Under the pieces are notes generated by a model. It was given only the letters and a program-made list of their open reading frames with translations, had not been told where the DNA came from and did no database searches. This document shows, in pieces, positions 1 through 64,000 of a stretch of 64,000 nt of DNA; the stretch's first letter is position 1, and every line of letters starts with the position of its first letter. Made by a program: the position numbers and the translations under genes. The stretch comes from Schmidtea polychroa (Eukaryota). The stretch spans positions 182,764,312-182,828,311 of the forward strand of contig CM097886.1 in the NCBI GenBank assembly GCA_044892525.1, written 5' to 3'.

Positions 1-1560
1 GTCACTGGAGGTGAGTGACCTGATCAAGTGAACGATGCTTTGAATGTGGTATTCATCAATCGCCGAAACCAGACCCATCCCCCCCATTTTAATCGATGCG
101 TATAAGAAATTATTGTTTAGCTGCATTATCTTGTCCCCCATCGCCGTGCGGAAGATGTCCTTAAGTTTTTGATCGAAACCAAGGTATTGTGCGCCCCCCC
201 CCCCCCCTCTTAAGGCGTTTCGAGTCAAGGATCATATGTTTGATTTCGCAGTTGCGAAAGGTGAAGATGAGGCGGGAGTGTACGAAGACCTTATAGGACA
301 TCAGCTTCTGGGCCGGGTGCAGGAAGGATTGGAAGATAAGGTTCGTGTCTTTCAGAGCGTTATCGAGTCGGTCGTCGATGTTGTGCCGATTTTTGTGCGC
401 GAAGTCAACTCCCAGGTATCTGTAGAGGTTTGTGTCATCAATCACTGGTAGCGACTCGCCATAGAGAGCGACTGGAGTGGGAGAGTAAGGTGCGTTAAGC
501 GAGAAGTAGCCCGATTTGGATGGTTTAAAGCGAAGATTAACCTTTTGGGCAAGACAGACAGATTCAGAGAGAGCTGCGGAGATAGAGGAGAAGGAGTCTG
601 AGATAAGGACGATGTCATCGGCGTATGCCATGATGCTTATGTTGTGCCCGTGGAGAAAGAAGGGATGGTTGACCAGAATAGCTCTGATAATGAAGTCCAT
701 AGAGAGGCAGAAGAGGGTCATGGAGAGCGGGCATCCTTGTTTAACGCCCTTGACGATTGGTACCGATCGAGATAGTTCCCCCCCGCATTCAAAAATGGTG
801 CTGACATTGGAGTACATATCCCTGACGAGGTTGATGGTTTGTTGTTGGAGGCCCATGAGTGTCAGAGTGTGCCAGATAAGATCGTGGGGTAGGGAGCCAA
901 AGGCGTCAGTGATATCAAGCCAGATGATGTGAAGTTCGGTTCTGTTGCGGACAGCGTAGTCTTTGACAAGGTGGAGAGTCAGGTTATGTTCGGCGCAGCC
1001 GTCCGGGGCGCCGACGGCCTTTGGTTGGTGGAGATTAGGCCGCCCTCACGGATCCAGGATAATATACGGTGGTTTAAGACAGTAGAGAAGACACGGTACG
1101 CTGTGTTCATGATAGAAATTGGGCGCCAAGAGCTAGCTTCATGGCTCGTTTCATGCTTTCCCTGTTTGAGGATCAGTTTGGTTCTAAAAGACTTCCAGCT
1201 GGAGGGGCATACCGAGGTCGAGAGTATGTTGTTACAGATGGCAAGAAGGAGTTCCATATCTGAACAGATGTGCTTCCAGTCAGCGAGGGTGATTTTGTCA
1301 ATACCCGGCGCGGTGTTGTCCAGTGAGGCAATAGTGGATCGAAGGTCATCAATGTCAAAGTGGGCCGAGGAAGTGTTTTCCGGGAACGAGGGAAGTAGAA
1401 TATCTTTCAGATCTGACGTGGGTATAATTTCAGTGCCGAAGATACGAAAAAAGTTGGCCATAGTTGGTTTATGTGTGGGTACGTCTGCCCCCAGGAGTTT
1501 CATAAGCTCATCCTTGGGTCTCATGTGAAATCTGGCCCGTTTAACGCAGAGGAGCTCGTT
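1..1560 (-). pseudogene. Reverse transcriptase and thumb, broken by frameshifts near 1020 and in the C/G run near 190-208
   Basis: Shifting frame at ~1020 restores Q(K)AVGAPDGCAEHNLTL...WLDITDAFGSLPH into ORF 161-856. Shifting frame at the homopolymer restores AQYLGFDQKLKDIF...LYASIKMGGMGL down to base 1. Confidence 0.9.
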
Positions 1561-1832
1561 TACCGTCTTGATTTTTTTGTGTGTAGGATCAGCGGGTTTC
1601 ACACGCTTGTACCGGTCTGGGTTGATGTTGCCATTGATCCGTTCAATCTCCCTAAGTGCAGTTTGGGCATCAATTTGGTTATGTGAGAGTTGTTCAGTTA
1701 GGTTCAGAAGGAAGATATGATACTTTCGCAAGTTGTTACTGGGGAGCCTGTTGTTGACGAATGTGGATATAATCTCCTCCATATCCTTCAGCATTTGTGG
1801 TAGGTCTGGAGCGGTAATGGGAGCATGTAGGT

Positions 1833-2253
1833 TAAGGCATTTCAGTATGTGGCACACATATGGGGCAGATTCGAGTGGAGTCGAGCATCTAGGGTATTCG
1901 AGAGTTGTTAAAGAGAGAGTGACCTGGCAGACAAGACTTTGGAGGCTAAGAATAGTATCCAAGAGGCTGGAGGCAATATCCCGGTGAAGGGGAAGGCTAT
2001 CATCCCGCATTGGATCAATTACTACAGCAAGACGGCGGTGTTTATCGAGAAAGAAGAAAAACCAGCTGTCACTGCCGTTGGACATTGGTATGATGATTTC
2101 GTTCCAGTCCGCGAAGTCTTTGAAGGGGAATGAGGCAAAAAAGGTTTTATAGTTATGTTGGATAAGCGCATTGCCGACAAAGGGATCAACAAATATGGAC
2201 GATTTACGCATGGCATACTTGAAGATGTAGGCCTTTATGGCGTGCTGTGACCA
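1833..2253 (-). pseudogene. Ulp1/SENP (C48)-like protease domain, catalytic residues apparently degenerate
   Basis: WSQHAIKAYIF...IIIPMSNGSDSWFFFFLD...VVIDP...PRCSTPLESAPYVCH follows the W..D..I..Y / ILIP...HW.L..ID / PQQ.N..DCG.FVC pattern. It is preceded by an in-frame TGA at 2254-2256. Confidence 0.6.
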
Positions 2254-3067
2254 TCATGCTGATTCCTGTCCGATGTCGTTGCTGAAGAGGATAGTGTCAG
2301 GGAGCGGGAGTTCAATGATTTCGGCGGGCGAATAGCGAGCTTCTTCCTCCCCTGTAAACATGATTTGCCTTATGGCATCAAAGGACGGTGCGTGCATGTC
2401 GATCTGAGCAGAGGAGGAGTCTGCAGTGGTTGTTGGAGTAGTTGGGTGGAGTTGGGCGGCATGGGATTTTATGGTTTGGAAGGGGATCCATGAGCCACAA
2501 TAGCAATAAAAGTCATCATATAAGTCAAAGATCTGGTTCCTGTGAAATTCCTTCATGTGGGCATAGATGTCGGGGATGGCGGTGTCGATGGAGAAGAGGA
2601 ATGAGGCAAAAAAGGTTTTATAGTTATGTTGGATAAGCGCATTGCCGACAAAGGGATCAACAAATATGGACGATTTACGCATGGCATACTTGAAGATGTA
2701 GGCCTTTATGGCGTGCTGTGACCATCATGCTGATTCCTGTCCGATGTCGTTGCTGAAGAGGATAGTGTCAGGGAGCGGGAGTTCAATGATTTCGGCGGGC
2801 GAATAGCGAGCTTCTTCCTCCCCTGTAAACATGATTTGCCTTATGGCATCAAAGGACGGTGCGTGCATGTCGATCTGAGCAGAGGAGGAGTCTGCAGTGG
2901 TTGTTGGAGTAGTTGGGTGGAGTTGGGCGGCATGGGATTTTATGGTTTGGAAGGGGATCCATGAGCCACAATAGCAATAAAAGTCATCATATAAGTCAAA
3001 GATCTGGTTCCTGTGAAATTCCTTCATGTGGGCATAGATGTCGGGGATGGCGGTGTCGATGGAGAAG
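2127..3067. repeat. 471-bp tandem duplication, two apparently identical copies (2127-2596, 2598-3067)
   Basis: Direct sequence identity with period 471; duplicated ORF-track peptides at 2254/2725 and 2442/2913. Confidence 0.95.
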
Positions 3068-3879
3068 GTGGTCAGGCATTTGCTGCAGTTCTTATTGGCG
3101 CTATTGCAAGTGAGGCGAAGAGAGGGAGAGATCTTAAGTGTAACCTTATTGATTAGTTTTTTGTCTATCTGGACCTCGTGCTCACAGTGATCAACGTGGT
3201 TATACAGATCTCTGAATTTGACATGGTTCATGGAGAATCTGTCGTTTCCTTTTTTTGGCCTGCATTGGTAGCAGTCGACGTGGGAATCCTCAGTTATGTC
3301 GACATTATGGACTTCCCGGGCGTGAGCAAGGAATTTGGCTCTGTCGAATATACAGATGCTGCCACAATAAGCTGTGAGGAACGTAGATCGGCACTCGAGT
3401 TTACCGCGATAGTTCAGGCGAAAGAGAGTTGGGTCTGTCATGTCTTGGGCTTTCATGTTTCGCGGGGTACGTGTTTGGGGTATCCTTACCGGGGGTGGTG
3501 GAGTAAGGTATGCGGGTGTGTTAACAGGGATTTGATCAGTGATGACCGTAACCGTCTTTCCCGTTACTGCCATTTGGGAATCCACTGCAATGAGGTCATG
3601 GAACTCGTAGATAATTGAGGCTGTGATAATCTCAGAGTCTCGGGGAGCTGGTGGAGTGATGAGCTTTTCACAGGAAGTGGGATGGGCGTCAATGGCAATT
3701 GCGTCGGGGGGGCAAGTAGCGTCATCGGTTTCAGGGTCGGGAGTAAATTGGACGTCATCAATATCAATGTCATCGTTGGGAGCAGTAGGGAGCAGGGTGG
3801 GTAGGGTGCGTTCGTGGTATGGTTCGACTACAAAGGTGTGTTGGGGATTGTGGTCTGGAGGCAGGGTGTTGGGGGGCAA
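2725..3879 (-). pseudogene. Zinc-finger-bearing part of the non-LTR ORF (about 4 C2H2-like fingers after a Pro/Thr-rich linker)
   Basis: CRSTFLTAYC...HAREVH, CYQC...HVDHC, CSKC...HMKEFH, CYC...HAAQLH. Joined to ORF 3828-7010 by a frameshift near 3880. Confidence 0.7.
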
Positions 3880-6800
3880 ATAAGACGTGAAGGAGGGGTG
3901 TGCATATTAGCTGAGGGGGCATAGGGTTCAGGCGTTGTGAGTCTGGGCACGTTAGAGTTTGCGTTGTCAACAGCAGTGATGTCAATGTCAGAGCCAGAGT
4001 TAGAGGACGAGGGGCTGGGGTGAAATGGGGTAATGAGTTGAAGTTTGTCAGACGTGAGTTTGGTGAGATGGTGAGCAATATGAGATATGGCCTTTTCCAT
4101 CCTATCAATTCTGATGTTGATGTTGCGCATAGATTTAGATTGTAATCTGTAGCGTTGGGCGATTGTGGGCTTTCGATGTATTTTTGCGCGATTGTCGGGG
4201 GTCGCTGTAGACATAGGGCTGTCGGAGGAGGTTGATGCGATTTTGTCAGAGTCGGAGATGTTGAGCTGTGTGTCGGAGCCAGAGAAGAGGTGGTCGGAGT
4301 CATCATGACCGCGTTCGGGTTGGTGGAATGGGGGCGGGGTGTTGTTGGTGGTCCTCGCTGCGAATGGTGATGAAGAGGTAGTGGAGGGCTGTGCATCTGT
4401 GACGTGTGGGTTGACAGGGGTTTGGGAGGGGTTTGTCGGTGCGCATTCGGGCTGATGGAATTGTGGCAGTGTGTTATTGGAAGGAAGAATGTCTGAGATG
4501 GCGGGGGGGCTTAGTATAATATTGGCCTGTGGAAACATTAGGTCGATATCTATGGTATTGGAGAGGGGGAAGAGGGTAGACGTATCGGTGGGGTTGTCGG
4601 CCTGTGACAGTGAGATATTATTTAAAGTTGTTATAACGGTGTTGGTAGGAGGAGTATAGATATACGAGGGAGAATAGGTTTGAGGTATCGTGTCGTTACT
4701 AGTTGAAGGATGAGCTGTGCCGAGGGTGACAGGTTTTAGGGCGGAAAATGCAGAGTTGATGTCTCGAATGTGTTGGAATTGAGCTGGGTCACACTTGAAC
4801 TTTTGCCAATAGTGTTTATTGAGTTTACGCATTTCGCGACGGAAACGAAGATTGGAGATTGTTGGTGGCTGGGGATTATGGGCAGTGCCGTCCGATGGTA
4901 AGTGGGGTGATAAAGGGAGGGTACCCTTGCATGGATGAGGGCAAGGTAATGCAGTTTGAAAGTCTAGGTCAGCATCAGGAGCCTTGAAAGTGTCTTTGTA
5001 TGCGAATCGGCCGCAGGCCGATGAGCTGCGTCTGAATTTATATCCCTTGCCCTCCGAAGAAGTGCAAAAATTTTTTTCGCCATGTTTAAAGTCATTTTTT
5101 TTTAAAAGAGAACTATTTAAACAAATTGGTTTAAATAATCCTTTATTTAGATTACTAAATTCTTTTAAATTAAAGTTAATTTTATAGATAATATCCTGTA
5201 AATTAATATTAAAATTAAAATTGCCATTTTCTATATAATATAAATTATTAAGGTGCTTATTAATTTTATTAGTAATTTCATAAAAGCAATTATTAAATTT
5301 ATCTATGTTATTACAGTATTTTAAATTAAGAATTTCTCTTAAATTATGGTTGATTTTAAAAATAGTATTTTGAAATTTAATATTGAAATTATAATTATCA
5401 TTTTTTAGACAATATAAATTATTTAGGTGTAAATTAATTTTATAGGTAATTTCGTTAAAATAATTATTAAATTTGTCTATAGGAGTTGTATTATCGGATT
5501 GGGCATTTGCTTTTTTTTTAAGATCAGCAATAATAGATTTGTCGACATGGTAATTTGTATTATAAATATTATAAAAATTTTCATTATTAACATAATAATC
5601 AGGATCACTCTCGTCAGCCACATCATTACGAGAGCTACTATTTACATAGTAAGGTTTACTTTTTCTATGAATTGCATCATTTGCAATGTTCGGCTTTATT
5701 CTGCCTTTGGAAAAGTTTCGATAATCAGTAAATTGAACATTATCATTTATATCAATAGTAGCTTTATCTACATGGTGATTTATATTATTATTATTATATA
5801 AATTTTTTCTATTAACACAATTATCAGGATCACTTTCGTAATCTACATCATTACGAGAACTACTATTTACATAGTATGGTTTACATTTTTTATGAGTTGC
5901 ATCATTTGCATTGTGCGGCTTTATTCTGCCATTGGAAAAGTTTCGATAATCAGTAAATTGAACATTATCATTTATATCAATAGTAGCTTTATCTACATGG
6001 TGATTTATATTATTATTATTATATAAATTTTTTCTATTAACACAATTATCAGGATCACTTTCGTAATCTACATCATTACGAGAACTACTATTTACATAGT
6101 ATGGTTTACATTTTTTATGAGTTGCATCATTTGCATTGTGCGGCTTTATTCTGCCTTTGGAAAAGTTCCGATAATCAGCAGCTAGATTGTTATCTCTTAC
6201 AGCAAAGCCTTTGGTAGTATAATGATTTTTTTTGGCATTATTAGTTTTTAATGCAGGTCCCGATTTTACAATGTCTGCATACGAAGCCTTAGGCTGATTT
6301 GGCATGCATTCATTCGGCATTGATTCGTATTCAGTGTCAGAACTGGTTTTATCAGACTTTTTATTGAATATATTTTTGGTTTCATTAGAGTATTGATTAT
6401 CATTTGGTTTATTTCCATAAGTATTTAAATAACCTAATGAGTTACCTTTTATCTGGTCCTGGTTTTCTTGTGGCATTCCACTCGGTTGCCCATTGATCCT
6501 GTCGAGCTGTGACAGCAAGCGAGCCGCCATCTCGTTCCCCCTTTCATTCGGAGGGTTTGTCTGGAGTATTACGCTCTCTACGTATCTACAGGTCCTTGAT
6601 TTGGGCCATTTAATCAACCCACGAATTCTCGCCCAGCTCCTGCCGGCATGTGCATAGCTGTGATCCGATTCTGAATCAAAAAGCATGGCATATATACGTT
6701 CCAAATCGGAACGTATCAGCAATTTCTTACAATTGATTGCCGTGATGTTCAAAAGCATTTCGGATCGCCTGTCCATGTCGGGAGATCTTCTTGCCGACGC

Positions 6801-7010
6801 CCGGGTGAGGCTATCGATGTAATTCGCAGTAGATGAGGATGGGTGTCTAAGTTGGGATCTGATCCTATCCCAGCTGAGTCTAATATCAGCATCTGGCTTC
6901 CCTCTAGGCCCTAAACCAACAAATTCGATTAATTTATTAGTATCTTTCAGGCCTATTTCTGCCCAGTGCTGTTGAATGTTATTTAGATTGTAACCAATTT
7001 TTTTCGCCAT
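3828..7010 (-). CDS. N-terminal 1060-aa ORF of the non-LTR element; low complexity, internal repeats, function unknown
   Basis: Open ATG-started ORF whose end overlaps the zinc-finger ORF; contains 3x75-aa and 2x~57-aa repeats. Confidence 0.65.
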   Translation of the reverse strand: MAKKIGYNLNNIQQHWAEIGLKDTNKLIEFVGLGPRGKPDADIRLSWDRIRSQLRHPSSSTANYIDSLTRASARRSPDMDRRSEMLLNITAINCKKLLIRSDLERIYAMLFDSESDHSYAHAGRSWARIRGLIKWPKSRTCRYVESVILQTNPPNERGNEMAARLLSQLDRINGQPSGMPQENQDQIKGNSLGYLNTYGNKPNDNQYSNETKNIFNKKSDKTSSDTEYESMPNECMPNQPKASYADIVKSGPALKTNNAKKNHYTTKGFAVRDNNLAADYRNFSKGRIKPHNANDATHKKCKPYYVNSSSRNDVDYESDPDNCVNRKNLYNNNNINHHVDKATIDINDNVQFTDYRNFSNGRIKPHNANDATHKKCKPYYVNSSSRNDVDYESDPDNCVNRKNLYNNNNINHHVDKATIDINDNVQFTDYRNFSKGRIKPNIANDAIHRKSKPYYVNSSSRNDVADESDPDYYVNNENFYNIYNTNYHVDKSIIADLKKKANAQSDNTTPIDKFNNYFNEITYKINLHLNNLYCLKNDNYNFNIKFQNTIFKINHNLREILNLKYCNNIDKFNNCFYEITNKINKHLNNLYYIENGNFNFNINLQDIIYKINFNLKEFSNLNKGLFKPICLNSSLLKKNDFKHGEKNFCTSSEGKGYKFRRSSSACGRFAYKDTFKAPDADLDFQTALPCPHPCKGTLPLSPHLPSDGTAHNPQPPTISNLRFRREMRKLNKHYWQKFKCDPAQFQHIRDINSAFSALKPVTLGTAHPSTSNDTIPQTYSPSYIYTPPTNTVITTLNNISLSQADNPTDTSTLFPLSNTIDIDLMFPQANIILSPPAISDILPSNNTLPQFHQPECAPTNPSQTPVNPHVTDAQPSTTSSSPFAARTTNNTPPPFHQPERGHDDSDHLFSGSDTQLNISDSDKIASTSSDSPMSTATPDNRAKIHRKPTIAQRYRLQSKSMRNINIRIDRMEKAISHIAHHLTKLTSDKLQLITPFHPSPSSSNSGSDIDITAVDNANSNVPRLTTPEPYAPSANMHTPPSRLICPPTPCLQTTIPNTPL
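5500..6177. repeat. 225-bp tandem repeat x3 (75-aa coding repeat)
   Basis: GGAAAAGTT(T/C)CGATAATCAG recurs at ~5710, ~5935 and ~6160; peptide DYRNFSKGRIKPHNAND... repeats three times. Confidence 0.95.
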
Positions 7011-7454
7011 GTTGTGATCTTAGAGCATAAATTATAGGTGCTTCATAAAATGGTCACTGCCTTTTTGTTGTTGATTACATGATTGCAAGTAAAATTGCAA
7101 AAAACACCCTGATCTACTTTATATCCTTGAATTTTAATTATTTGATATCAGTTTTCCTCTTCCTTAAAGCTTATTTCTACAAAGCATCATAATATATTTC
7201 ATATTGATTATTGAAAGATATTGATAATCTATTAACCCTGCAAGAGATATTAAATTTACTGCAGGCGGAGCCTAAATATCTACCTGTGAAATGACAGTGA
7301 TCTCTAACAGGATTAATTATATCTTTTTTACACAAATAACAAGTAGTACTAGCTCGGAAGATAAAGTAGACATATATTTACGGCCTTCGAGCTCATAATA
7401 TAGCAGGACAATTGTCCTCCACCTTCCTCAAAAATTCAAATATGCAATCAGGAC

Positions 7455-8230
7455 CAGGGATTCGGAGCGGTGGTTAAAAACGCTCCGCTCCAGACACCGC
7501 TCCATTAGTAAGCGCTCCTACTCCGCTCCGCTCCTTTAAACAAAAACCGCTCTATTAAAATAAAGCGCTCTGGATTTAATAAAAAATTTTAAATTTAATT
7601 TTTTAGTATTTATTTAACAAAAAAAAAACTACAATTTTATTTTTTTCAGTTTTTACCGCATATTTTTCAATTATAAGTACATAAACTTCACAGCCTTACT
7701 AATAATATATAAATAATAAAATTTAAATTTACCTTTATTTAAGCTTCTTAATTTAAATTTATTTAAATTTTGGGTTTGACATTGCACATTATATATAAAT
7801 TCATGTAAATATAAATCAATAAGTTTTATGTGTTTTATATTACTCGTATATCTTTCCTATAAAGAAAAGTGAAGAATAATGAAACTAAATATCAAGAGGA
7901 TAATGATAAACTTACTTACCTAAGAATATTATTATTTAAAAAGACATAGTAAATAATTGAAAATTCTAAAAACAAAATATAAATCAAAATATTCAAATTT
8001 TCAAATTATAATCAGCTGTTATTTGACACATCAACACAAACTTAGATCCCAACATGCAAACTTTTCATTTTCCTGGCAAGCAAAATTTTAATCCCTAAGT
8101 AACAAAACTTACACTTATTTTTCGAAACTGACACTACATTCGTTTTCGAATAGGAATTTAAAAAAATATGAAGCGGAGCGCTTCCGCTCCGCTTCACTCC
8201 TTCTAAATTTTTTAGTCACTGCTCCATTCC
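7455..8230. mobile_element. Probable non-autonomous DNA transposon remnant with CCGCT(C) subterminal repeats
   Basis: Starts CAGGGATTCGGAGCGG; clusters of CCGCTCC/GGAGCGG at 7470-7570 and 8170-8230. No matching right TIR found. Confidence 0.4.
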
Positions 8231-8830
8231 TTCTAAAAATAACATTAATAATAAAATTATATAAACAGTACAAGCTTTGTGATACCCAATGCAAATCCCA
8301 ATAGTAGACTTGTTTCGAGATTTTGGCTTTCATCACAACTATGCTGAAGACGCGAAGATTTCTCTTCGTGCCAGGTAAGTATAGAATATTACTGATTCAA
8401 CTCTATTGCATACTTTTCCCTGAAATCACATCACTTGCAAATTAGCTAATTCACAGAACAAATCTGTAAACTTGTAAACATAGCGTATGAAAAATCATAA
8501 TCACCTCTGGAGACCAAAAAATTAGTATACAGAGAGACTGTTAACAAGTGCATTCGATTACCTTTAGCATTTTTAACTTATTAAATGATGGTGTAAAAAA
8601 CGAAATAACAAAAGAAAATGATCAGGGTGATTAATGGATTGTCGTTATCATCTTTTTATTGTAGATCAAGAATTGAGGTTAGGGATGGCAATCCGGATAA
8701 TATTCGGTTTGAACTATCCGGATATTTTCTGAATTACGGATAATTCGAAATCCGGATATTTTGAATCAATTATCCGGATATTTGATTTTCGAAAAAGTAA
8801 ATTTTTATCGTTTCAAAAATTTGAATTTTA

Positions 8831-9312
8831 CAGGGTTTTTCATCGTATTTTGACAATGTGTCAACCAATTTTGACATTGTGTCACCGTCTTTTGACAAGT
8901 GAAAAAACTATTATACATATTTGTAGATGAATTATTTATATAAAATATTTTATTTCTTATAGTTAAAAAAGTCATTTACAACAATTAAATCAAAAAAAAC
9001 ATTATATTGGTATTTTCACAATTTTTAATTAAAAAAACAAATATAGTCGAAATTTGGAATAAATTGTTTTTAATAATGGCATATATACTGGTTCTCCTGA
9101 AGCCAAGGATCTTGGAAATTTCAGACGCGTTATGTCCATTTAAATACGCATCCAAAATCCTTTTCCGATCATTCTTATTGATATGTTGATTGACCATTAA
9201 GGGTGTATTAAAAAATTTTTCATTTGTCAAAATACGGTGACACAATGTCAAAATACGGTGACACAATGTCAAAATTGGTTGACACAATGTCAAAATACGG
9301 TGAAAAACCCTG
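8831..9312 (-). mobile_element. Tc1/mariner-IS630-type deletion derivative (MITE) nested in the hAT
   Basis: TIR CAGGGTTTTTCA...TGAAAAACCCTG flanked by TA; 21-bp subterminal repeats TGACACAATGTCAAAATACGG; HTH fragment DRKRILDAYLNGHNASEISKILGFRRTSIYAIIK. Confidence 0.85.
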
Positions 9313-9529
9313 TATAATCAGAGTTGGCTGTGCACTAACATTACATTTAGAGATTTTTGTTTTACTCGTATTTAAATCAAATCAGAGTTAGTTGTGCAGT
9401 GCACTTTGTTTTGGTGGTATTTCCGTGCTGAAAAACGAATTTAAATCAAATTAAAGGTATGTATGAATATATTTAAAATTTTAAAAATTTATATATTAGT
9501 TTGCATTTTGTAGGGTTATCGTTATAATA

Positions 9530-11392
9530 ATGTCTTCAAAAAAATCGGAGGTTTGGATTCACTTTGAAAAACATAGTTCTGAGGAGGCGACATGTAGAAA
9601 ATGTGGTAATAATATCAAATGTAAAGGATCTTCTACAACTCCACTCATAAATCATTTGAAAAGACATGAAATTTAAATCTACAAAAGAACGTCGAATCAA
9701 GAAGAAACTACAAGTGTCAAATCTTCAAAAATTGTAAATTCACAACAAATTTTAAAGTTTGTTAAGAGAGAAAGCTTAGGTGAGTTATTAGCAAAATGTG
9801 CTGCAAAAGATGGATTTTCAATCCACGCAATAACTAATTCATCAGCAATTAGAGAATTTATACATAAAAGAGGATTCGAAATGCCACGTAGTCGAAACAC
9901 AGTTAAAAAACTTTTAGTCAGTTTTACGAACAGAAACGAGAAGAACTTAAAAACAATCTAAATACAAAAAAAAACAATGAACAAAAATTCAGTATTACAG
10001 TCGATGAATGGACGGACATAAATATGAAGCGTTATATGAATGTTACACTACATAGCAAGAGTATCTGTTATAAATTAGGATTGGCAAAAATCGATGGATC
10101 TTGTGACGCTGAAAAAACTAAAAAAATAGTGAAAGGTAAACTTTTAGAATTCGGTATTCAGTTTTCAGATATTGTTGCCTCCACGCATGATGGTGCTGCT
10201 CTTATGCAGAAGTATGGACGAAATATTTCTGCAATCAGTCAATTGTGCTACAATCACGCCATTCATTTGGCCGTGATTGGTGTTTTTATAAAAAAACAGG
10301 AACGGTTACGACATCTGATGATGAAAATAATAGCGAATTTGATGAGCATTCTGAAAACGATTCTGATTATGATTATGAAAATAGTGATATTGAACACGAA
10401 AATATGAATTTAGGATTTGATAATACTGGTGTTAATAATATACTTATGAGACCTGACATTAATGTTGTTATATCTGAATCACGGAGGCTTATAAAATTTT
10501 TTAAATTTTCTGCTGTTCGAAAAAATGTTCTTCAAAAATATGTTATGGAAAAGAATTACATTTACTGTTGGATTGCAAAACCAGGTGGAACTCATTGGTC
10601 CCTATGATTGAGCGACTCCTAAAGTTAAAAAAATGTATTAAACAATCATTGATTGACTTATTAGGAACGGAAAAAGAATATTACAATGAACAAAATTTCG
10701 TAATCCTAGAAAATATGTTAAATATCTTAAAACCACTTGAATTAGGTGTAAAAGAGTTGAGCAACCAACAAGCAACACTTTTATCTAGCGAAGGTGTTTT
10801 TAAATTTATGTTTAAAAAATTACACGATATTGATTCAGATTTGAGCAATGAAATGTTGACGTCATTAAAAACAGAAATTTTAAAACGAAGAAATAAAGAA
10901 GTAGTATCTTTGATGAAATTTCTACAAAATTCATCAATCTCCCGAGATGATAATTTTGATGATATTACATATGCTTCGAAACCAGCAATCTATGCCTATG
11001 CAAAAGATACAATGAGTCGATTGTATGCAATTCCAGAAGATGAAAATCATGTGTCTTCGTCCGGAACTGAGGATGAAATTTGCGAACCGATTACATTGGT
11101 TATGGAATTGAAAAAATCTATAGCTTCCATGAGCAGTGAAAATCCAACAAAATTTCAAAAAAATAATTTTGACTCTTTATAAAAAGAATTTAAACTTCTT
11201 GAAGGCAATGGAAAACTAACTCACAACTTAGAAAAACTTTTGAATGCTCTTAATACGATTCAACCAAACTCCACTAGCAGTGAGAGAGTTTTCTCGGTGG
11301 CTGGTACATTTTCAACAAAATTAAGAAGTAGACTTCAGTTTCCATTGTTGAACGCTTTGGTATTCTTGAAATATTATTTCAATAATGAATAA
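9530..11392 (+). pseudogene. hAT transposase, frameshifted
   Basis: BED finger (VWIHF...CRKC...NHLKRH at 9530-9675), SITVDEWT, THDGA, CYNHAIHL, CKTRWNS, and C-terminal dimerisation motif STSSERVFSVAG, spread over several frames. Confidence 0.92.
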
Positions 11393-13692
11393 TAAATTAA
11401 TAATGATTAAAAATAATAAAACTATATTATTATATACTTTCTTTTTCTTGAATTAAATAGAATGAACTTAAAAACTAAAATATTTTGATTTTTTTATCTA
11501 ATTTTCAGAATTGGCAAATATCCGAATAGTATCCGGATATTTCATGTTTAAGCTATTTGATATCCGGATACCAGAAAGTCCGGATAATTGACATCTCTAA
11601 TTGAGGTGATAATAAACAATCTAATAAACAATATAAACTAAAATTAAACCACAAATCACTTGCATTCCCCAGTTTAAATAGTACTTCGAAAGTTGAAAAA
11701 TCTGTAACTTTGAGTATGGCCATTCATTGTTAAATTTAAAAATAGAAATTTAATTCGTTAAAGAAAAGACAATTTTAATCGCTGAAATTGCTAAAACAAA
11801 TTTAAATTTCCAAAACATTATAAACATTCTGATATTTTATCTTAAATTCAACCACGGCTCATACGACACTTAATTAAAATGCACACATCAAGCTACAAAC
11901 AAGCACAAAAGGAAGAGCACTGTCTATTTTCAGATATACACAAGTGGAAATTAAACATTTATCTGTTAATTGATTTTTGATTTTTTGAGATCTAATAATC
12001 AATTTTGCAAAATAAGATATATAAATTCGAATCCGATTTAATAGTCGACCATAGGGTAAATTTTAGTCGATCGTCAATGAATGAAATGTAATAATATATA
12101 ATAAAATCAAACAGCTAAATTATTCTCTTTTCATTATTTCTAAGAGAGAAATTAATGAAAAGCTGCTAGATGTTACAATTTAATAACTTAGTCTGGGCTG
12201 CAGGTTGGTATGTCATGTCCCCCCCCCTTTTGTACGAAATTAGACTAATAAAAATGAAATTTAAAAATAAATATATATAAAATCATCTATTAATCTGTCC
12301 GTTTACCTAGATGACGCTTCACACGGCAATTTATTTTGATCTAAAAAACGTAGAAAATTCGAATATTACAAGTAGTTCAGTCTCTATCCTCTCTTAGTAA
12401 TTGACGTGTGGCAGAAATTAAGTAAGTACTTGAAGACATAAAATATGCATGATACCATCTGATACCACGTGACTCAATCCTGTCAATTTTTGTGGGACAT
12501 TGTAACTAACAATTAAATGTGACAATTACGAGATTTAACTGGGATGATTAGGCGGTCTTACTCGATGTCTATAATTGTGTATGAAAAAGCAAATTATGGT
12601 TTCATGTCTCGGTTTATATTGACTCCAAAAATTCCTCTCCCGACTGTTATTCTACCGAGTAGCATCCTAGCTGTTTCTCAGATTTTCTGTGTTATTAATT
12701 GATATTTGAAGAATTGATCCTATTCTTGGATTTGTGTTTTTTATAACAAAATGAGTAATTATGATTAAATATTCTATGCAAAGCTAAAAAATGGAAACAA
12801 TTTAGAATACTCATCAGGAATTCCACAGTTTTGTGAAATATATGAGAATCGTTTTTGAGAGGCAATATTATTGCCATGCTTACATTTTTACAGCCATGGC
12901 AATTAAATCAAGCCAGAATCACACTGAAATGTAGTTGAATTTAATTAAAACAATTATTCATCAAAATCATAGCATCAATAGTGACAAGTATGGGTCATTT
13001 TAGTGCTTAGTCACGAGGTTGAGATTATATAATTTAACAACTTCCCTTATCAACTTCCCTTACATCAAACTTGTTCATCATCTGCACACTACTTCGCTAT
13101 GATTGTTCTATTATTATAAAGTTAATATTATCGTTTTCATGTTATTATCGATACCATTATTATTACTAGTAACATCATTTTCCTTATTGATATTGGTATT
13201 ATTGTTATCACTGTCATCCCTATTATTGTTGTTATTATTATTGCTCTCATTAGCCATATTGTTATTACTATCAACATTATTAACCTTATTTGTATTATTA
13301 TTATTAGCATTATTACCGCCTCAATTATTTATACTACGGTTACCACTATTGTTTCGACCAGTCAGGGGGGGATTGCCTCTGACTGGCAGTTGTTTGGCGT
13401 TTTCTGTATCGCGTCTGTGTGCGCGGTATGATTTGACTGAATTTTGTTGGTGTGCGAACACAGACGCGAGAAGTAGGTTTAATTTCTTTGTTTTTTATAG
13501 ATTTGTGAATTTCAATTGATTTAGATTTGTTTTGCTGTAAAAGGTTTTGTTCGATTTGTTGTTCTGGATTGGTGGAATTTTGAATTGTCGGAAATTTCTG
13601 GAATTTCGATTTTGAAGTCTGGAATTGAGAATTTTTGGTATAATTATAATTGTTTATCTGTTTATCGAAATCGGAACGTTGACAATAATTAA

Positions 13693-13985
13693 ATGAATCC
13701 AGAGTATGACTATTTATTCAAGCTTCTATTAATTGGAGATTCTGGTGTTGGAAAATCTTGTTTATTACTCAGATCTGCAGATGATTCTTATACTGAAAGT
13801 TGCATAAGCACAATTGGAGTTGACTTTAAAATCAGAACTATTGAATTAGATGATGAAACTATGAAATTGCAAATATGGGATACAGCAGGTCAAGAAAGAT
13901 TTTGAAATATAACCTCGTCTTATTACAGAGCTCATGGAATTATTGTTGTGTATGATGTTACCGATCAAGATTCGTTTAATATTAC
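13693..13985 (+). pseudogene. RAB1: Rab1 small GTPase, 5' half, intronless, nonsense codon at 13903
   Basis: [27 protein letters not shown]...[35 protein letters not shown] is near-identical to the Rab1 N-terminus. Confidence 0.93.
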
Positions 13986-14200
13986 TGAAAGTACTGGAGG
14001 TGTTATGACTGGTATGATCCCTGATTGTCGATCTCAAGTATGTCGTGCACAAATGGAAGCAGCTCGATTTAAATCTAAAATTGGATATGAAATGCCTTGT
14101 GATATAATACGTCGTTATAAAATTCTGATATTAATCAGCTCTATACCCAATCGGTTGAGATGCGACCATCAGGTTGTTCAATGATAGCGCTATCATATGA
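13975..14200 (+). pseudogene. PSMA6: Proteasome subunit alpha-6 internal fragment fused in frame to Rab1
   Basis: [42 protein letters not shown] and, after a shift, [20 protein letters not shown] match PSMA6 [20 protein letters not shown]...YGYEIPVD...[20 protein letters not shown]. Confidence 0.85.
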
Positions 14201-14405
14201 TAATAAATGGAAAACAATTTTAACTCCTGAACAATAAAGGAACAGAATGCGCCTTTACGGGAATATTTGGGGATAACAAAGATCCTGGTACGTATAGCTG
14301 GGTCTGTTGTGGAGCTCATCTTGGCCACGTGTTTGATGACGGGTCCAAGCCTACCGGATTGAGATATTGTGTTAACAGTGCCTCTTTGAATTTCAATAAA
14401 AATCA
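14200..14405 (+). pseudogene. MSRB: Methionine-R-sulfoxide reductase B, internally deleted fragment
   Basis: WKTILTPEQ / KGTECAFTG...[14 protein letters not shown] / [27 protein letters not shown]; the middle of the domain is missing. Confidence 0.88.
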
Positions 14406-15059
14406 TCTGATGTTTGTTCAGTTTATTCAACTATTATCCCATGTCATGGTCGTTATTAGTGCTAATACTTTGCTTTCATTATTATTCTTGTTAATAAGTT
14501 ATTGTTATTACTGACAGTCCCGTTTTTTATTTGAATTAATCCCTAAGATCAATTAATATGATTATATCTATGTCATTTAAATGTTAGATAATTTAATAAT
14601 ATATTTGCATTAATTTAATTTCAAAAATAATTTTAGTAATTCTAAGATTTTCCCTGTTACTAATTATAGTAACGATACCACCCCTTACCCAATAATATCT
14701 TTATGGCCTAACGAATCTATTTTTAGTAACGGGCCCCCTCTTATCAGATATAAATAATTTATAGTAAGTTTCCCCCACACACACCTATCCTATAATGGGC
14801 CAATCACGATCTCACAATCTACCACAATTTCATTCGCCTTCAAACCAGAAAGCAACTGGGGCATAAAAACTTGATTTTTGCGAAAAAATTAACCAAAAGA
14901 CCTTTAAGTGTATATTATTAAATGTAAATACTTACAAAGGGAATTACGAATTTGATTATCGTGCCAGATTACCGTGAAATAAAATTAAGTAAATATAAAA
15001 AAACTATGCTTTTAAATTTAAAACAAAAAATTTAATCCACTTGGAATTGTTTTCAGTAT

Positions 15060-15646
15060 CTATCATTTTCAAACGTTCACAAACTTCTTGTGATTTTAAT
15101 AATTAAAATTTAATTGAATGTACTTATCTTTAATCCTTAAGCCCTTAGAATTTCTATCAAGTACAAATTGCAATACTTCATTTTCAATTTTAGGAAATTC
15201 CAATTTTCGTCCACCACCAGGTAATCTTCGTGAAACTTTTATTTGCACGGATTGATTGTTTAAAGTTTGAAGAAGTTGTGCTTTTTGATTGTGCCATCCC
15301 CTAAGAATTGATGTACCAATGTTGTATTTTTTTGACAATGCCATCCAGCCACTGCCTTTCACACCGTATTAATTTAAAAGTTTTAGTTTATGTTTAATTG
15401 AATATTTTTTTCTTTTTAGATTATTTGACATTCTATGGCTATGGTTGAAATCATAAAATATAAAATAAATGAAATGATCTTTGTATTAATTAAAATTAAA
15501 AAGTCTACCTTTACGAAATAGCGTGCTAAAAACATTCACTTTGGTTAATTTGTAAGAGGAGTATTAATTTTCTATAATTTTTTTTTAAAAACAAACTTGA
15601 AATTTTTTTGATAAAGTAACATTTATTCATGTGCTGTCAAATCATA

Positions 15647-15691
<45 letters not shown>

Positions 15692-16025
15692 CTCAGTAAA
15701 AGTAGAAGTAGTCAAGACATGATATTTTGAATTGACATTGCTTACTACGAAAATTATAAAAAAATATAACCAAAAAAATGTAATCAGGAAATCTGAATCG
15801 CAACAGATTGGAATTTCGTATATAATTTTTATTTTTTAATGTAAAGTGCCCAACAAGCAAATGCGTCATATGACACATTAAAAAAAACTTGGTTGTGTGT
15901 CATATTTAGAGTTTTCACACAACGTTTTATTCGAACATAAGACCTAGGCGTTATTTTCGAATAAAACGGCCAGTAGGCGCAGTATTCACACATAACACCT
16001 AGGCGCTATGTTCGGCGGAAGACTG
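15060..16025 (-). mobile_element. pogo/Tigger-type DNA transposon fragment (5' end)
   Basis: Minus-strand KRKKYSIKHKLKLL*...SKKYNIG...RRLPGGGRKLEFPKIENEVLQFV (two HTH domains, CENP-B-like). Terminal repeat ...TAGGCGCTATGTTCGGCGGAAGACTG followed by TA at 16026. Confidence 0.75.
15650..15689. repeat. (TA)n microsatellite
   Basis: About 20 TA units. Confidence 0.95.
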
Positions 16026-17211
16026 TAATCCTCTTCAATATAAGTATCGCGTTGAAATGTTTAAATTTCTCATTATCGATATCTCATATAATAAAATTAG
16101 TAATACCTGAAATATAGTTTTCAACCCTGGAAACACAACAGAACCAGATAGCCATCGACGCTCACGTCATACAACCCGGAAAATCGAAGCGAAAGAGACT
16201 AGTTCGAACGATAGAGGTCGGTTGAAGACTCCGGGTAGCCGAGCAGGAGCACCTGGTCGAACAAGGGGCATCTCAATCATAATATGACTTGTACATAAGT
16301 GTATAGTAATTATATAGTGGTATCAATAAAATTGTTTAATTTCACGAGTATGTTTGATGCCAGTCTGATGAGATGGTGAGAGAGTTTCTAGAATTTGGGA
16401 AAACAATTAAATTGAGGGACCAGAGCAAATCGGATATAAATCTTCTATCGATAGTCCTTGATCCCAAGGAGTGCCCGACAATTATAGTGCAGATAATGCG
16501 CTCCCTTTTTGCGAGCACTCACCTCTTGATACATTACCAACGTTGATCATTCAACGGGTGTCAAGCAGAGAAATGTTGTTTGTATTCTGGGTTACGCTGG
16601 AAACAGCACGATGAGGTAAAATGTATGCTTACCTGTAACCCAACATTTATAAGTCCTTTGTGAAGTCAGGATTCAGATATGGGATATGTCATTCATTCAA
16701 TACTATTATTGTTTTCAAGCTTATATTATAAAAATAGTGAAACTGTATATCCAGTAAAATAGAAATTGCATGTATTTTTTACCCCCTAATTCACAGCATT
16801 TTAAAGATGTGATAAGTTAAAAAATAATTTCATAATATTAAGAACTTGTAGTATGGTTGAAATAATTTTCGATAATCATACTACGAAAATTATTTTAGAT
16901 TCATCATGCAAGGATTTTCGACCAACCCATCTTTTCTCGGAAGGTTGCTCTCAGAAATATAAATTTTTTAAAAAATTTAAGTTAAAAGAATATTTTTTAA
17001 TATTTATTTTATCCACTACTTATAAATTATATTTATATATAATATTAGGTCCAATGAAGACTTCTAAATAAGACTTTGAAAATGGATAATGAGGTTCCGC
17101 GATTCCAGAAATTTATCTTTTGTTAACAATGAAAGTTATTTCTAGGTTAATGAAAAAATGTAAGTGAAACATTATTATTAATTATTAAATTTTATTATTA
17201 ATTTTTTTTCC

Positions 17212-17247
<36 letters not shown>

Positions 17248-17292
17248 ATTATTATTTTATTTGTATTATTATTCTATTATTATTATTTTATT

Positions 17293-17436
17293 NNNNNNNN
17301 NNNNNNNNNNNNNNNNNNNNNNNNNNNNNNNNNNNNNNNNNNNNNNNNNNNNNNNNNNNNNNNNNNNNNNNNNNNNNNNNNNNNNNNNNNNNNNNNNNNN
17401 NNNNNNNNNNNNNNNNNNNNNNNNNNNNNNNNNNNN
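17293..17436. other. Assembly gap (N run) next to an (ATT)n tract
   Basis: Ns in the sequence. Confidence 1.
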
Positions 17437-18338
17437 TTTTATTTATAAAAATTGATCCAACTAATAAAAACAAATCATTGATCTCATTTTTGTTTTAATA
17501 ATTTAAATTAATCAACTAGGAGACAAAATATTTTCATGGAAAATCTAATTTAGTTTCGTTATTAAACTCATCAACAATTATTTGATAATTTATAATTTCT
17601 CGATGTGATTTTCTTCAATTTCATTATTCCTTAATGAATTAATTACAAATAAGTAGAGAAATCGATTTAAATAAATAAACGGTTTTGAACAGTCTAATTG
17701 AAGAATAAGCATTTCACGGTGGGTGAATTTGGATTGAAAATATGTCACAAAGTAATTATAGAAATATACATAATGTGAATCCAGGAAGCATTTAGTCCTT
17801 GGAATATTGTCAGAGGGTTTAATTTCTCTAATGCAGCTTGCTTTTTCATTAGAAAATAGGAATATACCTGATATATACCCACTTATTAAGAAAAAAAAAA
17901 TAAAATTGAGCAATTTATTTAAATTCTTACTTCAGATCTTATACATCTTTAATTAATTTCTCTATTATTAAATCTCCCTATATAATAAATATACCTCATT
18001 TTGTTTTTGTAAAACTAAATAAAATTATCACAAATTTACCTCGCCACAAGAAAACCTTCTGTTGATCTAAATATTTCTTACTAATTCAACTGTCACATTT
18101 AGTTTCTTTCTAATGCACTTTTGACAAACTTTGATCATATACTTTCTCTTAATATTAGAGAGAAGGAAATTTTTATCTGAAATAATTTATTAAGAAATAT
18201 TTTAATGGCCATCGAATTCATCAAATTTTGATAAAAATCTCTAGAAAATTTGAGTCAGTAGACAGGTTTATTTTTAACATGATTTTTGTTATTTGTGCTA
18301 TATATTCGCAATCAATATCATGTTTATAATAATAATAT

Positions 18339-18560
18339 TTATTAAAAAGAGCTTGAAGACTATAAATCAGTAATATATCGATGTTTTTGATATCAAAAAT
18401 TTTCGGCACTGCCTTTTTCAAGTGAGTTTGAACTAATTGATATATTACTGATTTATAGTCTTCAAGCCCTTTTTAATAAATAAAATGGAAAAAAAGTCAC
18501 TGGTAAAATTGAAAAAAGTTCTTATAATATAATAATATTATAAGAACTTTTTTCAATTTT
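18339..18560. repeat. Two AT-rich inverted repeats (41-bp arms 18339-18379/18439-18479; 26-bp arms 18505-18530/18535-18560), foldback-like remnant
   Basis: Direct reverse-complement matches. Confidence 0.8.
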
Positions 18561-18959
18561 CACCTCTGATTTCTTTACAATTGACATGTATTTATTAAAA
18601 ATTTGACTGTGAATCAGAAAATATATCGATGTTTTTTTATATCTTTACTGATTCATAGTCAATACAATAATAAGAATAATATTATTATTAATAATTAAGA
18701 TAAAGTTTAAAATATTTGCCTTTATTCTCTTGCGTTTAATGTCTTGCATTTAATGAAACCAACCGGCATCTTCGCCATTTCTGAATACTAACGGCATAAG
18801 TTGTGCCAAGTTTATATAAAAAAATCGATATTTTCGAAAAAATGTTAGTTTTAAAATTTTCTATTTAAAATGTATTTATAATTCTTATATTTACAAATTA
18901 TTTTATAATTTCAATGAATTATTTAAAATTCGAAAATAAAGATTTTATCTTACGAAAGT

Positions 18960-19218
18960 NNNNNNNNNNNNNNNNNNNNNNNNNNNNNNNNNNNNNNNNN
19001 NNNNNNNNNNNNNNNNNNNNNNNNNNNNNNNNNNNNNNNNNNNNNNNNNNNNNNNNNNNNNNNNNNNNNNNNNNNNNNNNNNNNNNNNNNNNNNNNNNNN
19101 NNNNNNNNNNNNNNNNNNNNNNNNNNNNNNNNNNNNNNNNNNNNNNNNNNNNNNNNNNNNNNNNNNNNNNNNNNNNNNNNNNNNNNNNNNNNNNNNNNNN
19201 NNNNNNNNNNNNNNNNNN
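18960..19218. other. Assembly gap (N run)
   Basis: Ns in the sequence. Confidence 1.
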
Positions 19219-19384
19219 AAATATATGTCCCATATAATTTATTTTCTTAATTATTTATAAAGTTACACTTAAATATGAAAATAGAAAATTTAAAATCTAG
19301 AAATAAATATAATTAGAATCATTGTAACAATTGTAAATTTATATCTATTTATGTGTTTGTTTATTAATTTATTTTCCTTTAATG

Positions 19385-19416
<32 letters not shown>

Positions 19417-22309
19417 AAACGAATGATAAGATATAAGAAATATTTTTGAAACAAAATTTCCCCATCTCTATCCAGACATTTAATTGGCATTTCCAAATGA
19501 CATTTACCGAAAGCTTCATGCTAATCCGAATTAACTCCTGAATTGCAATTTTTTGTGACATAAACCTTTAGCTTTATTGTTTACAGGTATTCCAATTAAA
19601 TGATGAGCTCATTTCCAGATTTGCAATTATTAATATTATTTTTGCAAACAATGAAATTTATAAATAGCGAAATTATTATCTATTCGAAATTTACCTATTA
19701 AATTATTTATGGAAAATCAGAAAATTTTGTTTACAGTAATCATCAATTTAATATTAGATTTTACGCTAGATTTACGGAATGAGCGAATTTGACTCGTTTT
19801 TACATGTTATTGCTAATGTTGGGCTGAGTCGAAAGCTTGATCGTCAAATTTAGGACAGATAAGACGCGAACAAATAAAATAAGACCACAAATTGCTAAAA
19901 TAAATAAATCAAGAGACAAAAGAAACAATAACGTAAAATATTAAGATTAAAACAAAAAATAAAAAATAGAAAAATTAAAATAAGGTAATAAGATAAGGAA
20001 TAAAATGACGAAAAATGCAACAAATAATGAGGAATTTAAGAAACAAATAAAAAATATATTAAAATAAAGAAAAATAAGGAAAAACAACCAAAGAAATAAG
20101 AAAAACAAATTAATTTAAAAGTTAAAGCGGTACTCAATTTTTATTGGTCCTCATAAACAAAAAAATCCTATATAAGCAAACGGCAAATTCAATATAGTTA
20201 CTGTTTAACAAACACCATTACAGGTAAGCTCATAATTTTAAAAACTGACTGTTTAACAAACACCATTACAGATCAACACTCAACCATTACAGACGATCAC
20301 CGACGTACAACCTAAACGACTATCAGGGACAATTAGATTTTCAACTCAGTACAATAACCGAATTCAGCTTTTCGACTCAGCTTTTCGAGATCACAGATCG
20401 ATAAAGAATAAAGTAAGGATGTATTCTTATTATGAATTTGAGTAAATGTTTCTCATGGAAGTTAATAGTAATAATGTTTATTATCACAATTTTAATAAAA
20501 TTTTAATGTTCTCTCCATTTGGTCTCATATTTTAATAATCAAGTATTTTCAGTAATGAAATTTAAAGCCTTTTATGATAGATACTATGCATGATAATTTC
20601 GATTTTTATGGAATTTATATGAAAATTATGATCGAGTAACGTGGAGTTGAGGAGACCTGTACCATGGTGTGAGGAGCCTTCGGGAGCTCAGCCGGTGGGT
20701 ACAGGCTTCTTCAATCACGCAGCTGACGTGGGCCGGAAAGTGGGGGCTTCCTCACGGGTCCGTCGCTGAGGGAATTAAAATGTTGCAAGAATTAGCTGAC
20801 AATAACATAGAGTACCATTCGGATTTGACAATGAGAACGATCTTAAAAACAATGACTGAGGTGGCTACAAAACGTTTATTTTTCGAAACTCATCATCCTT
20901 AGCTGTTACATCTTGAATTCTTTACCTAATATCCGTGATTAGTCTGAATTGCCTAAGTGTACCAATCGACATTCCATCTTCTGAGTACCAAACCCTTTTC
21001 TGTTGAAATGCACGTCAATTTCCGTCTGACCTGTAGAAACTGAGTACCAACCCATTCGTCGACGCTATACAATCACATGAGAAGTATAGATGAAATTTAT
21101 TGGACACAATTTTTTAATAAGAAAATGTATTACGAAACTGTTTTATTTTTAACCAAATTATTTCGAAGTGTTCTGAAAATTACACTCACAGTAGGATAAA
21201 CTCCCTTCAGTGAAGGACACCTCCGATTGACCTTGTCAAATTGCAGATTTTTCGAATAAGTCGAAGGAAATGTCCACGAAATAAAGTTATCCAAGTAGAA
21301 AACACAATTAACTGCACATCGCGGGGAATAAATCCAACATTAGCGTTTGATGAGAGAGCAACCTAGATGACATATTGATTCCACGAATTGATTCGGCCCA
21401 GTGGTGTATTGCGATCATCTGCGAACGATAATTCCGATAATGAGCAAACATACGAGATAAATCACACGCACTAACACACTAGTACTTACTCACATATGCG
21501 ACAAGCAGTATTTTCCCAGTCAGCTACAAGTATTGAGAACCGAAATTGAAACACGCACATACAACAAGGTTGGCTCGGATAGATAGCAGGCTGCCTGTCT
21601 CATGCTTCCATTATCTGGCGTGACGAACTATTTTACATGAGATTAATCTTATTACAGGTGTTTCCCGACATACAATTAATTTCATCGTAGATTAAAATTT
21701 TAACTTGCAGGATGATAATTCCGAACATCAATAATAGATAACGGCCAGGTGATTAGTGTATATTCCAAACAATTTGGTATTAAACAGAGACCCAGCAGCT
21801 ATTGAGTGGAGATTAATTTTGCCTGCGCATCCGCTTGCCGAGGTGGGAATTCTGAGTTATGTCCTGGGGGAATAATGCGTTGGTTAAGGGGGAAATCGGA
21901 AGGCGTTAACAATAAAATTTTGTTTTCTGCGTTTGGTCTATTTCCAAAGATATTATTTGAAGGAATTATTAGTTATCGGCTCAATTTCGTTGTCCATTTT
22001 GTGTACAAGGAGGTTGGGCATCCCCGCATCTAATTAATTACGAATTTGTTTTGTTGTTTCTCCATTACACCAAGGGAAAGGGGGTCACGGCTTACAACTC
22101 GACCGGTAGATGACATTCGAATTTAATAATAATAACTCAGAGATTTTCTTCACCCATTAGCATAAATCCCTTCCTCTTAATATATTAGGACCACATCAAA
22201 ATTAATGTATAGCTTGTAGGAAAATTCATAGATGATTAGGCCACCAGGCTGGTTTAATAGACATAGCAAATCTTGTATTTTATCCTTATTGTTTCTTTCA
22301 TTATAGCCA

Positions 22310-23065
22310 TTGAGAATGTTACCAAGCTCGAAGTCGTCTCTCAAACCCTGCTTCTCATGCTCAGATAAGAATTCTATAATCAGGGATTTGCAAGCCCAGA
22401 TCGGTCGATACAAGAAAGCGATCGACCATCTGGAAGGTACATGGTTCAGCCCAGTACAAATGAAGGAGGTACAAAAGAAATTGTACCGAAGCGAGCACTG
22501 TCGCGACGCCTTAATAAGCGAGAGTAGGGCCCAACGCAGTCTTATCAAAGAGCAGTCCGAGGCTCTACACAAGGTCTACGTACAAGCGGCAGCAACTAGA
22601 AAGATAGTGAGTATACCTATCAATGGAGCGGACGACCTTTTCCCCGTCCATCATGAACTTCCTTCCAATTCGTCATCTTCGGCTAAGAAGCCCTGCCGGG
22701 AATGCGTGGAAGCCGATCTCTCTCCCAGGTCAACCATAGTGTCTCCCATTGGAGCCCAGAAAGGGTTATCATCGACCGCGTCTTCCTCTGTCGTACTATC
22801 AAACACCCTGATTGTTCCAAAACCCAAGCGTCGACAGTTGTCCAGAGCTGAGCGTAAAAAGCGTCAGCGCGAACGAGCAATCGCCAAACAAAGTGGACTA
22901 TCTGCCGAGCTCTCCAGTACTTCGAACGATCCCCCTGTAACGATCGATTTAACCGTAGGGATCCCAGGGCGAATCATCTCCGCCGCTGGTGTAACTTGGG
23001 AGGAGAATGCCTCCGAATTCTTCGAGCTGGAGGAGCTGTTAGCCGACGCAGAATGGGAAAAGTAA
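22310..23065 (+). CDS. LTR-encoded 251-aa protein of unknown function (coiled coil, two CxxC, basic NLS-like stretch)
   Basis: Open in both LTRs with identical peptide; KPKRRQLSRAERKKRQRER; AATAAA at ~23202. Confidence 0.65.
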   Translation: MRMLPSSKSSLKPCFSCSDKNSIIRDLQAQIGRYKKAIDHLEGTWFSPVQMKEVQKKLYRSEHCRDALISESRAQRSLIKEQSEALHKVYVQAAATRKIVSIPINGADDLFPVHHELPSNSSSSAKKPCRECVEADLSPRSTIVSPIGAQKGLSSTASSSVVLSNTLIVPKPKRRQLSRAERKKRQRERAIAKQSGLSAELSSTSNDPPVTIDLTVGIPGRIISAAGVTWEENASEFFELEELLADAEWEK

Positions 23066-23870
23066 AGCTCTCAATCCAATGCAACTACATCGATCATGTT
23101 TAGTAAATTGAACGATTCTGACTTATATGTTCTCGTAAACCGTCTTCCCTTGATTTATATTAGTCCTGTAGTTTTAACTGTATAGCGTACTATGATAGTA
23201 GAATAAAGAAATTTTCGTCATTTCTTATTGTTAGTTTTTGTTTGATTAGCCATTGTAAAGGTTCAGAGTAGTTTTTACAACCCAAGCGCAAACTTTAGTT
23301 CGAAAGGCATTAGACAATCTGTATATAACTCGGTGTCAGGTAGGGAAGGAAATGGTGGAGTGATCAGACGTAAGCCCTTCCATCGGCAGTCAGAAAAAGG
23401 AAGTCGAGGCCTCAGTAAGGAGTAGTCCTAAGGTAGGGGCTCACCTGCTTACTGGTGTCTCGCCGGCATAGCACATTTCCAACGTGGAGCAATTCACGGG
23501 TGCTATGTTGGAGTACAGGTTGTGCGGGGTCTTGCTCCGGATTGACGTAAGCACACTTAGCGTAAATGAATGGACACTCATCTCCTAGACAGGTGCGTAA
23601 ATGAGTTAAGGTCAATCAAGCACTACCCCAGCATGATTTTTGGGGGCTCAGCCGGGATTTATTATTGAATTTCCGTCGAATAGTGTGAATTCACCGGGAT
23701 TATGGATTTCAATTGATTGGCGAAGACAAATTGACTAATGCTTAGCGAATCTTATTATAAAACCACGATTAGGAAATAATAAAACTAAAGATACAAATAA
23801 AGTAAATTTAATAGTGGGGAAATGAGATAAAAGTAAAATAAGTTATAACGATCTTAAAAAGAAAAAATGC

Positions 23871-24416
23871 GTGATGAAACAACCATTAATTAGCTGTAGA
23901 TTATTAAAATATTTTCTTTTCCCAATAGATATGACGGAATTCGCAGAACAGATTCAACAATTAATCAATTTCATTAATATAGAAAACGACCATATTAAAA
24001 CACTCATACAAAAAAGAGAACGAATCAATAGCATTCTACTCCAAGCAATCGGACACACACCAGTCGTACCTAACCACGTGTTAATGGCCGCAGGTTTAAG
24101 CCGTCCAGAGGGTAAAATAAATCACGAAACGGTATATCAATGGTATGTAGAAAGACTAAAAAACCCGGCCCTGAACATAGAATACGAGCGAATAAAAGAT
24201 CAGTTACATACAATATCAGAGGCAATTGAACAAAGGATCCAAGAGAAACTCGCTGAATTACGAACTTGTCAGTCTTGCCACCTTCGCCCTATACGCGTAC
24301 TGTTCTTGCCTTGTGGACACCTCAGTCATTGTGAAGAATGCGTACAAGATCTGAAACGATGTACAATATGCAAACATGAGATAAAAGAAACCCATATGGT
24401 TTATTACGGTGATTAA
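23871..24416 (+). CDS. LTR-encoded coiled coil plus C-terminal IAP-type RING-HC protein (putative E3 ligase, no BIR)
   Basis: CQSC..PIRVLFLPCGHLSHCEECVQDLKRCTICKHEI matches the IAP RING pattern; followed by AATAAA. Confidence 0.88.
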   Translation: MMKQPLISCRLLKYFLFPIDMTEFAEQIQQLINFINIENDHIKTLIQKRERINSILLQAIGHTPVVPNHVLMAAGLSRPEGKINHETVYQWYVERLKNPALNIEYERIKDQLHTISEAIEQRIQEKLAELRTCQSCHLRPIRVLFLPCGHLSHCEECVQDLKRCTICKHEIKETHMVYYGD

Positions 24417-25056
24417 AAGGACTAAAAAGATGTGTTAATGTGTATGTGTATCGGATCAATAATGACAGTTAAAGATGAATGTATGTAATTTTAAGTGTAA
24501 AGTAGCATTAATGTTTAGTTTTAGTCTCATGATTAATAAAAGTTTTGTTGTGAATTGAATATTTTATCTTTTTTAATTATATTTTTTTTTGAGATCAAAT
24601 GGAGAAAAATAAATTTAACGTGGAATTAGTCCCAATATAGGATATAAGAGTACAAAATGAGCCACCTTCGGGCGGTACGTCCTATCATCAAAGCAACCCA
24701 TTGGGAGGGGATAACCGATCAACCCAAGTGAGGAGCGTAGGGCGGGGTACCATCGCAAATGATGAGAAGTTTCTGCGGTGTGACTGATCACCACGCCAAT
24801 GTGGAAATGGATCATCGCGATCGTCGTGCGTTTCGAGCAAGGGGGGAAAGGGGAACACTCCCAAGCGGTAAAGATTAAGTCGACAAATTAACAAGCAGAG
24901 ACGGAGAAATGACAATTTAGGGTAGAAGAAGGAAAAGAGAAGTAGAAGCATGCAGATTGAGAGATATTAAGACCGAGTTGTGAGAAGTCCAGCCGGTCAG
25001 GATAATGAAGATTGAGCTGTTGAAAAATGCCAGCCAGTCGTAAAGGCCTAGAAAAT

Positions 25057-25263
25057 TAGTGAGATAGCAATTATTGCTACTAGTGAGAATGCATTATGCC
25101 TACCGAAAAAATAGCGTTAAGCTAATAGTGAGATAGCAATTATTGCTACTAGTGAGAAGGCATTATGCCTACCGAAAAAATAGCGTTAAGCTAATAGTGA
25201 GATAGCAATTATTGCTACTAGTGAGAAGGCATTATGCCTACCATGAAATAACGTTAAACGAAT
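25057..25263. repeat. 69-bp tandem repeat x3, each unit containing three short palindromes, in the 5' leader
   Basis: Units start at 25057, 25126 and 25195; TAGCAAT-T-ATTGCTA, AGGCAT-T-ATGCCT, TAGC-GTTAA-GCTA; third unit degenerate. Confidence 0.9.
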
Positions 25264-26541
25264 AGTAAGACAGAATATTGAAGCTAGCTAGAAATGAATT
25301 GAACTAAATACGAGAATTCAAAGGTAGAGAGGACTAAACGAGCTCGTGATAGATGATAATAAAGCGTTAATGATAAAGAGAGATAGGGAAAGGAAAATAA
25401 ATTAAGAAGAGAGGGAAAAATAAAGAATAAGCGAGGATGACGATTAAGAGAATAATTAAATAATTAAAGGGATCCCAGTGGAGTAGAGAAACTCCGCAGA
25501 ATTTTTTTTGGTTTAACCGGGAAGATGATTTTTATTGGGTCTAGAGTAGAACCCAGGGAGAAAACAACCGACAGACAAGTAAAATAGCGACGACAGCGCC
25601 AGAAAATTAAGGATAAAGGGGGGTAATAAGCAGTGACCGACAACGACCTATTCATATTATAAGTATTAAAGATAGATGATTATTACGACTCTATAGATAA
25701 TTGTTACTACCCCATATAGATAATTCAAAATCGACGAAAAATACGGGCTGATGGGAAATTATAACCCGCGGAAATAATGGTATAAAGAATAGGGGAAGCA
25801 CAAACAGAAACCTAAAAGGTGTCTGTGTTTGAATGTTGCAGAAAGAATGATGAAGTCGTGTATGCAGATGCAACACGAGATCATTTTTTCATTTTAGATA
25901 GCAAACCAATCCAGTCAACCAAGCCAATCCAGAACCTGCACAAAAGGAATTCGAAGAAACCAACAACCAACCAGAGATAATCCATTCAGAACCCGCTCAA
26001 TAGGAGTAACACAACCCGAAGATTGTAATAACGGAAGACGATACAGATAACGACATCTCCAACTTCGAACGAATCACCGATATATTCAGCCTCGTTGTAT
26101 TAACAGCCATCAGCCAAGGACTCCTAAATCTCCTCAGAATATCATTAGTAGAAGCGTATAGAATATTCTTCGAAGGAAACACTATCAGAACAGAACTCGC
26201 CCAATTCGGTAGCCGCTAACCGTAGAAAACCCACGAGAAAAGACAGAGAAGCGTAAGAAGGAATCACGGATAAACCCAGCCTTAGATCTTCAAGTAAGCC
26301 AGGAGACGTATTATTTTCAGGAGACGAATTAGAACAACTCAAAAGAGGACGATCAATTAGACATCAGAGAGGGATATCACAAGGAGCAAGAAGAACCAAC
26401 AAAATACCAATATACGATCAAGAAAACCCCACAACCGGATATACGCCCAGTCGATCTAGAAGCAGAGATAGCCTATCCGATATCACAAACCACCTAACTG
26501 CGTCAACAGAAGCACTATCTGCCAATAGCCGGAGTACATCG

Positions 26542-27264
26542 TTGGATAATTTGAAAGAACCGATAGAAATTCAAGAACCAATCATGACGAGTGTGGTAAA
26601 AACCGACGAGTATAAGGAAAAATTTAGAGGTGAACCGTTCAACGGAAATGCAAACAAGTTGGCAACGTTCATAACCAACTTCGAAGTCTATATCGATGTG
26701 TGTGGATGGACATCCGAAGCAGTTAGTAAAAGGATGCCGTTGTTTTTGTGCGATAGCGCATTAGAAGTGTATTTAGAGGCTAAAGAAAGAAATACGAAAT
26801 TGGATAAATGGGATGATATCAAGACATTCCTGAAGAAAACATTTGGAGCTAGCAAACCAATAAATCAAGCACTTGGCGAACTGGCAAATAGGAAACAAAG
26901 AGCAAATGAATCAATTACATTATACGCCAGCGAATTACGGAGATTAGCAAAGAAAGCAATGAATGGAAAATTGCCAGAGGAAAATTTGATCAGCTATTTC
27001 ATAGAGGGATTACGCCGAGAAGTGAGAGCATCTGTAGGATGTCAAATGTGCGCTACATTAGAAGAGGCCATAGATTGGGGCACGAGATGTGAACTCCATC
27101 TTCCAGCACAAATGAATATTATGCAAGAAGATGGGAGGATAGCGACAGCCATAGTAAAAACTGATAATGGAGATAGCAACAACCAAGGACCAAAAATGAA
27201 CCAATTTATACACCGGAGCACATCAAATTTTCAAACCACCACAAGGACGATCAAATGGGAATAA
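26542..27264 (+). CDS. gag: Gag capsid domain (frame open from 26257; likely ATG 26584); upstream Gag region decayed
   Basis: FNGNANKLATFITNFE...LFLCDSALEVY...RKQRANESITLYASELRRLA...FIEGL fits the retrotransposon Gag capsid pattern. Confidence 0.85.
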   Translation: MDNLKEPIEIQEPIMTSVVKTDEYKEKFRGEPFNGNANKLATFITNFEVYIDVCGWTSEAVSKRMPLFLCDSALEVYLEAKERNTKLDKWDDIKTFLKKTFGASKPINQALGELANRKQRANESITLYASELRRLAKKAMNGKLPEENLISYFIEGLRREVRASVGCQMCATLEEAIDWGTRCELHLPAQMNIMQEDGRIATAIVKTDNGDSNNQGPKMNQFIHRSTSNFQTTTRTIKWE

Positions 27265-27334
27265 TAGTGATCGCAACAACCTGAATAATGGAAACAATTT
27301 TAATAATCGACGAAATACGAATAATAACAAACAG

Positions 27335-27487
27335 TGCCGAACATGTGGTAAATCAGGGCATTGGGACAGAGATTGTTATAGAAATGCAACGTGTAATCGT
27401 TGCGGACGACGGTGGCATACGGAGGGTATATGTCAAGCAAGAGCGTGTTACAACTGCGGACAATCAGGACATATCTCGAGAGAATGC
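27335..27487 (+). CDS. Three CCHC zinc knuckles (nucleocapsid), in frame with the 3148-aa ORF; absent from the ORF track because there is no start codon
   Basis: Manual translation CRTCGKSGHWDRDC / CNRCGRRWHTEGIC / CYNCGQSGHISREC; the frame is open from 27200. Confidence 0.92.
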
Positions 27488-27580
27488 CGAGAAAGAAACC
27501 AACAACAACGACAACCTCAACGAAATAATAATTATACACCAAATCCGCAACGACAAAATAACCTCAGTGAAGGAAAACAA

Positions 27581-30500
27581 ATGAACGTCATGCAAGAAAT
27601 TTCTCAAATGAAACAGATGATGCATCAATTGATGCGACCCAGATCAGAACCGGCACCTCAGCAAACACAGAATATACGTATGATGAGAAGCACCGAAAAC
27701 ATCAACGACTACGAGAGACAGCAACACGCGCAAGATTGGCAACGATTGCAAGCTGAGGAAGAGAGAATAAAGCAAGAACGCAACCAGCAACGACAAGAAC
27801 AACCATTTCGAATAAATATGCTGAAACTAGTAAAAGATATGAAAGATCAATATTGTTACAACTATGGGAAAAACCCAATAGGAGTACCCATAACTGAACC
27901 AGAAAAAGTGAAAGAAACAACAACGGAAATTCGACCAGAAAACTCAACAACGGTACTGAAAGGAAACCAAAGAATTCAGAAAATATTCTGGAAAAAGATA
28001 AAAGATAAAATCGAAAAAGAACATGACAAAGAGAAAACGGAGGTAAAAGATGAAAACAACAAAAATAAAGAACAAACCAGTCAAATAAGCCACGAAATGT
28101 TACAAGAATTGGAATCCGAAGAAACAACGATATTCGAAAATAAGCAATTAAAAAGAGTACCAAGGATGAGAAACTTACGAATCAACATGATGAAAAGGAC
28201 AAAAGATACGTCGTCATCAGATGAAGACTATGTGAGTAGTTTGGGTGGAGAAATACTACAACTAAACGAAGCTAGCGAACCTCCCAAAGGGAGAATTCAA
28301 GAGGAAGAGAGTGAAAGCGATGTAACCAGCGAAAGTGAGGACGAGGATATCGAAATAAAATTGAGAAAAGAAAGGGAGGAAGCGATAAAGGGAGTAGCTG
28401 AAATACTCCCAGTAGTAGTGAGGAACCAAGAGTTCATCGATATAATACCATTTAGACGATTCATACAGAAAGTGATGAAATTGGAAAGAAACGAGAAAGA
28501 CCTAATACCAAGCGAGGAAAAGTCGATAATAAAAAAGTATATGGAGAAAATGAAGCAAGCCGATACCACGCGGTATGTAATAAAAATCGGAACGAGTAAA
28601 GGGCTCGAAAGAATATGGATTAAAAATACCGTCACCGACGAACTTTTCGACTGGATACGAGAACATTTAGGTAGCTCGAGGAAAAAGGAGTACCTATATC
28701 AACATCAAGGAGAGCAGATTAAACCGGATATGCACTTGGTGGATGCACTAATATGGCCAGGAGAAACGCAAATATTAAAGCTGCATAAAGAAAAGCAAAC
28801 CGCCAACACCTATGAATGGGCAAAAGACGCTAAGGCCGAATACGACTTTAACATCAAACTGAAATTAGAACAAATAAAACAGTGTACTTTGAGACGAAAT
28901 CTGGATAAACTCATCAAACAAATCCAAGAACAAGTGGAAGATAACTGGGATTTACTCATAGCCAGACGAGCCCCAGAGATGCACGAACTAATGAGCAGAT
29001 TGCGCGATACAGAATTACTCAGAATGAGTGATTGGAGAACCATAAATTTAATCCATAAATATGGAAGGTTAAAAGAGACGCAACCACAGAAGCTAGAAAT
29101 AACCATATGGTTACCGAACGAGGAGAAACGACGAATGAAAATGAGTAATCAGAGCACGGTGGACAACTTGGTATCAAAAATAAACCAAGAAATAACGGAA
29201 AGGGTGCAACGGGAGAGTGATGATGGTATGATAGATGATGTAGTCATGATGTACGATAAAATAATACTACGAGCTGAGGACGACACCTCGTTGAGTGAAA
29301 TGGGCATGTGGGACGATCATCAAATAATCAGAATAGTACCAATGGATGAATTCCGAACGAGGGATATAACCTATCAAAAGGAAATACGAGATCGGATGAA
29401 GACGTTATATCAAAAATCAGTAGAAATAACTGAAATCCACCAACAATGGTTAAAAGAAAAGGAACTACAAGGAAAAATAACGAAACTAAGTACCAGATCC
29501 TGTAGACGAACCCCATGGGAAAGGGTATGGAACGCAGAAAAAAAGGAATGGGAAATCCGGAGAGGGATCTTCCTAGAAACAGATATCGAGGAGACGGATG
29601 AAGAGCCGGGGGAAGAGGAAGACGAACCTCCAGAGTACGAAGAAGAAGCAATAGAACAGACATCAGATGACGGGAGCGAGACGGATGTCACATCAGGAAG
29701 CGAAAATGAAGCCAGACATATCCATGCGATGAGAAAGAAGGAACGTGAATATGCCGATATAGACGGTGATGAGGCGAGGGAAGCGAGAGAACGAGAAGAG
29801 AAGGAGAGATATAAGCAACTAGGCGATATCTTAGAAATGGGGGCAAAGAATCAAAAAAGGCAAGTGATAGCACTGGCAAACTTCATCCTAAAAATATCAG
29901 ACAATATCCAGTATCTGAGAGAGATAGTAAAGACTATAGAGGAATACCGACAATATAATGAATGGTACCCAGAACAATTGGAGCAAATCATTGGGAAATG
30001 GCGAAACCACGAATGGTCACAAGACACCCAAGAAAGATATCGAATTCGAATTAAATACCCAGATAAAAATGTCGAGGAAGTAGAGGTACATCCAACCACA
30101 AAAATCAGAGAATTAAAAAAGAAATTGGCATATGAAACTCCATTCCATCTACAACTACAAGGAAAATCACTAGATGACAACGCAGACGTCGGGATAACAC
30201 CCATGAGGTTGGGAGAGACAAATGTATTGACAATGGCAGAAACATTGGGGAAACCGATAAAACGGAAAAGCAACAGTAGTAAACCAACAAAGGGTAGTTT
30301 GAGTACCCCAAGCCCAAATAAAGCACCGAGTAAATCAAATGAAACCGAGGAGGTTGAAGAGATTATCCTAGAAGATAGTGACGATGAACCAGGAGAAAGA
30401 ACGCCACTATTAGTGAGATGGCCAACGGGAGCCGAGATCTGGACAACAAGTAGACCGTCGACGAGTTATCAACAACCGGAGAAACTAAACATCGAGGGAA

Positions 30501-33500
30501 TCATCGACAATACGACAGAAAGAGAAACAGATGAACAATTTAGGAAACAAAGAGAACCAACAAGAATAACTCCGGAAGGGCAAACCGATAAAATAATAGA
30601 CGAATGGAATGAATGGCTGAGAAATAATGACAGTTCATTGCCCAGAACAGATAATGAAAGAAACCCGAATCACGAAAATACAAGAGAAGCCGGAACAACA
30701 ATGGAAAAACGGACTAAAGGGAGACCCAAGAAACAAGGGGAAAAACCCGAATTTAAAACTAAGGAACAAATAAAGCAAGAACAAGGACAAGTCAGATTAG
30801 AAAAGTTAGATAAAATAGTATGGGATCTAAAGGAAGCCCAACCCACGATTGAAAGAGGAGAAAAGTGGATACGGGAATTAATAAAAGATATGTTAATAAT
30901 AACGAACCCGCAACTCAGACGTCTATGGCAACGAAAAGTAGCAAGCATGGAAGCTAGACAGCTATGGCACATCGTGTCAGGGATAATCCCAAAGTTAATC
31001 AAGGAGAAAACAAAAACCACTAAAACGGATTGGGATGAAACGAGGAGAGTAATCGAACAACTCACAACGAATGCAAACGATGATGAACACCATCTAGTAG
31101 TAATAACCTATTTGATGTATAATTTGATGGGATTAGCTGCAAGAAAAATACCCAATAAACAATTCGCAAACCACGTAGAAATGACAGTAGCAATCATAGA
31201 AAATACTATCGAACCACATATTATCCGTGCCGGAGGATGGAAGAGACTCATCCAAGCGCCACGGAAAAACGAACAGGAAAGATCAATGCAAGTCAGATTG
31301 AAAAAGTTGCTGAATGAACTGGAATGGGAATTACCAATGAAAGATCCAGCCAGCAGAAAAGCGTCAATAAACTCGTTAATGATGACTATGATGATATGGA
31401 TGTTATGTACCAGCGGAGCAACAGGCTTCACGATCTATGATTGCGATAATTCCGTAATGAGGGATAGATACTCACTGAGAGACATCGAGGAATGTAGACA
31501 AGCTTCACCAAATAAATTAGATGTCGTGAACAAAAAGGTCTCATATCACGTGTATCAAGAATCGGATTTCATCAGGACACTGGCAAGGGAGTGCGTAGTA
31601 TCGAAACACGCGTTGGCTTATTACTGTGGACAATATTCATACTCAACTCTCATACTACCCGGATTGGATAAAGAAATAGTGCCCATACAAAGAGAGGATT
31701 GCAAAGAACTGTTTAGAACCGGAGCGATGAGGATCCGAGACGGAGTAACAATACACGGACAAAGTGGAATGATCAAAACAGAAAGCATTTACGTAGCCGG
31801 ACGCGTAAAATCAACTGACGGAACATGTAATGGAGGTACGTATACGATCAGGGGAGAGGCGATATCGGGAGTAGTAGTAATCGAGTCATATACAGTTGAG
31901 TTAAAAGAATACGAAGCACAATTTGACGCCAATAATTATCAAATGAAGACCAACCCAGCATGTAGAGCTATGGAAAACGTATGCAAGACGGGGGTTTCGA
32001 CCATAATATATGAAGCTAACACCCAAAAATGCCGACTTCAATTGTTGAAAAGTGCTCTGTTCAACGAAGTAAAAGGGGAAATTTATGAGAACGAAGACGA
32101 TGAAGACGGAGATGGAAAAGTGAGAATGCGAAATGGAAAACCAGTACCACCATCGCCCAAAGAAAAAAGGCTCACAACACAAAAAACACCAACGGCACTG
32201 ATCACAGACGATCCGGACCTAGGCATGAGATTCATCAGAGGGAAGGAGACCACCAAATGCGATAGTATCGTCTACAAGACCAACTACGCAGGTATCTACA
32301 TGTCACGGCAGATAATAGATAGAGCAGTGGGAAAGATAGCCACAGAGGACGTCAAATTGTACCTATATGCTAATAACAAAATGGATTTTTTATTCCATCG
32401 CGGACAAACGACACTGCAAAAAGTATACTACGATCTTATACAAAACGATTGTTCATTAAATAAAGAGATACTGAAAACAAAACTAGCTATAGCGATAACG
32501 CACCCTGATAATACGATGCCATCACTCCCATTACCGGATGGACATTTTGGTAGGATGGTGGGAGAAGTGATGTATACATATGCGTGCACTAAGACGTTTG
32601 CACGAATGCCAGAAAAACCCACGATACCACCAGGGAAATGTGCAAACGAGTTGGAAATTCGCTATAAAGGACAAAATCGATTCGTCCAACCAGTTACCAG
32701 AATTATGAACCCATTAGGTTTCTACCCAAATCTCTTTAACTGTTCCAATGCGTACGGACCATTGTACGAGAGACCCGATGGGAAATGGATAATGTTACCA
32801 GTGAGGGCCACAGTGGAGGAACCCAAGAAGTTTGGATTAATAGAACTCGCTACGGAGCAAGATTTCAAGCCCATAGATGTATCAAACGGAGGCATGTATT
32901 CAGCAGCGGATCTAGAAACAGCACGGCTAAACATACTTTTCCCAGCCAGACGAGAATCAATATTATCAAACATGGTCACAATAACGGGGGGAACGAACTA
33001 TCAATCAGGTCCAAATTATGAACTACTACTATCACCAGAACATTTCCAACACGCAACGTCAAATATGATGAAGGCAATGTGGGGAAGATTCTTAGTATTC
33101 GGACAAATGATGGCAGGAATATTGGGAATCATACTCATAATTCAAATTGTCAGAGTAATATTGACACAAATGTTAGCCTGTTTCGATATATACAAAAGAG
33201 AAAAGAAAGTAAATTGGAAAATGATAGTAGGGTTTCTACCATTTTTAGCAAAAACCATGGTATTACATGGTCACTCAAAAGATATTCATCGAATAAAGCG
33301 ATTGATCAAAATATTAACCAAGATTAAAGGAACCGATGAGGAAATAGGTAGACGATTCCGAAAAACCATGTACGACGAAGCAACGAGAAGACAACTGAAA
33401 AAGAACAAGCCAAAATTCTTAGATCGATTCAGAAGTCAATCATCTAACAGCGATAGTGACGATGACGACGAAGGGAACCACAAATATCCGTATCCCAGCG

Positions 33501-36500
33501 GACATCCAAAGGAAAAGCAAATTGAAACCGCACCGTATTGGGAGAAGGATAAAACAAACACCTGGATAGCCAACGGAAGTTATATCCCACCGGACATCGT
33601 TGGACAACAAGCAGCCCTGACCATGACACAAAATATGTATCCACAATTACCCAATCAATCCGGAATGAATTATATGCCGACGAGGAGAACCAGAAGTGTA
33701 GATCAAGCGGACGATGTACGGACAATAGCAGCAATGAGTTTACCTGGAGGTCCGGCAGTAACAGTCATGATCCAAATCAACGGAAAAGAAACAAATGCTA
33801 TGATCGACACCGGAGCTAACGTATCAGCAATAGCAATTAATCAAATTCCCAGCAGATATTGGAAAGATATCGAGTCAACAACAATCCACATCATAGCATG
33901 CAGTAAAGAAACAGTAGACGTGGTCGGAAGATGGTGGACCACCTTAAAATACCAAGATAACGAAATTGAAACGTATTTAGCAGTAATACCAAAACTAAGT
34001 GTACCATGCATAATCGGAACAGATCTAATGCCCGAACTACTAAAAGAAGTAGTAATCGATTTAACAACAATGTGCCTAAAGGATAAAACCGGCAGAATAT
34101 GCACAATGAATGCTATAATCAGATGTCCAGAAAAAATAATCGTACCAGCAAAATCACAGATGATCTGTCAAATAAAAGTAGACACGGGAATGGAAGGGGA
34201 AGTTATTTTCGAACCAAGTAAATCGTTTGAAAAACGACGAGAATTACCGCTAGCAAGAGAAATAATAACAATAAATCAAGAAGGAATGATACTGATCAAC
34301 ATCACGAATTTCGAAGAGGAAGACAAAATCATCTATGAGAATGAAAAATTGGGAAAATTGACCCCAATGATGGATATAGAACTACCAAAAGTGACCAACG
34401 ACACAACCAAAAACGACGAATTATGGACAATCGACAGTACATTGTTAACAGCTGCCGAAAAGAGAAAATTGCACCGATTGTTAGTGGAATACAAAGATAT
34501 ATTCGCCATCTCAGATTTGGATTTGGGTACATGTGATGTCACCCTACATGCAATTCCACTGATAGATGAAACTCCAATCGCATTAAGACCATACAAACTA
34601 GCAGAAATGCAAAAAGAAATAGCTGAAGCAGAAGTGCAAAAGATGCTAGATGCAAAAGTAATCGAACCAAGTTGCTCACCTTGGCAGTTTCCAGTGGTCA
34701 TGGTGAAAAAGAAAGATGGCACGCAAAGATTCTGTATAGATTATCGAAAATTAAATGCAGTAACAAAGAGGGATACCTATCCATTGCCAGACATTAATGA
34801 AATGTTACTCATGTTGCAGGGGGCAGCATATTTTACTTCTTTAGATTTAAAAAGTGGATACTGGCAGATTAAAGTCAAAGATGAGGACAAAGAGAAGACC
34901 GCTTTCACTTTGGGGCGAGATCTATATCAGTTCAGGAAAATGCCATTCGGACTAACTAACGCACCAGCATCATTTCAAAGGTGTATGAACTTTGTCACTC
35001 ATGGAATAAAACAGTGTATGGTATATATTGATGATTTACTAATATATTCAGCGACTTTTGAACAACATCTGGAGGATATCCGAAATGTATTTATTCGATT
35101 ACGACAATGGAAACTCAAACTCAAACCTTCCAAATGCGATTGGGCAAAGGAAAAGGTTACGTTTTTAGGACACATAGTGTCAGCCAAAGGAAAAGAGCCA
35201 GACCCAAGAAACATCGAAAAAATAAAAACATGTCCAGCACCAAAAACTGTCACCCAAGTTCAGGAATTTCTCGGACTATGTGGATACTACCGTAAATTTA
35301 TCAAAAATTATGCCGGAATTGCAAAACCAATCCAAGAACTGGTAAAGAAAGACATCTCATTCAGTTGGGGAAAAGAACAACAGGAGGCATTCGAGACGTT
35401 GAGAGATAAATTGATTGAAGCACCAATCCTCGTACATCCGGATTTCAAGAAGCCATTTCTATTGGCAACAGACGCAAGCGGATATGCGGCCGGAGCAATT
35501 TTAGGCCAACTGGATGACGAGGGAAAAGAGAGAGTAATTGGATATTACAGTCGAACATTCAAAAAGCATGAGAAGAACTATTCGGTAACAGAAAGAGAAG
35601 CATTAGCTATAATACAAGCCATCAAACACTTTCGATATTTACTATGGGGACATGAGATATGCATAACCACAGATCATCAACCATTGGTGTGGTTAGGGCA
35701 ACATAAAGAAGCGTCAAGTAGACTAATGAGATGGGCCATGCAATTACAAGAATACTCCCCATTTATAAAATTCAAAGCAGGAAGAGCAAATGCCAACGCC
35801 GATTGTATGTCAAGATTTATTTTTCCAGATTTGGTGGATTCGGAAATGCAACGCATATGCTTAATAGTAGCGGAAGATTTGGACTTTTGCCAACTGCGAA
35901 AGGACCAACAAGAAGACGCAGAATTAAAGCAAATTATCGATTATGTAAAAACAGGAAAAACCGAAGTGTATGCGAAAGACCAGAAATTAAAAGAACATAT
36001 GGATAAACATCGACATCGATACATAATAGATAAAGATTGGTTGCTAATAATGGATGGCGAAAAACGATTAATGTGCATACCGGAAAACAGACGAAAAGAG
36101 TTACTAACGCAATATCACGATGGAAGATTGGGTGGACACATGTCATCAAAAAAGACTTTAGCAAGAATGAAACAGAAATATTTTTGGCCTGCGCTAACGG
36201 AAGACGTAACCGAATGGGTGAAAAATTGTCTAACTTGTGCAACCAGGAAGAATGCTGGATCGAAATGGAAAGCGCCGTTAACGCCAATGCCAGTACCGAT
36301 AGAACCAATGACAATGATATCAATGGACGTAGTCGGTCCATTACCCGAATCGGATAAAGGAAACGTTTATATTTTGGTAATTACGGATTACCTCACGAAA
36401 TTCCCAGAGGCATTTGCTATGCCGGATCAAAAAGCTAAAACAATCGCAAAAATCTTGGTAGAAGAAATATGTTGCCGATATGGAACGCCGAAGCAAATAT

Positions 36501-37027
36501 TAACAGATCAAGGCACAAATTTCATGAGTGAGATCATGAGCGAGGTGACCAACTACTTCAAAATCGCAAAGTTGAGAACATCACCGTATCACCCTCAAAC
36601 AAACGGGATGACGGAAAGATTTAACGGAACACTTATACAAATGCTATCAAATTACGTCGACCGTCACCAACGAGATTGGGACGAATACATAAATTTATGT
36701 CTTATGGCTTATAGAATGTCAATTCATGCATCAACAAAAATGAGCCCATTCAAATTAATGTACGGAAGAGAATGTAACATGCCAATGGACCTGGAATACC
36801 AACCACCGATATCGCAATATATGGAGATAGACGATTATGTCACAAAATTCAAAGAAAGAATGCAAGAAATTTGGGAAACTGCGGGATTAAATATCAAGTT
36901 CTACCAGGAAAGTTATAAAGACTTACACGATCGAAAGAAAAACGTGAAGCAACATACCTTTCAAACAGGTGATTGGGTAATGATAGAAACACCAGAATTG
37001 ATTCCAGGAACCACGAAAAAATTATAG
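27581..37027 (+). CDS. pol: Polyprotein: Ubl x3, Bcl-2-like region, Env-like glycoprotein, protease, RT, RNase H, integrase
   Basis: PR IDTGANVS (~33806); RT YRKLNAVT, LDLKSGYWQ, MPFGL, YIDD (~35024); RH TDAS...TDHQPL; IN HHCC plus D(SMDVVG)-D(LTDQG)-E(MTERFN). Confidence 0.95.
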   Translation: MNVMQEISQMKQMMHQLMRPRSEPAPQQTQNIRMMRSTENINDYERQQHAQDWQRLQAEEERIKQERNQQRQEQPFRINMLKLVKDMKDQYCYNYGKNPIGVPITEPEKVKETTTEIRPENSTTVLKGNQRIQKIFWKKIKDKIEKEHDKEKTEVKDENNKNKEQTSQISHEMLQELESEETTIFENKQLKRVPRMRNLRINMMKRTKDTSSSDEDYVSSLGGEILQLNEASEPPKGRIQEEESESDVTSESEDEDIEIKLRKEREEAIKGVAEILPVVVRNQEFIDIIPFRRFIQKVMKLERNEKDLIPSEEKSIIKKYMEKMKQADTTRYVIKIGTSKGLERIWIKNTVTDELFDWIREHLGSSRKKEYLYQHQGEQIKPDMHLVDALIWPGETQILKLHKEKQTANTYEWAKDAKAEYDFNIKLKLEQIKQCTLRRNLDKLIKQIQEQVEDNWDLLIARRAPEMHELMSRLRDTELLRMSDWRTINLIHKYGRLKETQPQKLEITIWLPNEEKRRMKMSNQSTVDNLVSKINQEITERVQRESDDGMIDDVVMMYDKIILRAEDDTSLSEMGMWDDHQIIRIVPMDEFRTRDITYQKEIRDRMKTLYQKSVEITEIHQQWLKEKELQGKITKLSTRSCRRTPWERVWNAEKKEWEIRRGIFLETDIEETDEEPGEEEDEPPEYEEEAIEQTSDDGSETDVTSGSENEARHIHAMRKKEREYADIDGDEAREAREREEKERYKQLGDILEMGAKNQKRQVIALANFILKISDNIQYLREIVKTIEEYRQYNEWYPEQLEQIIGKWRNHEWSQDTQERYRIRIKYPDKNVEEVEVHPTTKIRELKKKLAYETPFHLQLQGKSLDDNADVGITPMRLGETNVLTMAETLGKPIKRKSNSSKPTKGSLSTPSPNKAPSKSNETEEVEEIILEDSDDEPGERTPLLVRWPTGAEIWTTSRPSTSYQQPEKLNIEGIIDNTTERETDEQFRKQREPTRITPEGQTDKIIDEWNEWLRNNDSSLPRTDNERNPNHENTREAGTTMEKRTKGRPKKQGEKPEFKTKEQIKQEQGQVRLEKLDKIVWDLKEAQPTIERGEKWIRELIKDMLIITNPQLRRLWQRKVASMEARQLWHIVSGIIPKLIKEKTKTTKTDWDETRRVIEQLTTNANDDEHHLVVITYLMYNLMGLAARKIPNKQFANHVEMTVAIIENTIEPHIIRAGGWKRLIQAPRKNEQERSMQVRLKKLLNELEWELPMKDPASRKASINSLMMTMMIWMLCTSGATGFTIYDCDNSVMRDRYSLRDIEECRQASPNKLDVVNKKVSYHVYQESDFIRTLARECVVSKHALAYYCGQYSYSTLILPGLDKEIVPIQREDCKELFRTGAMRIRDGVTIHGQSGMIKTESIYVAGRVKSTDGTCNGGTYTIRGEAISGVVVIESYTVELKEYEAQFDANNYQMKTNPACRAMENVCKTGVSTIIYEANTQKCRLQLLKSALFNEVKGEIYENEDDEDGDGKVRMRNGKPVPPSPKEKRLTTQKTPTALITDDPDLGMRFIRGKETTKCDSIVYKTNYAGIYMSRQIIDRAVGKIATEDVKLYLYANNKMDFLFHRGQTTLQKVYYDLIQNDCSLNKEILKTKLAIAITHPDNTMPSLPLPDGHFGRMVGEVMYTYACTKTFARMPEKPTIPPGKCANELEIRYKGQNRFVQPVTRIMNPLGFYPNLFNCSNAYGPLYERPDGKWIMLPVRATVEEPKKFGLIELATEQDFKPIDVSNGGMYSAADLETARLNILFPARRESILSNMVTITGGTNYQSGPNYELLLSPEHFQHATSNMMKAMWGRFLVFGQMMAGILGIILIIQIVRVILTQMLACFDIYKREKKVNWKMIVGFLPFLAKTMVLHGHSKDIHRIKRLIKILTKIKGTDEEIGRRFRKTMYDEATRRQLKKNKPKFLDRFRSQSSNSDSDDDDEGNHKYPYPSGHPKEKQIETAPYWEKDKTNTWIANGSYIPPDIVGQQAALTMTQNMYPQLPNQSGMNYMPTRRTRSVDQADDVRTIAAMSLPGGPAVTVMIQINGKETNAMIDTGANVSAIAINQIPSRYWKDIESTTIHIIACSKETVDVVGRWWTTLKYQDNEIETYLAVIPKLSVPCIIGTDLMPELLKEVVIDLTTMCLKDKTGRICTMNAIIRCPEKIIVPAKSQMICQIKVDTGMEGEVIFEPSKSFEKRRELPLAREIITINQEGMILINITNFEEEDKIIYENEKLGKLTPMMDIELPKVTNDTTKNDELWTIDSTLLTAAEKRKLHRLLVEYKDIFAISDLDLGTCDVTLHAIPLIDETPIALRPYKLAEMQKEIAEAEVQKMLDAKVIEPSCSPWQFPVVMVKKKDGTQRFCIDYRKLNAVTKRDTYPLPDINEMLLMLQGAAYFTSLDLKSGYWQIKVKDEDKEKTAFTLGRDLYQFRKMPFGLTNAPASFQRCMNFVTHGIKQCMVYIDDLLIYSATFEQHLEDIRNVFIRLRQWKLKLKPSKCDWAKEKVTFLGHIVSAKGKEPDPRNIEKIKTCPAPKTVTQVQEFLGLCGYYRKFIKNYAGIAKPIQELVKKDISFSWGKEQQEAFETLRDKLIEAPILVHPDFKKPFLLATDASGYAAGAILGQLDDEGKERVIGYYSRTFKKHEKNYSVTEREALAIIQAIKHFRYLLWGHEICITTDHQPLVWLGQHKEASSRLMRWAMQLQEYSPFIKFKAGRANANADCMSRFIFPDLVDSEMQRICLIVAEDLDFCQLRKDQQEDAELKQIIDYVKTGKTEVYAKDQKLKEHMDKHRHRYIIDKDWLLIMDGEKRLMCIPENRRKELLTQYHDGRLGGHMSSKKTLARMKQKYFWPALTEDVTEWVKNCLTCATRKNAGSKWKAPLTPMPVPIEPMTMISMDVVGPLPESDKGNVYILVITDYLTKFPEAFAMPDQKAKTIAKILVEEICCRYGTPKQILTDQGTNFMSEIMSEVTNYFKIAKLRTSPYHPQTNGMTERFNGTLIQMLSNYVDRHQRDWDEYINLCLMAYRMSIHASTKMSPFKLMYGRECNMPMDLEYQPPISQYMEIDDYVTKFKERMQEIWETAGLNIKFYQESYKDLHDRKKNVKQHTFQTGDWVMIETPELIPGTTKKL
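31367..33270 (+). CDS. Envelope-like glycoprotein domain inside the polyprotein (chuvirus-G / class III-like)
   Basis: Internal signal segment SLMMTMMIWMLCTSGATG, then FTIYDCDN...YSLRDIEEC; Cys-rich ~550-aa ectodomain; C-terminal WGRFLVFGQMMAGILGIILII TM segment. Confidence 0.75.
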
Positions 37028-37429
37028 CGGAACGGAAAAGGGCCATACGAGATCTTATTCGTAGGAGAAACTAACGTAAGAGTGAAATTAGTAAATAATC
37101 CGTTCACCAGGCCAATATACGTAAATGTGGCACGATGTAAACCGATCCCAAAAACAGCCACCAGTCAACCAGAAGGTCGTACGTTAACCACACGTTCTCA
37201 AACTTACAGAATGAACATGATGCAACAGCTCGCAGAACCAACGAATGGGCGATTGGGTATCCAACCATCAGAAGCTGAAAAGATTGTAAAAGAGGTAAAA
37301 ATTAAAATACCCGGATGGGCAAAAGATAGACTGGATTTCGAAATATTGGGAGGTCTATTGACTCTGATCGAGAACTACGCAAACCGAGAGAGGACACATC
37401 CATTGCTACGAGTAGTTAAAAGTCAATGA
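37028..37429 (+). pseudogene. Integrase C-terminal GPY/F region, in frame after TAG 37025-37027
   Basis: KL*RNGKGPYEILFVGETNVRVKL...VNVARCKP; same frame as the polyprotein. Confidence 0.85.
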
Positions 37430-40429
37430 CCCATATTATTTACCATAACAGATCATTATGGAGACACACCATTACATAAACTCATGAAAGTGGGTAACAA
37501 CGAACAAATACTAGAGACAATAGAAGCATTTCACGACTGCAAGAGATCAACAGAACAAGAAAACAACCAGGGTTACACACCATTAATGATAGCAGCAAAC
37601 AGAAGCAAAACAAAAGACATTATAATCGCATTACTTGACACCGGATCAAAGATAACCACACAAGATCACAATCAGAAGAACGCGCTGCACCACGCAATTG
37701 AAGGGAGGAGTTCCGAAGCATTCACGACGTTGATGGAACTACTAGCATATGAAGATAATCGAGAAGTCGGAAACATGTATGACGGTCTATTAACAGCAAT
37801 CAAAGAGAAATTGACAACAATTACCGGAATATTGATTACATGGAGAAATCCAATCAAAAATGATTACATGATCGACGTAAACGAAGCATTCACAAGAGGG
37901 GAAAACACGCTTATGAGAGAAGCCATGAAAGGACATCATTTATTCGAAATCCCAAATCAATTAATGGAGCGAGGAATAAAATTCACAAACCATAAAGACG
38001 AACAGCTATTAAAAAAGCGAACTGATACATTCGAAAAATCCATATTCCAATTCGTTAACCAAACACGAAATAAATATTGGGAAACGGTAAGTGTACTATA
38101 TATGATGGACACAATGAACAACATTCGCGAGAATTACTTAGATATTATTCAAACACTTACAGCGGAAGAACGAATCAATAATTCAACCAGTAAGAAAACA
38201 AAAATAAAGAAAGGAACATCAAAAGAACCAAAGTCGCAAACGAATCAAATTGCAGCAAATAATGTCAGCAAAACGAAACCAAGAAATTTAGATCAAGAAA
38301 CAATAATACGCAAAGCGAAAGAAGTATTCTTTGAGGAAATGCTAGAGTTATCAGACGAAATGATATTGGCTAAAATAATAAAGACCGTACACACATACGC
38401 AAGGAATCAAACAACAGAGTTGGATATCGGAAAAATCAAAACCTTCATGCCACGAGCATTTACCATGTTAACCAAGGATCAAAGAACGCCGTTACAACAG
38501 GCAATACTAGCAGCAAAGGAAAACCGAGCAATAACGATAATAAGAATCCTCAGAGATTTGGGCAAGGAAACCAACACGAAAAACGAACAAGGCGAAACCG
38601 CCATGATGTATGCAGCTATAACAAAAATACACCCAAAAACACTCCATATACTACATCAATCAGGATCAAGACTGGATGAAAAATCAACCGAAGGGAACTC
38701 CACAATGGACTGGGCAACCATACAGCCGAACCTAGAAATGATCAGGTTCATATGCAAAAACGCGACAAAGGAAGAAGTTGAAAATATTTGCAAAAACACA
38801 TCTCATTTTCAGTGGAATACGGTACGGGAAAATCTAGAAGCCATGAAATTATTATTAACATGGAGAGTACCACAGAGTAATAAATATGCGATAAACGTAA
38901 ACGAATTTTATGAGAACGGCGAAAACGCAATGGTCAAAAACACATTAACAAAAGGGGGGACACCTAAAATCATACTAATTGTATTGAATAGAGAAGATCT
39001 GAGATTCACGAAAAACCCAAACGAACATCAACGAATTGGAAAACACCGCCGTATACAACTGAGAGAACTAGTGAAGGAATGGAATCGGAAAAGACACGCA
39101 GCAACCGGGAGAAAAGAGTTCGAATTCGAGGCTAAACTAGCAAGAAACAGAGTACTAACAGCATACCGAAGATTATTAAACGATATAAATGTCGAGGACG
39201 ACATTTTAAACGACAGCGGGGGAGATAAATTCGATGATAATGACGGAAAGGGTCGAAAAGAGGATAAAGAGAAAAGAAAACCGGAAGAGGATAACCCGGA
39301 AAACAAAGACCCAGGTACGGGAAAGGACGGAAACAACCCGGGAAACAAGACGAAAGAGGAGGAAAAACCGAATAATGGAAAACAGAGGGTATGCCTACCT
39401 TTCACCAACAAAGAAATAGAAACAAATATGATACTAATGATAATTGTCCTAACCATGATAGAATTAGTAACAGCCCATGGAGAGACGAGAACGTTAAAAG
39501 AGACCAAAGAAGCAGAGAACCACGACAACAAAAAGGAGGAGCTGAAGCCAGAAAAGAAAAAACAAGTACAAGAGCAACAATGGGATCTGAAGGAGGAGTG
39601 GGATCTAAAGGAAAGATGTATACTGGGAAGATGCATGTCTAGAGCATATCGGAGATTAGTGTTAATGAACGAGGACACAGAACCGATAACGGAAGTGGGA
39701 ATACAAGAAGCATACCAACACCGGAACGGGAAGAGAATAACGAAAGTTAAATGGAAAGAGGTGCACCTAGGTAAAGGAGGTGAAGTAGTGATAACACAAC
39801 TCCAATCAAGGAAAGAACACAAAGTATGTATTTCAAGGCTAGGACCAGGCGAAGACTGTTTACAATATGTAACACAGCAGCAACCGCCAAAGGAATACAC
39901 GGTTTGTATCGTGAGAAAAAGACCAGAAAAGGAATGCCGACGATATCCTGGGAAAAGGGGGAAGAAAAGAAAGATCAATGACGGAGAAGACGAGGAAGGA
40001 AAACGCCAGAAGGTCGATGAGAAAAACCAAGATAATTACGTATCAGAAGAAGAAATGGAAAAAATACAAAAAATGGCAAAAGAAGGGATCAATGAGGAAA
40101 TAACAAGAATACGAGGGTTGGAGAAAGGTAAAAGTCAAACAGAGAAAGAGGGAAATGCAGAAACAGCGAGTACAGTGATAAACAATGGAAACTCAGAGAT
40201 CATCAGCGTAAAACAGATGATATGGATCAGCGGAATAATAATAACCGGAGCGTTCATAACTATTACGGGGGGGACGATAAAAATAATCCGAGATAAACAA
40301 CAGCGTAATAAACTCGAAATGATCAGAGCCAGAAACTTTCAACATCAAGTAAAAAGGCCCAGTAAAATGAGTCAGGAACAGTGGATGGAGGCCTGGAAGA
40401 CGCAGTGCCCTCCAAATCCACAAATATAG
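37430..40429 (+). CDS. Ankyrin-repeat protein with C-terminal membrane module, in frame after TGA 37427-37429
   Basis: GDTPLHKL lies upstream of the called ATG; GYTPLMIAA, KNALHHAI, RTPLQQAI, GETAMMYAA; hydrophobic MILMIIVLTMIELVTA and MIWISGIIITGAFITITGG. Confidence 0.85.
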   Translation, partial: PILFTITDHYGDTPLHKLMKVGNNEQILETIEAFHDCKRSTEQENNQGYTPLMIAANRSKTKDIIIALLDTGSKITTQDHNQKNALHHAIEGRSSEAFTTLMELLAYEDNREVGNMYDGLLTAIKEKLTTITGILITWRNPIKNDYMIDVNEAFTRGENTLMREAMKGHHLFEIPNQLMERGIKFTNHKDEQLLKKRTDTFEKSIFQFVNQTRNKYWETVSVLYMMDTMNNIRENYLDIIQTLTAEERINNSTSKKTKIKKGTSKEPKSQTNQIAANNVSKTKPRNLDQETIIRKAKEVFFEEMLELSDEMILAKIIKTVHTYARNQTTELDIGKIKTFMPRAFTMLTKDQRTPLQQAILAAKENRAITIIRILRDLGKETNTKNEQGETAMMYAAITKIHPKTLHILHQSGSRLDEKSTEGNSTMDWATIQPNLEMIRFICKNATKEEVENICKNTSHFQWNTVRENLEAMKLLLTWRVPQSNKYAINVNEFYENGENAMVKNTLTKGGTPKIILIVLNREDLRFTKNPNEHQRIGKHRRIQLRELVKEWNRKRHAATGRKEFEFEAKLARNRVLTAYRRLLNDINVEDDILNDSGGDKFDDNDGKGRKEDKEKRKPEEDNPENKDPGTGKDGNNPGNKTKEEEKPNNGKQRVCLPFTNKEIETNMILMIIVLTMIELVTAHGETRTLKETKEAENHDNKKEELKPEKKKQVQEQQWDLKEEWDLKERCILGRCMSRAYRRLVLMNEDTEPITEVGIQEAYQHRNGKRITKVKWKEVHLGKGGEVVITQLQSRKEHKVCISRLGPGEDCLQYVTQQQPPKEYTVCIVRKRPEKECRRYPGKRGKKRKINDGEDEEGKRQKVDEKNQDNYVSEEEMEKIQKMAKEGINEEITRIRGLEKGKSQTEKEGNAETASTVINNGNSEIISVKQMIWISGIIITGAFITITGGTIKIIRDKQQRNKLEMIRARNFQHQVKRPSKMSQEQWMEAWKTQCPPNPQI

Positions 40430-40569
40430 AAAGGGTTATGACTGTATATAGTTGTAAAAAGTAAGTATATCTTATGTATATAACAGTATCATATTTTTAT
40501 ATAAGCGCGGTATTAATAGTATATAACGACCGGGAGAAATAAACAATATAAAATTAAATAAGATAAAGA

Positions 40570-40953
40570 TTGAGGATGTATGTAAAATTAAGAATGGAGC
40601 GAGGAAATAACGAAATAAATCGCAATACAACAACCGAAGATATGTGGAAGCAACAATGTGCTGGACTAGCACAAATAGTGTCAAATTTGCAGGAACAAGG
40701 ACTTACGATGCAAAGAAACCTGGTTGATAGCCTAAACAAGGGATTTAGCTATTTAAAAATAATCGAGGAGCAGAGAGCAGTAATAGAACAGATGCAAAGA
40801 GAGATAGAGCGGATAACAAGATACAGCCAGAGACAGGAAGAAGAATTAGTGAGGATGGCGGAAGAAGCAGAATACGAGGAAATGGAAGATTGGTCAGAAT
40901 GGTTAATGAGTAGAGAAGAGGGCGGACAGGAGGCCGACTCTTCTGAACCATAA
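40570..40953 (+). CDS. Small coiled-coil accessory protein
   Basis: 127-aa ORF with the same A-rich composition as the element, heptad-like E/Q/R-rich sequence, flanked by AT-rich spacers. Confidence 0.6.
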   Translation: MRMYVKLRMERGNNEINRNTTTEDMWKQQCAGLAQIVSNLQEQGLTMQRNLVDSLNKGFSYLKIIEEQRAVIEQMQREIERITRYSQRQEEELVRMAEEAEYEEMEDWSEWLMSREEGGQEADSSEP

Positions 40954-41019
40954 TCAAGGCCTAAAATTAAATGTAAATAACTGTAAATAAATATCGAACC
41001 TGTATCGATAAGAAATTAT

Positions 41020-42426
41020 ATGTGTATAATTGTAGACATGGATAAACAAAAGAGAGAAGAGTTCAACGAAATCATCGAGTTAGTCAGAGATTCCGCAGCA
41101 ATCAGAATACACAAACATGTCATGTGTGGAATATGTGAAAAATTATTAAAAGAACCCCATCAAACCCAATGCGGATGCAGAGTGTGCAAAGAATGTATAA
41201 AAGAAACAATAAAAAACCGACCACAGTGGTGCCCGATATGTAAAGAGACACTGATATCAAGTTTAGAAGATACTAATGAAGACAAAGCCGCGGTAAAGGA
41301 CATGTTGAACACTAATCTGGGATGTAAAAATACCCCATGTGAATGGAAAGGATCAATATGGAAAGTGAAACAACATCTGGTGGAATGTATGTACAAAGTC
41401 AGCCAGTGTGAACGATGCCAGAAATTAATTCAAGCTAACGAAGAAAAGGAACATCAAAGTCAGTGTGAAGAAAGGTTGGAAAGATGCGAATATTGCGGAG
41501 AAGTAGACACATGGAAAAATCTCACCATCAAACATCACAATGTCCAAGAGGAAAAGGTATGTGCAGAATTCTGTGGTGAATGCCCGAACGGATGCAACAA
41601 AGGGGGAGTAATAAAATTAGCCCAGCATCTAAAAGAATGCGAAAGGAAAAGAATGATATGCGTACTAGGCAAATGGGGGTGTCAGAAATTACTACACCGA
41701 GGAGACTTGCCACACCACTTAACCGAAAATGTAATAACTCACGCAGAGATGTGGTCAACTGCGCTACAAGACAGTGAAGAGAAAGTGCGACAAATGGAGA
41801 TAGAAATAACCTCACTGAAAGCATTAGTAAAAGAACTACTAGAAGAACGAGAGGCTTTTGAACAAGCTCGAGCAAACATAAAAATGCAAATTAATCGAAT
41901 GGAAATCAGTAACGATCAGGCCAAAGTACTGCATCAGAAAATAAATGAAATCAATCTAAATGAGGTAATACCAACTGCACCGTATATATGGAAAATAACG
42001 GGAGTAAAAGAAAGAGTACGAAAAGCAAAAACCGGAGAAGATACAAGACTAACAAGCCCCGCATTCCATTCCTGGAAAAACGGATACAAAATGAAAATGA
42101 AGGTATATCCCAACGGGGACGGGACCGGATTAGATACGCATTTTTCGATCTTCTTTATGCTCTGCAAAGGGGAGTATGATGAAATATTAGAATGGCCATT
42201 CCAGGCAAAAATCGATATTACACTAATGAACAACCAAAGTATACACGAGCAAAGCTTCAAAACAACGGGGAATCAGATAGCTTACCAGAGGCCCCTCAAC
42301 GAAGAAGGAGCAGCAACAGGAGCACCGACGTTCATTTTACAACAAAGGGTAGAAGATATGGCGAGAAATGATACCGTATATATCAAGATGACGGTTCGGA
42401 GGGAAGGAAAGAGTAGAACCGAGTAA
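41020..42426 (+). CDS. TRAF: Full-length TRAF-like protein (RING, TRAF zinc fingers, coiled coil, MATH/TRAF-C)
   Basis: CGICEKLLKEPHQTQCGCRVCKEC...CPIC; C-X-N..CEW, HL.EC fingers; YIWKI...SPAF...GYKM...YPNGDG...THFSIFF..KGEYD.IL.WPF. Confidence 0.93.
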   Translation: MCIIVDMDKQKREEFNEIIELVRDSAAIRIHKHVMCGICEKLLKEPHQTQCGCRVCKECIKETIKNRPQWCPICKETLISSLEDTNEDKAAVKDMLNTNLGCKNTPCEWKGSIWKVKQHLVECMYKVSQCERCQKLIQANEEKEHQSQCEERLERCEYCGEVDTWKNLTIKHHNVQEEKVCAEFCGECPNGCNKGGVIKLAQHLKECERKRMICVLGKWGCQKLLHRGDLPHHLTENVITHAEMWSTALQDSEEKVRQMEIEITSLKALVKELLEEREAFEQARANIKMQINRMEISNDQAKVLHQKINEINLNEVIPTAPYIWKITGVKERVRKAKTGEDTRLTSPAFHSWKNGYKMKMKVYPNGDGTGLDTHFSIFFMLCKGEYDEILEWPFQAKIDITLMNNQSIHEQSFKTTGNQIAYQRPLNEEGAATGAPTFILQQRVEDMARNDTVYIKMTVRREGKSRTE

Positions 42427-42619
42427 CCAGGGTGAATAATGTTGTATATAATAAATTTGTATATATCGGTGTATATAACCTATAAAATAGTATATAATAA
42501 TAGTATGGGATCCACAAATACAACAACCCAAAACTGAAGCGAAAAATCCAGGAAAAACATCAACCGAATAATAAAATCCAATAATGCGATGATATTTAAT
42601 CAGAATCTATAATTTAGAA

Positions 42620-43675
42620 ATGACACAAGAGAAAACAACTGAAACTACGATGACCCCAAATAATACCAACAAGACACAAATCCCCAGAGAATATAGTGAG
42701 AAATGGAACAAGGTGATGTTCCAATTAGCTAACCTCACCCGAAATCACATTGAGGAAGCCAGGGAGTACGAAACCCACAAATACCAATGGCTGGTAGACA
42801 ATTTAAGAACGGAAGCGGAAACATGTAAAAGGGCCGCAAAATGGGCTTCGTTAGAAAATACTCGACAAGAATCGCACAGTCACTATCTAAAACAACTACT
42901 ACAAGAATCGCGGAAAAGACTGACTGATGAGAATAAAAAACGAGAGACCGAAAAACAGAAAGAGGAGAAAAAGATGCGACATTTATTGGCAGAAGCACGA
43001 AAATGGAAACGACAGAACAGAGAAATGAGAAAGGAAATGAAGGAATTGCCTATGAGATTAGAGTACGAGAGCGAGCAGGGCAAATGGGAAGAGAACTTAG
43101 TTATAAAAGAGGAACTAAAACGGCTAAGAAAGATCGCGGCTCGGAGCCAAACCTGGCAGACTAAGGCCATGGAGTTTGAAAGACATTTAGCCATGAAACT
43201 CTCCATAAGGGAGCACGAGAATGCAGCGATGGAAGAATTGATACTCCAGCAGTCGGGGCGAGTCGGGGAATTAATAAATCAAGTTACCGAGCTAAAACGA
43301 GATGTCAATGGATATCAGGGAGCCCTAGAACAAAGAAACATAGTATTGGTAGGAAAAAATAAAAAGCTAGAAAACGAAAGAAAAATGTATAACGAAAATC
43401 TCAAAAATTTGGAGATAGAAATCGAGAAATGGAAGGGCGACGAAAAAATAAAAGAGTTGGATAGGCAACTAAAGGTAAAAGACGAAGAGATGAGATACCT
43501 CACCTACCTACTCGACGAGGAACTGAATATCACAAGAGCCTTACGAGATGAAGTACAGGAACTGAGGGCTCAAATTCCCCAATATTACATACCATATGAC
43601 CCTATTGCCGTTCAACTACAGGCAGCGGTCGAAAGCGATGAAGGATACGGGGGTCAGGAGGAAACCTTCGTATAG
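42620..43675 (+). CDS. Coiled-coil (SMC/myosin-tail-like) accessory protein
   Basis: Intact 351-aa ORF, E/K/R/L heptads; AATAAA at ~43681. Confidence 0.75.
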   Translation: MTQEKTTETTMTPNNTNKTQIPREYSEKWNKVMFQLANLTRNHIEEAREYETHKYQWLVDNLRTEAETCKRAAKWASLENTRQESHSHYLKQLLQESRKRLTDENKKRETEKQKEEKKMRHLLAEARKWKRQNREMRKEMKELPMRLEYESEQGKWEENLVIKEELKRLRKIAARSQTWQTKAMEFERHLAMKLSIREHENAAMEELILQQSGRVGELINQVTELKRDVNGYQGALEQRNIVLVGKNKKLENERKMYNENLKNLEIEIEKWKGDEKIKELDRQLKVKDEEMRYLTYLLDEELNITRALRDEVQELRAQIPQYYIPYDPIAVQLQAAVESDEGYGGQEETFV

Positions 43676-43847
43676 GGGCTAATAAAAACTTCAAAAAATT
43701 CAGAAATTGGGACCTATATCCCAAACAAAAAAATTAATAGTATGGTAAAAGTATTTAAGGGACTGTAACCCTGTGTAAATAAAAACGATATAAATGTATA
43801 AGTATAAGTCGCACTGTAGCGCATGATTAATTGTAAATATTATAGAT

Positions 43848-44552
43848 ATGAAAATTGAAGAGATAGTTGAACCCATGAGTGAAGTAGAAGAAGGAGAGAT
43901 TATAATGGAAGTCGCAGAAACACAAATACTAACGAAAAAATTACGAGAAGAGAAACGGGAAAACGAGAGATTAGTAAACAAATATATGGAAGACCGGAAA
44001 ATAATTAAAGTATTAAAGAAAGAATGCAAAATGCTAGGAGAAGTAAAGAGAGAAGCAGCAGAGAGAAATGAATGGCTGCAGGAACAACAAACACGAGGAA
44101 GAAATTGGGAAAGGATTGCAGAGGAATTATGGCAAGAGAGGGCAAGCTTCAAAGCAGAAGAAGTAATCCAAGACTACTGGAAAACAGAGGCGAGAGAACG
44201 CCAAACAACCATAAATAGATTAAATCGACAATTGGAGGAAAACCAACGAGAAAGCGGAGAAATGAAGAAATGGATTCGCAAATACAAAGAAATCGAGAGA
44301 CAACAACAACAACGAAACCCTCCACAAGAAAACGAACAAGATTTCCTACAAATCGAGTTAAAAAGAAATCTCGACAAGAAACGAGAAGAAATAAGCAAAC
44401 TAAAAAGGGAGATAAGACACCTAAAACGGGAAGCCCGTGAAAAAGATCGGCAATTAGAGATGATGCCGGAATTAAGACACCGGGTCATTAAAGCGGAGTC
44501 TACCCTGATGAGAAATGCCGAAAATAATCCCAAAGGAGAACCGTCTAACTAA
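43848..44552 (+). CDS. Coiled-coil accessory protein
   Basis: Intact 234-aa ORF, E/K/R-rich. Confidence 0.7.
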   Translation: MKIEEIVEPMSEVEEGEIIMEVAETQILTKKLREEKRENERLVNKYMEDRKIIKVLKKECKMLGEVKREAAERNEWLQEQQTRGRNWERIAEELWQERASFKAEEVIQDYWKTEARERQTTINRLNRQLEENQRESGEMKKWIRKYKEIERQQQQRNPPQENEQDFLQIELKRNLDKKREEISKLKREIRHLKREAREKDRQLEMMPELRHRVIKAESTLMRNAENNPKGEPSN

Positions 44553-44591
44553 AAGCAATTAAAGCCAGTGTAAATAATATAATAATAATAG

Positions 44592-45227
44592 ATGTATATT
44601 AGTACAATGCGGTATGAAATAGTGATAACAGTAATGGTATTAATAAATCACCTGATGGAGAAACAACCATTAAATGCTCAACTGACAAGCATACGAGATC
44701 ACCGCAATCGAAATCAACAAGCCAAACCAGAACCTTGCCAATGCCAATACCCCAGTACAATAAAAACCAACATCCTCCATAGTATCCAGTCAACTCGGTC
44801 ATATATTAATAACGTCAGAATTCTGTGCAAAAATCACCCCATATGCCGAATGATGGACCGAAAAATACTCGAACAAGTCCAACACTTCGATCAGTTGGAA
44901 CAACAAATACAACAAGAAGTGTTCGAAAATCCGGCCGAGACAACAGAAACACCCTCAAATAACAGCGACACCCACTACCTTCTCTACGTAGTGGTCACAG
45001 AAACTATCTTGTTATGCCTCATAACCTTCCTAAAAATCCTCGAAGTTAAGAAAAAATGTAAGAGCTCGAAATCTAGAGCCACCGTACAAAACCCAGCCGA
45101 AATAACCAATGTTATCCAAACCACAAGCTCACCCAGATTAAACCATAAAGAATCTCCTCAACCATCGTCTACCATAACACCAGTTCCTAATTGTAGCAGC
45201 AAACCCCAACCAGAACCATCAGAGTGA
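44592..45227 (+). CDS. Putative single-pass membrane protein
   Basis: N-terminal hydrophobic stretch, four Cys, TM YLLYVVVTETILLCLITFLKIL, S/P/T-rich tail. Confidence 0.65.
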   Translation: MYISTMRYEIVITVMVLINHLMEKQPLNAQLTSIRDHRNRNQQAKPEPCQCQYPSTIKTNILHSIQSTRSYINNVRILCKNHPICRMMDRKILEQVQHFDQLEQQIQQEVFENPAETTETPSNNSDTHYLLYVVVTETILLCLITFLKILEVKKKCKSSKSRATVQNPAEITNVIQTTSSPRLNHKESPQPSSTITPVPNCSSKPQPEPSE

Positions 45228-45480
45228 CCGAACAATGCCAGAACTGAACTAAAAACATTATGTTGTGAAAAACTTTGTTGTGTATATAAACCATCACCAT
45301 AAGTGATGCCTGCTTGGTCTTGATTTGACCTATATCTTATTAATAAAATTCTATTGATGTTTATAATTTTGTTAATCACTATGTTATCTTTTTATGAATG
45401 TGTTTATCTTTTTATGAGAGGATAAGAGTAGCTCAAGTATGCAATTGCGGGACGCAATTTTGTCGGGTCCCCGAGTGATT

Positions 45481-45977
45481 TGTTGGGCTGAGTCGAAAGC
45501 TTGATCGTCAAATTTAGGACAGATAAGACGCGAACAAATAAAATAAGACCACAAATTGCTAAAATAAATAAATCAAGAGACAAAAGAAACAATAACGTAA
45601 AATATTAAGATTAAAACAAAAAACAAAAAATAGAAAAATTAAAATAAGGTAATAAGATAAGGAATAAAATGACGAAAAATGCAACAAATAATGAGGAATT
45701 TAAGAAACAAATAAAAAATATATTAAAATAAAGAAAAATAAGGAAAAACAACCAAAGAAATAAGAAAAACAAATAAATTTAAAAGTTAAAGCGGTACTCA
45801 ATTTTGATTGGTCCGCATAAACAAAAAATTCCTATATAAGCAAACGGCAAATTCAATATAGTTACTGTTTAACAAACACCATTACAGGTAAGCTCATAAT
45901 TTTAAAAACTGACTGTTTAACAAACACCATTACAGATCAACACTCAACCATTACAGACGATCACCGACGTACAACCT
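45481..45977 (+). repeat. 3' LTR of the giant element, left piece (interrupted by the nested element)
   Basis: Matches 19817-20313. Confidence 0.92.
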
Positions 45978-46876
45978 TGTTGTGGTTGGGGCAGTCCGAT
46001 CTGGTATTTTGGCAATAGAATTTTCAGTAAGAGCATCGTCTAGATAACCGCCTTTCATAACATGACATAAGAGAACTTTATTGCGTTGCGAATTATGATT
46101 TTCGACAACTTTCATTCCATTCATTTCTTGGAATATTGGTTTCTGGTAATCAAATATACATTTGTTGCTAGTATTAACTGGCTTCCAATTAATTAATTCC
46201 TTATATGTATATAATGGTCGCATTTTTCTACAAATCGGCTGATAAAATTGAAAACTTATAAAATAAATCATAAAGAGTTAATGTCAGCTTTTATTTAATT
46301 ACCAAAATTTTTTTTGGAATATATAAACAAGCAAGGAAATCTTTTACAAAATTTATACATATAAGTAAACAAAATTACAAAAAATACAAAATTATATCAT
46401 TCGATAAAAAATAAACAGATTTTTAAAAATATATAATTTAAAAAGCTTACGATTTTATAAAGTTCGCGTAAGAATTTCACATAGTCAATTACTAATAAAT
46501 AAATGCAAAATAAACAAATTTAGGTTTTTATATTATTGTTAGGATTTGTTCCGTATTTCGCGAATTGTAATGGATGAGGGTGTTGGTCTATGAGAGCCAA
46601 CACTAAAACTATTGGGAGCCGAATACAGTTTATCTTGATAATGATAACATGGCATCGAATTTGCTTTACTCTTCTGAGATTGATTAATAGAGCCTGATTG
46701 ATAAGTAGAAGTATTAGCTGATCGCACGAATTTTGATTGACTGTTATTGTGTTCTGTTTGGTCCTTAGTCGCTGGTGACCGCGCATTTATATATATAATA
46801 TAATATCGTATAATATAATATAATATAGTATAATAGGTATATAGATATTGTTAAGGCCGTGTAACGGCTCACTACA
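45978..46876 (-). repeat. 3' LTR of the nested element
   Basis: Differs from 53037-53936 at two positions seen by eye (one substitution, one 1-bp indel). Confidence 0.95.
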
Positions 46877-47045
46877 TCAGCCCCACGGGAAGTCGCGGAG
46901 CGCACAGGGACTCAAGAATAGAGATTGATGAAAGATCTACTAGAAACAAGATGTAAGTCGAAAAGTAGTGACAATTTATGAAAGGTAGATAGTGTCTAAA
47001 AAGGAAATCGGTGATTGATGAATTAATTGATCACATGGAATAAAG

Positions 47046-50000
47046 TTAAGTGAATTTCAGCATCAGATGTGTCAAGTTTTCATTGGAATAGACTCTGGCA
47101 AGTCTTGGAGGTTTGGAAATGTCTTCCCCAATTTGGCGCACCCAAATCTTATCACTATGTTTCACATTTTTCGCGGTTCGCTGCTTGTCGGGTTTCGAAA
47201 CAATTGAGCGAAGATTAAGTGGATTTGTTGTTGCTGAATGTGTATTCTCTGTAGCTAAATTTTCATCGCGTTGGTAGTTTGTGATCATGGTACGCACGAT
47301 TTCGTTTGAGTCCGTGGCCGGTTCTACTGAAAGGTTTTCGTTCGACGTAGTTGAAATGGGTTCGACTGAGACTTTCTCTAAATCAGAGTGAAGTTTGTCT
47401 TCGTCCACGTCATCAGAAATCATAAAAGCCGGTTTAAGTCGGCACAAATTTATATTTTGGGTAACACCGTTAATAACGATGTGAGCATTGTTATCCTTAA
47501 TGTCGATCAATTTGTAAGGCCCCGAATATCTCGGTTTGAGACCTGAATCCGTAATATTACGAAGATAAACGTGAGTTGCGTCCTTGAAGGACTTTGGGAC
47601 GTACGGTGTATATGAGGAAGCATAAGAAAACTGTGGGTTGCTATCGATCGAAAGAAAATGATCTCTAGCCATATCTAATTCCTCAAAGGTAGGAGCGTTA
47701 TCGAAATCAACTAATTCGTTAGGTAACGATGTTGAAGAACCAAAAAGTAACTGTGCCGGTGTAGTTCCGGTAGTCCTGGAGGGTGTGTTACGCCAACCAA
47801 GAAGGACAAAAGGTAAAGCTTTAGTCCAATTAAGTCTCGATGAAAGTATTCCAAGAGAGGTCTTCAAAGTACGGTGAAATCTTTCGATCATGCCGTTTGT
47901 CTGAGGATGGTAAGCAGTTGAACGGAGGTGTTGTATACCGAGCTTTTCAGTTAGCTGTTGAAATAACTGGGATTCAAACTGAGATCCCCTGTCTGTGATT
48001 ATTGATTTCGGAACACCGTATCTAGAAATCCAATGTTGCAAAATTGAATTTGCTACAATTTCAGCAGAAATGTTTTTCAGAGGAATAACTTCAAACCAAC
48101 GCGTTTTCCGGTCAATCATAGTTAATAAGTAAGAAAAACCGTGATCAGAAGGCAAGGGGTCGACCAGGTCGATGTGAAGAATTTCGAACCTATTTCTGGT
48201 CGGATAGTGAATCATCTGTGGCTTAGTGTGTCTAGTGATCTTGTGTTGTTGACAACCGATGCACTGACTCACCCACAATTTAATATCGTGCCTCATTGCT
48301 GGCCAAACCACATGTGAATGCAATAGGTTAAAGGTAGCCGACGAGCCTGGATGATGTAAGTCGTGAATGGAGTGGAAAGCTAATTTCCGTAAGGAATCGT
48401 GCAAAATCGGTCTTAAAACACCTGATAAAGACGAGTCAAAGTGTACTCCGTCCACGATTTCAAGTTTATCGCCAAAAGCAGCTAGATCTTTTGCCGAAGG
48501 TGGATTGTCGCGGAGGCACTGTACTGGAAATATCGGATCGTGCAATATAGCGTTGGTGCTGCGGGAAAGACAGTCTGCAATAACGTTTTCTTTGCCGGCA
48601 ATGTGGCGTATTTCGCAAGAAAATTCTGAAATATAACTGATTTGCCTCTGTTGTCGTGGAGATGGGTCTTTCATTCCAAAAAGATAAGTTAGCGGTTTGT
48701 GGTCAGTGTAGATGACAAAAGGACGACCTTCAAGCAAGTGCTTGAAATGTTTGATTGAAAGATATATGCCTAAGAGTTCTCGGTCGAAAGCCGAATATTT
48801 CCGTTGAGCGGAAGAAAGTTTCTTTGAGAAAAACTCTAAGGGTTCAGAAATGTCATTATGTAATTGGTGTAATACTGCACCAATAGCAACGTTTGATGCA
48901 TCAGTGGTCAGACTCCAAGGTAAATCAGCATTGGGAAAATGGAGTGTTTGGATTTTCGAAAGTGCCGACTTAGCGTTTTCAAATGCACTGAGTGTGGTAT
49001 CGCTCCATGACACTAAAGACTTTTTTGGTTTTGAGACGAGACCTGAAAGAGGTGACAAAATGTCAGAAACCCCTGGAATAAAACGATGACAATAGTTTAT
49101 CGTTCCAAAAAAACTTCTCAGTTGTGAAACTGTTTTTGGAAGTGGGAATTTGGCTATGGTATCTAGTCTATCCGGAGGAGGTCGGATTCCATCTGCGGAA
49201 ATTAAATGTCCCAGGAAACGAGTCTCGTGTTGGAAGAAGGTACACTTATCGACGTTTACCTTAAGGTTGTATTGCCGAAGTGCTGTTAAAGTTTTTGTCA
49301 GATGGGTTATATGCGTCTCTAAGTCAGGTGATCCGACTAAAATGTCGTCTATGTAAGGAACTGCGAAAGGCAGGTCCATTAAGACTTGATCAATATACCT
49401 TTGAAAGGTCTGTGCAGAATTCCGAAGGCCAAATGGCATATGCACGTACTCGAAAAGTCCGATCGGAGTTATTACGGCTGTTTTTTCTATGTCAGACTCT
49501 CGCACGGGTATCTGATGGTACGCCTTCACGAGGTCGATTGTGGAGAAAATCTTTGCCTTTGAAAGACGGTGAAGGATATCACTAACAAGCGGCATGCTAT
49601 AGGAATCATGTACCGTAATAGCATTAAGGTTTCGATAGTCGCCACACGGACGGAAAGTGCCATCTTTTTTTGGGACCAGGTGCAATGGCGATGACCATGG
49701 AGATTTAGATCTCCGAATGGTACCCTCATGTAAGAGGTTAGTAAACTCGGAACGTACAAATTCGAGTTTTTCATTCGACAGTGGTCTAATTTTGCATCTA
49801 ACTGGTAAAGATGAAGTTGTGTCGATCGTGTGGCAGTAAAGCGGCTTCGAAACGTCACTTATTGGCGTGTTAAAACACCTATTAATAATATCTAAGGCTA
49901 TTTTTGGGTGTTCGATTGTTATAACCGTTTTCGACGGAGTAGTATTTATATCGTCCGTTCCTATCCGTTGTGGATCTTCAAAGATGTTTGAGGGAATAGT

Positions 50001-50411
50001 GCTGCAGTTTAATTGATTATTTATCCTTAAAGTGCGTCCGCGGCAATCTACGAGTAGTTCGTTAGCGCTTAAAAAATCAGATCCTGATATGGGGATAATA
50101 ACCTCTGCTATATAAAATTTCCACTCAAATAATTGGTCGGACAGAAATGGCAACGAGAAAGCAATTGTCTTTGAACCTAAAGTCTCAACAACACTACCGT
50201 TTGCGGCCTTCAAAGAAATATCGACAGTGTTGAGGTCTGGAAGGTACTCTTTAGGTAAGATCGACAAGCTGGAACCAGTGTCGACAAGGAATTTTAGTCT
50301 GTTGGAAGGAGACGACAATATATTAAAAGCGTTTGACTCTGCTTCTATTAAAAATAAATCTGATTTCGATGAAATTTTGCCTCCCACCTCTGCCGCTAGA
50401 AGTGGTGGCAT
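47046..50411 (-). CDS. pol: Pol (PR-RT-RH-IN) of the nested element
   Basis: LVDTGSS, PCGDYRNLN, YIDD, TDAS, TDHKPL, HHCC, DLVD/TDRG/IERFHR, PRYSGPY. Confidence 0.97.
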   Translation of the reverse strand: MPPLLAAEVGGKISSKSDLFLIEAESNAFNILSSPSNRLKFLVDTGSSLSILPKEYLPDLNTVDISLKAANGSVVETLGSKTIAFSLPFLSDQLFEWKFYIAEVIIPISGSDFLSANELLVDCRGRTLRINNQLNCSTIPSNIFEDPQRIGTDDINTTPSKTVITIEHPKIALDIINRCFNTPISDVSKPLYCHTIDTTSSLPVRCKIRPLSNEKLEFVRSEFTNLLHEGTIRRSKSPWSSPLHLVPKKDGTFRPCGDYRNLNAITVHDSYSMPLVSDILHRLSKAKIFSTIDLVKAYHQIPVRESDIEKTAVITPIGLFEYVHMPFGLRNSAQTFQRYIDQVLMDLPFAVPYIDDILVGSPDLETHITHLTKTLTALRQYNLKVNVDKCTFFQHETRFLGHLISADGIRPPPDRLDTIAKFPLPKTVSQLRSFFGTINYCHRFIPGVSDILSPLSGLVSKPKKSLVSWSDTTLSAFENAKSALSKIQTLHFPNADLPWSLTTDASNVAIGAVLHQLHNDISEPLEFFSKKLSSAQRKYSAFDRELLGIYLSIKHFKHLLEGRPFVIYTDHKPLTYLFGMKDPSPRQQRQISYISEFSCEIRHIAGKENVIADCLSRSTNAILHDPIFPVQCLRDNPPSAKDLAAFGDKLEIVDGVHFDSSLSGVLRPILHDSLRKLAFHSIHDLHHPGSSATFNLLHSHVVWPAMRHDIKLWVSQCIGCQQHKITRHTKPQMIHYPTRNRFEILHIDLVDPLPSDHGFSYLLTMIDRKTRWFEVIPLKNISAEIVANSILQHWISRYGVPKSIITDRGSQFESQLFQQLTEKLGIQHLRSTAYHPQTNGMIERFHRTLKTSLGILSSRLNWTKALPFVLLGWRNTPSRTTGTTPAQLLFGSSTSLPNELVDFDNAPTFEELDMARDHFLSIDSNPQFSYASSYTPYVPKSFKDATHVYLRNITDSGLKPRYSGPYKLIDIKDNNAHIVINGVTQNINLCRLKPAFMISDDVDEDKLHSDLEKVSVEPISTTSNENLSVEPATDSNEIVRTMITNYQRDENLATENTHSATTNPLNLRSIVSKPDKQRTAKNVKHSDKIWVRQIGEDISKPPRLARVYSNENLTHLMLKFT

Positions 50412-51757
50412 TATAAGTTTTTTTGATTGCTTGCTTTAGGTTTTGTGTAATTGGAGCAGCCTTCGAAGCATTTTAAGGCTTTATCTCCAAACCTGTCGTG
50501 GTATATGCACTTGTCAAGTATCTGACAGGATGGTGCTTTATCTCGCCAATTGCAACCTAGATAGCAGAACCGTGCCTTGTTACGAAACTTAAAATGGAAA
50601 CGGCACAGGTTCCTGGTTGCAGGGGAAGGTGAACGTTGACGAGTATTTTGCACGAAGTGTGATTTTTGGGCATATTGCCTGTCGTCATTTGTCTGCCTGG
50701 TGGACATGCTATTCTCAAGCTCGCTGATGCGTTTAGTGAGGCCTGTAATAGCGCAAAGTAAGGCTTCTTCGGTCGAAGGTTTTAAAGAAGAAGGTAAAAT
50801 TTCGGGGTTAGTGCTGCTACTTAACTGCACAGAGCAAGTTGGTTGCGGACCAAGTGGCACGACTTCGTTAATCTTGTCGGCCATCTTTGCTAGCTCTACC
50901 ACGTCTGCTGTTGACGAAAGCGCTAAAATTTGTTGTGCGTGTGGCGGTAAAGCAGACAGAAAAAATTGCCTCAAGAGTTTTTGATCCGCCGCAGCCTCCG
51001 GGTGTATTTGCGTTAGTTCCGCCATAGCGTGTTGCAAGAACTGTGATGGTTTTCTGCTGCCCAAAGTTTGCGTCTTGAAGTATTTAGTGAAGACGGCAGC
51101 TGTAGGTTCCTTAAAAATATCGAGGATTGCCGTACGCAATTCTTCATATGGGTTTTTTACGCTAGTAGGCGAAGTGCGAAGGATCACGGACGAAAGTTTA
51201 CTTAATATCGTCGGCGGAATCAACGGCAAGATGCGACAGTATTTGTCTCGTGAACTGGTTACCTCGATTCCCTCGAGTGCTAGTTCGGTAGCTATCAGCC
51301 AAGTAAGTAGAGAGTTATTCTCATCCAAAAAATATTGACATAAGTACGTTGATCGCTGGTTGTTGGACCTACGCTTATGTTTTGCCTGTTTGGGGTTGCT
51401 GCATGAGTCATTCTCCGAATCGGAGGAACCGCCAGAAAGTGGCAACAAACAATGAATGACGCTGTATGGTGTCACTCCATAGTCGCCCAAGGTACGACTG
51501 TCGGAAAGGATGTTGCCGTTATACGACAAGAGAAAATGGCATTTGTGATTAGTCAATGTCCTGTAATTTTTAGAAAGACCTTTAATTGTAGTGTCTGTGT
51601 CAACTGAAACGGTTTGTGTCTTATTTGTTCCAGGGTTTTCTATTAATATTTGGAACTTTTTGGGCCCCGGTGCGGCGCTACCCTCTCGTGTGGGCTGATG
51701 CTTATTTATATAATTTTTTATAATTTTATATATGATATCAATAATAATATAAATCAA
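50411..51757 (-). CDS. gag: Gag with N-terminal ubiquitin-like domain and two CHCC zinc motifs
   Basis: Ubl at 51655-51428 ending LPLSGG; capsid PYEELRTAIL...LGSRKPSQFL...LRQFFLSALP; two Cx2Hx9Cx3C motifs. Confidence 0.9.
   Translation of the reverse strand: MIYIIIDIIYKIIKNYINKHQPTREGSAAPGPKKFQILIENPGTNKTQTVSVDTDTTIKGLSKNYRTLTNHKCHFLLSYNGNILSDSRTLGDYGVTPYSVIHCLLPLSGGSSDSENDSCSNPKQAKHKRRSNNQRSTYLCQYFLDENNSLLTWLIATELALEGIEVTSSRDKYCRILPLIPPTILSKLSSVILRTSPTSVKNPYEELRTAILDIFKEPTAAVFTKYFKTQTLGSRKPSQFLQHAMAELTQIHPEAAADQKLLRQFFLSALPPHAQQILALSSTADVVELAKMADKINEVVPLGPQPTCSVQLSSSTNPEILPSSLKPSTEEALLCAITGLTKRISELENSMSTRQTNDDRQYAQKSHFVQNTRQRSPSPATRNLCRFHFKFRNKARFCYLGCNWRDKAPSCQILDKCIYHDRFGDKALKCFEGCSNYTKPKASNQKNL
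50417..50423 (-). other. Probable -1 ribosomal frameshift site A AAA AAC at the gag-pol junction (also a TAATG stop/start overlap)
   Basis: Minus strand CAA AAA AAC TTA TAA TG; pol is in the -1 frame relative to gag. Confidence 0.75.
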
Positions 51758-53330
51758 TAATAATATAGTATAATTTAATAATAATATAATTTAGAGGTAA
51801 TCGATCTAAGGTACCTGGCGGTGCTGACACGGGCATTGCTCTATTGAGTCTCGATTCGCTGGGAGACGGTTTATTATCGTGAATAAATGGCTGTCCCGGT
51901 GCACGAGAGTTTAATGTGAAAAAATCATTATTCTGTTGCATTAAGAATTCATTTGGATTTGGTCGAAGCATGATGCGTTGTGGGGCTGTGTGTAAGACAT
52001 CACTCGTTAGCGATTTGTTATTTGGTATATAATTATTGATCGGAGTCATTTTTTGACGATTTTCAACGGCAATCATCTCAGCCAATGCTTGCCGGGAAAC
52101 ATTAATCGAATCAAAATCTATATCGGCTGTATCTTTATATTTCTGATCGTAATGTGAGTTCGGTTTCTCCGAGCCAAATATGCGATTTATATCCATTTCG
52201 TTTCGATACTGATACTGACCGTAGTTAAGCACACCGTTGTTGTTTGCCTGTTGATTGATGTTGTGATCGTATGACTGATTATTATTGTTGTTATTGTTGA
52301 TTGCGGCGTGGTTTTGAGAATTTAAATGGTAGAAACTTTCCAGCAGAGAATTCGACGAACCAACTGAATTCAAACTGTTCATAAATGATTTCTGATCTGA
52401 AACTCCTGACAGGGGAGGTGTGGAATTCAGTGTACTGTGGAATTCAGTAATATCATTAACAACTGAGCTATTGAAAGCACTGAATAGGGGAAATTCGGAT
52501 TTAATATCCGATGATTCAGATTGTAATTGAATACTTTTATTGATAAATTTGAAAGACGATTTATTTATCGGGTCAGCAATTTGAAATTGACCATTTGGGA
52601 TATGATTATTATCTGTGATATTTGCAGGGGTTGAAATGGAATTACTTGATGATGTAGACTGCTGTAATTCTTTATAATACATATTTAAATCCTTACATAG
52701 AACGACTACAGGATCCACAGAATCACGATCTAGAATTGTCTGAATTAATTTGATATACTCTTCTCGATTCGATGACAAACAACAGGAATGAGCAATTATC
52801 AAATGATCTATCAGCCTATCAATATCATGGGATATAAGATTAAATTTTGATGAAAGTTTTAATTCAGAAAATATTTTGGAAAGCATATGGAACATATTTT
52901 GACGTAATTCCGCTGTTCGTTTATGAGAAACTAACATAGATTGTATTTCCTGTAATCTGGATTTAACAATGATATTAGATAAATAAGTTTCTAATTGTTC
53001 AAATCTTGAACATTGTTCTGGCACTTCTGACACCAATGTTGTGGTTGGGGCAGTCCGATCTGGTATTTTGGCAATAGAATTTTCAGTAAGAGCATCGTCT
53101 AGATAACCGCCTTTCATAACATGACATAAGAGAACTTTATTGCGTTGCGAATTATGATTTTCGACAACTTTCATTTCATTCATTTCTTGGAATATTGGTT
53201 TCTGGTAATCAAATATACATTTGTTGCTAGTATTAACTGGCTTCCAATTAATTAATTCCTTATATGTATATAATGGTCGCATTTTTCTACAAATCGGCTG
53301 ATAAAATTGAAAACTTATAAAATAAATCAT
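51738..53330 (-). CDS. Extra ORF0 starting inside the 5' LTR: ENGase (GH85) N-terminal fragment fused to an unknown helical, N/S/Q-rich region
   Basis: 530 open codons crossing the LTR end and PBS; LYTYKELINWKP and SQRNKVLLCHVMKGGYLDD match ENGase LSSLEELLAWKP and SQRPRTLLCHDMMGGYLDD. Confidence 0.7.
   Translation of the reverse strand: MIYFISFQFYQPICRKMRPLYTYKELINWKPVNTSNKCIFDYQKPIFQEMNEMKVVENHNSQRNKVLLCHVMKGGYLDDALTENSIAKIPDRTAPTTTLVSEVPEQCSRFEQLETYLSNIIVKSRLQEIQSMLVSHKRTAELRQNMFHMLSKIFSELKLSSKFNLISHDIDRLIDHLIIAHSCCLSSNREEYIKLIQTILDRDSVDPVVVLCKDLNMYYKELQQSTSSSNSISTPANITDNNHIPNGQFQIADPINKSSFKFINKSIQLQSESSDIKSEFPLFSAFNSSVVNDITEFHSTLNSTPPLSGVSDQKSFMNSLNSVGSSNSLLESFYHLNSQNHAAINNNNNNNQSYDHNINQQANNNGVLNYGQYQYRNEMDINRIFGSEKPNSHYDQKYKDTADIDFDSINVSRQALAEMIAVENRQKMTPINNYIPNNKSLTSDVLHTAPQRIMLRPNPNEFLMQQNNDFFTLNSRAPGQPFIHDNKPSPSESRLNRAMPVSAPPGTLDRLPLNYIIIKLYYIIIDLYYY
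53022..53035 (-). promoter_or_regulatory. Primer-binding site, tRNA-Leu(CAA)
   Basis: TGGTGTCAGAAGTG one base after the 5' LTR, complementary to the tRNA-Leu 3' end CACTTCTGACACCA. Confidence 0.9.
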
Positions 53331-53936
53331 AAAGAGTTAATGTCAGCTTTTATTTAAATTACCAAAATTTTTTTTGGAATATATAAACAAGCAAGGAAAT
53401 CTTTTACAAAATTTATACATATAAGTAAACAAAATTACAAAAAATACAAAATTATATCATTCGATAAAAAATAAACAGATTTTTAAAAATATATAATTTA
53501 AAAAGCTTACGATTTTATAAAGTTCGCGTAAGAATTTCACATAGTCAATTACTAATAAATAAATGCAAAATAAACAAATTTAGGTTTTTATATTATTGTT
53601 AGGATTTGTTCCGTATTTCGCGAATTGTAATGGATGAGGGTGTTGGTCTATGAGAGCCAACACTAAAACTATTGGGAGCCGAATACAGTTTATCTTGATA
53701 ATGATAACATGGCATCGAATTTGCTTTACTCTTCTGAGATTGATTAATAGAGCCTGATTGATAAGTAGAAGTATTAGCTGATCGCACGAATTTTGATTGA
53801 CTGTTATTGTGTTCTGTTTGGTCCTTAGTCGCTGGTGACCGCGCATTTATATATATAATATAATATCGTATAATATAATATAATATAGTATAATAGGTAT
53901 ATAGATATTGTTAAGGCCGTGTAACGGCTCACTACA
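53037..53936 (-). repeat. 5' LTR of the nested element
   Basis: Followed by the PBS; TG...CA ends. Confidence 0.95.
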
Positions 53937-55937
53937 AACCTAAACGACTATCAGTGACAATTAGATTTTCAACTCAGTACAATAACCGAATTCAGCTTTT
54001 CGACTCAGCTTTTCGAGATCACAGATCGATAAAGAATAAAGTAAGGATGTATTCTTATTATGAATTTGAGTAAATGTTTCTCATGGAAGTTAATAGTAAT
54101 AATGTTTATTATCACAATTTTAATAAAATTTTAATGTTCTCTCCATTTGGTCTCATATTTTAATAATCAAGTATTTTCAGTAATGAAATTTAAAGCCTTT
54201 TATGATAGATACTATGCATGATAATTTCGATTTTTATGGAATTTATATGAAAATTATGATCGAGTAACGTGGAGTTGAGGAGACCTGTACCATGGTGTGA
54301 GGAGCCTTCGGGAGCTCAGCCGGTGGGTACAGGCTTCTTCAATCACGCAGCTGACGTGGGCCGGAAAGTGGGGGCTTCCTCACGGGTCCGTCGCTGAGGG
54401 AATTAAAATGTTGCAAGAATTAGCTGACAATAACATAGAGTACCATTCGGATTTGACAATGAGAACGATCTTAAAAACAATGACTGAGGTGGCTACAAAA
54501 CGTTTATTTTTCGAAACTCATCATCCTTAGCTGTTACATCTTGAATTCTTTACCTAATATCCGTGATTAGTCTGAATTGCCTAAGTGTACCAATCGACAT
54601 TCCATCTTCTGAGTACCAAACCCTTTTCTGTTGAAATGCACGTCAATTTCCGTCTGACCTGTAGAAACTGAGTACCAACCCATTCGTCGACGCTATACAA
54701 TCACATGAGAAGTATAGATGAAATTTATTGGACACAATTTTTTAATAAGAAAATGTATTACGAAACTGTTTTATTTTTAACCAAATTATTTCGAAGTGTT
54801 CTGAAAATTACACTCACAGTAGGATAAACTCCCTTCAGTGAAGGACACCTCCGATTGACCTTGTCAAATTGCAGATTTTTCGAATAAGTCGAAGGAAATG
54901 TCCACGAAATAAAGTTATCCAAGTAGAAAACACAATTAACTGCACATCGCGGGGAATAAATCCAACATTAGCGTTTGATGAGAGAGCAACCTAGATGACA
55001 TATTGATTCCACGAATTGATTCGGCCCAGTGGTGTATTGCGATCATCTGCGAACGATAATTCCGATAATGAGCAAACATACGAGATAAATCACACGCACT
55101 AACACACTAGTACTTACTCACATATGCGACAAGCAGTATTTTCCCAGTCAGCTACAAGTATTGAGAACCGAAATTGAAACACGCACATACAACAAGGTTG
55201 GCTCGGATAGATAGCAGGCTGCCTGTCTCATGCTTCCATTATCTGGCGTGACGAACTATTTTACATGAGATTAATCTTATTACAGGTGTTTCCCGACATA
55301 CAATTAATTTCATCGTAGATTAAAATTTTAACTTGCAGGATGATAATTCCGAACATCAATAATAGATAACGGCCAGGTGATTAGTGTATATTCCAAACAA
55401 TTTGGTATTAAACAGAGACCCAGCAGCTATTGAGTGGAGATTAATTTTGCCTGCGCATCCGCTTGCCGAGGTGGGAATTCTGAGTTATGTCCTGGGGGAA
55501 TAATGCGTTGGTTAAGGGGGAAATCGGAAGGCGTTAACAATAAAATTTTGTTTTCTGCGTTTGGTCTATTTCCAAAGATATTATTTGAAGGAATTATTAG
55601 TTATCGGCTCAATTTCGTTGTCCATTTTGTGTACAAGGAGGTTGGGCATCCCCGCATCTAATTAATTACGAATTTGTTTTGTTGTTTCTCCATTACACCA
55701 AGGGAAAGGGGGTCACGGCTTACAACTCGACCGGTAGATGACATTCGAATTTAATAATAATAACTCAGAGATTTTCTTCACCCATTAGCATAAATCCCTT
55801 CCTCTTAATATATTAGGACCACATCAAAATTAATGTATAGCTTGTAGGAAAATTCATAGATGATTAGGCCACCAGGCTGGTTTAATAGACATAGCAAATC
55901 TTGTATTTTATCCTTATTGTTTCTTTCATTATAGCCA

Positions 55938-56693
55938 TTGAGAATGTTACCAAGCTCGAAGTCGTCTCTCAAACCCTGCTTCTCATGCTCAGATAAGAAT
56001 TCTATAATCAGGGATTTGCAAGCCCAGATCGGTCGATACAAGAAAGCGATCGACCATCTGGAAGGTACATGGTTCAGCCCAGTACAAATGAAGGAGGTAC
56101 AAAAGAAATTGTACCGAAGCGAGCACTGTCGCGACGCCTTAATAAGCGAGAGTAGGGCCCAACGCAGTCTTATCAAAGAGCAGTCCGAGGCTCTACACAA
56201 GGTCTACGTACAAGCGGCAGCAACTAGAAAGATAGTGAGTATACCTATCAATGGAGCGGACGACCTTTTCCCCGTCCATCATGAACTTCCTTCCAATTCG
56301 TCATCTTCGGCTAAGAAGCCCTGCCGGGAATGCGTGGAAGCCGATCTCTCTCCCAGGTCAACCATAGTGTCTCCCATTGGAGCCCAGAAAGGGTTATCAT
56401 CGACCGCGTCTTCCTCTGTCGTACTATCAAACACCCTGATTGTTCCAAAACCCAAGCGTCGACAGTTGTCCAGAGCTGAGCGTAAAAAGCGTCAGCGCGA
56501 ACGAGCAATCGCCAAACAAAGTGGACTATCTGCCGAGCTCTCCAGTACTTCGAACGATCCCCCTGTAACGATCGATTTAACCGTAGGGATCCCAGGGCGA
56601 ATCATCTCCGCCGCTGGTGTAACTTGGGAGGAGAATGCCTCCGAATTCTTCGAGCTGGAGGAGCTGTTAGCCGACGCAGAATGGGAAAAGTAA
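55938..56693 (+). CDS. Second copy of the LTR-encoded 251-aa protein
   Basis: Identical translation to 22310-23065. Confidence 0.65.
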   Translation: MRMLPSSKSSLKPCFSCSDKNSIIRDLQAQIGRYKKAIDHLEGTWFSPVQMKEVQKKLYRSEHCRDALISESRAQRSLIKEQSEALHKVYVQAAATRKIVSIPINGADDLFPVHHELPSNSSSSAKKPCRECVEADLSPRSTIVSPIGAQKGLSSTASSSVVLSNTLIVPKPKRRQLSRAERKKRQRERAIAKQSGLSAELSSTSNDPPVTIDLTVGIPGRIISAAGVTWEENASEFFELEELLADAEWEK

Positions 56694-57498
56694 AGCTCTC
56701 AATCCAATGCAACTACATCGATCATGTTTAGTAAATTGAACGATTCTGACTTATATGTTCTCGTAAACCGTCTTCCCTTGATTTATATTAGTCCTGTAGT
56801 TTTAACTGTATAGCGTACTATGATAGTAGAATAAAGAAATTTTCGTCATTTCTTATTGTTAGTTTTTGTTTGATTAGCCATTGTAAAGGTTCAGAGTAGT
56901 TTTTACAACCCAAGCGCAAACTTTAGTTCGAAAGGCATTAGACAATCTGTATATAACTCGGTGTCAGGTAGGGAAGGAAATGGTGGAGTGATCAGACGTA
57001 AGCCCTTCCATCGGCAGTCAGAAAAAGGAAGTCGAGGCCTCAGTAAGGAGTAGTCCTAAGGTAGGGGCTCACCTGCTTACTGGTGTCTCGCCGGCATAGC
57101 ACATTTCCAACGTGGAGCAATTCACGGGTGCTATGTTGGAGTACAGGTTGTGCGGGGTCTTGCTCCGGATTGACGTAAGCACACTTAGCGTAAATGAATG
57201 GACACTCATCTCCTAGACAGGTGCGTAAATGAGTTAAGGTCAATCAAGCACTACCCCAGCATGATTTTTGGGGGCTCAGCCGGGATTTATTATTGAATTT
57301 CCGTCGAATAGTGTGAATTCACCGGGATTATGGATTTCAATTGATTGGCGAAGACAAATTGACTAATGCTTAGCGAATCTTATTATAAAACCACGATTAG
57401 GAAATAATAAAACTAAAGATACAAATAAAGTAAATTTAATAGTGGGGAAATGAGATAAAAGTAAAATAAGTTATAACGATCTTAAAAAGAAAAAATGT

Positions 57499-58044
57499 GT
57501 GATGAAACAACCATTAATTAGCTGTAGATTATTAAAATATTTTCTTTTCCCAATAGATATGACGGAATTCGCAGAACAGATTCAACAATTAATCAATTTC
57601 ATTAATATAGAAAACGACCATATTAAAACACTCATACAAAAAAGAGAACGAATCAATAGCATTCTACTCCAAGCAATCGGACACACACCAGTCGTACCTA
57701 ACCACGTGTTAATGGCCGCAGGTTTAAGCCGTCCAGAGGGTAAAATAAATCACGAAACGGTATATCAATGGTATGTAGAAAGACTAAAAAACCCGGCCCT
57801 GAACATAGAATACGAGCGAATAAAAGATCAGTTACATACAATATCAGAGGCAATTGAACAAAGGATCCAAGAGAAACTCGCTGAATTACGAACTTGTCAG
57901 TCTTGCCACCTTCGCCCTATACGCGTACTGTTCTTGCCTTGTGGACACCTCAGTCATTGTGAAGAATGCGTACAAGATCTGAAACGATGTACAATATGCA
58001 AACATGAGATAAAAGAAACCCATATGGTTTATTACGGTGATTAA
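57499..58044 (+). CDS. Second copy of the LTR-encoded IAP-type RING protein
   Basis: Identical translation to 23871-24416. Confidence 0.88.
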   Translation: MMKQPLISCRLLKYFLFPIDMTEFAEQIQQLINFINIENDHIKTLIQKRERINSILLQAIGHTPVVPNHVLMAAGLSRPEGKINHETVYQWYVERLKNPALNIEYERIKDQLHTISEAIEQRIQEKLAELRTCQSCHLRPIRVLFLPCGHLSHCEECVQDLKRCTICKHEIKETHMVYYGD

Positions 58045-58882
58045 AAGGACTAAAAAGATGTGTTAATGTGTATGTGTATCGGATCAATAATGACAGTTAA
58101 AGATGAATGTATGTAATTTTAAGTGTAAAGTAGCATTAATGTTTAGTTTTAGTCTCATGATTAATAAAAGTTTTGTTGTGAATTGAATATTTTATCTTTT
58201 TTAATTATATTTTTTTTTTGAGATCAAATGTACTACCCCAGCACTAATTATACAGAAATAATAATAATTCATCACAGTACCAAAGTAGTGTGGTTATATA
58301 CCCAACCAAAACAGCCCCCCAACAAAAACATGCCTCCAAATCACTTAAGCTATTAGAAAAACAACCTAAAACTTATACTTTTATAGTATTTTAACCCTAT
58401 ATTTTGAAAACAACCACCCTTAATGACTCTAACTGTTTTAATCTTTAAAGCCTCAAACTCAAAAGCTTCAAACTAAAAAGAGAATAGAAAAGAAAATGGC
58501 ATTATGAAAAGTTAGAGGGCTATTTGATCTTTATCAGATTATTGATTTTAAATTATATAAATTAAAAAATAAATGAAAAATAGTAAAACTGCTCTGAGGG
58601 GACAGTGGTATTTTTTTTTTTTTTTTTCACTGTCCCCTCAACAGTTTTTTTTGATCCGGATCATTTTTTTTATTTATCAACCTCTTTCGTTTATCGAATC
58701 TCTTCCAATATACAAGCTGGCCAGACTCATACATCAGAATCAATCCGATAATAGCAGTACACCTTATTATTCGCTTCTCGCTCGAATACGATTTCATCGG
58801 CGTTTTAAGTGTGGTGCTCGAAAGTACAAATGAATTCGAAAGCGAATTCGAAAGAGGTCCGAAAACAACTGAGAAATAAATG

Positions 58883-58956
58883 TGCACATTACCGGGATCG
58901 ATCCGAGGGTGTTCGAAAGACAGGTGGCGATAATTACCGGTTCGCCACCATCACCC
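58883..58956 (-). ncRNA. tRNA-like Pol III cassette 1 (Gly-like remnant)
   Basis: A-box-like TGGCGAACCGG, B-box-like GGATCGATCC, internal 8-bp hairpin GGTGGCGA/TCGCCACC. Confidence 0.4.
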
Positions 58957-59132
58957 GTTTCAATATTTTTTTTTTCATATTTATGTTTAAAAAATAATTA
59001 ATTAATAAAAAAATAAAATAAAATAAAATAAATAAAATAAAATATACAAGTACTTTATAAATATAAGATACCCACACTATTTTCAATATTATTTTCAAAT
59101 TTTTAATATTATTTTATGTTGAAAAAAAACTA

Positions 59133-59203
59133 ACCTCAGATGTGATTTGAACCGCTATCCATTTGAACCACGGTGCCGGTCTAGCCCACTGCGCTATCTA
59201 GGA
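59133..59203 (-). ncRNA. tRNA-like Pol III cassette 2
   Basis: TAGCGCAGTGG ... GGTTCAAATC followed by an 8-T run. Confidence 0.5.
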
Positions 59204-59450
59204 TTGGATTTTTGTCATTTTTTATACTATAAATAATCGATTCAAGTTCTTTAACTCTTTCCTGTAATTGTTTCATTTTCTTCAATCTTATATCAGCAAC
59301 ATCTACAGCCTTCATATAAAAATGTCGATACTTTTCATTATCTACCATCAACTCTTTGATGTATTCTAATGGTTCTTCTTCTCTTCTTTTCATTCTCTTA
59401 TGTTTAACTTCATTCAATTCATTTCTCATTCTTTCTTTAAACTCATCCAT
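59181..59450 (-). CDS. Small coiled-coil ORF, probably Polinton-encoded
   Basis: 89 aa, AAAAATG start context like the neighbouring genes, charged helical sequence. Confidence 0.5.
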   Translation of the reverse strand: MDEFKERMRNELNEVKHKRMKRREEEPLEYIKELMVDNEKYRHFYMKAVDVADIRLKKMKQLQERVKELESIIYSIKNDKNPILDSAVG

Positions 59451-59621
59451 TTTTATAAATATTTTTTTATTGGATATATTAATTTTTGGTAGCTTAAGTT
59501 AAAACGTTTTTGATCTTAAATTTCCAAGAGTTGCCGTTGACCAATCACCTTAAAAATTTGTAAAAGTACTAAATCGAGTATGCTGATCAATATTTTGTTT
59601 AAAAAAAAATTTGAAAAAAAA

Positions 59622-59695
59622 TTGACCGAAATGGGATTTGAACCCATTGGTATTGGCAATGCAGTCGAGTGCTATTACCACTAAGCTATACTCAA
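59622..59695 (-). ncRNA. tRNA-like Pol III cassette 3 (Cys-GCA-like)
   Basis: TAGCTTAGTGGTAATAGCA, GACTGCA, GGGTTCAAATCCC, then a T run; stems imperfect. Confidence 0.55.
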
Positions 59696-59856
59696 TATAA
59701 AATAAGTTGTTAATGTGTGACTATTTATTGATGAAATTAATAATTAATTATTCATTTTCTCGACAACTACCACTCAGATCCATCTGAAAATTTAAATATA
59801 TACTAAAATCAGTGCGCTGAATCAGATTCCGTTGAAAAAAAAATATCGAAAAAAAT

Positions 59857-59930
59857 TGACCAAAATCGAAAATTGAACCCGGTACTCCCGGTGATAAAAT
59901 TGAAGCCTATTCCCACTCCGCTATAATGGC
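59857..59930 (-). ncRNA. tRNA-like Pol III cassette 4
   Basis: TAGCGGAGTGG ... GGGTTCAATT, same GGTCAA+Tn 3' end as cassette 3. Confidence 0.5.
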
Positions 59931-59986
59931 TTACATAATATATTTAATTAATCCTATTGTGTGTGTGTAAATTTTAATATATAAAA

Positions 59987-61273
59987 ATGAATAATATAAA
60001 AATTCAAGAAAAAAATAAATTAAATCTTGATTATAATAAAGAATTTACTCATGAAATCAAGAAAAACGATGTACTTAAAATCTCCCCAACTTCAGGATCT
60101 ATTGCAAACTTAAATCGTAGGGGTGATATAGTTTTTCAATCTCTTCAAACATCAAACCCTATAGATATTTGTAATGCCAAATTATATTATAAAATCGAAT
60201 TAGAAATTGAAGCAAACAAAGATATAACCCTAGAAAATAATTTCTTTCCAAATTTATTCTCCAACATGAGATTAAAACTAGGATCATCAGAAATTGAAAC
60301 TGTTTTGCATCCGGGAGTATATTCTACAATGTTAAATTTTAGTTTGACTGGTTGTGATTATAAAAACGAATATGGTGAATTAACAGGTTGGATTCCTGAT
60401 GTTAATAAAGGGGATTTAGATAAAGATGGTTTAGATGTAAACCATGGTTACCATAAAAGAGCTGAACTTTATAAATCTAAAAAATTTGAAGGTTATTTTG
60501 AATTAAAACACTTGTTTGGATTCCTTCAAAACTATAATCGTATACTTCATAATGTTTTTATAGAATTCATCTGTAATAGAGTAGAAGGTGATAAAAGATT
60601 GTTCTATGGAGCTGTAGATACAAAAGCTAAATTAAAATTATCAACACTTGAATTGCATATACCTGAATGGACATTAAACCCACATTCTGAGATTAAACTC
60701 CTTGAAAGATTAAATTCCAACAAGTCTATAAATGTAAATTATTTAAATAGAATCTGTAGTGAATTTAGTATGACAGAGGGTTCAACATATTCTATAAAGG
60801 TAGCAAATTTAGCATACCGACCAAGATATATCTTGATTGGATTCAAAGAAGTAGATTCATCTTTCCAAAAAAATAACAACTTGTTTATTCAAAAGATTGG
60901 AGTTGATAATTTAAAAACAATCCAAATTCAATTAAATAGTTCTTATTATCCAATAAATAGAATGGAATTTAATATTGAAAATAATGAAAACATATTCCCA
61001 TATCTAAATTATATTGAAACATGTTATGATTTCAAAGTTGAACCGCAATTAAGTTTAGAAGATTTCAAAAATTTATATTCTATATTTTGTATAAATGTTT
61101 CAGACCAAGATGATCGCCTAGCCATAAATAATGTTGATGTTACACTTCATGTAACAAAGGATTCTAATTTTAAAGCTAAAGTATATACATTAATATTAGA
61201 AGAAAAGAAAATAGAAATGAAATTATATGGTGGAAAGATATCAATAATCGAAAATGTTAGGGGAGATTCTTGA
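59987..61273 (+). CDS. Polinton major capsid protein (double jelly-roll)
   Basis: 428 aa; NNFFPNLFSNMRLKLGSSEIE, HLFGFLQNYNRIL, PRYILIGF, YSIFCINVS.Q resemble Polinton MCP motifs; gene context. Confidence 0.8.
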   Translation: MNNIKIQEKNKLNLDYNKEFTHEIKKNDVLKISPTSGSIANLNRRGDIVFQSLQTSNPIDICNAKLYYKIELEIEANKDITLENNFFPNLFSNMRLKLGSSEIETVLHPGVYSTMLNFSLTGCDYKNEYGELTGWIPDVNKGDLDKDGLDVNHGYHKRAELYKSKKFEGYFELKHLFGFLQNYNRILHNVFIEFICNRVEGDKRLFYGAVDTKAKLKLSTLELHIPEWTLNPHSEIKLLERLNSNKSINVNYLNRICSEFSMTEGSTYSIKVANLAYRPRYILIGFKEVDSSFQKNNNLFIQKIGVDNLKTIQIQLNSSYYPINRMEFNIENNENIFPYLNYIETCYDFKVEPQLSLEDFKNLYSIFCINVSDQDDRLAINNVDVTLHVTKDSNFKAKVYTLILEEKKIEMKLYGGKISIIENVRGDS

Positions 61274-61302
61274 TATAATCCCTGATATTTTAACATTTTA
61301 AA

Positions 61303-62712
61303 ATGTCTCTAAATAAATATTGGAGATGTGGAAGTTGTAATTGTCAAGTTACAAGACATCATAAAGCAAGTCATTTAAAAACTAAAAAACATACAGGAGG
61401 CGATCTAATTCCACGAGCTGGAGGCGATTTGCAATCTTCAAAAACAACATCTTCAATATTAAAACCTTTTACTACAGAAAAATATCCAGGTGAAAGACAT
61501 TTATTTAAACACAACTATACTGGACCAGGAACACGTCTAGATATTAGATTAGATGAAAATAATAATCCCAAACAAGAAGAAGAACCAATAAATAGAATTG
61601 ATCAAGCAGCTTTAAAACATGACATTGCATACAATTCAACAAATCTTAGAGATAGACATGTTGCAGATGTGAATTTAATACATGATTTAAATAGTATCCA
61701 AAATCCATCAACCCAAGAAAAGATTCAAAGAGCTCTAGTTAAATTAGCAATGAAAGGTAAGATTTTCATAGGCTTAGGACACAGTCCGATCACCATGGGT
61801 GCAAGACTTCCTAGGAAAGCAAAAGATGTTGCTTATAAAAAGATTATCGAACAAGCAGAGATTGAAAGATCCCTCGAGAGTACAGCCAAGACTAGTTTAC
61901 AAACCCCAACAGAATCAGAAATAAAATATGCAAAGGAATTACACCATGAATTTAGAAAAAATAAAAAATATTTAAAAGTTCAAGTACATGAAAAAGATCA
62001 AACATGGTCTGCAGATTTAGTCTTTATGCCCAAATCATCAGACCCTGAAAAATATAAAATAATTTTAACTGTAATAGATTTATATACAAGATTTGCTTTT
62101 GCAAGATGTTTAGAAAATAAAACAGGATATTCTATTACAGAAGCATTTGAAAATATATTTGAAGAAAATCAAAGAATCCCAAAATATTTATGGTGTGATA
62201 AAGGAACAGAATTTTATAACAAAGTTTTTACAAAGTTTTTAAATGAAAATGATATTAAATTATATTCAACAGAAAACGAAGGAAAAGCAGTCGTAGTTGA
62301 AAGATTAAATAGAACATTAAAAAATAAAATGTGGAAATATTTTACTGCTATTGGAAAACAAAAATGGAACAATGAATTGTTACAAAAGATTGTAAATGAA
62401 TATAATAATGATGTACATAGTTCTATAAAATTAACACCTTTAAATGCTTCCATGAAGCCTGAAACCATTAAAGTGGTAAATATTGAAAATGATGTTATTG
62501 AAAAACCAAAGTTTAAAATTGGTGACCGAGTAAGAATATTTAAATATAAAAATAAATTTGAAAAAGGATTCACAGCAAAATGGACAAATGAAATTTTTAT
62601 TATAAATAAAATAAATTATACAACTCCAATAACATATAGCATCTTTGATTTAAATAATGAAAAAATATTAGGTAGATTTTATAATAATGAACTACAGAAA
62701 ACAGATTTTTAA
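61303..62712 (+). CDS. Zinc finger + parvovirus-type phospholipase A2 + retroviral-like (rve) integrase fusion
   Basis: CGSC...HLKTKKH; NYTGPGT and DQAALKHDIAY; WSADL, WCDKGTEF, VVERLNRTLK, KFKIGDRVRI. Confidence 0.9.
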   Translation: MSLNKYWRCGSCNCQVTRHHKASHLKTKKHTGGDLIPRAGGDLQSSKTTSSILKPFTTEKYPGERHLFKHNYTGPGTRLDIRLDENNNPKQEEEPINRIDQAALKHDIAYNSTNLRDRHVADVNLIHDLNSIQNPSTQEKIQRALVKLAMKGKIFIGLGHSPITMGARLPRKAKDVAYKKIIEQAEIERSLESTAKTSLQTPTESEIKYAKELHHEFRKNKKYLKVQVHEKDQTWSADLVFMPKSSDPEKYKIILTVIDLYTRFAFARCLENKTGYSITEAFENIFEENQRIPKYLWCDKGTEFYNKVFTKFLNENDIKLYSTENEGKAVVVERLNRTLKNKMWKYFTAIGKQKWNNELLQKIVNEYNNDVHSSIKLTPLNASMKPETIKVVNIENDVIEKPKFKIGDRVRIFKYKNKFEKGFTAKWTNEIFIINKINYTTPITYSIFDLNNEKILGRFYNNELQKTDF

Positions 62713-62723
62713 GTCGACAAGCC

Positions 62724-63515
62724 CTAAAACAAACTTTTCCATATTTCAGCTTCTTCTCTATCCAAATAAATATAATTATATTTTTCTTTCCAATGATTAT
62801 CAACAAACATATCAAACATATTCTTATCAGGTTCAACATTTGAAAATAAATCATTATAAATCATATTCTTATCACGGCGATCTAATTTAAAAAATATAAA
62901 ACAATTGGAATTATTTCTTATTGAATTTTTATCTAAAGCATAATATGTTTGAGATATATAAATAACATTACAATTATTATGTCGACCTCGTGTAAAGTAA
63001 CTCTTTTGAATCTCTTGATTTTTCATATTAACAACATCATCAAATATAACTAGATTCTTTTTATCTTTAGGAAGTAAATCACAATGTAAAACATCTTCAG
63101 GTTTATTAGAGAATAAAACTTGAATTGCCTCCTGCCCTTCTTCACAAATATAATCATTTTTATTACTAATATCTGATTCTAAAATCTTTTCCTTATACCA
63201 ATCAACCATATCACAAGGTTGAAAAACTTCTTCAGGACACCTATGTTGATTTTTAAAAATATCAATTATTGCTTTTTTAGTTAATTTATTTTCAAATCCA
63301 CATTTCAAAAGTTGTAATTCTGGTTGATTTATGGTTGTAGAATAAAAGATTAAATTATTATAATCTAAAAAATCATCTTCAAGTAACATTCTCAAAACAA
63401 GTACATTCTTTCCACATCCAGAAGAACCAACAATTAATAATCTAAAATTATCAGGAAATACTTTATTATTGAATTTACTCTTATGTCTATTTAAAATTGG
63501 TTTCCAAGTATCCAT
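62724..63515 (-). CDS. A32/FtsK-HerA-like DNA-packaging ATPase
   Basis: Walker A GSSGCGKN (Asn in place of the usual Thr/Ser), Walker B LVIFDD, RGRHNN, YISQ. Confidence 0.9.
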   Translation of the reverse strand: MDTWKPILNRHKSKFNNKVFPDNFRLLIVGSSGCGKNVLVLRMLLEDDFLDYNNLIFYSTTINQPELQLLKCGFENKLTKKAIIDIFKNQHRCPEEVFQPCDMVDWYKEKILESDISNKNDYICEEGQEAIQVLFSNKPEDVLHCDLLPKDKKNLVIFDDVVNMKNQEIQKSYFTRGRHNNCNVIYISQTYYALDKNSIRNNSNCFIFFKLDRRDKNMIYNDLFSNVEPDKNMFDMFVDNHWKEKYNYIYLDREEAEIWKSLF

Positions 63516-63531
63516 TTTTATTTATTATAAA

Positions 63532-64000
63532 ATGACAACTGAAGAATCTTTGCAAGAATTAATAAATTCAAATAAAAATAAATCAGTAGTAATTGATGGT
63601 AAAAAATATTTTATTGGAAAACATGTAAAAGAACAAGTTAGAGCGAAGCTCCGCGAAGCTAAAGAAGGTGGCATTCTTCCATTAGCTGCTTTAATACCTG
63701 CAATCATTGCTGGTTTATCAGGTGCTGCTGGAATAGCTGGAGAAATTGCAACTACAGTTCAAAAAGCTAAAGAATCTCAAAAGACAGACCTAGAAAAAGA
63801 AAAACTACAAACTGAAATCGATTCAATGAAGAAGGTAGGGCAAGCTAAAGGGGGAGTGTCCGTTGGAAAGGGTCTCTATCTTAATCCATATGAGGGGAGT
63901 CGGCAAAAGTCTCAGGGCAAAGGTCTCTATCTTGATCCTTATAAAGGTAGAGGTTTAAATGATTTTTTAAAAAATCAAATTTCTACATCTGAATCTCTAT
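63532..64000 (+). CDS. pX/core-like virion protein, truncated by the window end
   Basis: Manual translation MTTEESLQ...KEGGILPLAALIPAIIAGLSGAAG...GKGLYLNPY...GKGLYLDPY; GG-hydrophobic motif like adenoviral pX cleavage sites. Confidence 0.6.
   Translation, partial: MTTEESLQELINSNKNKSVVIDGKKYFIGKHVKEQVRAKLREAKEGGILPLAALIPAIIAGLSGAAGIAGEIATTVQKAKESQKTDLEKEKLQTEIDSMKKVGQAKGGVSVGKGLYLNPYEGSRQKSQGKGLYLDPYKGRGLNDFLKNQISTSESL

Follow-up and report, generated by a model that had tools for sequence, protein, structure and literature searches.

The window analyzed here, a 64,000-nt stretch of a Schmidtea polychroa contig, contains at positions 19817 to 58243 a broken copy of a young, high-copy-number Burro-like Ty3/Gypsy family whose envelope (Env) and cargo genes are under purifying selection. 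Judging from sequence, we consider it likely (probability of about 0.7) that this family, with its selected Env and cargo, spreads from cell to cell as an enveloped particle. The architecture is already known from Burro, and this family adds young copies, open frames, and selection data. Coordinates are those of the window, and features lie on the forward strand except where indicated.

Boundaries, copies, and state of the element

The element is flanked by a 4-bp target-site duplication, CTAA (left copy at 19813 to 19816, right copy at 58244 to 58247), and 4-bp target duplications also surround four other copies for which both ends were read. The giant element proposed in the initial annotation is present, with its right end at 58243 rather than at 58230. 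The net length is ~29.5 kb with LTRs of 3.8 kb; the 5′ LTR (19817 to 23633; TGTTGGG...CCCCAGCA) measures 3,817 bp, not ~4.8 kb as first estimated, and has 6 mismatches relative to the 3′ LTR. Each LTR contains a 252-codon ORF (22307 to 23065; second copy at 55935 to 56693), which has no Pfam match and is open in 10 of 10 copies. A primer-binding-site-like motif (23641 to 23658), presumably resembling tRNA-Pro, begins 7 nt past the LTR. Assignment to Ty3/Gypsy (Metaviridae) rests on the TG...CA LTRs, the primer site, the target duplication, and the protease-reverse transcriptase-RNase H-integrase (PR-RT-RH-IN) order with catalytic motifs.

The 3′ LTR is split into two pieces (45481 to 45977 and 53942 to 57261) by a nested 8-kb Gypsy element on the reverse strand (45978 to 53936), with 900-bp LTRs, a gag preceded by a ubiquitin-like (Ubl) domain, pol, and one unknown ORF. 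This unrelated element has its own 5-bp duplication, AACCT, and is a separate insertion in the 3′ LTR rather than a part of the giant element. At the right end, positions 57262 to 58243 hold a duplicate of 23634 to 24601 (the primer site and the RING ORF described below) followed by the final 13 nt of an LTR, and this extra 970-bp post-LTR copy is private to this locus. An assembly error at this junction is unlikely because one contig spans it without difference, the sequencing run behind that contig being possibly itself a source of the assembly.

A frameshift near 27,210 splits the gag capsid region from the remaining polyprotein in this copy, and the site is in frame in all five other copies spanning it. 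The copy also has in-frame stops at 37025 to 37027 and 37427 to 37429, neither of which interrupts the frame in any of the 10 copies compared. In relatives, Gag, three Ubl domains, a Bcl-2-like domain, Env, Pol, and ankyrin repeats form one 4,732-codon frame. A genome search with the Bcl-2-like region gave 976 candidates, 150 of which were scored (93 to 100% identity), and a 4,732-codon frame surrounded 59 of these 150 matches (hand count). The RING ORF had at least 150 scored matches (72 to 100% identity), and LTR pairs were 99.75 to 100% alike in six copies. Contigs from four runs tentatively taken to be RNA covered 30, 26, 12, and 1 of 30 element bins, with no convincing splice joint, a result that is neutral as to expression.

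Polyprotein domains and accessory ORFs

The initial annotation had described Gag-Pol, an Env-like glycoprotein, and ankyrin repeats in one element, and all of these were recovered. The gag capsid region (26257 to 27264; Retrotrans_gag, E = 2.4e-12) is followed by three CCHC zinc knuckles (27335 to 27487). A chuvirus-type Env (31364 to 33169; PF24664, E = 2.8e-70) occupies the stretch between gag and pol in the same frame. It includes a signal-like stretch, an ectodomain with 14 cysteines, and a transmembrane helix (33107 to 33163); the ectodomain lacks furin-type sites and has a single sequon. Positions 33764 to 37027 encode protease (DTG), RT (YIDD), RNase H, and integrase, with a conserved spacer of ~90 aa between PR and RT that is dUTPase-like by position only and has no Pfam match. 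The integrase C terminus, ankyrin repeats, and two hydrophobic segments complete the polyprotein (37028 to 40429).

Three Ubl domains were originally proposed, and they lie between the knuckles and Env. The predicted model of Ubl2 (29090 to 29341), a beta-grasp domain, matched SUMO2 with a Z score of 9.4 and an rmsd of 2.5 over 76 residues, and Ubl3 (30032 to 30244) matched Pfam ubiquitin at E = 2.5e-4, under the cutoff. The assignment of Ubl1 (28574 to 28786) is weak: its predicted model has beta-grasp-like secondary structure at a pLDDT of ~50, and hhalign related it to Ubl3 at E = 0.009 with a probability of 4.6%. The top Foldseek match for Ubl1 and Ubl2 together was PI3K p110, which has two beta-grasp domains; a captured PI3K N terminus was rejected, as a profile comparison with host p110 gave a probability of 0.16%.

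The region from 30782 to 31279, first reported as Bcl-2-like, is a diverged candidate with a BH2-like GGW, and we rate its assignment to the Bcl-2 fold as moderate. Its Pfam match has E = 0.045 in this copy (14.7 bits versus a cutoff of 31.4) and 2e-5 in a homolog. A seven-row profile searched against PDB returned Bcl-2-family chains in all 60 of the matches listed, of 108, the best at E = 0.0012 and covering the BH2 stretch only. A single-sequence model (pLDDT of 52) gave generic helical matches in a fold search, with no Bcl-2 among the top 50, and single-sequence PDB searches returned nothing useful. Representatives of the protein database yielded 0 matches for the Ubl-Bcl-2 region, and protein database searches with the Bcl-2-like domain and with Env found no homologs.

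Accessory ORFs lie on both sides of the polyprotein. Upstream, a small ORF (23826 to 24416) has a C-terminal RING of the zf-C3HC4_3 class (IAP/MDM2-type; E = 9.9e-11) and no BIR; it is located in the internal region, 3′ of the primer site, and not within the LTR as previously placed. The label IAP-type holds for the RING class only, because BIR was absent from 11 of 11 element ORFs scanned against Pfam. Downstream are a small coiled-coil ORF (40567 to 40953), an intronless TRAF (40987 to 42426) that is complete as claimed (RING, zinc fingers, coiled coil, and MATH), a coiled-coil ORF that is Smc-like by composition and has no Pfam match (42593 to 43675), another coiled-coil ORF (43827 to 44552), and a small membrane protein ORF (44592 to 45227), the coiled coils being assigned by composition only. 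The coiled-coil and membrane ORFs had also been anticipated, and the TRAF, RING, coiled-coil, and membrane ORFs keep one order in all 10 copies compared. These copies are 10 of the 40 other matches of a TRAF search, so the presence of TRAF in them is by construction.

Selection and possible way of life

Comparison with 3 of the 10 copies gave dN/dS values mostly between 0.02 and 0.16 for Env and cargo: 0.05 to 0.07 for Env (621 codons), 0.02 for the Bcl-2-like domain, 0.01 to 0.09 for Ubl, 0.08 to 0.11 for TRAF, 0.06 to 0.13 for the ankyrin region, 0.12 to 0.25 for the RING ORF, and 0.28 to 0.38 for the membrane ORF, relative to 0.01 to 0.03 for RT, RNase H, and integrase; dS was saturated for the LTR ORF and one coiled-coil comparison. 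The Env, Bcl-2-like, Ubl, and TRAF sequences are constrained nearly as strongly as Pol. The cargo, found in all 10 copies, is integral to the family and under purifying selection, which agrees with the original reading of a complex retrovirus-like Gypsy with host-control cargo. Such selection means that the genes serve the element; it says nothing about host death pathways or about Env acting between cells.

In an enveloped cycle, the 5′ LTR would drive a single long RNA. The Env signal would send only the ectodomain into the ER, with the transmembrane helix stopping transfer, and Gag-Ubl-Bcl-2 and Pol would therefore remain cytoplasmic, from where signal peptidase and the element protease could release them; the signal stretch may also tether the Bcl-2-like domain to the membrane. 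The Bcl-2-like, TRAF, and RING products would support survival of the producer cell and weaken its death or immune signaling, and the Ubl, ankyrin, and coiled-coil modules might serve as adaptors or decoys. Large DNA viruses block death and TNF-type signaling with such genes. A bolder proposal, already in print as a hypothesis, is that of a currently active, infectious retrovirus-like agent: dozens of copies with the open 4,732-codon frame would make enveloped particles that pass from soma to stem or germ cells, while TRAF, RING, and a Bcl-2 mimic would block death and TNF-type signaling. We regard it as tentative and rather unlikely.

We also consider unlikely a purely intracellular retrotransposon, whose particles would stay inside the cell and whose Env would be retained as a membrane tether or as a structural component within the polyprotein. 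Gag, Env, and Pol share a single frame, which fits this account, since Env must then remain open anyway, and the lack of a furin-type site and the single sequon count against an enveloped particle; section 11 of PMC13524379, which describes flatworm GAG-ENV-POL elements, gives transmission as unknown for most of them. However, an open frame alone does not require so low a dN/dS across the whole of Env, the signal, the 14 cysteines, and the transmembrane helix are retained, and Env is 59% identical to that of a sister family in the same genome.

We likewise doubt that the cargo serves only to assemble the element and turn over its proteins, through RING ligases, Ubl tags, and scaffolds, without steering host death or immunity. 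The three Ubl domains within Gag, the Ubl before gag in the unrelated nested Gypsy, and the absence of BIR from this family point in that direction, but a complete TRAF, together with a Bcl-2-like domain conserved to the same degree as RT, would be difficult to account for if there were no host partners, and the sister family has an additional BIR-RING gene. The enveloped, cell-to-cell reading remains the one we prefer. That the cargo ORFs are mere passengers, host genes or nested insertions acquired by this one copy, which the initial annotation had raised against itself, can be dismissed despite the nested insertion and private rearranged right end of this locus, given that the same ORFs recur in one order in all 10 copies, with homologs ordered likewise in the sister family, that their dN/dS is low, and that the TRAF MATH domain shares no more than 57 of ~140 residues with any one of 30 MATH loci elsewhere in the genome.

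Burro, errantiviruses, and the sister family

Our literature search found one domain-level account of Burro, PMC6431247, section 7 of which names Gag with CCHC, MATH_TRAF, Ubi2/SUMO-like, BCL2, dUTPase-like, ankyrin, BIR, RING, and Smc domains, describes an env, akin to the fusion proteins of mononegaviruses, that sits between gag and pol without breaking the frame, and proposes Burro as a provirus meddling with apoptosis and ubiquitination. The initial annotation had taken its domain combination to be undescribed unless Burro already had it, and this account gives the same set, so the claim of novelty falls.

As in that account, our family is a giant Gypsy with one ORF of ~4,700 to 4,900 aa, Gag with three CCHC knuckles, Ubl and then Bcl-2-like domains upstream of Env (Ubl1 being weak and Bcl-2 moderate), in-frame Env between gag and pol, PR-RT-RH-IN, and ankyrin, RING, TRAF/MATH, and coiled-coil cargo. 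It also shares multi-kilobase LTRs and high copy number (at least 150 matches), its ~29.5 kb being slightly below the quoted >30 kb and its single ORF having 4,732 codons versus ~4,900 to 5,100 aa. Unlike Burro as described there, it has no polyprotein MATH and no BIR, and its LTR is 3.8 kb; Burro1/GYPSM1 proper carries MATH_TRAF_C in ORF1 and BIR. Three Ubl domains and a separate complete TRAF exceed what PMC6431247 reports, and the Burro1-type sister family has both too. Burro-2, -3, and -4 may already include this family. The Dugesia tigrina Burro-like element in PMC6431247 similarly has MATH/TRAF in an accessory ORF and Gag-Env-Pol in one frame; it differs from our family in the upstream position of that ORF (our TRAF being downstream), an ORF1 of 5,140 aa, and two knuckles instead of three.

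A gB/chuvirus-type Env between gag and pol, in multiple near-identical copies, is also the arrangement of the HSV/gB-type errantiviruses Smed_errantivirus_5 and _6 (PMC13524379). By eye, Env of this copy agrees with Smed_errantivirus_5 at 26 positions among the first 50 aligned, and the sister-family Env agrees with Smed_errantivirus_6 at 35 of 50. At about half identity these are not our element, and accessory cargo and LTRs do not figure in the passages and rows of PMC13524379 on which this comparison draws.

The sister family is 89% identical in RT-RNase H (343 of 385 residues) and falls in the same clade as ours at 100/99 in a tree of eight in-genome rows. With MATH in ORF1, a BIR-RING gene (BIR, E = 9.4e-16), a full TRAF, 5-kb LTRs, and homologs of all three Ubl regions, it fits published Burro1. 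In PMC8532177, BURRO1 RNAi did not rescue smedwi-2(RNAi) animals, and thus that source records no host effect of Burro. With its very young copies, its numerous polyprotein frames that are still open, and its genes under purifying selection, the present family is well suited to questions about Burro particles and cell death in a regeneration model.

TRAF/MATH tallies in planarians include element cargo. Among the lower-ranked of the 150 MATH matches, a large share repeats frame lengths of 487 and 4,791 codons, which are those of the sister family. A seeding of the host TRAF expansion by element TRAFs is not supported: in a tree of 30 of these 150 matches, the expanded clade of 21 rows (100/99) excludes the element TRAFs, which form long branches outside it.

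Architecture and right end of the giant element

The giant Burro-like Ty3/Gypsy element (window 19817-58243) is a plus-strand LTR element, and its start at 19817 was placed by self-comparison of the window and terminal motifs. Its 5' LTR (19817-23633, plus strand, 3,817 bp) reads TGTTGGG...CCCCAGCA, with a primer-site-like motif 7 nt past its end, an arrangement repeated in five other copies of the family. A separate nested Gypsy of 8 kb (45978-53936, minus strand; 900-bp LTRs, duplication AACCT) interrupts the 3' LTR, and subtracting this insertion gives a length of ~29.5 kb. The 5' and 3' LTRs of the giant element differ at 6 of 3,817 sites. Five of these differences fall within 205 bp (19960-20165 versus 45624-45829) that precede a TATA-like site at 20169, and this clustering suggests conversion or a template switch.

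The initial annotation identified a real element with integral cargo, but its boundaries and intactness needed correction. The right-end extension that it had assigned to the LTR is an extra copy of 23634-24601 beyond the 3' LTR, followed by the last 13 nt of an LTR and the right 4-bp duplication CTAA (58244-58247). This rearranged junction occurs once in the genome and is spanned by one sequencing contig. Elsewhere, family matches recur at a spacing of ~26.2 to 26.4 kb, equal to the element length minus one LTR (genome contigs G000:C4:46.24-46.29 Mb, C2:177.69-177.72 Mb, and C1:72.66-72.68 Mb). This spacing suggests likely tandem arrays of head-to-tail copies with a common LTR, and a deleted tandem dimer is therefore the likely origin of the right end.

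Domain content

A Pfam scan of 20 window ORFs, including 11 of the giant element, recovered Retrotrans_gag, CCHC, protease, RT, RNase H, integrase, and ankyrins, together with an Env matching the Monjiviricetes fusion glycoprotein (E = 2.8e-70). A single 479-codon ORF carries the RING and MATH domains of a TRAF and aligns with solved TRAF1-6 chains at both its ends. The separate RING ORF is zf-C3HC4_3, and no BIR domain was matched by Pfam in the 11 ORFs. Of the Ubl domains, the first is a weak call, the second has a beta-grasp fold in its predicted structure (Z 9.4, rmsd 2.5, 76 residues), with Ubl clusters as atlas neighbors at 0.85 to 0.89 (a lead only), and the third is a Pfam match below the cut-off. 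The Bcl-2-like call is based on Pfam matches in the window copy (E = 0.045) and in a homolog that occupies the corresponding position in a related family (E = 2e-5), and on a profile comparison with the PDB in which all 60 matches listed belong to the Bcl-2 family, across the BH2 stretch; the structure model of this region is of poor quality.

Past the ankyrins, the C-terminal part of the polyprotein (39400-40429) has two hydrophobic segments, possibly a second membrane protein. An ORF of 252 codons inside the LTR (22307-23065) is open in 10/10 copies, shows 67% identity between subfamilies with synonymous sites saturated, and has no family match.

Conservation and kinship

A genome search with the TRAF DNA returned 41 matches among 40 scored of 402 candidates, and ten other copies chosen through it were read stretch by stretch. 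All ten (TRAF being present by construction) have the fixed order of ankyrin region, small coiled coil, TRAF, two coiled coils, membrane ORF, and LTR ORF, and in some of them cargo ORFs carry breaks of their own. The upstream RING ORF was found in the five copies whose 5' internal part lay in the stretches read; of the remainder, four are internally deleted and one was out of range. Pairwise Nei-Gojobori dN/dS between the window copy and three of these copies (two values saturated) was 0.01 to 0.07 for Pol, 0.05 to 0.07 for Env, 0.02 for the Bcl-2-like region, 0.01 to 0.09 for Ubl, 0.08 to 0.11 for TRAF, 0.06 to 0.13 for the ankyrin region, 0.03 to 0.20 for the coiled coils, 0.12 to 0.25 for the RING ORF, and 0.28 to 0.38 for the membrane ORF. 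Because the order is kept in 10/10 copies and dN/dS is low, the cargo is integral to the element, neither missing from other copies nor nested.

None of the 5 copies spanning the site near 27,210 has the window frameshift, and both window stops are read through in 10/10 copies; the family is thus predicted to make one polyprotein, the window copy being defective. Bcl-2-like matches (150 scored of 976 candidates) were all 93 to 100% identical, 59 of the 150 by hand count lying in a 4,732-codon frame, a length seen again, uncounted, among RT-selected matches. LTR pairs are 99.75 to 100% alike in six copies.

A MATH search of the genome located a sister family (stretches L144-L151). Its LTRs measure ~5 kb, its ~4,790-codon frame includes MATH, and it has both a BIR-RING ORF and a full TRAF ORF; its homologs of the RING, coiled-coil, and Ubl regions keep the order seen in the window's family. 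The two families share 343/385 residues in RT-RNase H and 360/611 in Env and form one clade (support 100/99, tree of 8 in-genome rows); compact Gag-Ubl-Bcl-2-Env families are more distant (RT-RH 49%). The MATH of the element TRAF shares at most ~40% identity with any of 30 other MATH loci in the genome. It falls outside a 21-row expanded MATH clade, and the TRAF appears to be an old capture. A planarian TRAF expansion has been reported (PMC6109357).

The domain combination, initially taken as undescribed, is already published for Burro (PMC6431247 section 7). There, the 4,873-aa ORF1 of Burro1/GYPSM1 comprises Gag, three CCHC, MATH_TRAF_C, Ubi2/SUMO-like, BCL2, and dUTPase-like segments, and its Env, kin to mononegavirus fusion proteins, sits between gag and pol in the same frame. 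Also listed there are RING, Smc, BIR, and ankyrin motifs, and Burro elements are proposed as likely proviruses that interfere with apoptosis and ubiquitination. This description suits the sister family; in the window's family, neither the in-frame MATH nor the BIR is present. That section names neither a complete TRAF nor three Ubl domains for Burro, and no other account turned up in the literature searched. The window's family joins the Burro-like clade as a new member; by published description it is not Burro1, nor is it a new kind, and it could correspond to Burro-2, -3, or -4, or to an ortholog. Among six GAG-ENV-POL elements listed from S. mediterranea (PMC13524379), the window Env is closest to number 5 (26/50 residues by eye). 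BURRO1 is de-repressed in differentiated tissue upon smedwi-2 RNAi (PMC8532177), and Burro is mentioned in PMC11410931. That the host is a planarian was deduced solely from the kinship of the element.

Possible life cycle and neighboring elements

Beyond the observed layout, copy number, youth, and selection of the family, a life cycle can be proposed. One RNA from the 5' LTR would encode one polyprotein passing once through the ER membrane via the Env signal and transmembrane helix, both recognized as hydrophobic segments, to be cleaved by signal peptidase and by the protease of the element. Enveloped particles might then pass into stem or germ cells nearby, a route established in Drosophila for gypsy (PMC13524379 section 11), while the Bcl-2-like, TRAF, and RING proteins would keep the producer cell alive. 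We hold such an infectious, host-steering agent to be a tentative reading (probability roughly 0.3). Intracellular transposition, with Env acting as a tether, is improbable, and so is use of the cargo solely in the element's own assembly.

The nested Gypsy is young (its LTRs differ at one site and one gap) and carries a ubiquitin domain (E = 1e-8) fused in front of gag; its 532-codon ORF had no Pfam match. Its RT is only 37% identical to that of the giant element, and Ubl-gag is therefore present in a second lineage. A Polinton/Maverick-like element (58284-64000) carries a double-jelly-roll capsid, an integrase with a PLA2-like domain, an A32 ATPase, and an adenovirus pX-like ORF; another giant-element copy (L011-L012) contains an insertion of a relative that has inverted ends and is 94 to 99% identical. 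At 161-7019 (minus strand) lies a broken non-LTR retrotransposon with RT, a zinc-finger region, a hint of a Ulp1-like protease, and internal tandem duplications. Elsewhere in the genome, L164:1471-2340 encodes the N terminus of a host class I PI3K p110 within an intronless frame of 1,026 codons.

Follow-up and report, generated by a model that had tools for sequence, protein, structure and literature searches.

The 64,000-nucleotide stretch of Schmidtea polychroa DNA analysed here (the window) carries a Burro-type giant Ty3/gypsy retroelement, so assigned by its features, with Burro1 compared by its published description. In this family the envelope gene (env) follows the Gag-side domains and precedes the protease (PR), all within a single frame of about 4,800 residues, and we consider that the polyprotein probably threads the ER membrane in a flavivirus-like manner. 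The envelope protein (Env) is, by its predicted fold, a class III fusogen of the chuvirus G and herpesvirus gB type, and the hydropathy and charge pattern of the chain make it likely that PR, RT and integrase (IN) would remain cytosolic. The features of the element are collected in Table 1.

Table 1. Features of the retroelement in the window (KD, Kyte-Doolittle hydropathy)
Feature	Position	Strand	Basis and remarks
5' LTR	19817..24601	+	at least 4.8 kb; starts TG; 3' end provisional; repeats 45481-45977 and 53933-58230
RING-finger ORF within LTR, IAP-type RING	23826..24416	+	PF13920, E 9.9e-11
Gag capsid ORF	26257..27264	+	Retrotrans_gag, E 2.4e-12; separate frame in window copy only
Main polyprotein frame, knuckles to integrase	27200..37027	+	3,275 aa, stop-free
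Three CCHC zinc knuckles (aa 46-97)	27335..27490	+	translation; zf-CCHC E 2.6e-6, 2 stretches
Ubiquitin/SUMO-like domain	30017..30235	+	PF00240 E 2.7e-4, PF11976 E 0.0085; both below curated cut-off
Bcl-2-like domain, BH2-type GGW motif at end	31022..31240	+	PF00452 E 0.048, below curated cut-off
Internal signal-like segment LMMTMMIWMLCTSGATG, predicted cleavage A-T-G / F	31367..31426	+	hydropathy
Predicted class III fusion ectodomain, starts FTIYDC...YSLRDIEEC	31427..33079	+	551 aa to WGRF, 14 Cys
Transmembrane (TM) helix	33107..33163	+	KD 2.53
Weak hydrophobic, proline-kinked helix after TM, predicted non-spanning	33209..33265	+	KD 1.31, 2 charges
Protease, RT, RNase H, integrase	33764..36595	+	Pfam RVP/RT/RNase H/IN
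Ankyrin repeats and C-terminal part	37430..40429	+	Ank_2, E 1.8e-17
Second signal-like segment (39428-39478), ~245-aa 6-Cys domain, TM-like segment (40217-40267)	39428..40267	+	
TRAF-like accessory ORF (RING + MATH)	40987..42426	+	PF21355, E 8.9e-27
3' LTR	45481..58230	+	split by nested gypsy element 45978-53936 (minus strand); ends short at 58230

The element spans positions 19817-58230, about 30.4 kb once a nested 8-kb element is subtracted, and is bounded by multi-kilobase LTRs. Comparison of the 5' LTR with the two parts of the 3' LTR gives identities of 99-99.9%, from which we conclude that the insertion is young. Neither a target-site duplication nor a PBS was found for the giant element, the 3' LTR of which ends short. 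The capsid of this copy lies in a different frame from the remainder of the polyprotein, and stop codons are present at 37025-37027 and 37427-37429; as a result of the frame switch and the two stops after IN, the copy is unable to make the whole polyprotein. The window element thus belongs to a large Burro-type family, of which it is a young, broken copy. The LTR also contains a 252-aa ORF (22307-23065) with a basic, arginine-rich stretch and no Pfam match, and three 69-nt tandem repeats lie 5' of gag at 25057-25263. Downstream of the TRAF ORF, the segment 42593-45227 holds three accessory ORFs, none of which matched a Pfam family above cut-off; two are coiled-coil-like (360 and 241 aa) and the third (211 aa) has a hydrophobic segment of KD 2.29. 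The nested gypsy element is itself young, having 900-bp LTRs that are 99.8% identical and a 5-bp duplication, AACCT. Its pol ORF lies at 47046-50435. The ORF in the gag position (50411-51790) has a ubiquitin-like domain at its N-terminus (E 1e-8), and an unexplained ORF of 532 aa is found at 51738-53336.

Capsid and knuckles share one frame in all four of the other family-A copies examined (L021, L030, L032 and L033); the capsid frame break is therefore copy-specific, and we reject it as a programmed feature. About 1300 residues of Gag-side sequence separate the knuckles from the Env signal segment, and they include the ubiquitin/SUMO-like domain and a Bcl-2-like domain that ends some 65 residues upstream of the start of Env. 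The Bcl-2 family PF00452 is matched at E 0.0039 and 1.7e-4 in two sister families, again below curated cut-offs, and a profile of the region has Bcl-xL as its best PDB match (E 0.0075). A model of the Bcl-2 fold had a pLDDT of 46 and gave no Foldseek match at E 0.001, though Bcl-xL ranked first. The matches that place ubiquitin/SUMO-like and BCL2-like domains ahead of env are weak but concordant. Two further segments, 28541-28780 and 29075-29350, appear ubiquitin-like by eye, the second being a weak ras-binding-domain match (Pfam E 0.014). On the other side of Env, the DTG motif of the protease is found at 33797, about 200 residues past the TM helix. A conserved block of about 105 residues lies between PR and RT in three families; a dUTPase-like domain was sought there, and the block gave no Pfam or PDB match. 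The ankyrin and C-terminal part is in the frame of IN in copies L022 and L031.

A sequence-only reading of the window had placed a chuvirus-like envelope inside Gag-Pol, describing an internal signal sequence, a Cys-rich ectodomain of about 550 residues from FTIYDC and a TM segment W.RF..FG...AG.LGI, all sharing a frame with the Gag-side domains before them and PR after them. Each of these elements is borne out. The Pfam family PF24664 (Monjiviricetes_fusion) is matched with an E-value of 2.8e-70 within the stop-free main frame, after zf-CCHC and before RVP, RT, RNase H and IN; the ectodomain and the TM helix are where they had been placed, and a hydrophobic segment directly precedes the ectodomain. 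This segment is only moderately hydrophobic in the window copy, its best 15-mer scoring 1.49, with values of 1.5-2.85 in relatives. The 11 relatives for which upstream sequence is available likewise have a hydrophobic segment, with small residues, ahead of the YDC/FDC motif (the boundary in P0016 is unsure). In three families and in P0002, P0006 and P0011, the signal lies 30-80 residues past a BH2-like GGW motif. In Bcl-2 proteins, a tail anchor occupies the position corresponding to the Env signal. Relatives that lack a GGW motif in the 130 residues upstream nevertheless keep the signal, which argues that it belongs to env.

The ectodomain is followed at nucleotide 33080 by the motif WGRFLVFGQMMAGILGI. 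Thirteen cysteines are nearly invariant across 123 aligned Env sequences, a conservation that fits an oxidising, and hence presumably luminal, fold. The ectodomain has a single N-glycosylation sequon, against a median of three in stand-alone glycoproteins, and contains no furin-type R-x-K/R-R site. The weak helix that follows the TM segment (KD 1.3-1.4) is conserved, stand-alone glycoproteins included (median KD 1.29, n = 92), and is flanked by basic residues on both sides. Its proline is present in 14 of 15 long-protein relatives but in only 2 of 91 stand-alone glycoproteins. Taken together, the hydropathy and charge pattern of Env fits a putative type I topology, with a signal, a luminal ectodomain and one TM helix.

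The structure of Env was modelled with AlphaFold from the alignment of 123 sequences, giving a pLDDT of 89. Comparison of the model with chuvirus G and herpesvirus gB, which the sequence-only reading had suggested, revealed class III fusogen similarity: the best viral structure match is a chuvirus-related G (E 8e-40, TM 0.63), and all listed PDB matches are herpesvirus gB, the best with an E-value of 1.7e-13. Superposed on herpes gB, the model gives a Z-score of 11.0 and an rmsd of 6.8 over 405 residues. As the model matches both chuvirus-type G and gB, we conclude that Env is, by predicted fold, a class III fusogen. The missing furin-type site and the listed PDB matches, all to gB, speak against an F-type (class I) errantivirus Env with a baculovirus-F-like fold. 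Chuvirus (Monjiviricetes) G and herpes gB share with the window Env the PF24664 family and a fold match over the whole ectodomain, as well as the succession of membrane-proximal helix, TM and post-TM helix. Sequence identity is low, at 16-20% to the top chuvirus-type matches and 9-12% to gB, and a sequence search of the PDB with env gave no match at E 1. Unlike those glycoproteins, the window Env is encoded inside a polyprotein.

A search of the genome gave 2815 candidate places for the family. Among 74 scored copies, env is free of stops in 73, and the open frame around it reaches at least 4700 residues (4724-4817) in 38. The two sister families, whose env is 37% identical, keep signal, env, TM and PR in one frame; this arrangement was recovered by motif search at 12 of 14 sister-family loci and by eye at one more, the remaining locus being broken. 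Analysis of substitutions among copies, also suggested by the sequence-only reading, points to purifying selection. Between two subfamilies (dS about 1.2), the ectodomain has a dN/dS of 0.03 (0.02-0.05), PR one of 0.04 and RT one of 0.02, and for the same pair the value is 0.01 across the TM and the next helix, where 74 of 75 residues are identical at a dS of 1.7. We judge from these comparisons that Env is under purifying selection similar to that on PR, and that the env layout is real and was functional in the recent history of the family.

With a cut-off of E 0.001, a full HMMER search identified 948 Env relatives. No match came from word-index searches at near length, whether with a single sequence or an alignment, and a search at longer length gave one protein. 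PR follows the env domain in frame in 12 of the 21 database homologues scanned, which were mostly long proteins, and three of these 12 have a Gag marker before env. A tree of 54 rows was built by quick search from a sample biased to the nearest matches, in which one in three of the stand-alone proteins was retained. In it, the 14 env-PR proteins fall within one 18-row branch, separate from the majority of the stand-alone glycoproteins (SH-aLRT 94, not starred). P0063, in which DUF5641 precedes the glycoprotein, groups with the stand-alone proteins, away from this branch. Five of the relatives (P0003, P0004, P0005, P0009 and P0016) have at least two protease-like domains after env. P0007, a Gag-Env-Pol-type animal retroelement protein, is filed at NCBI under a Flavobacteriaceae MAG, probably through a binning error.

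A second cassette of signal, domain and TM segment is present past the integrase or ankyrin part in all six lineages that reach that far. Examples are the window element, L022, L025, L009 and L031 and the proteins P0003, P0007 and P0013, with domains of 240-340 residues. The cassette has a dN/dS of 0.13, or 0.08 in its core, and on these values it appears to be under selection. Its domain differs between the window family and the two sister families. No Pfam or PDB family was found for the second ectodomain; a fibronectin-III lead, with a score under 0.9, was obtained in one sister family only. The polyproteins of L025, L009, P0007 and L022 end in ETRL, ETWV, TIIV and SSRI, respectively, and that of the window copy in NPQI; some ends in the former set resemble PDZ-binding ends.

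Flavivirus and hepacivirus polyproteins use internal signals and stop-transfer helices to alternate the cytosolic and luminal domains of one chain, and the resemblance of the window polyprotein to them is one of logic, without homology. Our reading of its topology uses the Kyte-Doolittle hydropathy scale together with the charge pattern. The internal signal would insert into the membrane while the Gag-Ubl-Bcl-2 portion stays cytosolic, signal peptidase would cut before FTIYDC, and the Env ectodomain would fold in the lumen. The single TM helix would then bring the chain back, the proline-kinked helix remaining on the cytosolic leaflet. PR, RT, IN and the ankyrin part would hang on the cytosolic tail of Env until released by the protease, and the second signal and TM past the integrase would place a further small surface protein on the luminal side. 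Since no stop separates Env from Pol, every Env would carry Pol, and the two would be made in a 1:1 ratio at synthesis.

The sidedness of Pol depends on the post-TM helix, which would put Pol in the lumen if it crossed the membrane. Its KD of 1.3, its two charges, the flanking basic residues and the distribution of its proline make the cytosolic face the more likely location; the proline could merely be inherited. Neither the Gag side nor the stretch between the Env tail and IN holds a segment above KD 1.5. Moreover, there would be no point in a second signal unless the chain ahead of it lay in the cytosol, so that its presence fits a cytosolic Pol; in the pol of the nested ordinary gypsy element, used as the one control, no segment resembling the second cassette was found. 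A bolder extension would make the element an enveloped retrovirus with a four-pass polyprotein split by signal peptidase, in which the Env signal doubles as the Bcl-2 tail anchor so that Gag-Ubl-Bcl-2 is membrane-anchored, Pol is packaged through the Env tail rather than by way of Gag-Pol, and the domain after integrase is a freely swapped surface protein that partners the gB-like fusogen in attachment. We regard this extension as rather doubtful.

The products might instead be separated at the RNA level. Env or Env-Pol would then come from an RNA that is spliced or started internally, with the signal segment acting as a normal N-terminal signal peptide, and Gag or Gag-Pol would come from a transcript that leaves env out. 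Errantivirus env is normally expressed from a spliced RNA, and Gag and Pol in equal amounts are ill suited to capsid building; both points speak for such processing, as do five Met codons in or just before the signal segment of the window copy, any of which could start a separate Env. Most relatives, however, have not retained a Met before the hydrophobic core, and gag, env and pol run on with no separating stop or frame break in 38 of the 74 copies. A further point against this explanation is that synonymous variability at the signal is, if anything, raised (z up to +2.7). As for an RNA signal ahead of env, the lowest synonymous window (aa 1161-1200) was matched by 52 of 300 permutations and is not significant. 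A programmed -1 frameshift ahead of env was rejected, none of six slippery heptamers being common to the subfamilies. No GT..AG skip occurs among the joints listed, 15 of 21, in RNA contigs from four runs, which are uninformative on splicing and expression. On balance we consider RNA-level separation unlikely.

The glycoprotein could also thread the ER without forming infectious particles, its main role being to hold Gag and Pol at an internal membrane where assembly takes place, or to fuse cells or vesicles. A literature search found no particle or infection data, none of the titles listed being on Burro, the single sequon implies few glycans on Env, and conservation is higher in the TM region than in the ectodomain, all of which would suit such a role. 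The whole ectodomain, all of its cysteines included, is nevertheless constrained as strongly as PR, and since an anchor alone would not need a whole ectodomain, we regard this explanation as very improbable. The frame switch and two stops of the window copy might suggest that the gene entered this one copy passively from a chuvirus, or that it is an artefact of the assembly. This idea is refuted by the more than 2500 candidate places in the genome, the dN/dS of 0.03 and the same layout in proteins of other organisms, to which cover in independent runs and the published layout can be added; its probability is negligible. Threading of the ER by an intact polyprotein, with Pol on the cytosolic side, is the reading that we prefer.

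Elements of this kind have been described. In the Burro/GYPSM1 giant gypsy-like elements of planarians, env was reported in 2019 to lie in frame between BCL2 and PR (Arkhipova & Yushenova, PMC6431247). As far as the available parts of that description show, Burro and the window element are both about 30 kb with long LTRs, and have in common a Gag with CCHC knuckles, Ubi/SUMO-like, BCL2-like, ankyrin and MATH/TRAF domains, and an env in frame before PR that matches mononegavirus fusion glycoproteins. The single ORF is of similar size, 4811 residues in the family of the window against 4873 in Burro1 (PMC6431247); Burro is characterised by a single ORF1 of about 4900-5100 residues, and the family has 4724-4817, the window copy being in pieces. 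Retrotrans_gag with CCHC knuckles, the in-frame env, the Ubi- and BCL2-like domains and the ankyrin and MATH/TRAF cargo were all found here. The two differ, on the same partial view of PMC6431247, in that TRAF/MATH forms a separate ORF 3' of the polyprotein in the window element, which also has a RING with no BIR match in the scanned ORFs (short ORFs being only partly covered), and in that Burro env was linked by HHpred to gypsy Env and baculovirus F-type proteins, whereas our model is class III and gB-like. BURRO1 RNA rises on smedwi-2 knockdown, according to the portion available of Li et al. (PMC8532177).

GAG-ENV-POL elements with a gB-type env have also been reported from Platyhelminthes, Nematoda and Bryozoa, in several clades on the pol tree and including six elements in Schmidtea mediterranea, Smed_errantivirus_1-6 (Chary & Hayashi, eLife 2026, PMC13524379). 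From what is accessible of that work, these share with the window element a Ty3/gypsy pol and a gB-type env placed before it. On inspection by eye, the sister families correspond to Smed_errantivirus_1 and _2, and the window env comes closest to _5; among the six Smed_errantivirus rows available it has no exact match, an 11-residue word of it being absent (PMC13524379). Anakin elements, according to the part of the preprint available, have captured the same glycoprotein family, and are BEL/Pao rather than gypsy elements (Dezordi et al. 2020, bioRxiv 10.1101/2020.02.15.950899). The available parts of PMC6431247 contain nothing on topology or a second membrane cassette, and the main text of PMC13524379, as far as available, uses none of the terms 'polyprotein', 'in-frame', 'single ORF' and 'fibronectin'. 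Neither the cassette nor the polyprotein topology was found in the Burro and GAG-ENV-POL literature covered, which is partial, and further papers may treat them.

The layout had been called very unusual, and this holds against textbook errantiviruses but not more widely, since it is published for Burro and for other phyla, and PR follows env in over half of the homologues scanned. As the in-frame gag-env-pol layout is already known for the Burro family, the window copy adds little by itself. The present analysis contributes the assignment of a class III fold from the predicted model and evidence that env and its membrane helices are under strong selection, together with a second membrane cassette, which limits the possible topologies. 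If the polyprotein does thread the ER, host signal peptidase would be the first processing step, and the retroelement would package its enzymes on the tail of its envelope protein, unlike any retrovirus studied.

Follow-up and report, generated by a model that had tools for sequence, protein, structure and literature searches.

The 64-kb stretch of DNA analysed here (the window) holds a TRAF gene carried by a giant, env-bearing Ty3/Gypsy retrotransposon of the Burro type. Judged from its sequence, the encoded protein is a member of the TRAF family with the canonical layout of TRAF2-6, in which MATH domain, coiled coil, RING and fingers are all present, and the gene is a long-held accessory gene of the element family, not a fresh capture. 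The product is probably a retargeted adaptor/E3 ligase, because the serine triad used for receptor binding has been lost. The reading that we prefer, at a probability of about 0.6, is that this TRAF would be expressed and, together with the death- and ubiquitin-related proteins of the element, would keep host cells alive or damp their defence. The coordinates of all features are collected in Table 1.

Table 1. Features of the window, with positions counted from its first letter
Feature	Position	Strand	Description
5′ LTR, Burro-type element	19820..24597	+	4,778 bp, TG...CA
LTR ORF1	22316..23065	+	249 aa, no Pfam family; 3′ LTR copy 55935-56693
LTR ORF2	23874..24416	+	N-terminal helical part and cIAP-type RING; 3′ LTR copy 57454-58044
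gag capsid ORF	26584..27264	+	frame differs from that of the following zinc knuckles
Polyprotein	27200..37027	+	3,275 aa; ends at an in-frame TAG within the integrase C-terminal region
Integrase C-terminal tail past TAG	37028..37429	+	same frame; continuous with the polyprotein in P0269 and P0270
Ankyrin-repeat accessory ORF	37484..40429	+	981 aa, two predicted membrane segments; ankyrins E = 2e-17
Accessory row, entire	40430..45483	+	six T-enriched spacers, 39-256 nt; each with at least one TGTA(A/T)ATA and an A(A/T)TAAA
Accessory ORF	40576..40953	+	125 aa, no Pfam family
Spacer upstream of TRAF	40954..41037	+	two TGTAAATA (40972, 40982), ATTAAA, AATAAA; YAG 2 nt before Met7
TRAF gene	41038..42426	+	462 aa from Met7 (468 aa from first ATG, 41020), open, uninterrupted
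RING finger	41125..41241	+	residues 36-74 (from 41020); ligand 4 Cys instead of the usual His
Zinc-finger block	41323..41742	+	five fingers, counted by Cys/His spacing
Coiled-coil stalk (TRAF-N)	41731..41952	+	one 74-residue helix in the model
MATH/TRAF-C domain	41983..42402	+	Pfam, PDB-sequence and Foldseek matches
Spacer downstream of TRAF, likely 3′ UTR	42427..42619	+	three TGTATATA (42443, 42458, 42470), two AATAAA
Accessory ORF	42620..43675	+	351 aa, charged, probably coiled-coil, no Pfam family
Accessory ORF	43848..44552	+	234 aa, probably coiled-coil; weak Fib_alpha match below cut-off
Accessory ORF	44592..45227	+	211 aa, one predicted membrane segment
3′ LTR, first part, up to nested insertion	45484..45977	+	self-comparison
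Nested unrelated Ty3/Gypsy element	45978..53936	-	7.96 kb, 900-bp LTRs (2 differences), target-site duplication AACCT
3′ LTR, second part, ends in CA	53937..58226	+	self-comparison

The TRAF gene and its predicted fold

The frame is open from 40987 to 42426 on the forward strand, and its first ATG (41020) would give 468 residues. Met7, at 41038, is probably the likelier start, because Met1 of the four closest relatives aligns there and a YAG trinucleotide ends 2 nt upstream. Residue numbers of the TRAF are counted from 41020, and both the AlphaFold2 model and the alignment begin one residue past Met7.

The MATH domain is identified by Pfam above the cut-off (E = 9e-27 and 2e-25), the RING finger below it (E = 8e-4, 19.6 bits against a cut-off of 21), as is a Sina-type zinc finger when the finger block alone is used as query (E = 5.5e-5); zf-TRAF gave no Pfam match in that block. 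Comparison with PDB sequences is more informative on family membership, with matches to TRAF3 over coiled coil and MATH (E = 9e-29, the two stalks being aligned with each other), to TRAF6 over RING and finger (E = 3e-15) and to TRAF5 (E = 4e-13). The AlphaFold2 model (mean pLDDT 84) consists of the long helix, modelled at high pLDDT, followed by a strand sandwich; its pTM of 0.39 is explained by the elongated shape, which leaves the domain positions loose. The best Foldseek matches of the model are TRAF3, TRAF2 and TRAF1, with TRAF3 at the top (E = 3e-17). When the window TRAF was aligned with 13 relatives, the zinc ligands in ten invariant Cys/His columns, as well as in the nearly invariant ones, were all found to be present. 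The cysteine at RING ligand 4 is also seen in 9 of these 13 proteins.

Against the full-length relative P0004, 442 columns can be aligned (residues 24-459 of 462) with no gap longer than 4 residues, and the coding region therefore contains no intron. The sequence-only reading had described a complete and intronless TRAF with all domains intact. Completeness is borne out by RING, five zinc fingers, 74-residue helix and MATH domain in one frame, and the lack of introns by this single open frame and the P0004 alignment. Fold and zinc ligands are intact as well, but not every binding residue is, since the serine triad is gone.

The receptor-binding surface

TRAF1, 2, 3 and 5 are described as sharing a hydrophobic pocket, a serine triad and an Arg/Tyr polar pocket (PMC6125299, in excerpt). 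Alignments to TRAF3 and TRAF1 reveal that the hydrophobic pocket positions of the window TRAF stay hydrophobic (F378, I400, F413, Y422, A435), and that the polar pocket is formed by K361 and Y363, with the lysine opposite the arginine and the tyrosine kept. The serine triad is replaced in the sequence alignment by Q419-I420-A421. The combination of serine triad and Arg/Tyr pocket by which Px(Q/E)E motifs are bound is thus not found in this protein. Five relatives of ordinary composition (P0011, P0013, P0015, P0017 and P0019) retain just the first serine, so drift of the triad is not peculiar to the element. The earlier suggestion of a signalling mimic is plausible, and the lost triad argues for a receptor specificity that was altered, not copied. 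The protein would be TRAF-like in its working, yet it should not be classed as an orthologue of TRAF2/3.

The host element

The TRAF gene lies between matching LTRs that differ at 8 sites over ~4,780 bp and are bounded by the 5-bp target-site duplication AATGT (19815-19819 and 58227-58231), in agreement with the earlier claim that it is carried by a retrotransposon. Without the nested insertion the element measures 30,443 bp, with an internal region of 20.9 kb. The nested Ty3/Gypsy element sits within the 3′ LTR and splits it in two; a Polinton-like capsid gene is also among the neighbours of the element in the window.

The gag, the PR-RT-RH-IN order, the TG...CA LTRs and the short target-site duplication are those of Ty3/Gypsy elements (Metaviridae). 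The polyprotein contains, in this order, three CCHC knuckles, a ubiquitin-like stretch, a weak Bcl-2-like stretch, a Monjiviricetes-type fusion protein (env), PR, RT, RNase H and IN. The env (PF24664, E = 3e-70, 32177-33196) is in frame and upstream of PR at 33764. The ubiquitin-like (E = 6e-4) and Bcl-2-like (E = 0.03, weak) stretches are both below the Pfam cut-off, and their positions respect the published order of Burro; the Bcl-2-like stretch had no PDB match. For the dUTPase-like stretch in the PR-RT gap (34010-34330), published as an HHpred call, neither a Pfam nor a relevant PDB match was obtained. A TGG occurs 2 nt past the 5′ LTR, and the 64-kb window has no tRNA gene with which it could be compared as a primer-binding site. 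A purine run is located ~50 nt upstream of the 3′ LTR, not directly adjoining it, and the stretch upstream of this LTR folds no better than z = -1.8.

The RING of LTR ORF2 is of the cIAP type (E = 2e-11), and the likely start of this ORF is Met20 (23931), with a YAG 2 nt before it. No BIR domain was found by Pfam in the element ORFs scanned, LTR ORF2 included. Because BIR was not found and only the cIAP-type RING is present, the element is called Burro-type and not Burro1.

The closest RT relatives are P0269 (61%) and P0270 (59%) among the 120 matches listed of 1,366; the remaining listed ones are mostly chimeric gene models (pseudoscorpion and plants, 31-49% identity). No named Burro sequence is among those listed; the type of element suggests a triclad flatworm as host. 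In P0269, gag, knuckles, ubiquitin-like stretch, env, ankyrins and pol are all within one ORF. By comparison with it, the core of the window element has two breaks, a change of frame between capsid and knuckles and the TAG at 37025-37027, which truncates the integrase tail. These two breaks may be real or may be assembly errors. The TRAF gene is the third of six accessory ORFs, all of which are downstream of pol.

A long-held gene of the element family

The base content of the TRAF gene (A 0.41, T 0.19) is nearly that of the polyprotein (A 0.41, T 0.20). Counts of A/C/G/T at four-fold sites, 76/26/29/11 in the TRAF and 563/174/219/100 in the polyprotein, do not differ (chi-square p = 0.88), whereas the TRAF sites differ from those of the nested gypsy pol (p = 6e-11) and of the Polinton-like capsid (p = 4e-13). 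Codon use of the TRAF correlates with that of the polyprotein at 0.87, against 0.02-0.57, where not negative, for ORFs outside the element. The A-rich composition that had been noticed as common to gene and element is thus seen at silent sites as well.

A library search with the TRAF gave 6,302 matches, with a best whole-length identity of 35% (P0004) among the 150 listed. Of these, 13 were viewed, and nine that are full-length entered the last tree. A single-sequence word search yielded one protein from 7,997 scored candidates, and a profile search five proteins, three of them new. The nine aligned TRAFs of normal composition are just 27-32% identical to the window TRAF, which points to an old capture. 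Despite this low identity the frame and the zinc ligands have been kept, while the core of the same copy carries its two breaks.

Seven relatives lean towards the amino-acid skew of the window TRAF. P0004 is whole (35%). Deletions or lost ends have broken P0014, P0021, P0137 and P0272-P0274, whose mutual identity of 47-87% is what decaying copies of a repeat would show. The KREQ/SLFY ratio is 2.3 in the window TRAF, 2.5-3.8 in six of the seven relatives, 1.75 in P0274 and 0.9-1.3 in nine other TRAFs. Together with the match of silent sites to the polyprotein, this shared lean is the reason why we regard the gene as long held; to call the relatives themselves element-borne rests on their composition and decay. 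A lookup of P0004 led to generic TRAF clusters (Cnidaria, Chordata, Arthropoda). In trees, the window TRAF groups with P0004, P0014, P0021 and P0137 (87/86 for the N-terminal part, 91/90 for MATH), and in the tree of the nine full-length matches with P0004 at 99/96, where both are long branches and the composition of P0004 fails the test of the model. A one-off capture, the case against the earlier proposal, does not agree with this family of similarly skewed relatives, nor with the MATH_TRAF_C domain published in Burro elements (PMC6431247, in excerpt).

P0011 presents a different situation. About 50 residues at its N-terminus match the integrase tail of the element (39% over 38 residues, pairwise E = 1e-6; the score is reached in none of 2000 shuffles, and is at least twice that of any of the other 12 viewed TRAFs). 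They continue without a change of frame into a complete TRAF whose composition is ordinary. This suggests that a TRAF has been fused behind a gypsy integrase elsewhere. A grouping of the window TRAF with P0011 alone was rejected (p-AU = 0.011); with P0004 included, the grouping was not rejected (p-AU = 0.19). A separate capture in the lineage of P0011 is possible.

The expansion of TRAF/MATH genes in planarians, on which the sequence-only reading drew, is already in print (PMC6109357, in excerpt). A skew like that of the window TRAF was found in 4 of 57 TRAF/MATH matches (2.5-3.8, the others at 0.6-1.3). These comprise the 13 viewed and 44 over 600 aa, out of 151, compared irrespective of taxon, so that the test is a weak one; it points to a minor share of the skewed family in the expansion.

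Signals in the spacers of the accessory row

We also noticed a recurrent word, TGTA(A/T)ATA, in the spacers of the accessory row. It was first spotted by eye, and a blind ranking of words was added as a control. Eleven copies are distributed over all six spacers (shuffle mean 0.6; matched in none of 1000 shuffles), all on the sense strand, with zero copies on the sense strand of the element ORFs and leader. One extra copy lies between the two LTR ORFs and three lie in 12.7 kb of flank. In five of the six spacers the word occurs 14-54 nt past the upstream stop, and behind the TRAF stop three copies are found within 17-51 nt. It ranks first among gapped words in the blind ranking; six shuffles of 1000 had some word in all six spacers, and none had any word in all six with 11 copies. 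The 8-mer is fixed at seven positions and variable at position 5 only, like the published canonical Pumilio element (PRE), UGUANAUA (bioRxiv 10.64898/2026.03.10.710821, in excerpt). As sense-strand 8-mers matching this element in 3′ untranslated stretches, the words can be regarded as putative Pumilio-type elements.

A YAG is present 0-2 nt before the ATG in four of the six accessory ORFs, when Met7 is used for the TRAF, compared with 59 of 510 ATGs in the background (1 of 5000 draws as high). The ORF that follows the TRAF also has its YAG 2 nt ahead of the ATG, and two of the six lack one. AATAAA is not enriched in the spacers (287 of 1000 shuffles), nor is the baculovirus-late-type DTAAG (159 of 1000); TATATAA is enriched, with 7 copies, a number that none of 1000 shuffles reaches. 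We infer that each accessory gene would be made as a single mRNA via splicing or spliced-leader trans-splicing, with Pumilio-type control at its 3′ end. A full-length genomic RNA of the element could be made only if the poly(A) signals within it were skipped.

Proposed role and alternative readings

The preferred reading would run as follows. A host TRAF mRNA was presumably captured by the element long ago and then kept by selection. The TRAF would be made from its own processed RNA, delimited by the acceptor-like YAG before Met7 and by the 3′ spacer with its Pumilio-type words and AATAAA, once the element transcript had been resolved by splicing in cis or by trans-splicing of a spliced leader. 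Its product could form trimers and serve as both adaptor and ubiquitin ligase within host TNF-receptor or innate-immune complexes. Most likely it would act with the LTR cIAP-type RING, the Bcl-2-like and ubiquitin-like stretches and the ankyrin protein so that the expressing cell stays alive or its defence is damped. Since the serine triad is lost, the partners would probably be other than the classical Px(Q/E)E receptors, or host TRAF trimers would be reshaped via the coiled coil. BIR is the domain by which cIAPs bind TRAF2; an LTR RING without BIR therefore does not imply a TRAF-IAP complex.

Three other roles were weighed against this one. Retroelements are established to pick up host mRNAs, and one TRAF copy is visible in the window, which would suit a recent chance capture that is useless to the element. 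Such a passenger is nevertheless highly improbable and largely refuted: its silent sites fully match the element, no close host-like TRAF was seen (best whole-length identity 35% among the matches listed), a family of skewed relatives exists, no remnant of a poly(A) tail is left, and the spacer signals are the same as those of the other accessory genes. It is also unlikely that the TRAF mainly serves the host, in stem-cell survival or regeneration, and is kept by host selection even in immobile copies. The frame is open though gag and integrase are broken in the same copy, the Burro1 IAP offers a precedent (PMC13465017, second-hand), and Pumilio-type words would link expression to stem-cell RNA control. 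However, with LTRs that differ at just 8 sites the copy is too young for an intact TRAF to reveal host selection, and six of the seven close relatives are broken, as in decaying element copies; the finding that BURRO1 RNAi gave no better smedwi-2 phenotype (PMC8532177, in excerpt) says little either way. We consider it improbable that the TRAF leaves host signalling untouched and ubiquitinates or scaffolds the element's own proteins in polyprotein processing, particle assembly or release. The putative ubiquitin-like domain of the polyprotein, the second RING in the LTR, the loss of the receptor-binding triad and the coiled-coil neighbour ORFs are all compatible with such a task. It accounts poorly for the retention of the entire TRAF layout and of both other pockets, for TRAF domains that come, go or move among Burro families (PMC6431247, in excerpt), and for the lack of a TRAF match in P0269 and in the rest of the 120 listed polyproteins with an RT, by which the TRAF is not core to replication.

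A further alternative concerns regulation only, and under it the TRAF would still be its own transcription unit. The spacer word could be part of a 3′-end signal, as UGUA is for cleavage factor Im beside AAUAAA, or a TATA- or forkhead-like internal promoter, and not a Pumilio element, which we regard as possible though not favoured. Consistent with this, the words at 40982, 42443 and 43774 overlap or abut AATAAA, and TATATAA is enriched too (0 of 1000 shuffles reach its 7 copies). What speaks for Pumilio is the full 8-mer, with position 5 alone variable among otherwise fixed positions as in UGUANAUA, its restriction to the sense strand at 14-54 nt past the upstream stop in five of six spacers, and its presence in the last spacer, beyond which the internal region has no ORF.

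A wider picture can be drawn, and we think it rather unlikely as a whole. Burro-type elements would be complex, retrovirus-like agents with an operon-like row that has its own acceptors and Pumilio-controlled 3′ ends; stem-cell RNA control would act on a retargeted survival module for TNF-receptor signalling, made up of the whole TRAF, the cIAP-type RING, the Bcl-2-like stretch and the ankyrin protein; and repeated capture of TRAFs by gypsy elements would have fed part of the flatworm TRAF/MATH expansion.

Under the preferred reading, a central adaptor of immunity and cell death would exist here in a mobile-element version, as a whole TRAF that has its ligase end but a different receptor pocket. 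This one gene can serve as a handle on the question whether host signalling is subverted or served by Burro-type elements. The spacer code, the part least likely to be familiar to specialists, would tie a retroelement to Pumilio control, and it proposes in testable form how the six genes downstream of pol could be expressed. Element copies may be among the transcripts counted as planarian TRAF/MATH, and the skew in amino acids and silent sites is a cheap filter for them.

Comparison with known systems

With the TRAF1/2/3/5 subfamily, which gives the best sequence and fold matches, the window TRAF has in common the domain order, the MATH fold, the hydrophobic pocket and the tyrosine of the polar pocket. 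It differs by Q-I-A in place of the triad, lysine for the pocket arginine and cysteine for the RING histidine, by an overall identity of ~30%, and by being intronless and inside an LTR element. Among planarian host genes, Smed-TRAF-2A/B also have RING, fingers and MATH, and RNAi of the Smed-TRAF-1/2 and -2A/B set revealed a survival role, in line with host TRAFs being required for cell survival; most planarian MATH transcripts are without RING and fingers (PMC7586133, in excerpt). These are host genes, and they are likened to the window TRAF by description only.

The spliced-leader operons of the flatworm Macrostomum lignano, with gaps near 100 bp, resemble the accessory row in that same-strand genes ~100 bp apart are resolved into single mRNAs via acceptors near the start codon (PMC8629364, in excerpt). 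Unlike them, the row in the window is inside a retroelement that needs a full-length RNA, and trans-splicing is putative here.

The closest known systems are the Burro elements, namely Burro1/GYPSM1 and Burro-2 to -4 of Schmidtea mediterranea and the Burro-like element of Dugesia tigrina. They are like the window element in total length (~30 kb, with an internal region of up to 25 kb), LTRs and three CCHC knuckles, in a mononegavirus-type env domain in frame before PR-RT-RH-IN, and in ankyrin repeats, TRAF-related coding sequence and accessory ORFs (PMC6431247, in excerpt); their ubiquitin-like and Bcl-2-like motifs before env may correspond to the putative stretches seen in the window element. 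MATH_TRAF_C, BIR, BCL2-like and ankyrin motifs have been described in them, and the same source suggests that Burro could interfere with apoptosis and ubiquitination. Burro1 departs from the window element in that its MATH_TRAF_C is within a 4,873-aa polyprotein, that of the Dugesia tigrina element being in an upstream accessory ORF, whereas the window TRAF is a stand-alone RING-finger-coil-MATH gene behind pol; the window polyprotein is shorter (3,275 aa plus gag), the ankyrins are in a separate ORF, and the IAP-type RING is inside the LTR with no BIR detected. The RING and BIR protein of Burro1 is stated to protect stem cells from apoptosis (PMC13465017, second-hand). This B-IAP (Lee et al. 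2026, Dev Cell) is likewise a captured host regulator of apoptosis, and the LTR RING of the window is also of the cIAP type; the captured gene differs from a TRAF. Neither a complete RING-to-MATH TRAF downstream of pol nor a Pumilio element in a Burro-like element turned up in the literature searched, though Lee 2026, Grohme 2018 and Jurka 2007 may describe one. Nothing further on TRAF came from PMC8532177, PMC13238120 or PMC11410931 (in excerpt). Capture of TRAF-C/MATH by Burro elements is already known from the excerpted text of PMC6431247, and it is the whole RING-to-MATH gene that sets the window element apart.

Flanking and nested elements

The Burro-type Ty3/Gypsy element lies among sequences of other mobile-element types, and a gypsy element is nested within its 3′ LTR (see the table below). 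The region of the broken non-LTR retroelement includes a tandem duplication of 471 bp (2122-3067) and, upstream, a frame of 1,063 aa containing three 225-nt repeats. At 9907-11182 and 8825-9318 there are a 73-bp inverted repeat pair and pieces judged by eye to be hAT-type transposase-like, for which Pfam gave no match.

The nested gypsy element is young. The first domain of its gag-side ORF is ubiquitin-like (E = 1e-8); an additional upstream ORF of 532 aa could not be assigned to a Pfam family.

Features of the Burro-type element, the nested element and the flanking sequence
Feature	Position	Strand	Description
Non-LTR retroelement, broken	161-7019	minus	RT at 161-1045
N gaps (n = 2)	17293-17436; 18960-19218		Flank left of Burro-type element
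LTR ORF2	23874-24416; 57454-58044		Protein-coding, within LTR; cIAP-type RING without BIR
Three 69-bp tandem repeats	25057-25263		Leader of Burro-type element
Strong acceptor-like pyrimidine run, terminal AG	25880-25898		5′ of gag
Nested gypsy element	45978-53936	minus	Own LTRs, 2 differing sites
Polinton/adintovirus-like genes	59978-63999		Double-jelly-roll capsid; integrase-phospholipase-A2-like fusion; A32 ATPase

LTRs and accessory-gene spacers

Of the eight differences between the LTRs of the Burro-type element, five are confined to the first 500 bp (19960-20165 compared with 45624-45829), and a stretch of 55 bp takes in four of these. This cluster directly precedes the nested insertion site. 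The target-site duplication is partly repeated just inside the LTRs, as AATG after the 5′ LTR (24598-24601) and TGT before the 3′ LTR (45481-45483), and a purine run is found ~50 nt from the 3′ LTR; the assigned LTR ends could be in error by a few bases.

LTR ORF1 (22316-23065) does not follow the codon bias of the element (correlation of 0.09). A Pumilio-type word, TGTA(A/T)ATA, occurs in all six spacers of the accessory genes (40430-45483) as well as between LTR ORF1 and LTR ORF2 in both LTRs (23320 and 56948), and is absent from the coding sequence of the Burro-type element. Four accessory ORFs have a YAG just upstream of their start codon, and LTR ORF2 has one just upstream of Met20.

TRAF-like relatives and module mobility

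Residues 15-52 of the TRAF relative P0011 correspond to a Gypsy integrase C-terminal tail, followed in frame by a whole TRAF of ordinary composition; judging from this fusion, P0011 is possibly a second capture of TRAF, by a different LTR element. Ordinary composition is also found in P0002, P0003 and P0005-P0010, proteins of 850-3,050 aa with TRAF-like stretches in tandem (6-19 matched in each).

The closest RT relative among the matches listed, P0269, carries its ankyrin repeats within the polyprotein, in the env-protease interval, whereas those of the window element occupy a separate downstream ORF (37430-40429), a difference in position which indicates that modules move within the family.

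Follow-up and report, generated by a model that had tools for sequence, protein, structure and literature searches.

What is a ubiquitin-like domain (Ubl) doing immediately in front of the Gag of a retrotransposon? The question is raised by a stretch of 64,000 nucleotides of the Schmidtea polychroa genome (hereafter the window), in which an LTR retrotransposon encodes a Ubl that ends in Gly-Gly and lies in frame directly before Gag. Maturation of retrotransposon Gag is normally the work of a protease that the element itself encodes. From comparative sequence analysis, we consider it probable that here a host deubiquitinase (DUB) cuts after the Gly-Gly and frees Gag from a variable front section, as in cytopathic pestiviruses.

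The element spans 45978-53936 on the minus strand (Table 1), and its LTRs, of 900 and 899 bp, are 99.78% identical by self-BLAST. With LTRs of the TG...CA type, a primer-binding site and the order protease, reverse transcriptase, RNase H and integrase (PR-RT-RH-IN) in pol, it belongs to Ty3/Gypsy; the top PDB match of pol is Ty3 Gag-Pol (E 7e-112). We take the primer-binding site to be of the Leu type. An empty site matching the AACCT target is found near 20305, in a paralogous repeat. The A-AAA-AAC run in the gag-pol overlap is likely a ribosomal frameshift site, and a comparable short overlap is present at locus L112, on the contig of the relative P0002. The original prediction of an intact young element is borne out for age, as judged from the LTRs, but not for intactness, because ORF1 of the window copy is frameshifted before the Ubl. 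In it, two overlapping frames (51738-53336 and 50411-51790) take the place of one, with the break in an AT-rich tract; no Met precedes the capsid core in the downstream one, where the first Met lies inside the core. Over 51 nt, the AT-rich tract is 84% similar to an AT-rich stretch of LTR sequence. A block of about 50 nt (51792-51840) has unrelated sequence on either side in contigs from runs guessed to be RNA and may be a cis-element common to other elements.

Table 1. Features of the Ubl-Gag retrotransposon, in positions of the window.
Feature	Position	Strand	Remarks
5' LTR, TG...CA	53037..53936	-	900 bp; first in-frame ORF1 ATG at about 53330
3' LTR	45978..46876	-	899 bp
Primer-binding site TGGTGTCAGAAG	53024..53035	-	read from sequence
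5-bp target-site duplication AACCT	45973..45977 and 53937..53941	.	one insertion measured
ORF1 front part, 532-codon frame in window copy	51738..53336	-	mosaic of host-derived pieces
Helical-looking segment, common to copies	52662..53027	-	
209-nt host gene piece, probably GW182/TNRC6	52449..52657	-	in host reading frame
Host CNOT4 piece, about 600 nt, low-complexity region	51843..52437	-	in host reading frame
AT-rich tract (86-88% AT), read as hydrophobic segment	51701..51826	-	frameshift site in window copy
Ubiquitin-like domain (Ubl) ending L-P-L-S-G-G	51428..51655	-	Pfam, AlphaFold, Foldseek
Gag after GG, begins Ser-Ser-Asp	50414..51427	-	DUF7041-type capsid, coiled coil, two CX2HX9CX3C fingers
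gag-pol overlap, pol in -1 frame	50411..50435	-	A-AAA-AAC run
pol, 1129 open codons	47046..50435	-	protease motif DTG, RT, RNase H, integrase (Ty3/Gypsy order)

The insertion has several neighbors in the window. A Burro-like element (26257-43675, plus strand) encodes a Gag, a 3275-codon frame in which a viral fusion glycoprotein precedes PR-RT-RH-IN, and ankyrin and RING-MATH frames; the Ubl-Gag insertion interrupts it near 45977, only in its flanking repeat. A search of the Burro-like ORF with Pfam, host ubiquitin and a profile of the clade Ubls described below found no ubiquitin-like domain. A region at 57454-58044 (plus strand) and 59978-63521, possibly a Polinton-like element, holds a RING-finger frame, a frame resembling a double-jelly-roll capsid (PF21738, E 9e-26) and two more long frames. 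On the minus strand, 161-7019 holds tandem repeats and four long frames (294-1063 codons), of which the three scanned contain no Pfam family.

The domain in front of Gag is a genuine beta-grasp Ubl, as judged by a profile score above cut-off and a predicted ubiquitin fold. It matches Pfam PF00240 (ubiquitin) with 40.3 bits against a cut-off of 25.4, and its sequence matches in the PDB are ubiquitins and ISG15. An AlphaFold model built from a 25-sequence alignment has a beta-grasp with pLDDT of 75-94 by 10-residue block, and Foldseek superimposes this model on ISG15 and ubiquitin with a target TM of about 0.9 and an rmsd of 1.3-1.5 Å. As originally described, 76 residues run from FQILI to LSGG, all 15 residues named as being in ubiquitin register are present, and Ile44 is not kept, position 44 being Ser. 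The emphasis placed on a length of exactly 76 residues has no meaning, however. The alignment with ubiquitin slips by one residue near residue 9-10 and has a single-residue gap behind the helix, so the length is a coincidence of an insertion and a deletion that cancel, and with Phe at position 1 and a frame that is open upstream the domain is not a free unit. Its identity is 29% to host ubiquitin and 16% to host FUBI, values on which FUBI was rejected as the source. The recognition surface of ubiquitin is absent from the window Ubl (Leu42, Ser44, Pro72 and Ser74), Lys48 and Lys63 are also substituted, and the diglycine at ubiquitin positions 75-76 is present.

Where the protein that carries this domain begins is best seen from other copies. 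The genome contains at least 119 matches to the Ubl-Gag element, 57 of them in frames of at least 850 codons, a few of which are lengthened by run-on into pol. At least 439 open codons lie ahead of the Ubl in 20 of 30 copies of one fetched set and in 16 of 20 of another (7 copies are in both), and in continuous copies the Ubl is preceded by roughly 490-640 residues. In all 11 copies measured, the first ATG falls within the LTR, at a distance of 151-487 nt upstream from the primer site, and the subfamilies have different LTR-encoded ORF1 N-termini, all in frame. The predicted product of ORF1 is normally a protein of about 900-1050 residues that starts in the 5' LTR and consists of a front section, the Ubl-GG and Gag. 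The Ubl, first thought to be N-terminal, is internal, as the 16 of 20 fetched copies with an open frame ahead of it indicate. At loci L031-L047, the LTRs of the subfamilies range in length from 748 to 1346 bp and contain differing regions for the start of ORF1. This genome also has at least three other DUF7041 Gag families (L081-L110), which have short frames with their own Met start and no Ubl.

No Pfam family was found in the front section of ORF1. Two host donors were traced through contigs of the guessed-RNA runs that match two stretches of the front section and then run into unrelated sequence; for one of three such host-flank patterns, no match was found in the genome. The piece at 51843-52437 is 94.2% identical over 619 columns to a single host locus (L143), which a CNOT4 RRM match in the same host frame (E 2.8e-10) identifies as host CNOT4. 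The piece at 52449-52657 is 93.3% identical over 209 nt to another single host locus (L111). This locus is probably GW182/TNRC6, its downstream exons giving weak matches to TNRC6-PABC (E 0.022), PAM2 (E 0.41) and the GW182 RRM (E 0.54). In both, the reading frame of the host gene is retained and the known folded domains are missing. Because each sits within one open genomic stretch, we can only infer that they derive from mRNA. The helical-looking segment matches no Pfam family over cut-off, and its Atlas matches are all under 0.9; its two candidate donor loci turned out to be copies of the element, and no donor was found. In a comparison of eight genome copies, Gag and Pol have pN/pS values of 0.17 and 0.15, against 0.86 in the front section and 1.14 in the Ubl; these values come from few changes and, for Pol, from at most 7 copies with a long pol frame. 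Between the captured pieces and the host genes pN/pS is about 0.45 (13 changes each), which would leave room for some constraint at the protein level.

It had been set beforehand that loss of the diglycine among copies would speak against a processing role. From the 119 matches, 81 distinct loci were fetched, 4 of which could not be scored; the diglycine is present in 74 of the 77 others, and the three exceptions are single, more diverged copies. Because the copies are young, conservation within the genome is by itself weak evidence. One copy, L150 (G000:C3:40773500-40778500), has an in-frame internal deletion that takes out the Ubl and the start of Gag.

Conservation over a greater depth can be judged from relatives defined by Gag alone. 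A Gag profile with no Ubl in the query was searched over 1.84 billion representatives, and 150 proteins were listed. A tree was made of 138 sequences, comprising the listed matches with enough core, the window Gag, L112 and three other families of the genome; in this tree the window Gag falls in a clade of 40 tips (FastTree support 0.93). In 36 of these 40, an (L/I/V/A)-x-G-G motif lies 23-60 residues ahead of the Gag core. The predicted proteins of the other four start at a Met 28-44 residues before the anchor, too close to show a junction. The nearest relative, P0002, whose Gag is 37% identical, also has a predicted Met start, and on its contig (L112) an in-frame C-terminal half of a Ubl, ending LLGG, is found just upstream (Pfam E 7e-5). 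The 29 full Ubls of the clade have a median identity of 19%, compared with 31% for the Gag core, and the two glycines are two of the ten invariant columns of the 25-sequence alignment. The diglycine is kept in all 36 informative members, a count that at the glycine and hydrophobic columns is partly by construction because members were picked by a GG-with-hydrophobic rule, and for which the tree count and the 25-sequence alignment serve as independent checks. Because the members are related, none of the clade counts represents independent events.

The tail and the hydrophobic core of the clade Ubls are largely kept: position 73 is Leu in 30 of 36 members, position 72 is Arg or Lys in 27 of 36, and Leu43 and Leu50 are present in 22 and 20 of 29 Ubls, respectively. 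Ubiquitin-Pro fusions are cut poorly. The residue after the diglycine is never Pro in the 36 members and is Ser in 15, the window element included, and the linker behind it is 12% Pro. The predicted proteins of the clade have up to about 870 residues ahead of the Ubl, with pieces of histone H2A, SCC3, 5'-nucleotidase, and CNOT1 plus Rrp44. The last of these combinations, a CAF1-binding piece of CNOT1 with Rrp44-like pieces, is seen in P0048 and P0169; RNA-decay genes recur as cargo (CNOT1 and Rrp44 here, CNOT4 and probable GW182 in the window family), and the other cargo is housekeeping. The Ubl of P0028 is 71% identical to host ubiquitin, compared with 15-29% for its clade relatives, and likely reflects a recent exchange for a fresh ubiquitin. 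Of the 98 tips that fall outside the clade, only P0110 has a Ubl-GG-Gag layout. It combines an ordinary single-CHCC Gag with a RING piece and a Ubl that ends in RLRGG followed by M, and its layout is likely of separate origin. Word-indexed homolog searches returned Gag-only proteins alone, with none among long proteins, and no relatives were found among viral contigs.

A second family of the same genome has a similar arrangement. A Pfam scan of the genome found a BEL/Pao-type family (loci L069-L080, L113-L142 and L145-L149), unrelated to the Ubl-Gag element, with a DUF1759 Gag, LTRs of about 1 kb and a single frame of 1335-1395 codons that starts in the LTR; no reverse transcriptase match was found in any of the four copies scanned. 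The frame encodes host pieces (Rab, proteasome alpha, dual-specificity phosphatase, TCP-1 and DEAD-box), a near-canonical ubiquitin, a second, diverged ubiquitin ending LAGG, and Gag, in that order. The Gag-side unit reads LAGG followed by S in 27 of 29 copies, as found with a query that favored the Gag side. In the upstream unit, the diglycine is kept in 22 of 29 copies and lost in 7, six of which share GV. Judged from their sequences, two unrelated LTR families of one genome converge on the order host pieces, Ubl, GG and Gag.

We propose that translation of the Ubl-Gag element would start at the AUG in the 5' LTR and yield a precursor of about 100 kDa, in which the Ubl would act as an internal spacer and cut site between the host-derived pieces and Gag. 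A host DUB would recognize the ubiquitin fold together with the L-x-G-G tail and cleave after Gly-Gly. Gag would be released with a fixed Ser N-terminus, the same as that expected for the Met-Ser start of P0002 after Met removal, and the front section, which may have little protein function, would depart with the Ubl still on its C-terminus. Such a cut site would allow host pieces ahead of Gag to be gained, swapped or lost with the capsid unharmed. Gag of the window family would need processing because there is no Met between the diglycine and the capsid core. A Met is present there in 15 of 36 clade members, in 5 of them directly after the diglycine, so internal starts are possible for those 15. 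Of the original prediction, then, the picture of an N-terminal ubiquitin-Gag fusion that releases a modifier is not supported, whereas the diglycine as a host-protease signal that makes the Gag N-terminus is well supported by the comparative evidence of its conservation.

Which enzyme would make the cut? Because the window Ubl lacks Arg72, Arg74 and Ile44, we infer a tolerant USP-type protease. FUBI, which is 36% identical to ubiquitin and has no RxRGG tail, is described as being cut by USP16 and USP36 only, its departures from ubiquitin excluding most DUBs (PMC10611586). By this precedent a narrow set of enzymes is expected, and cleavage could fail. The FUBI-like departures of the window Ubl (Pro72, Ser74 and no Ile44) may likewise exclude most DUBs, and for this reason we do not name an enzyme.

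It is also conceivable, although in our view improbable, that the Ubl stays attached, as a folded spacer, a solubility tag or a degradation signal with the diglycine as a hinge or relic, or that the element's own aspartic protease makes the cut. The element does have a protease motif, the surface of its Ubl evolves near the neutral rate (pN/pS 1.14), and Arg72, Arg74 and Ile44 are absent from the window Ubl; Ub/SUMO-like domains are also described inside Burro polyproteins, with no role shown (PMC6431247). A hinge, however, does not need an exact Gly75-Gly76 with Leu73 across Ubls that are 19% identical, and Ile44, kept in 1 of 29 clade Ubls, argues against a degron for a proteasome receptor. 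As for the element's protease, retroviral-type proteases favor hydrophobic sites, and LSGG/SSDS is unlike these.

If a DUB does cut, the diglycine exposed on the departing front section might be activated by E1 and conjugated to host proteins, making the Ubl both modifier and cut site. This we think quite unlikely. Such a cut would indeed expose a C-terminal diglycine on a ubiquitin fold, 23 of the 36 clade members retain Arg72, and conjugation of FUBI has been reported (PMC10611586). The window family nevertheless has Pro72 and Ser74, Ile44 is replaced by Ser, Thr or Cys in 23 of 29 clade Ubls, the surface residues are not conserved, and a free 76-residue unit has no Met of its own, a Met near the Ubl start being found in 2 of 29. 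The free conjugatable modifier that had been suggested is unlikely on the same grounds: no own Met, and no Ile44, Arg72 or Arg74.

We give little credence to splicing or internal initiation as the origin of Gag, in which case the AT-rich tract and the front section would be intronic or untranslated. The tract does start at a donor-like AG/GT in both the Ubl-Gag and BEL/Pao-type families and in the former ends in CAG. However, the GT-AG pair in question would shift the frame, the tract is stop-free in the coding frame in most copies with stops in the other two frames, and in the window family neither Ubl nor Gag has an AUG. No matching GT-AG joint was found in contigs from four runs, three guessed to be RNA and one untyped, which is weak evidence because these contigs cover parts of the region and cannot show expression.

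Hardly credible is a membrane-anchored precursor from which Gag is released, with the hydrophobic segment spanning the membrane. Kyte-Doolittle values over 19 residues do reach 2.3-2.9 in most in-frame copies of the window family and 1.5-2.5 in all but one of the 22 distinct segments of the BEL type. Of the 22 clade members with sufficient sequence upstream, however, only 5 reach 1.9, the BEL-type segments are equally hydrophobic in an alternative frame, as expected of AT-rich DNA, and the AT-rich tract resembles LTR sequence. An anchor general to the clade was rejected on the 5 of 22 members, and anchoring may be relevant to the window family only.

Cleavage by a host DUB, the reading that we favor, has its closest precedent in pestiviruses. 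Ubiquitin inserts of cytopathic strains (BVDV Osloss, CP1 and CP Rit) are reported to be cut by cellular hydrolases (PMC8310069). As in the element, the ubiquitin is internal, behind host-derived sequence, and gives the next protein a defined N-terminus; in CP Rit the first residues of ubiquitin are also missing (PMC8310069). The pestivirus inserts are near-identical to the host sequence and are found in single strains of an RNA virus, where it is NS3 that they release, with cleavage shown (PMC8310069), whereas the Ubl described here is fixed in a deep clade, is 15-30% identical to ubiquitin (71% in one case) and precedes Gag, with cleavage predicted. FUBI-eS30 and the ubiquitin-ribosomal protein fusions (PMC10611586, PMC8354635) provide an example of a diverged Ubl-GG cut by few USPs. 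FUBI, however, is N-terminal with its own Met, whereas the Ubl of the element is internal and nearer to host ubiquitin (29%) than to FUBI (16%).

The element had been assigned to the CsRn1 clade, which is defined by a CX2HX9CX3C Gag, a tRNA-Trp site (TGGTGAG/CCCCGT/A) and a 4-bp target duplication (PMC2582038). The Gag finger supports the assignment; the Trp primer site and the 4-bp duplication do not. CsRn1, PwRn1 and AgCR share with the element the CX2HX9CX3C finger, the DTG motif and the -1 gag-pol overlap (PMC2582038), but the element has two CHCC fingers, the non-Trp primer site TGGTGTCAGAAG, a 5-bp target duplication (one insertion), an ORF1 with its start in the LTR and, before Gag, an extension made up of the patchwork and the Ubl-GG. 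We call it CsRn1-like rather than a CsRn1 member.

LTR-mediated capture of host mRNA, in frame, is described as widespread (Tan et al. 2016, PMC5131818), and Drosophila telomeric elements are described as capturing fragments of silencing genes as a counter-defense (PMC13534243). In both systems, as in the element, the host pieces are in frame and often several (PMC5131818, PMC13534243); the element differs in having full gag and pol, with the pieces in the Gag frame and parted from Gag by Ubl-GG. Because capture of silencing genes and widespread in-frame capture by LTR elements are both reported, passive carriage and an anti-silencing role are both possible for the CNOT4 and GW182-like pieces. 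In Burro/GYPSM1, giant planarian Gypsy elements, a Ub/SUMO-like domain is described in the LTR polyprotein (PMC6431247). That domain belongs to a different lineage and lies after Gag, between MATH and BCL-2, whereas the Ubl considered here lies before Gag; section 7 of PMC6431247 makes no mention of a diglycine or a processing role for it.

A wider reading is possible, although we offer it tentatively and would not expect all of it to hold. The Ubl-GG ahead of Gag could be a license for gene capture, invented at least three times (in the CHCC clade, in the BEL/Pao family of the same genome and in P0110) and renewed from host polyubiquitin, as in P0028. Elements so equipped could take along translated stretches of host genes for RNA silencing and decay, namely CNOT4 and probable GW182 in the window family and CNOT1 with Rrp44 in P0048. 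These stretches could serve as bait against silencing without burdening the capsid, and the Ubl might shed its Ile44 patch and narrow to a dedicated host protease.

In the literature covered, which did not extend to Repbase and subscription journals, so that a brief earlier note may exist, no description of a Ubl-GG ahead of a retrotransposon Gag was found. The words "ubiquitin," "ubl" and "smed" do not occur in the main text of PMC13524379 as available, and the portion of PMC10680173 covered holds nothing relevant. The component parts are known, but a proposed cut site of this kind, conserved in front of Gag throughout a retrotransposon clade, appears to be undescribed.

If the proposed cleavage takes place, a host-protease site kept before Gag over a deep clade would amount to a dependency of LTR elements on their host that seems not to have been described, and it would parallel, in fixed form, the ubiquitin inserts of individual pestivirus strains. 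The cut site would simply explain how up to about 870 changing host residues are tolerated in the Gag frame. The 29 full-length Ubls resemble one another chiefly in fold and tail and would then constitute a natural library for the minimal requirements of DUBs.
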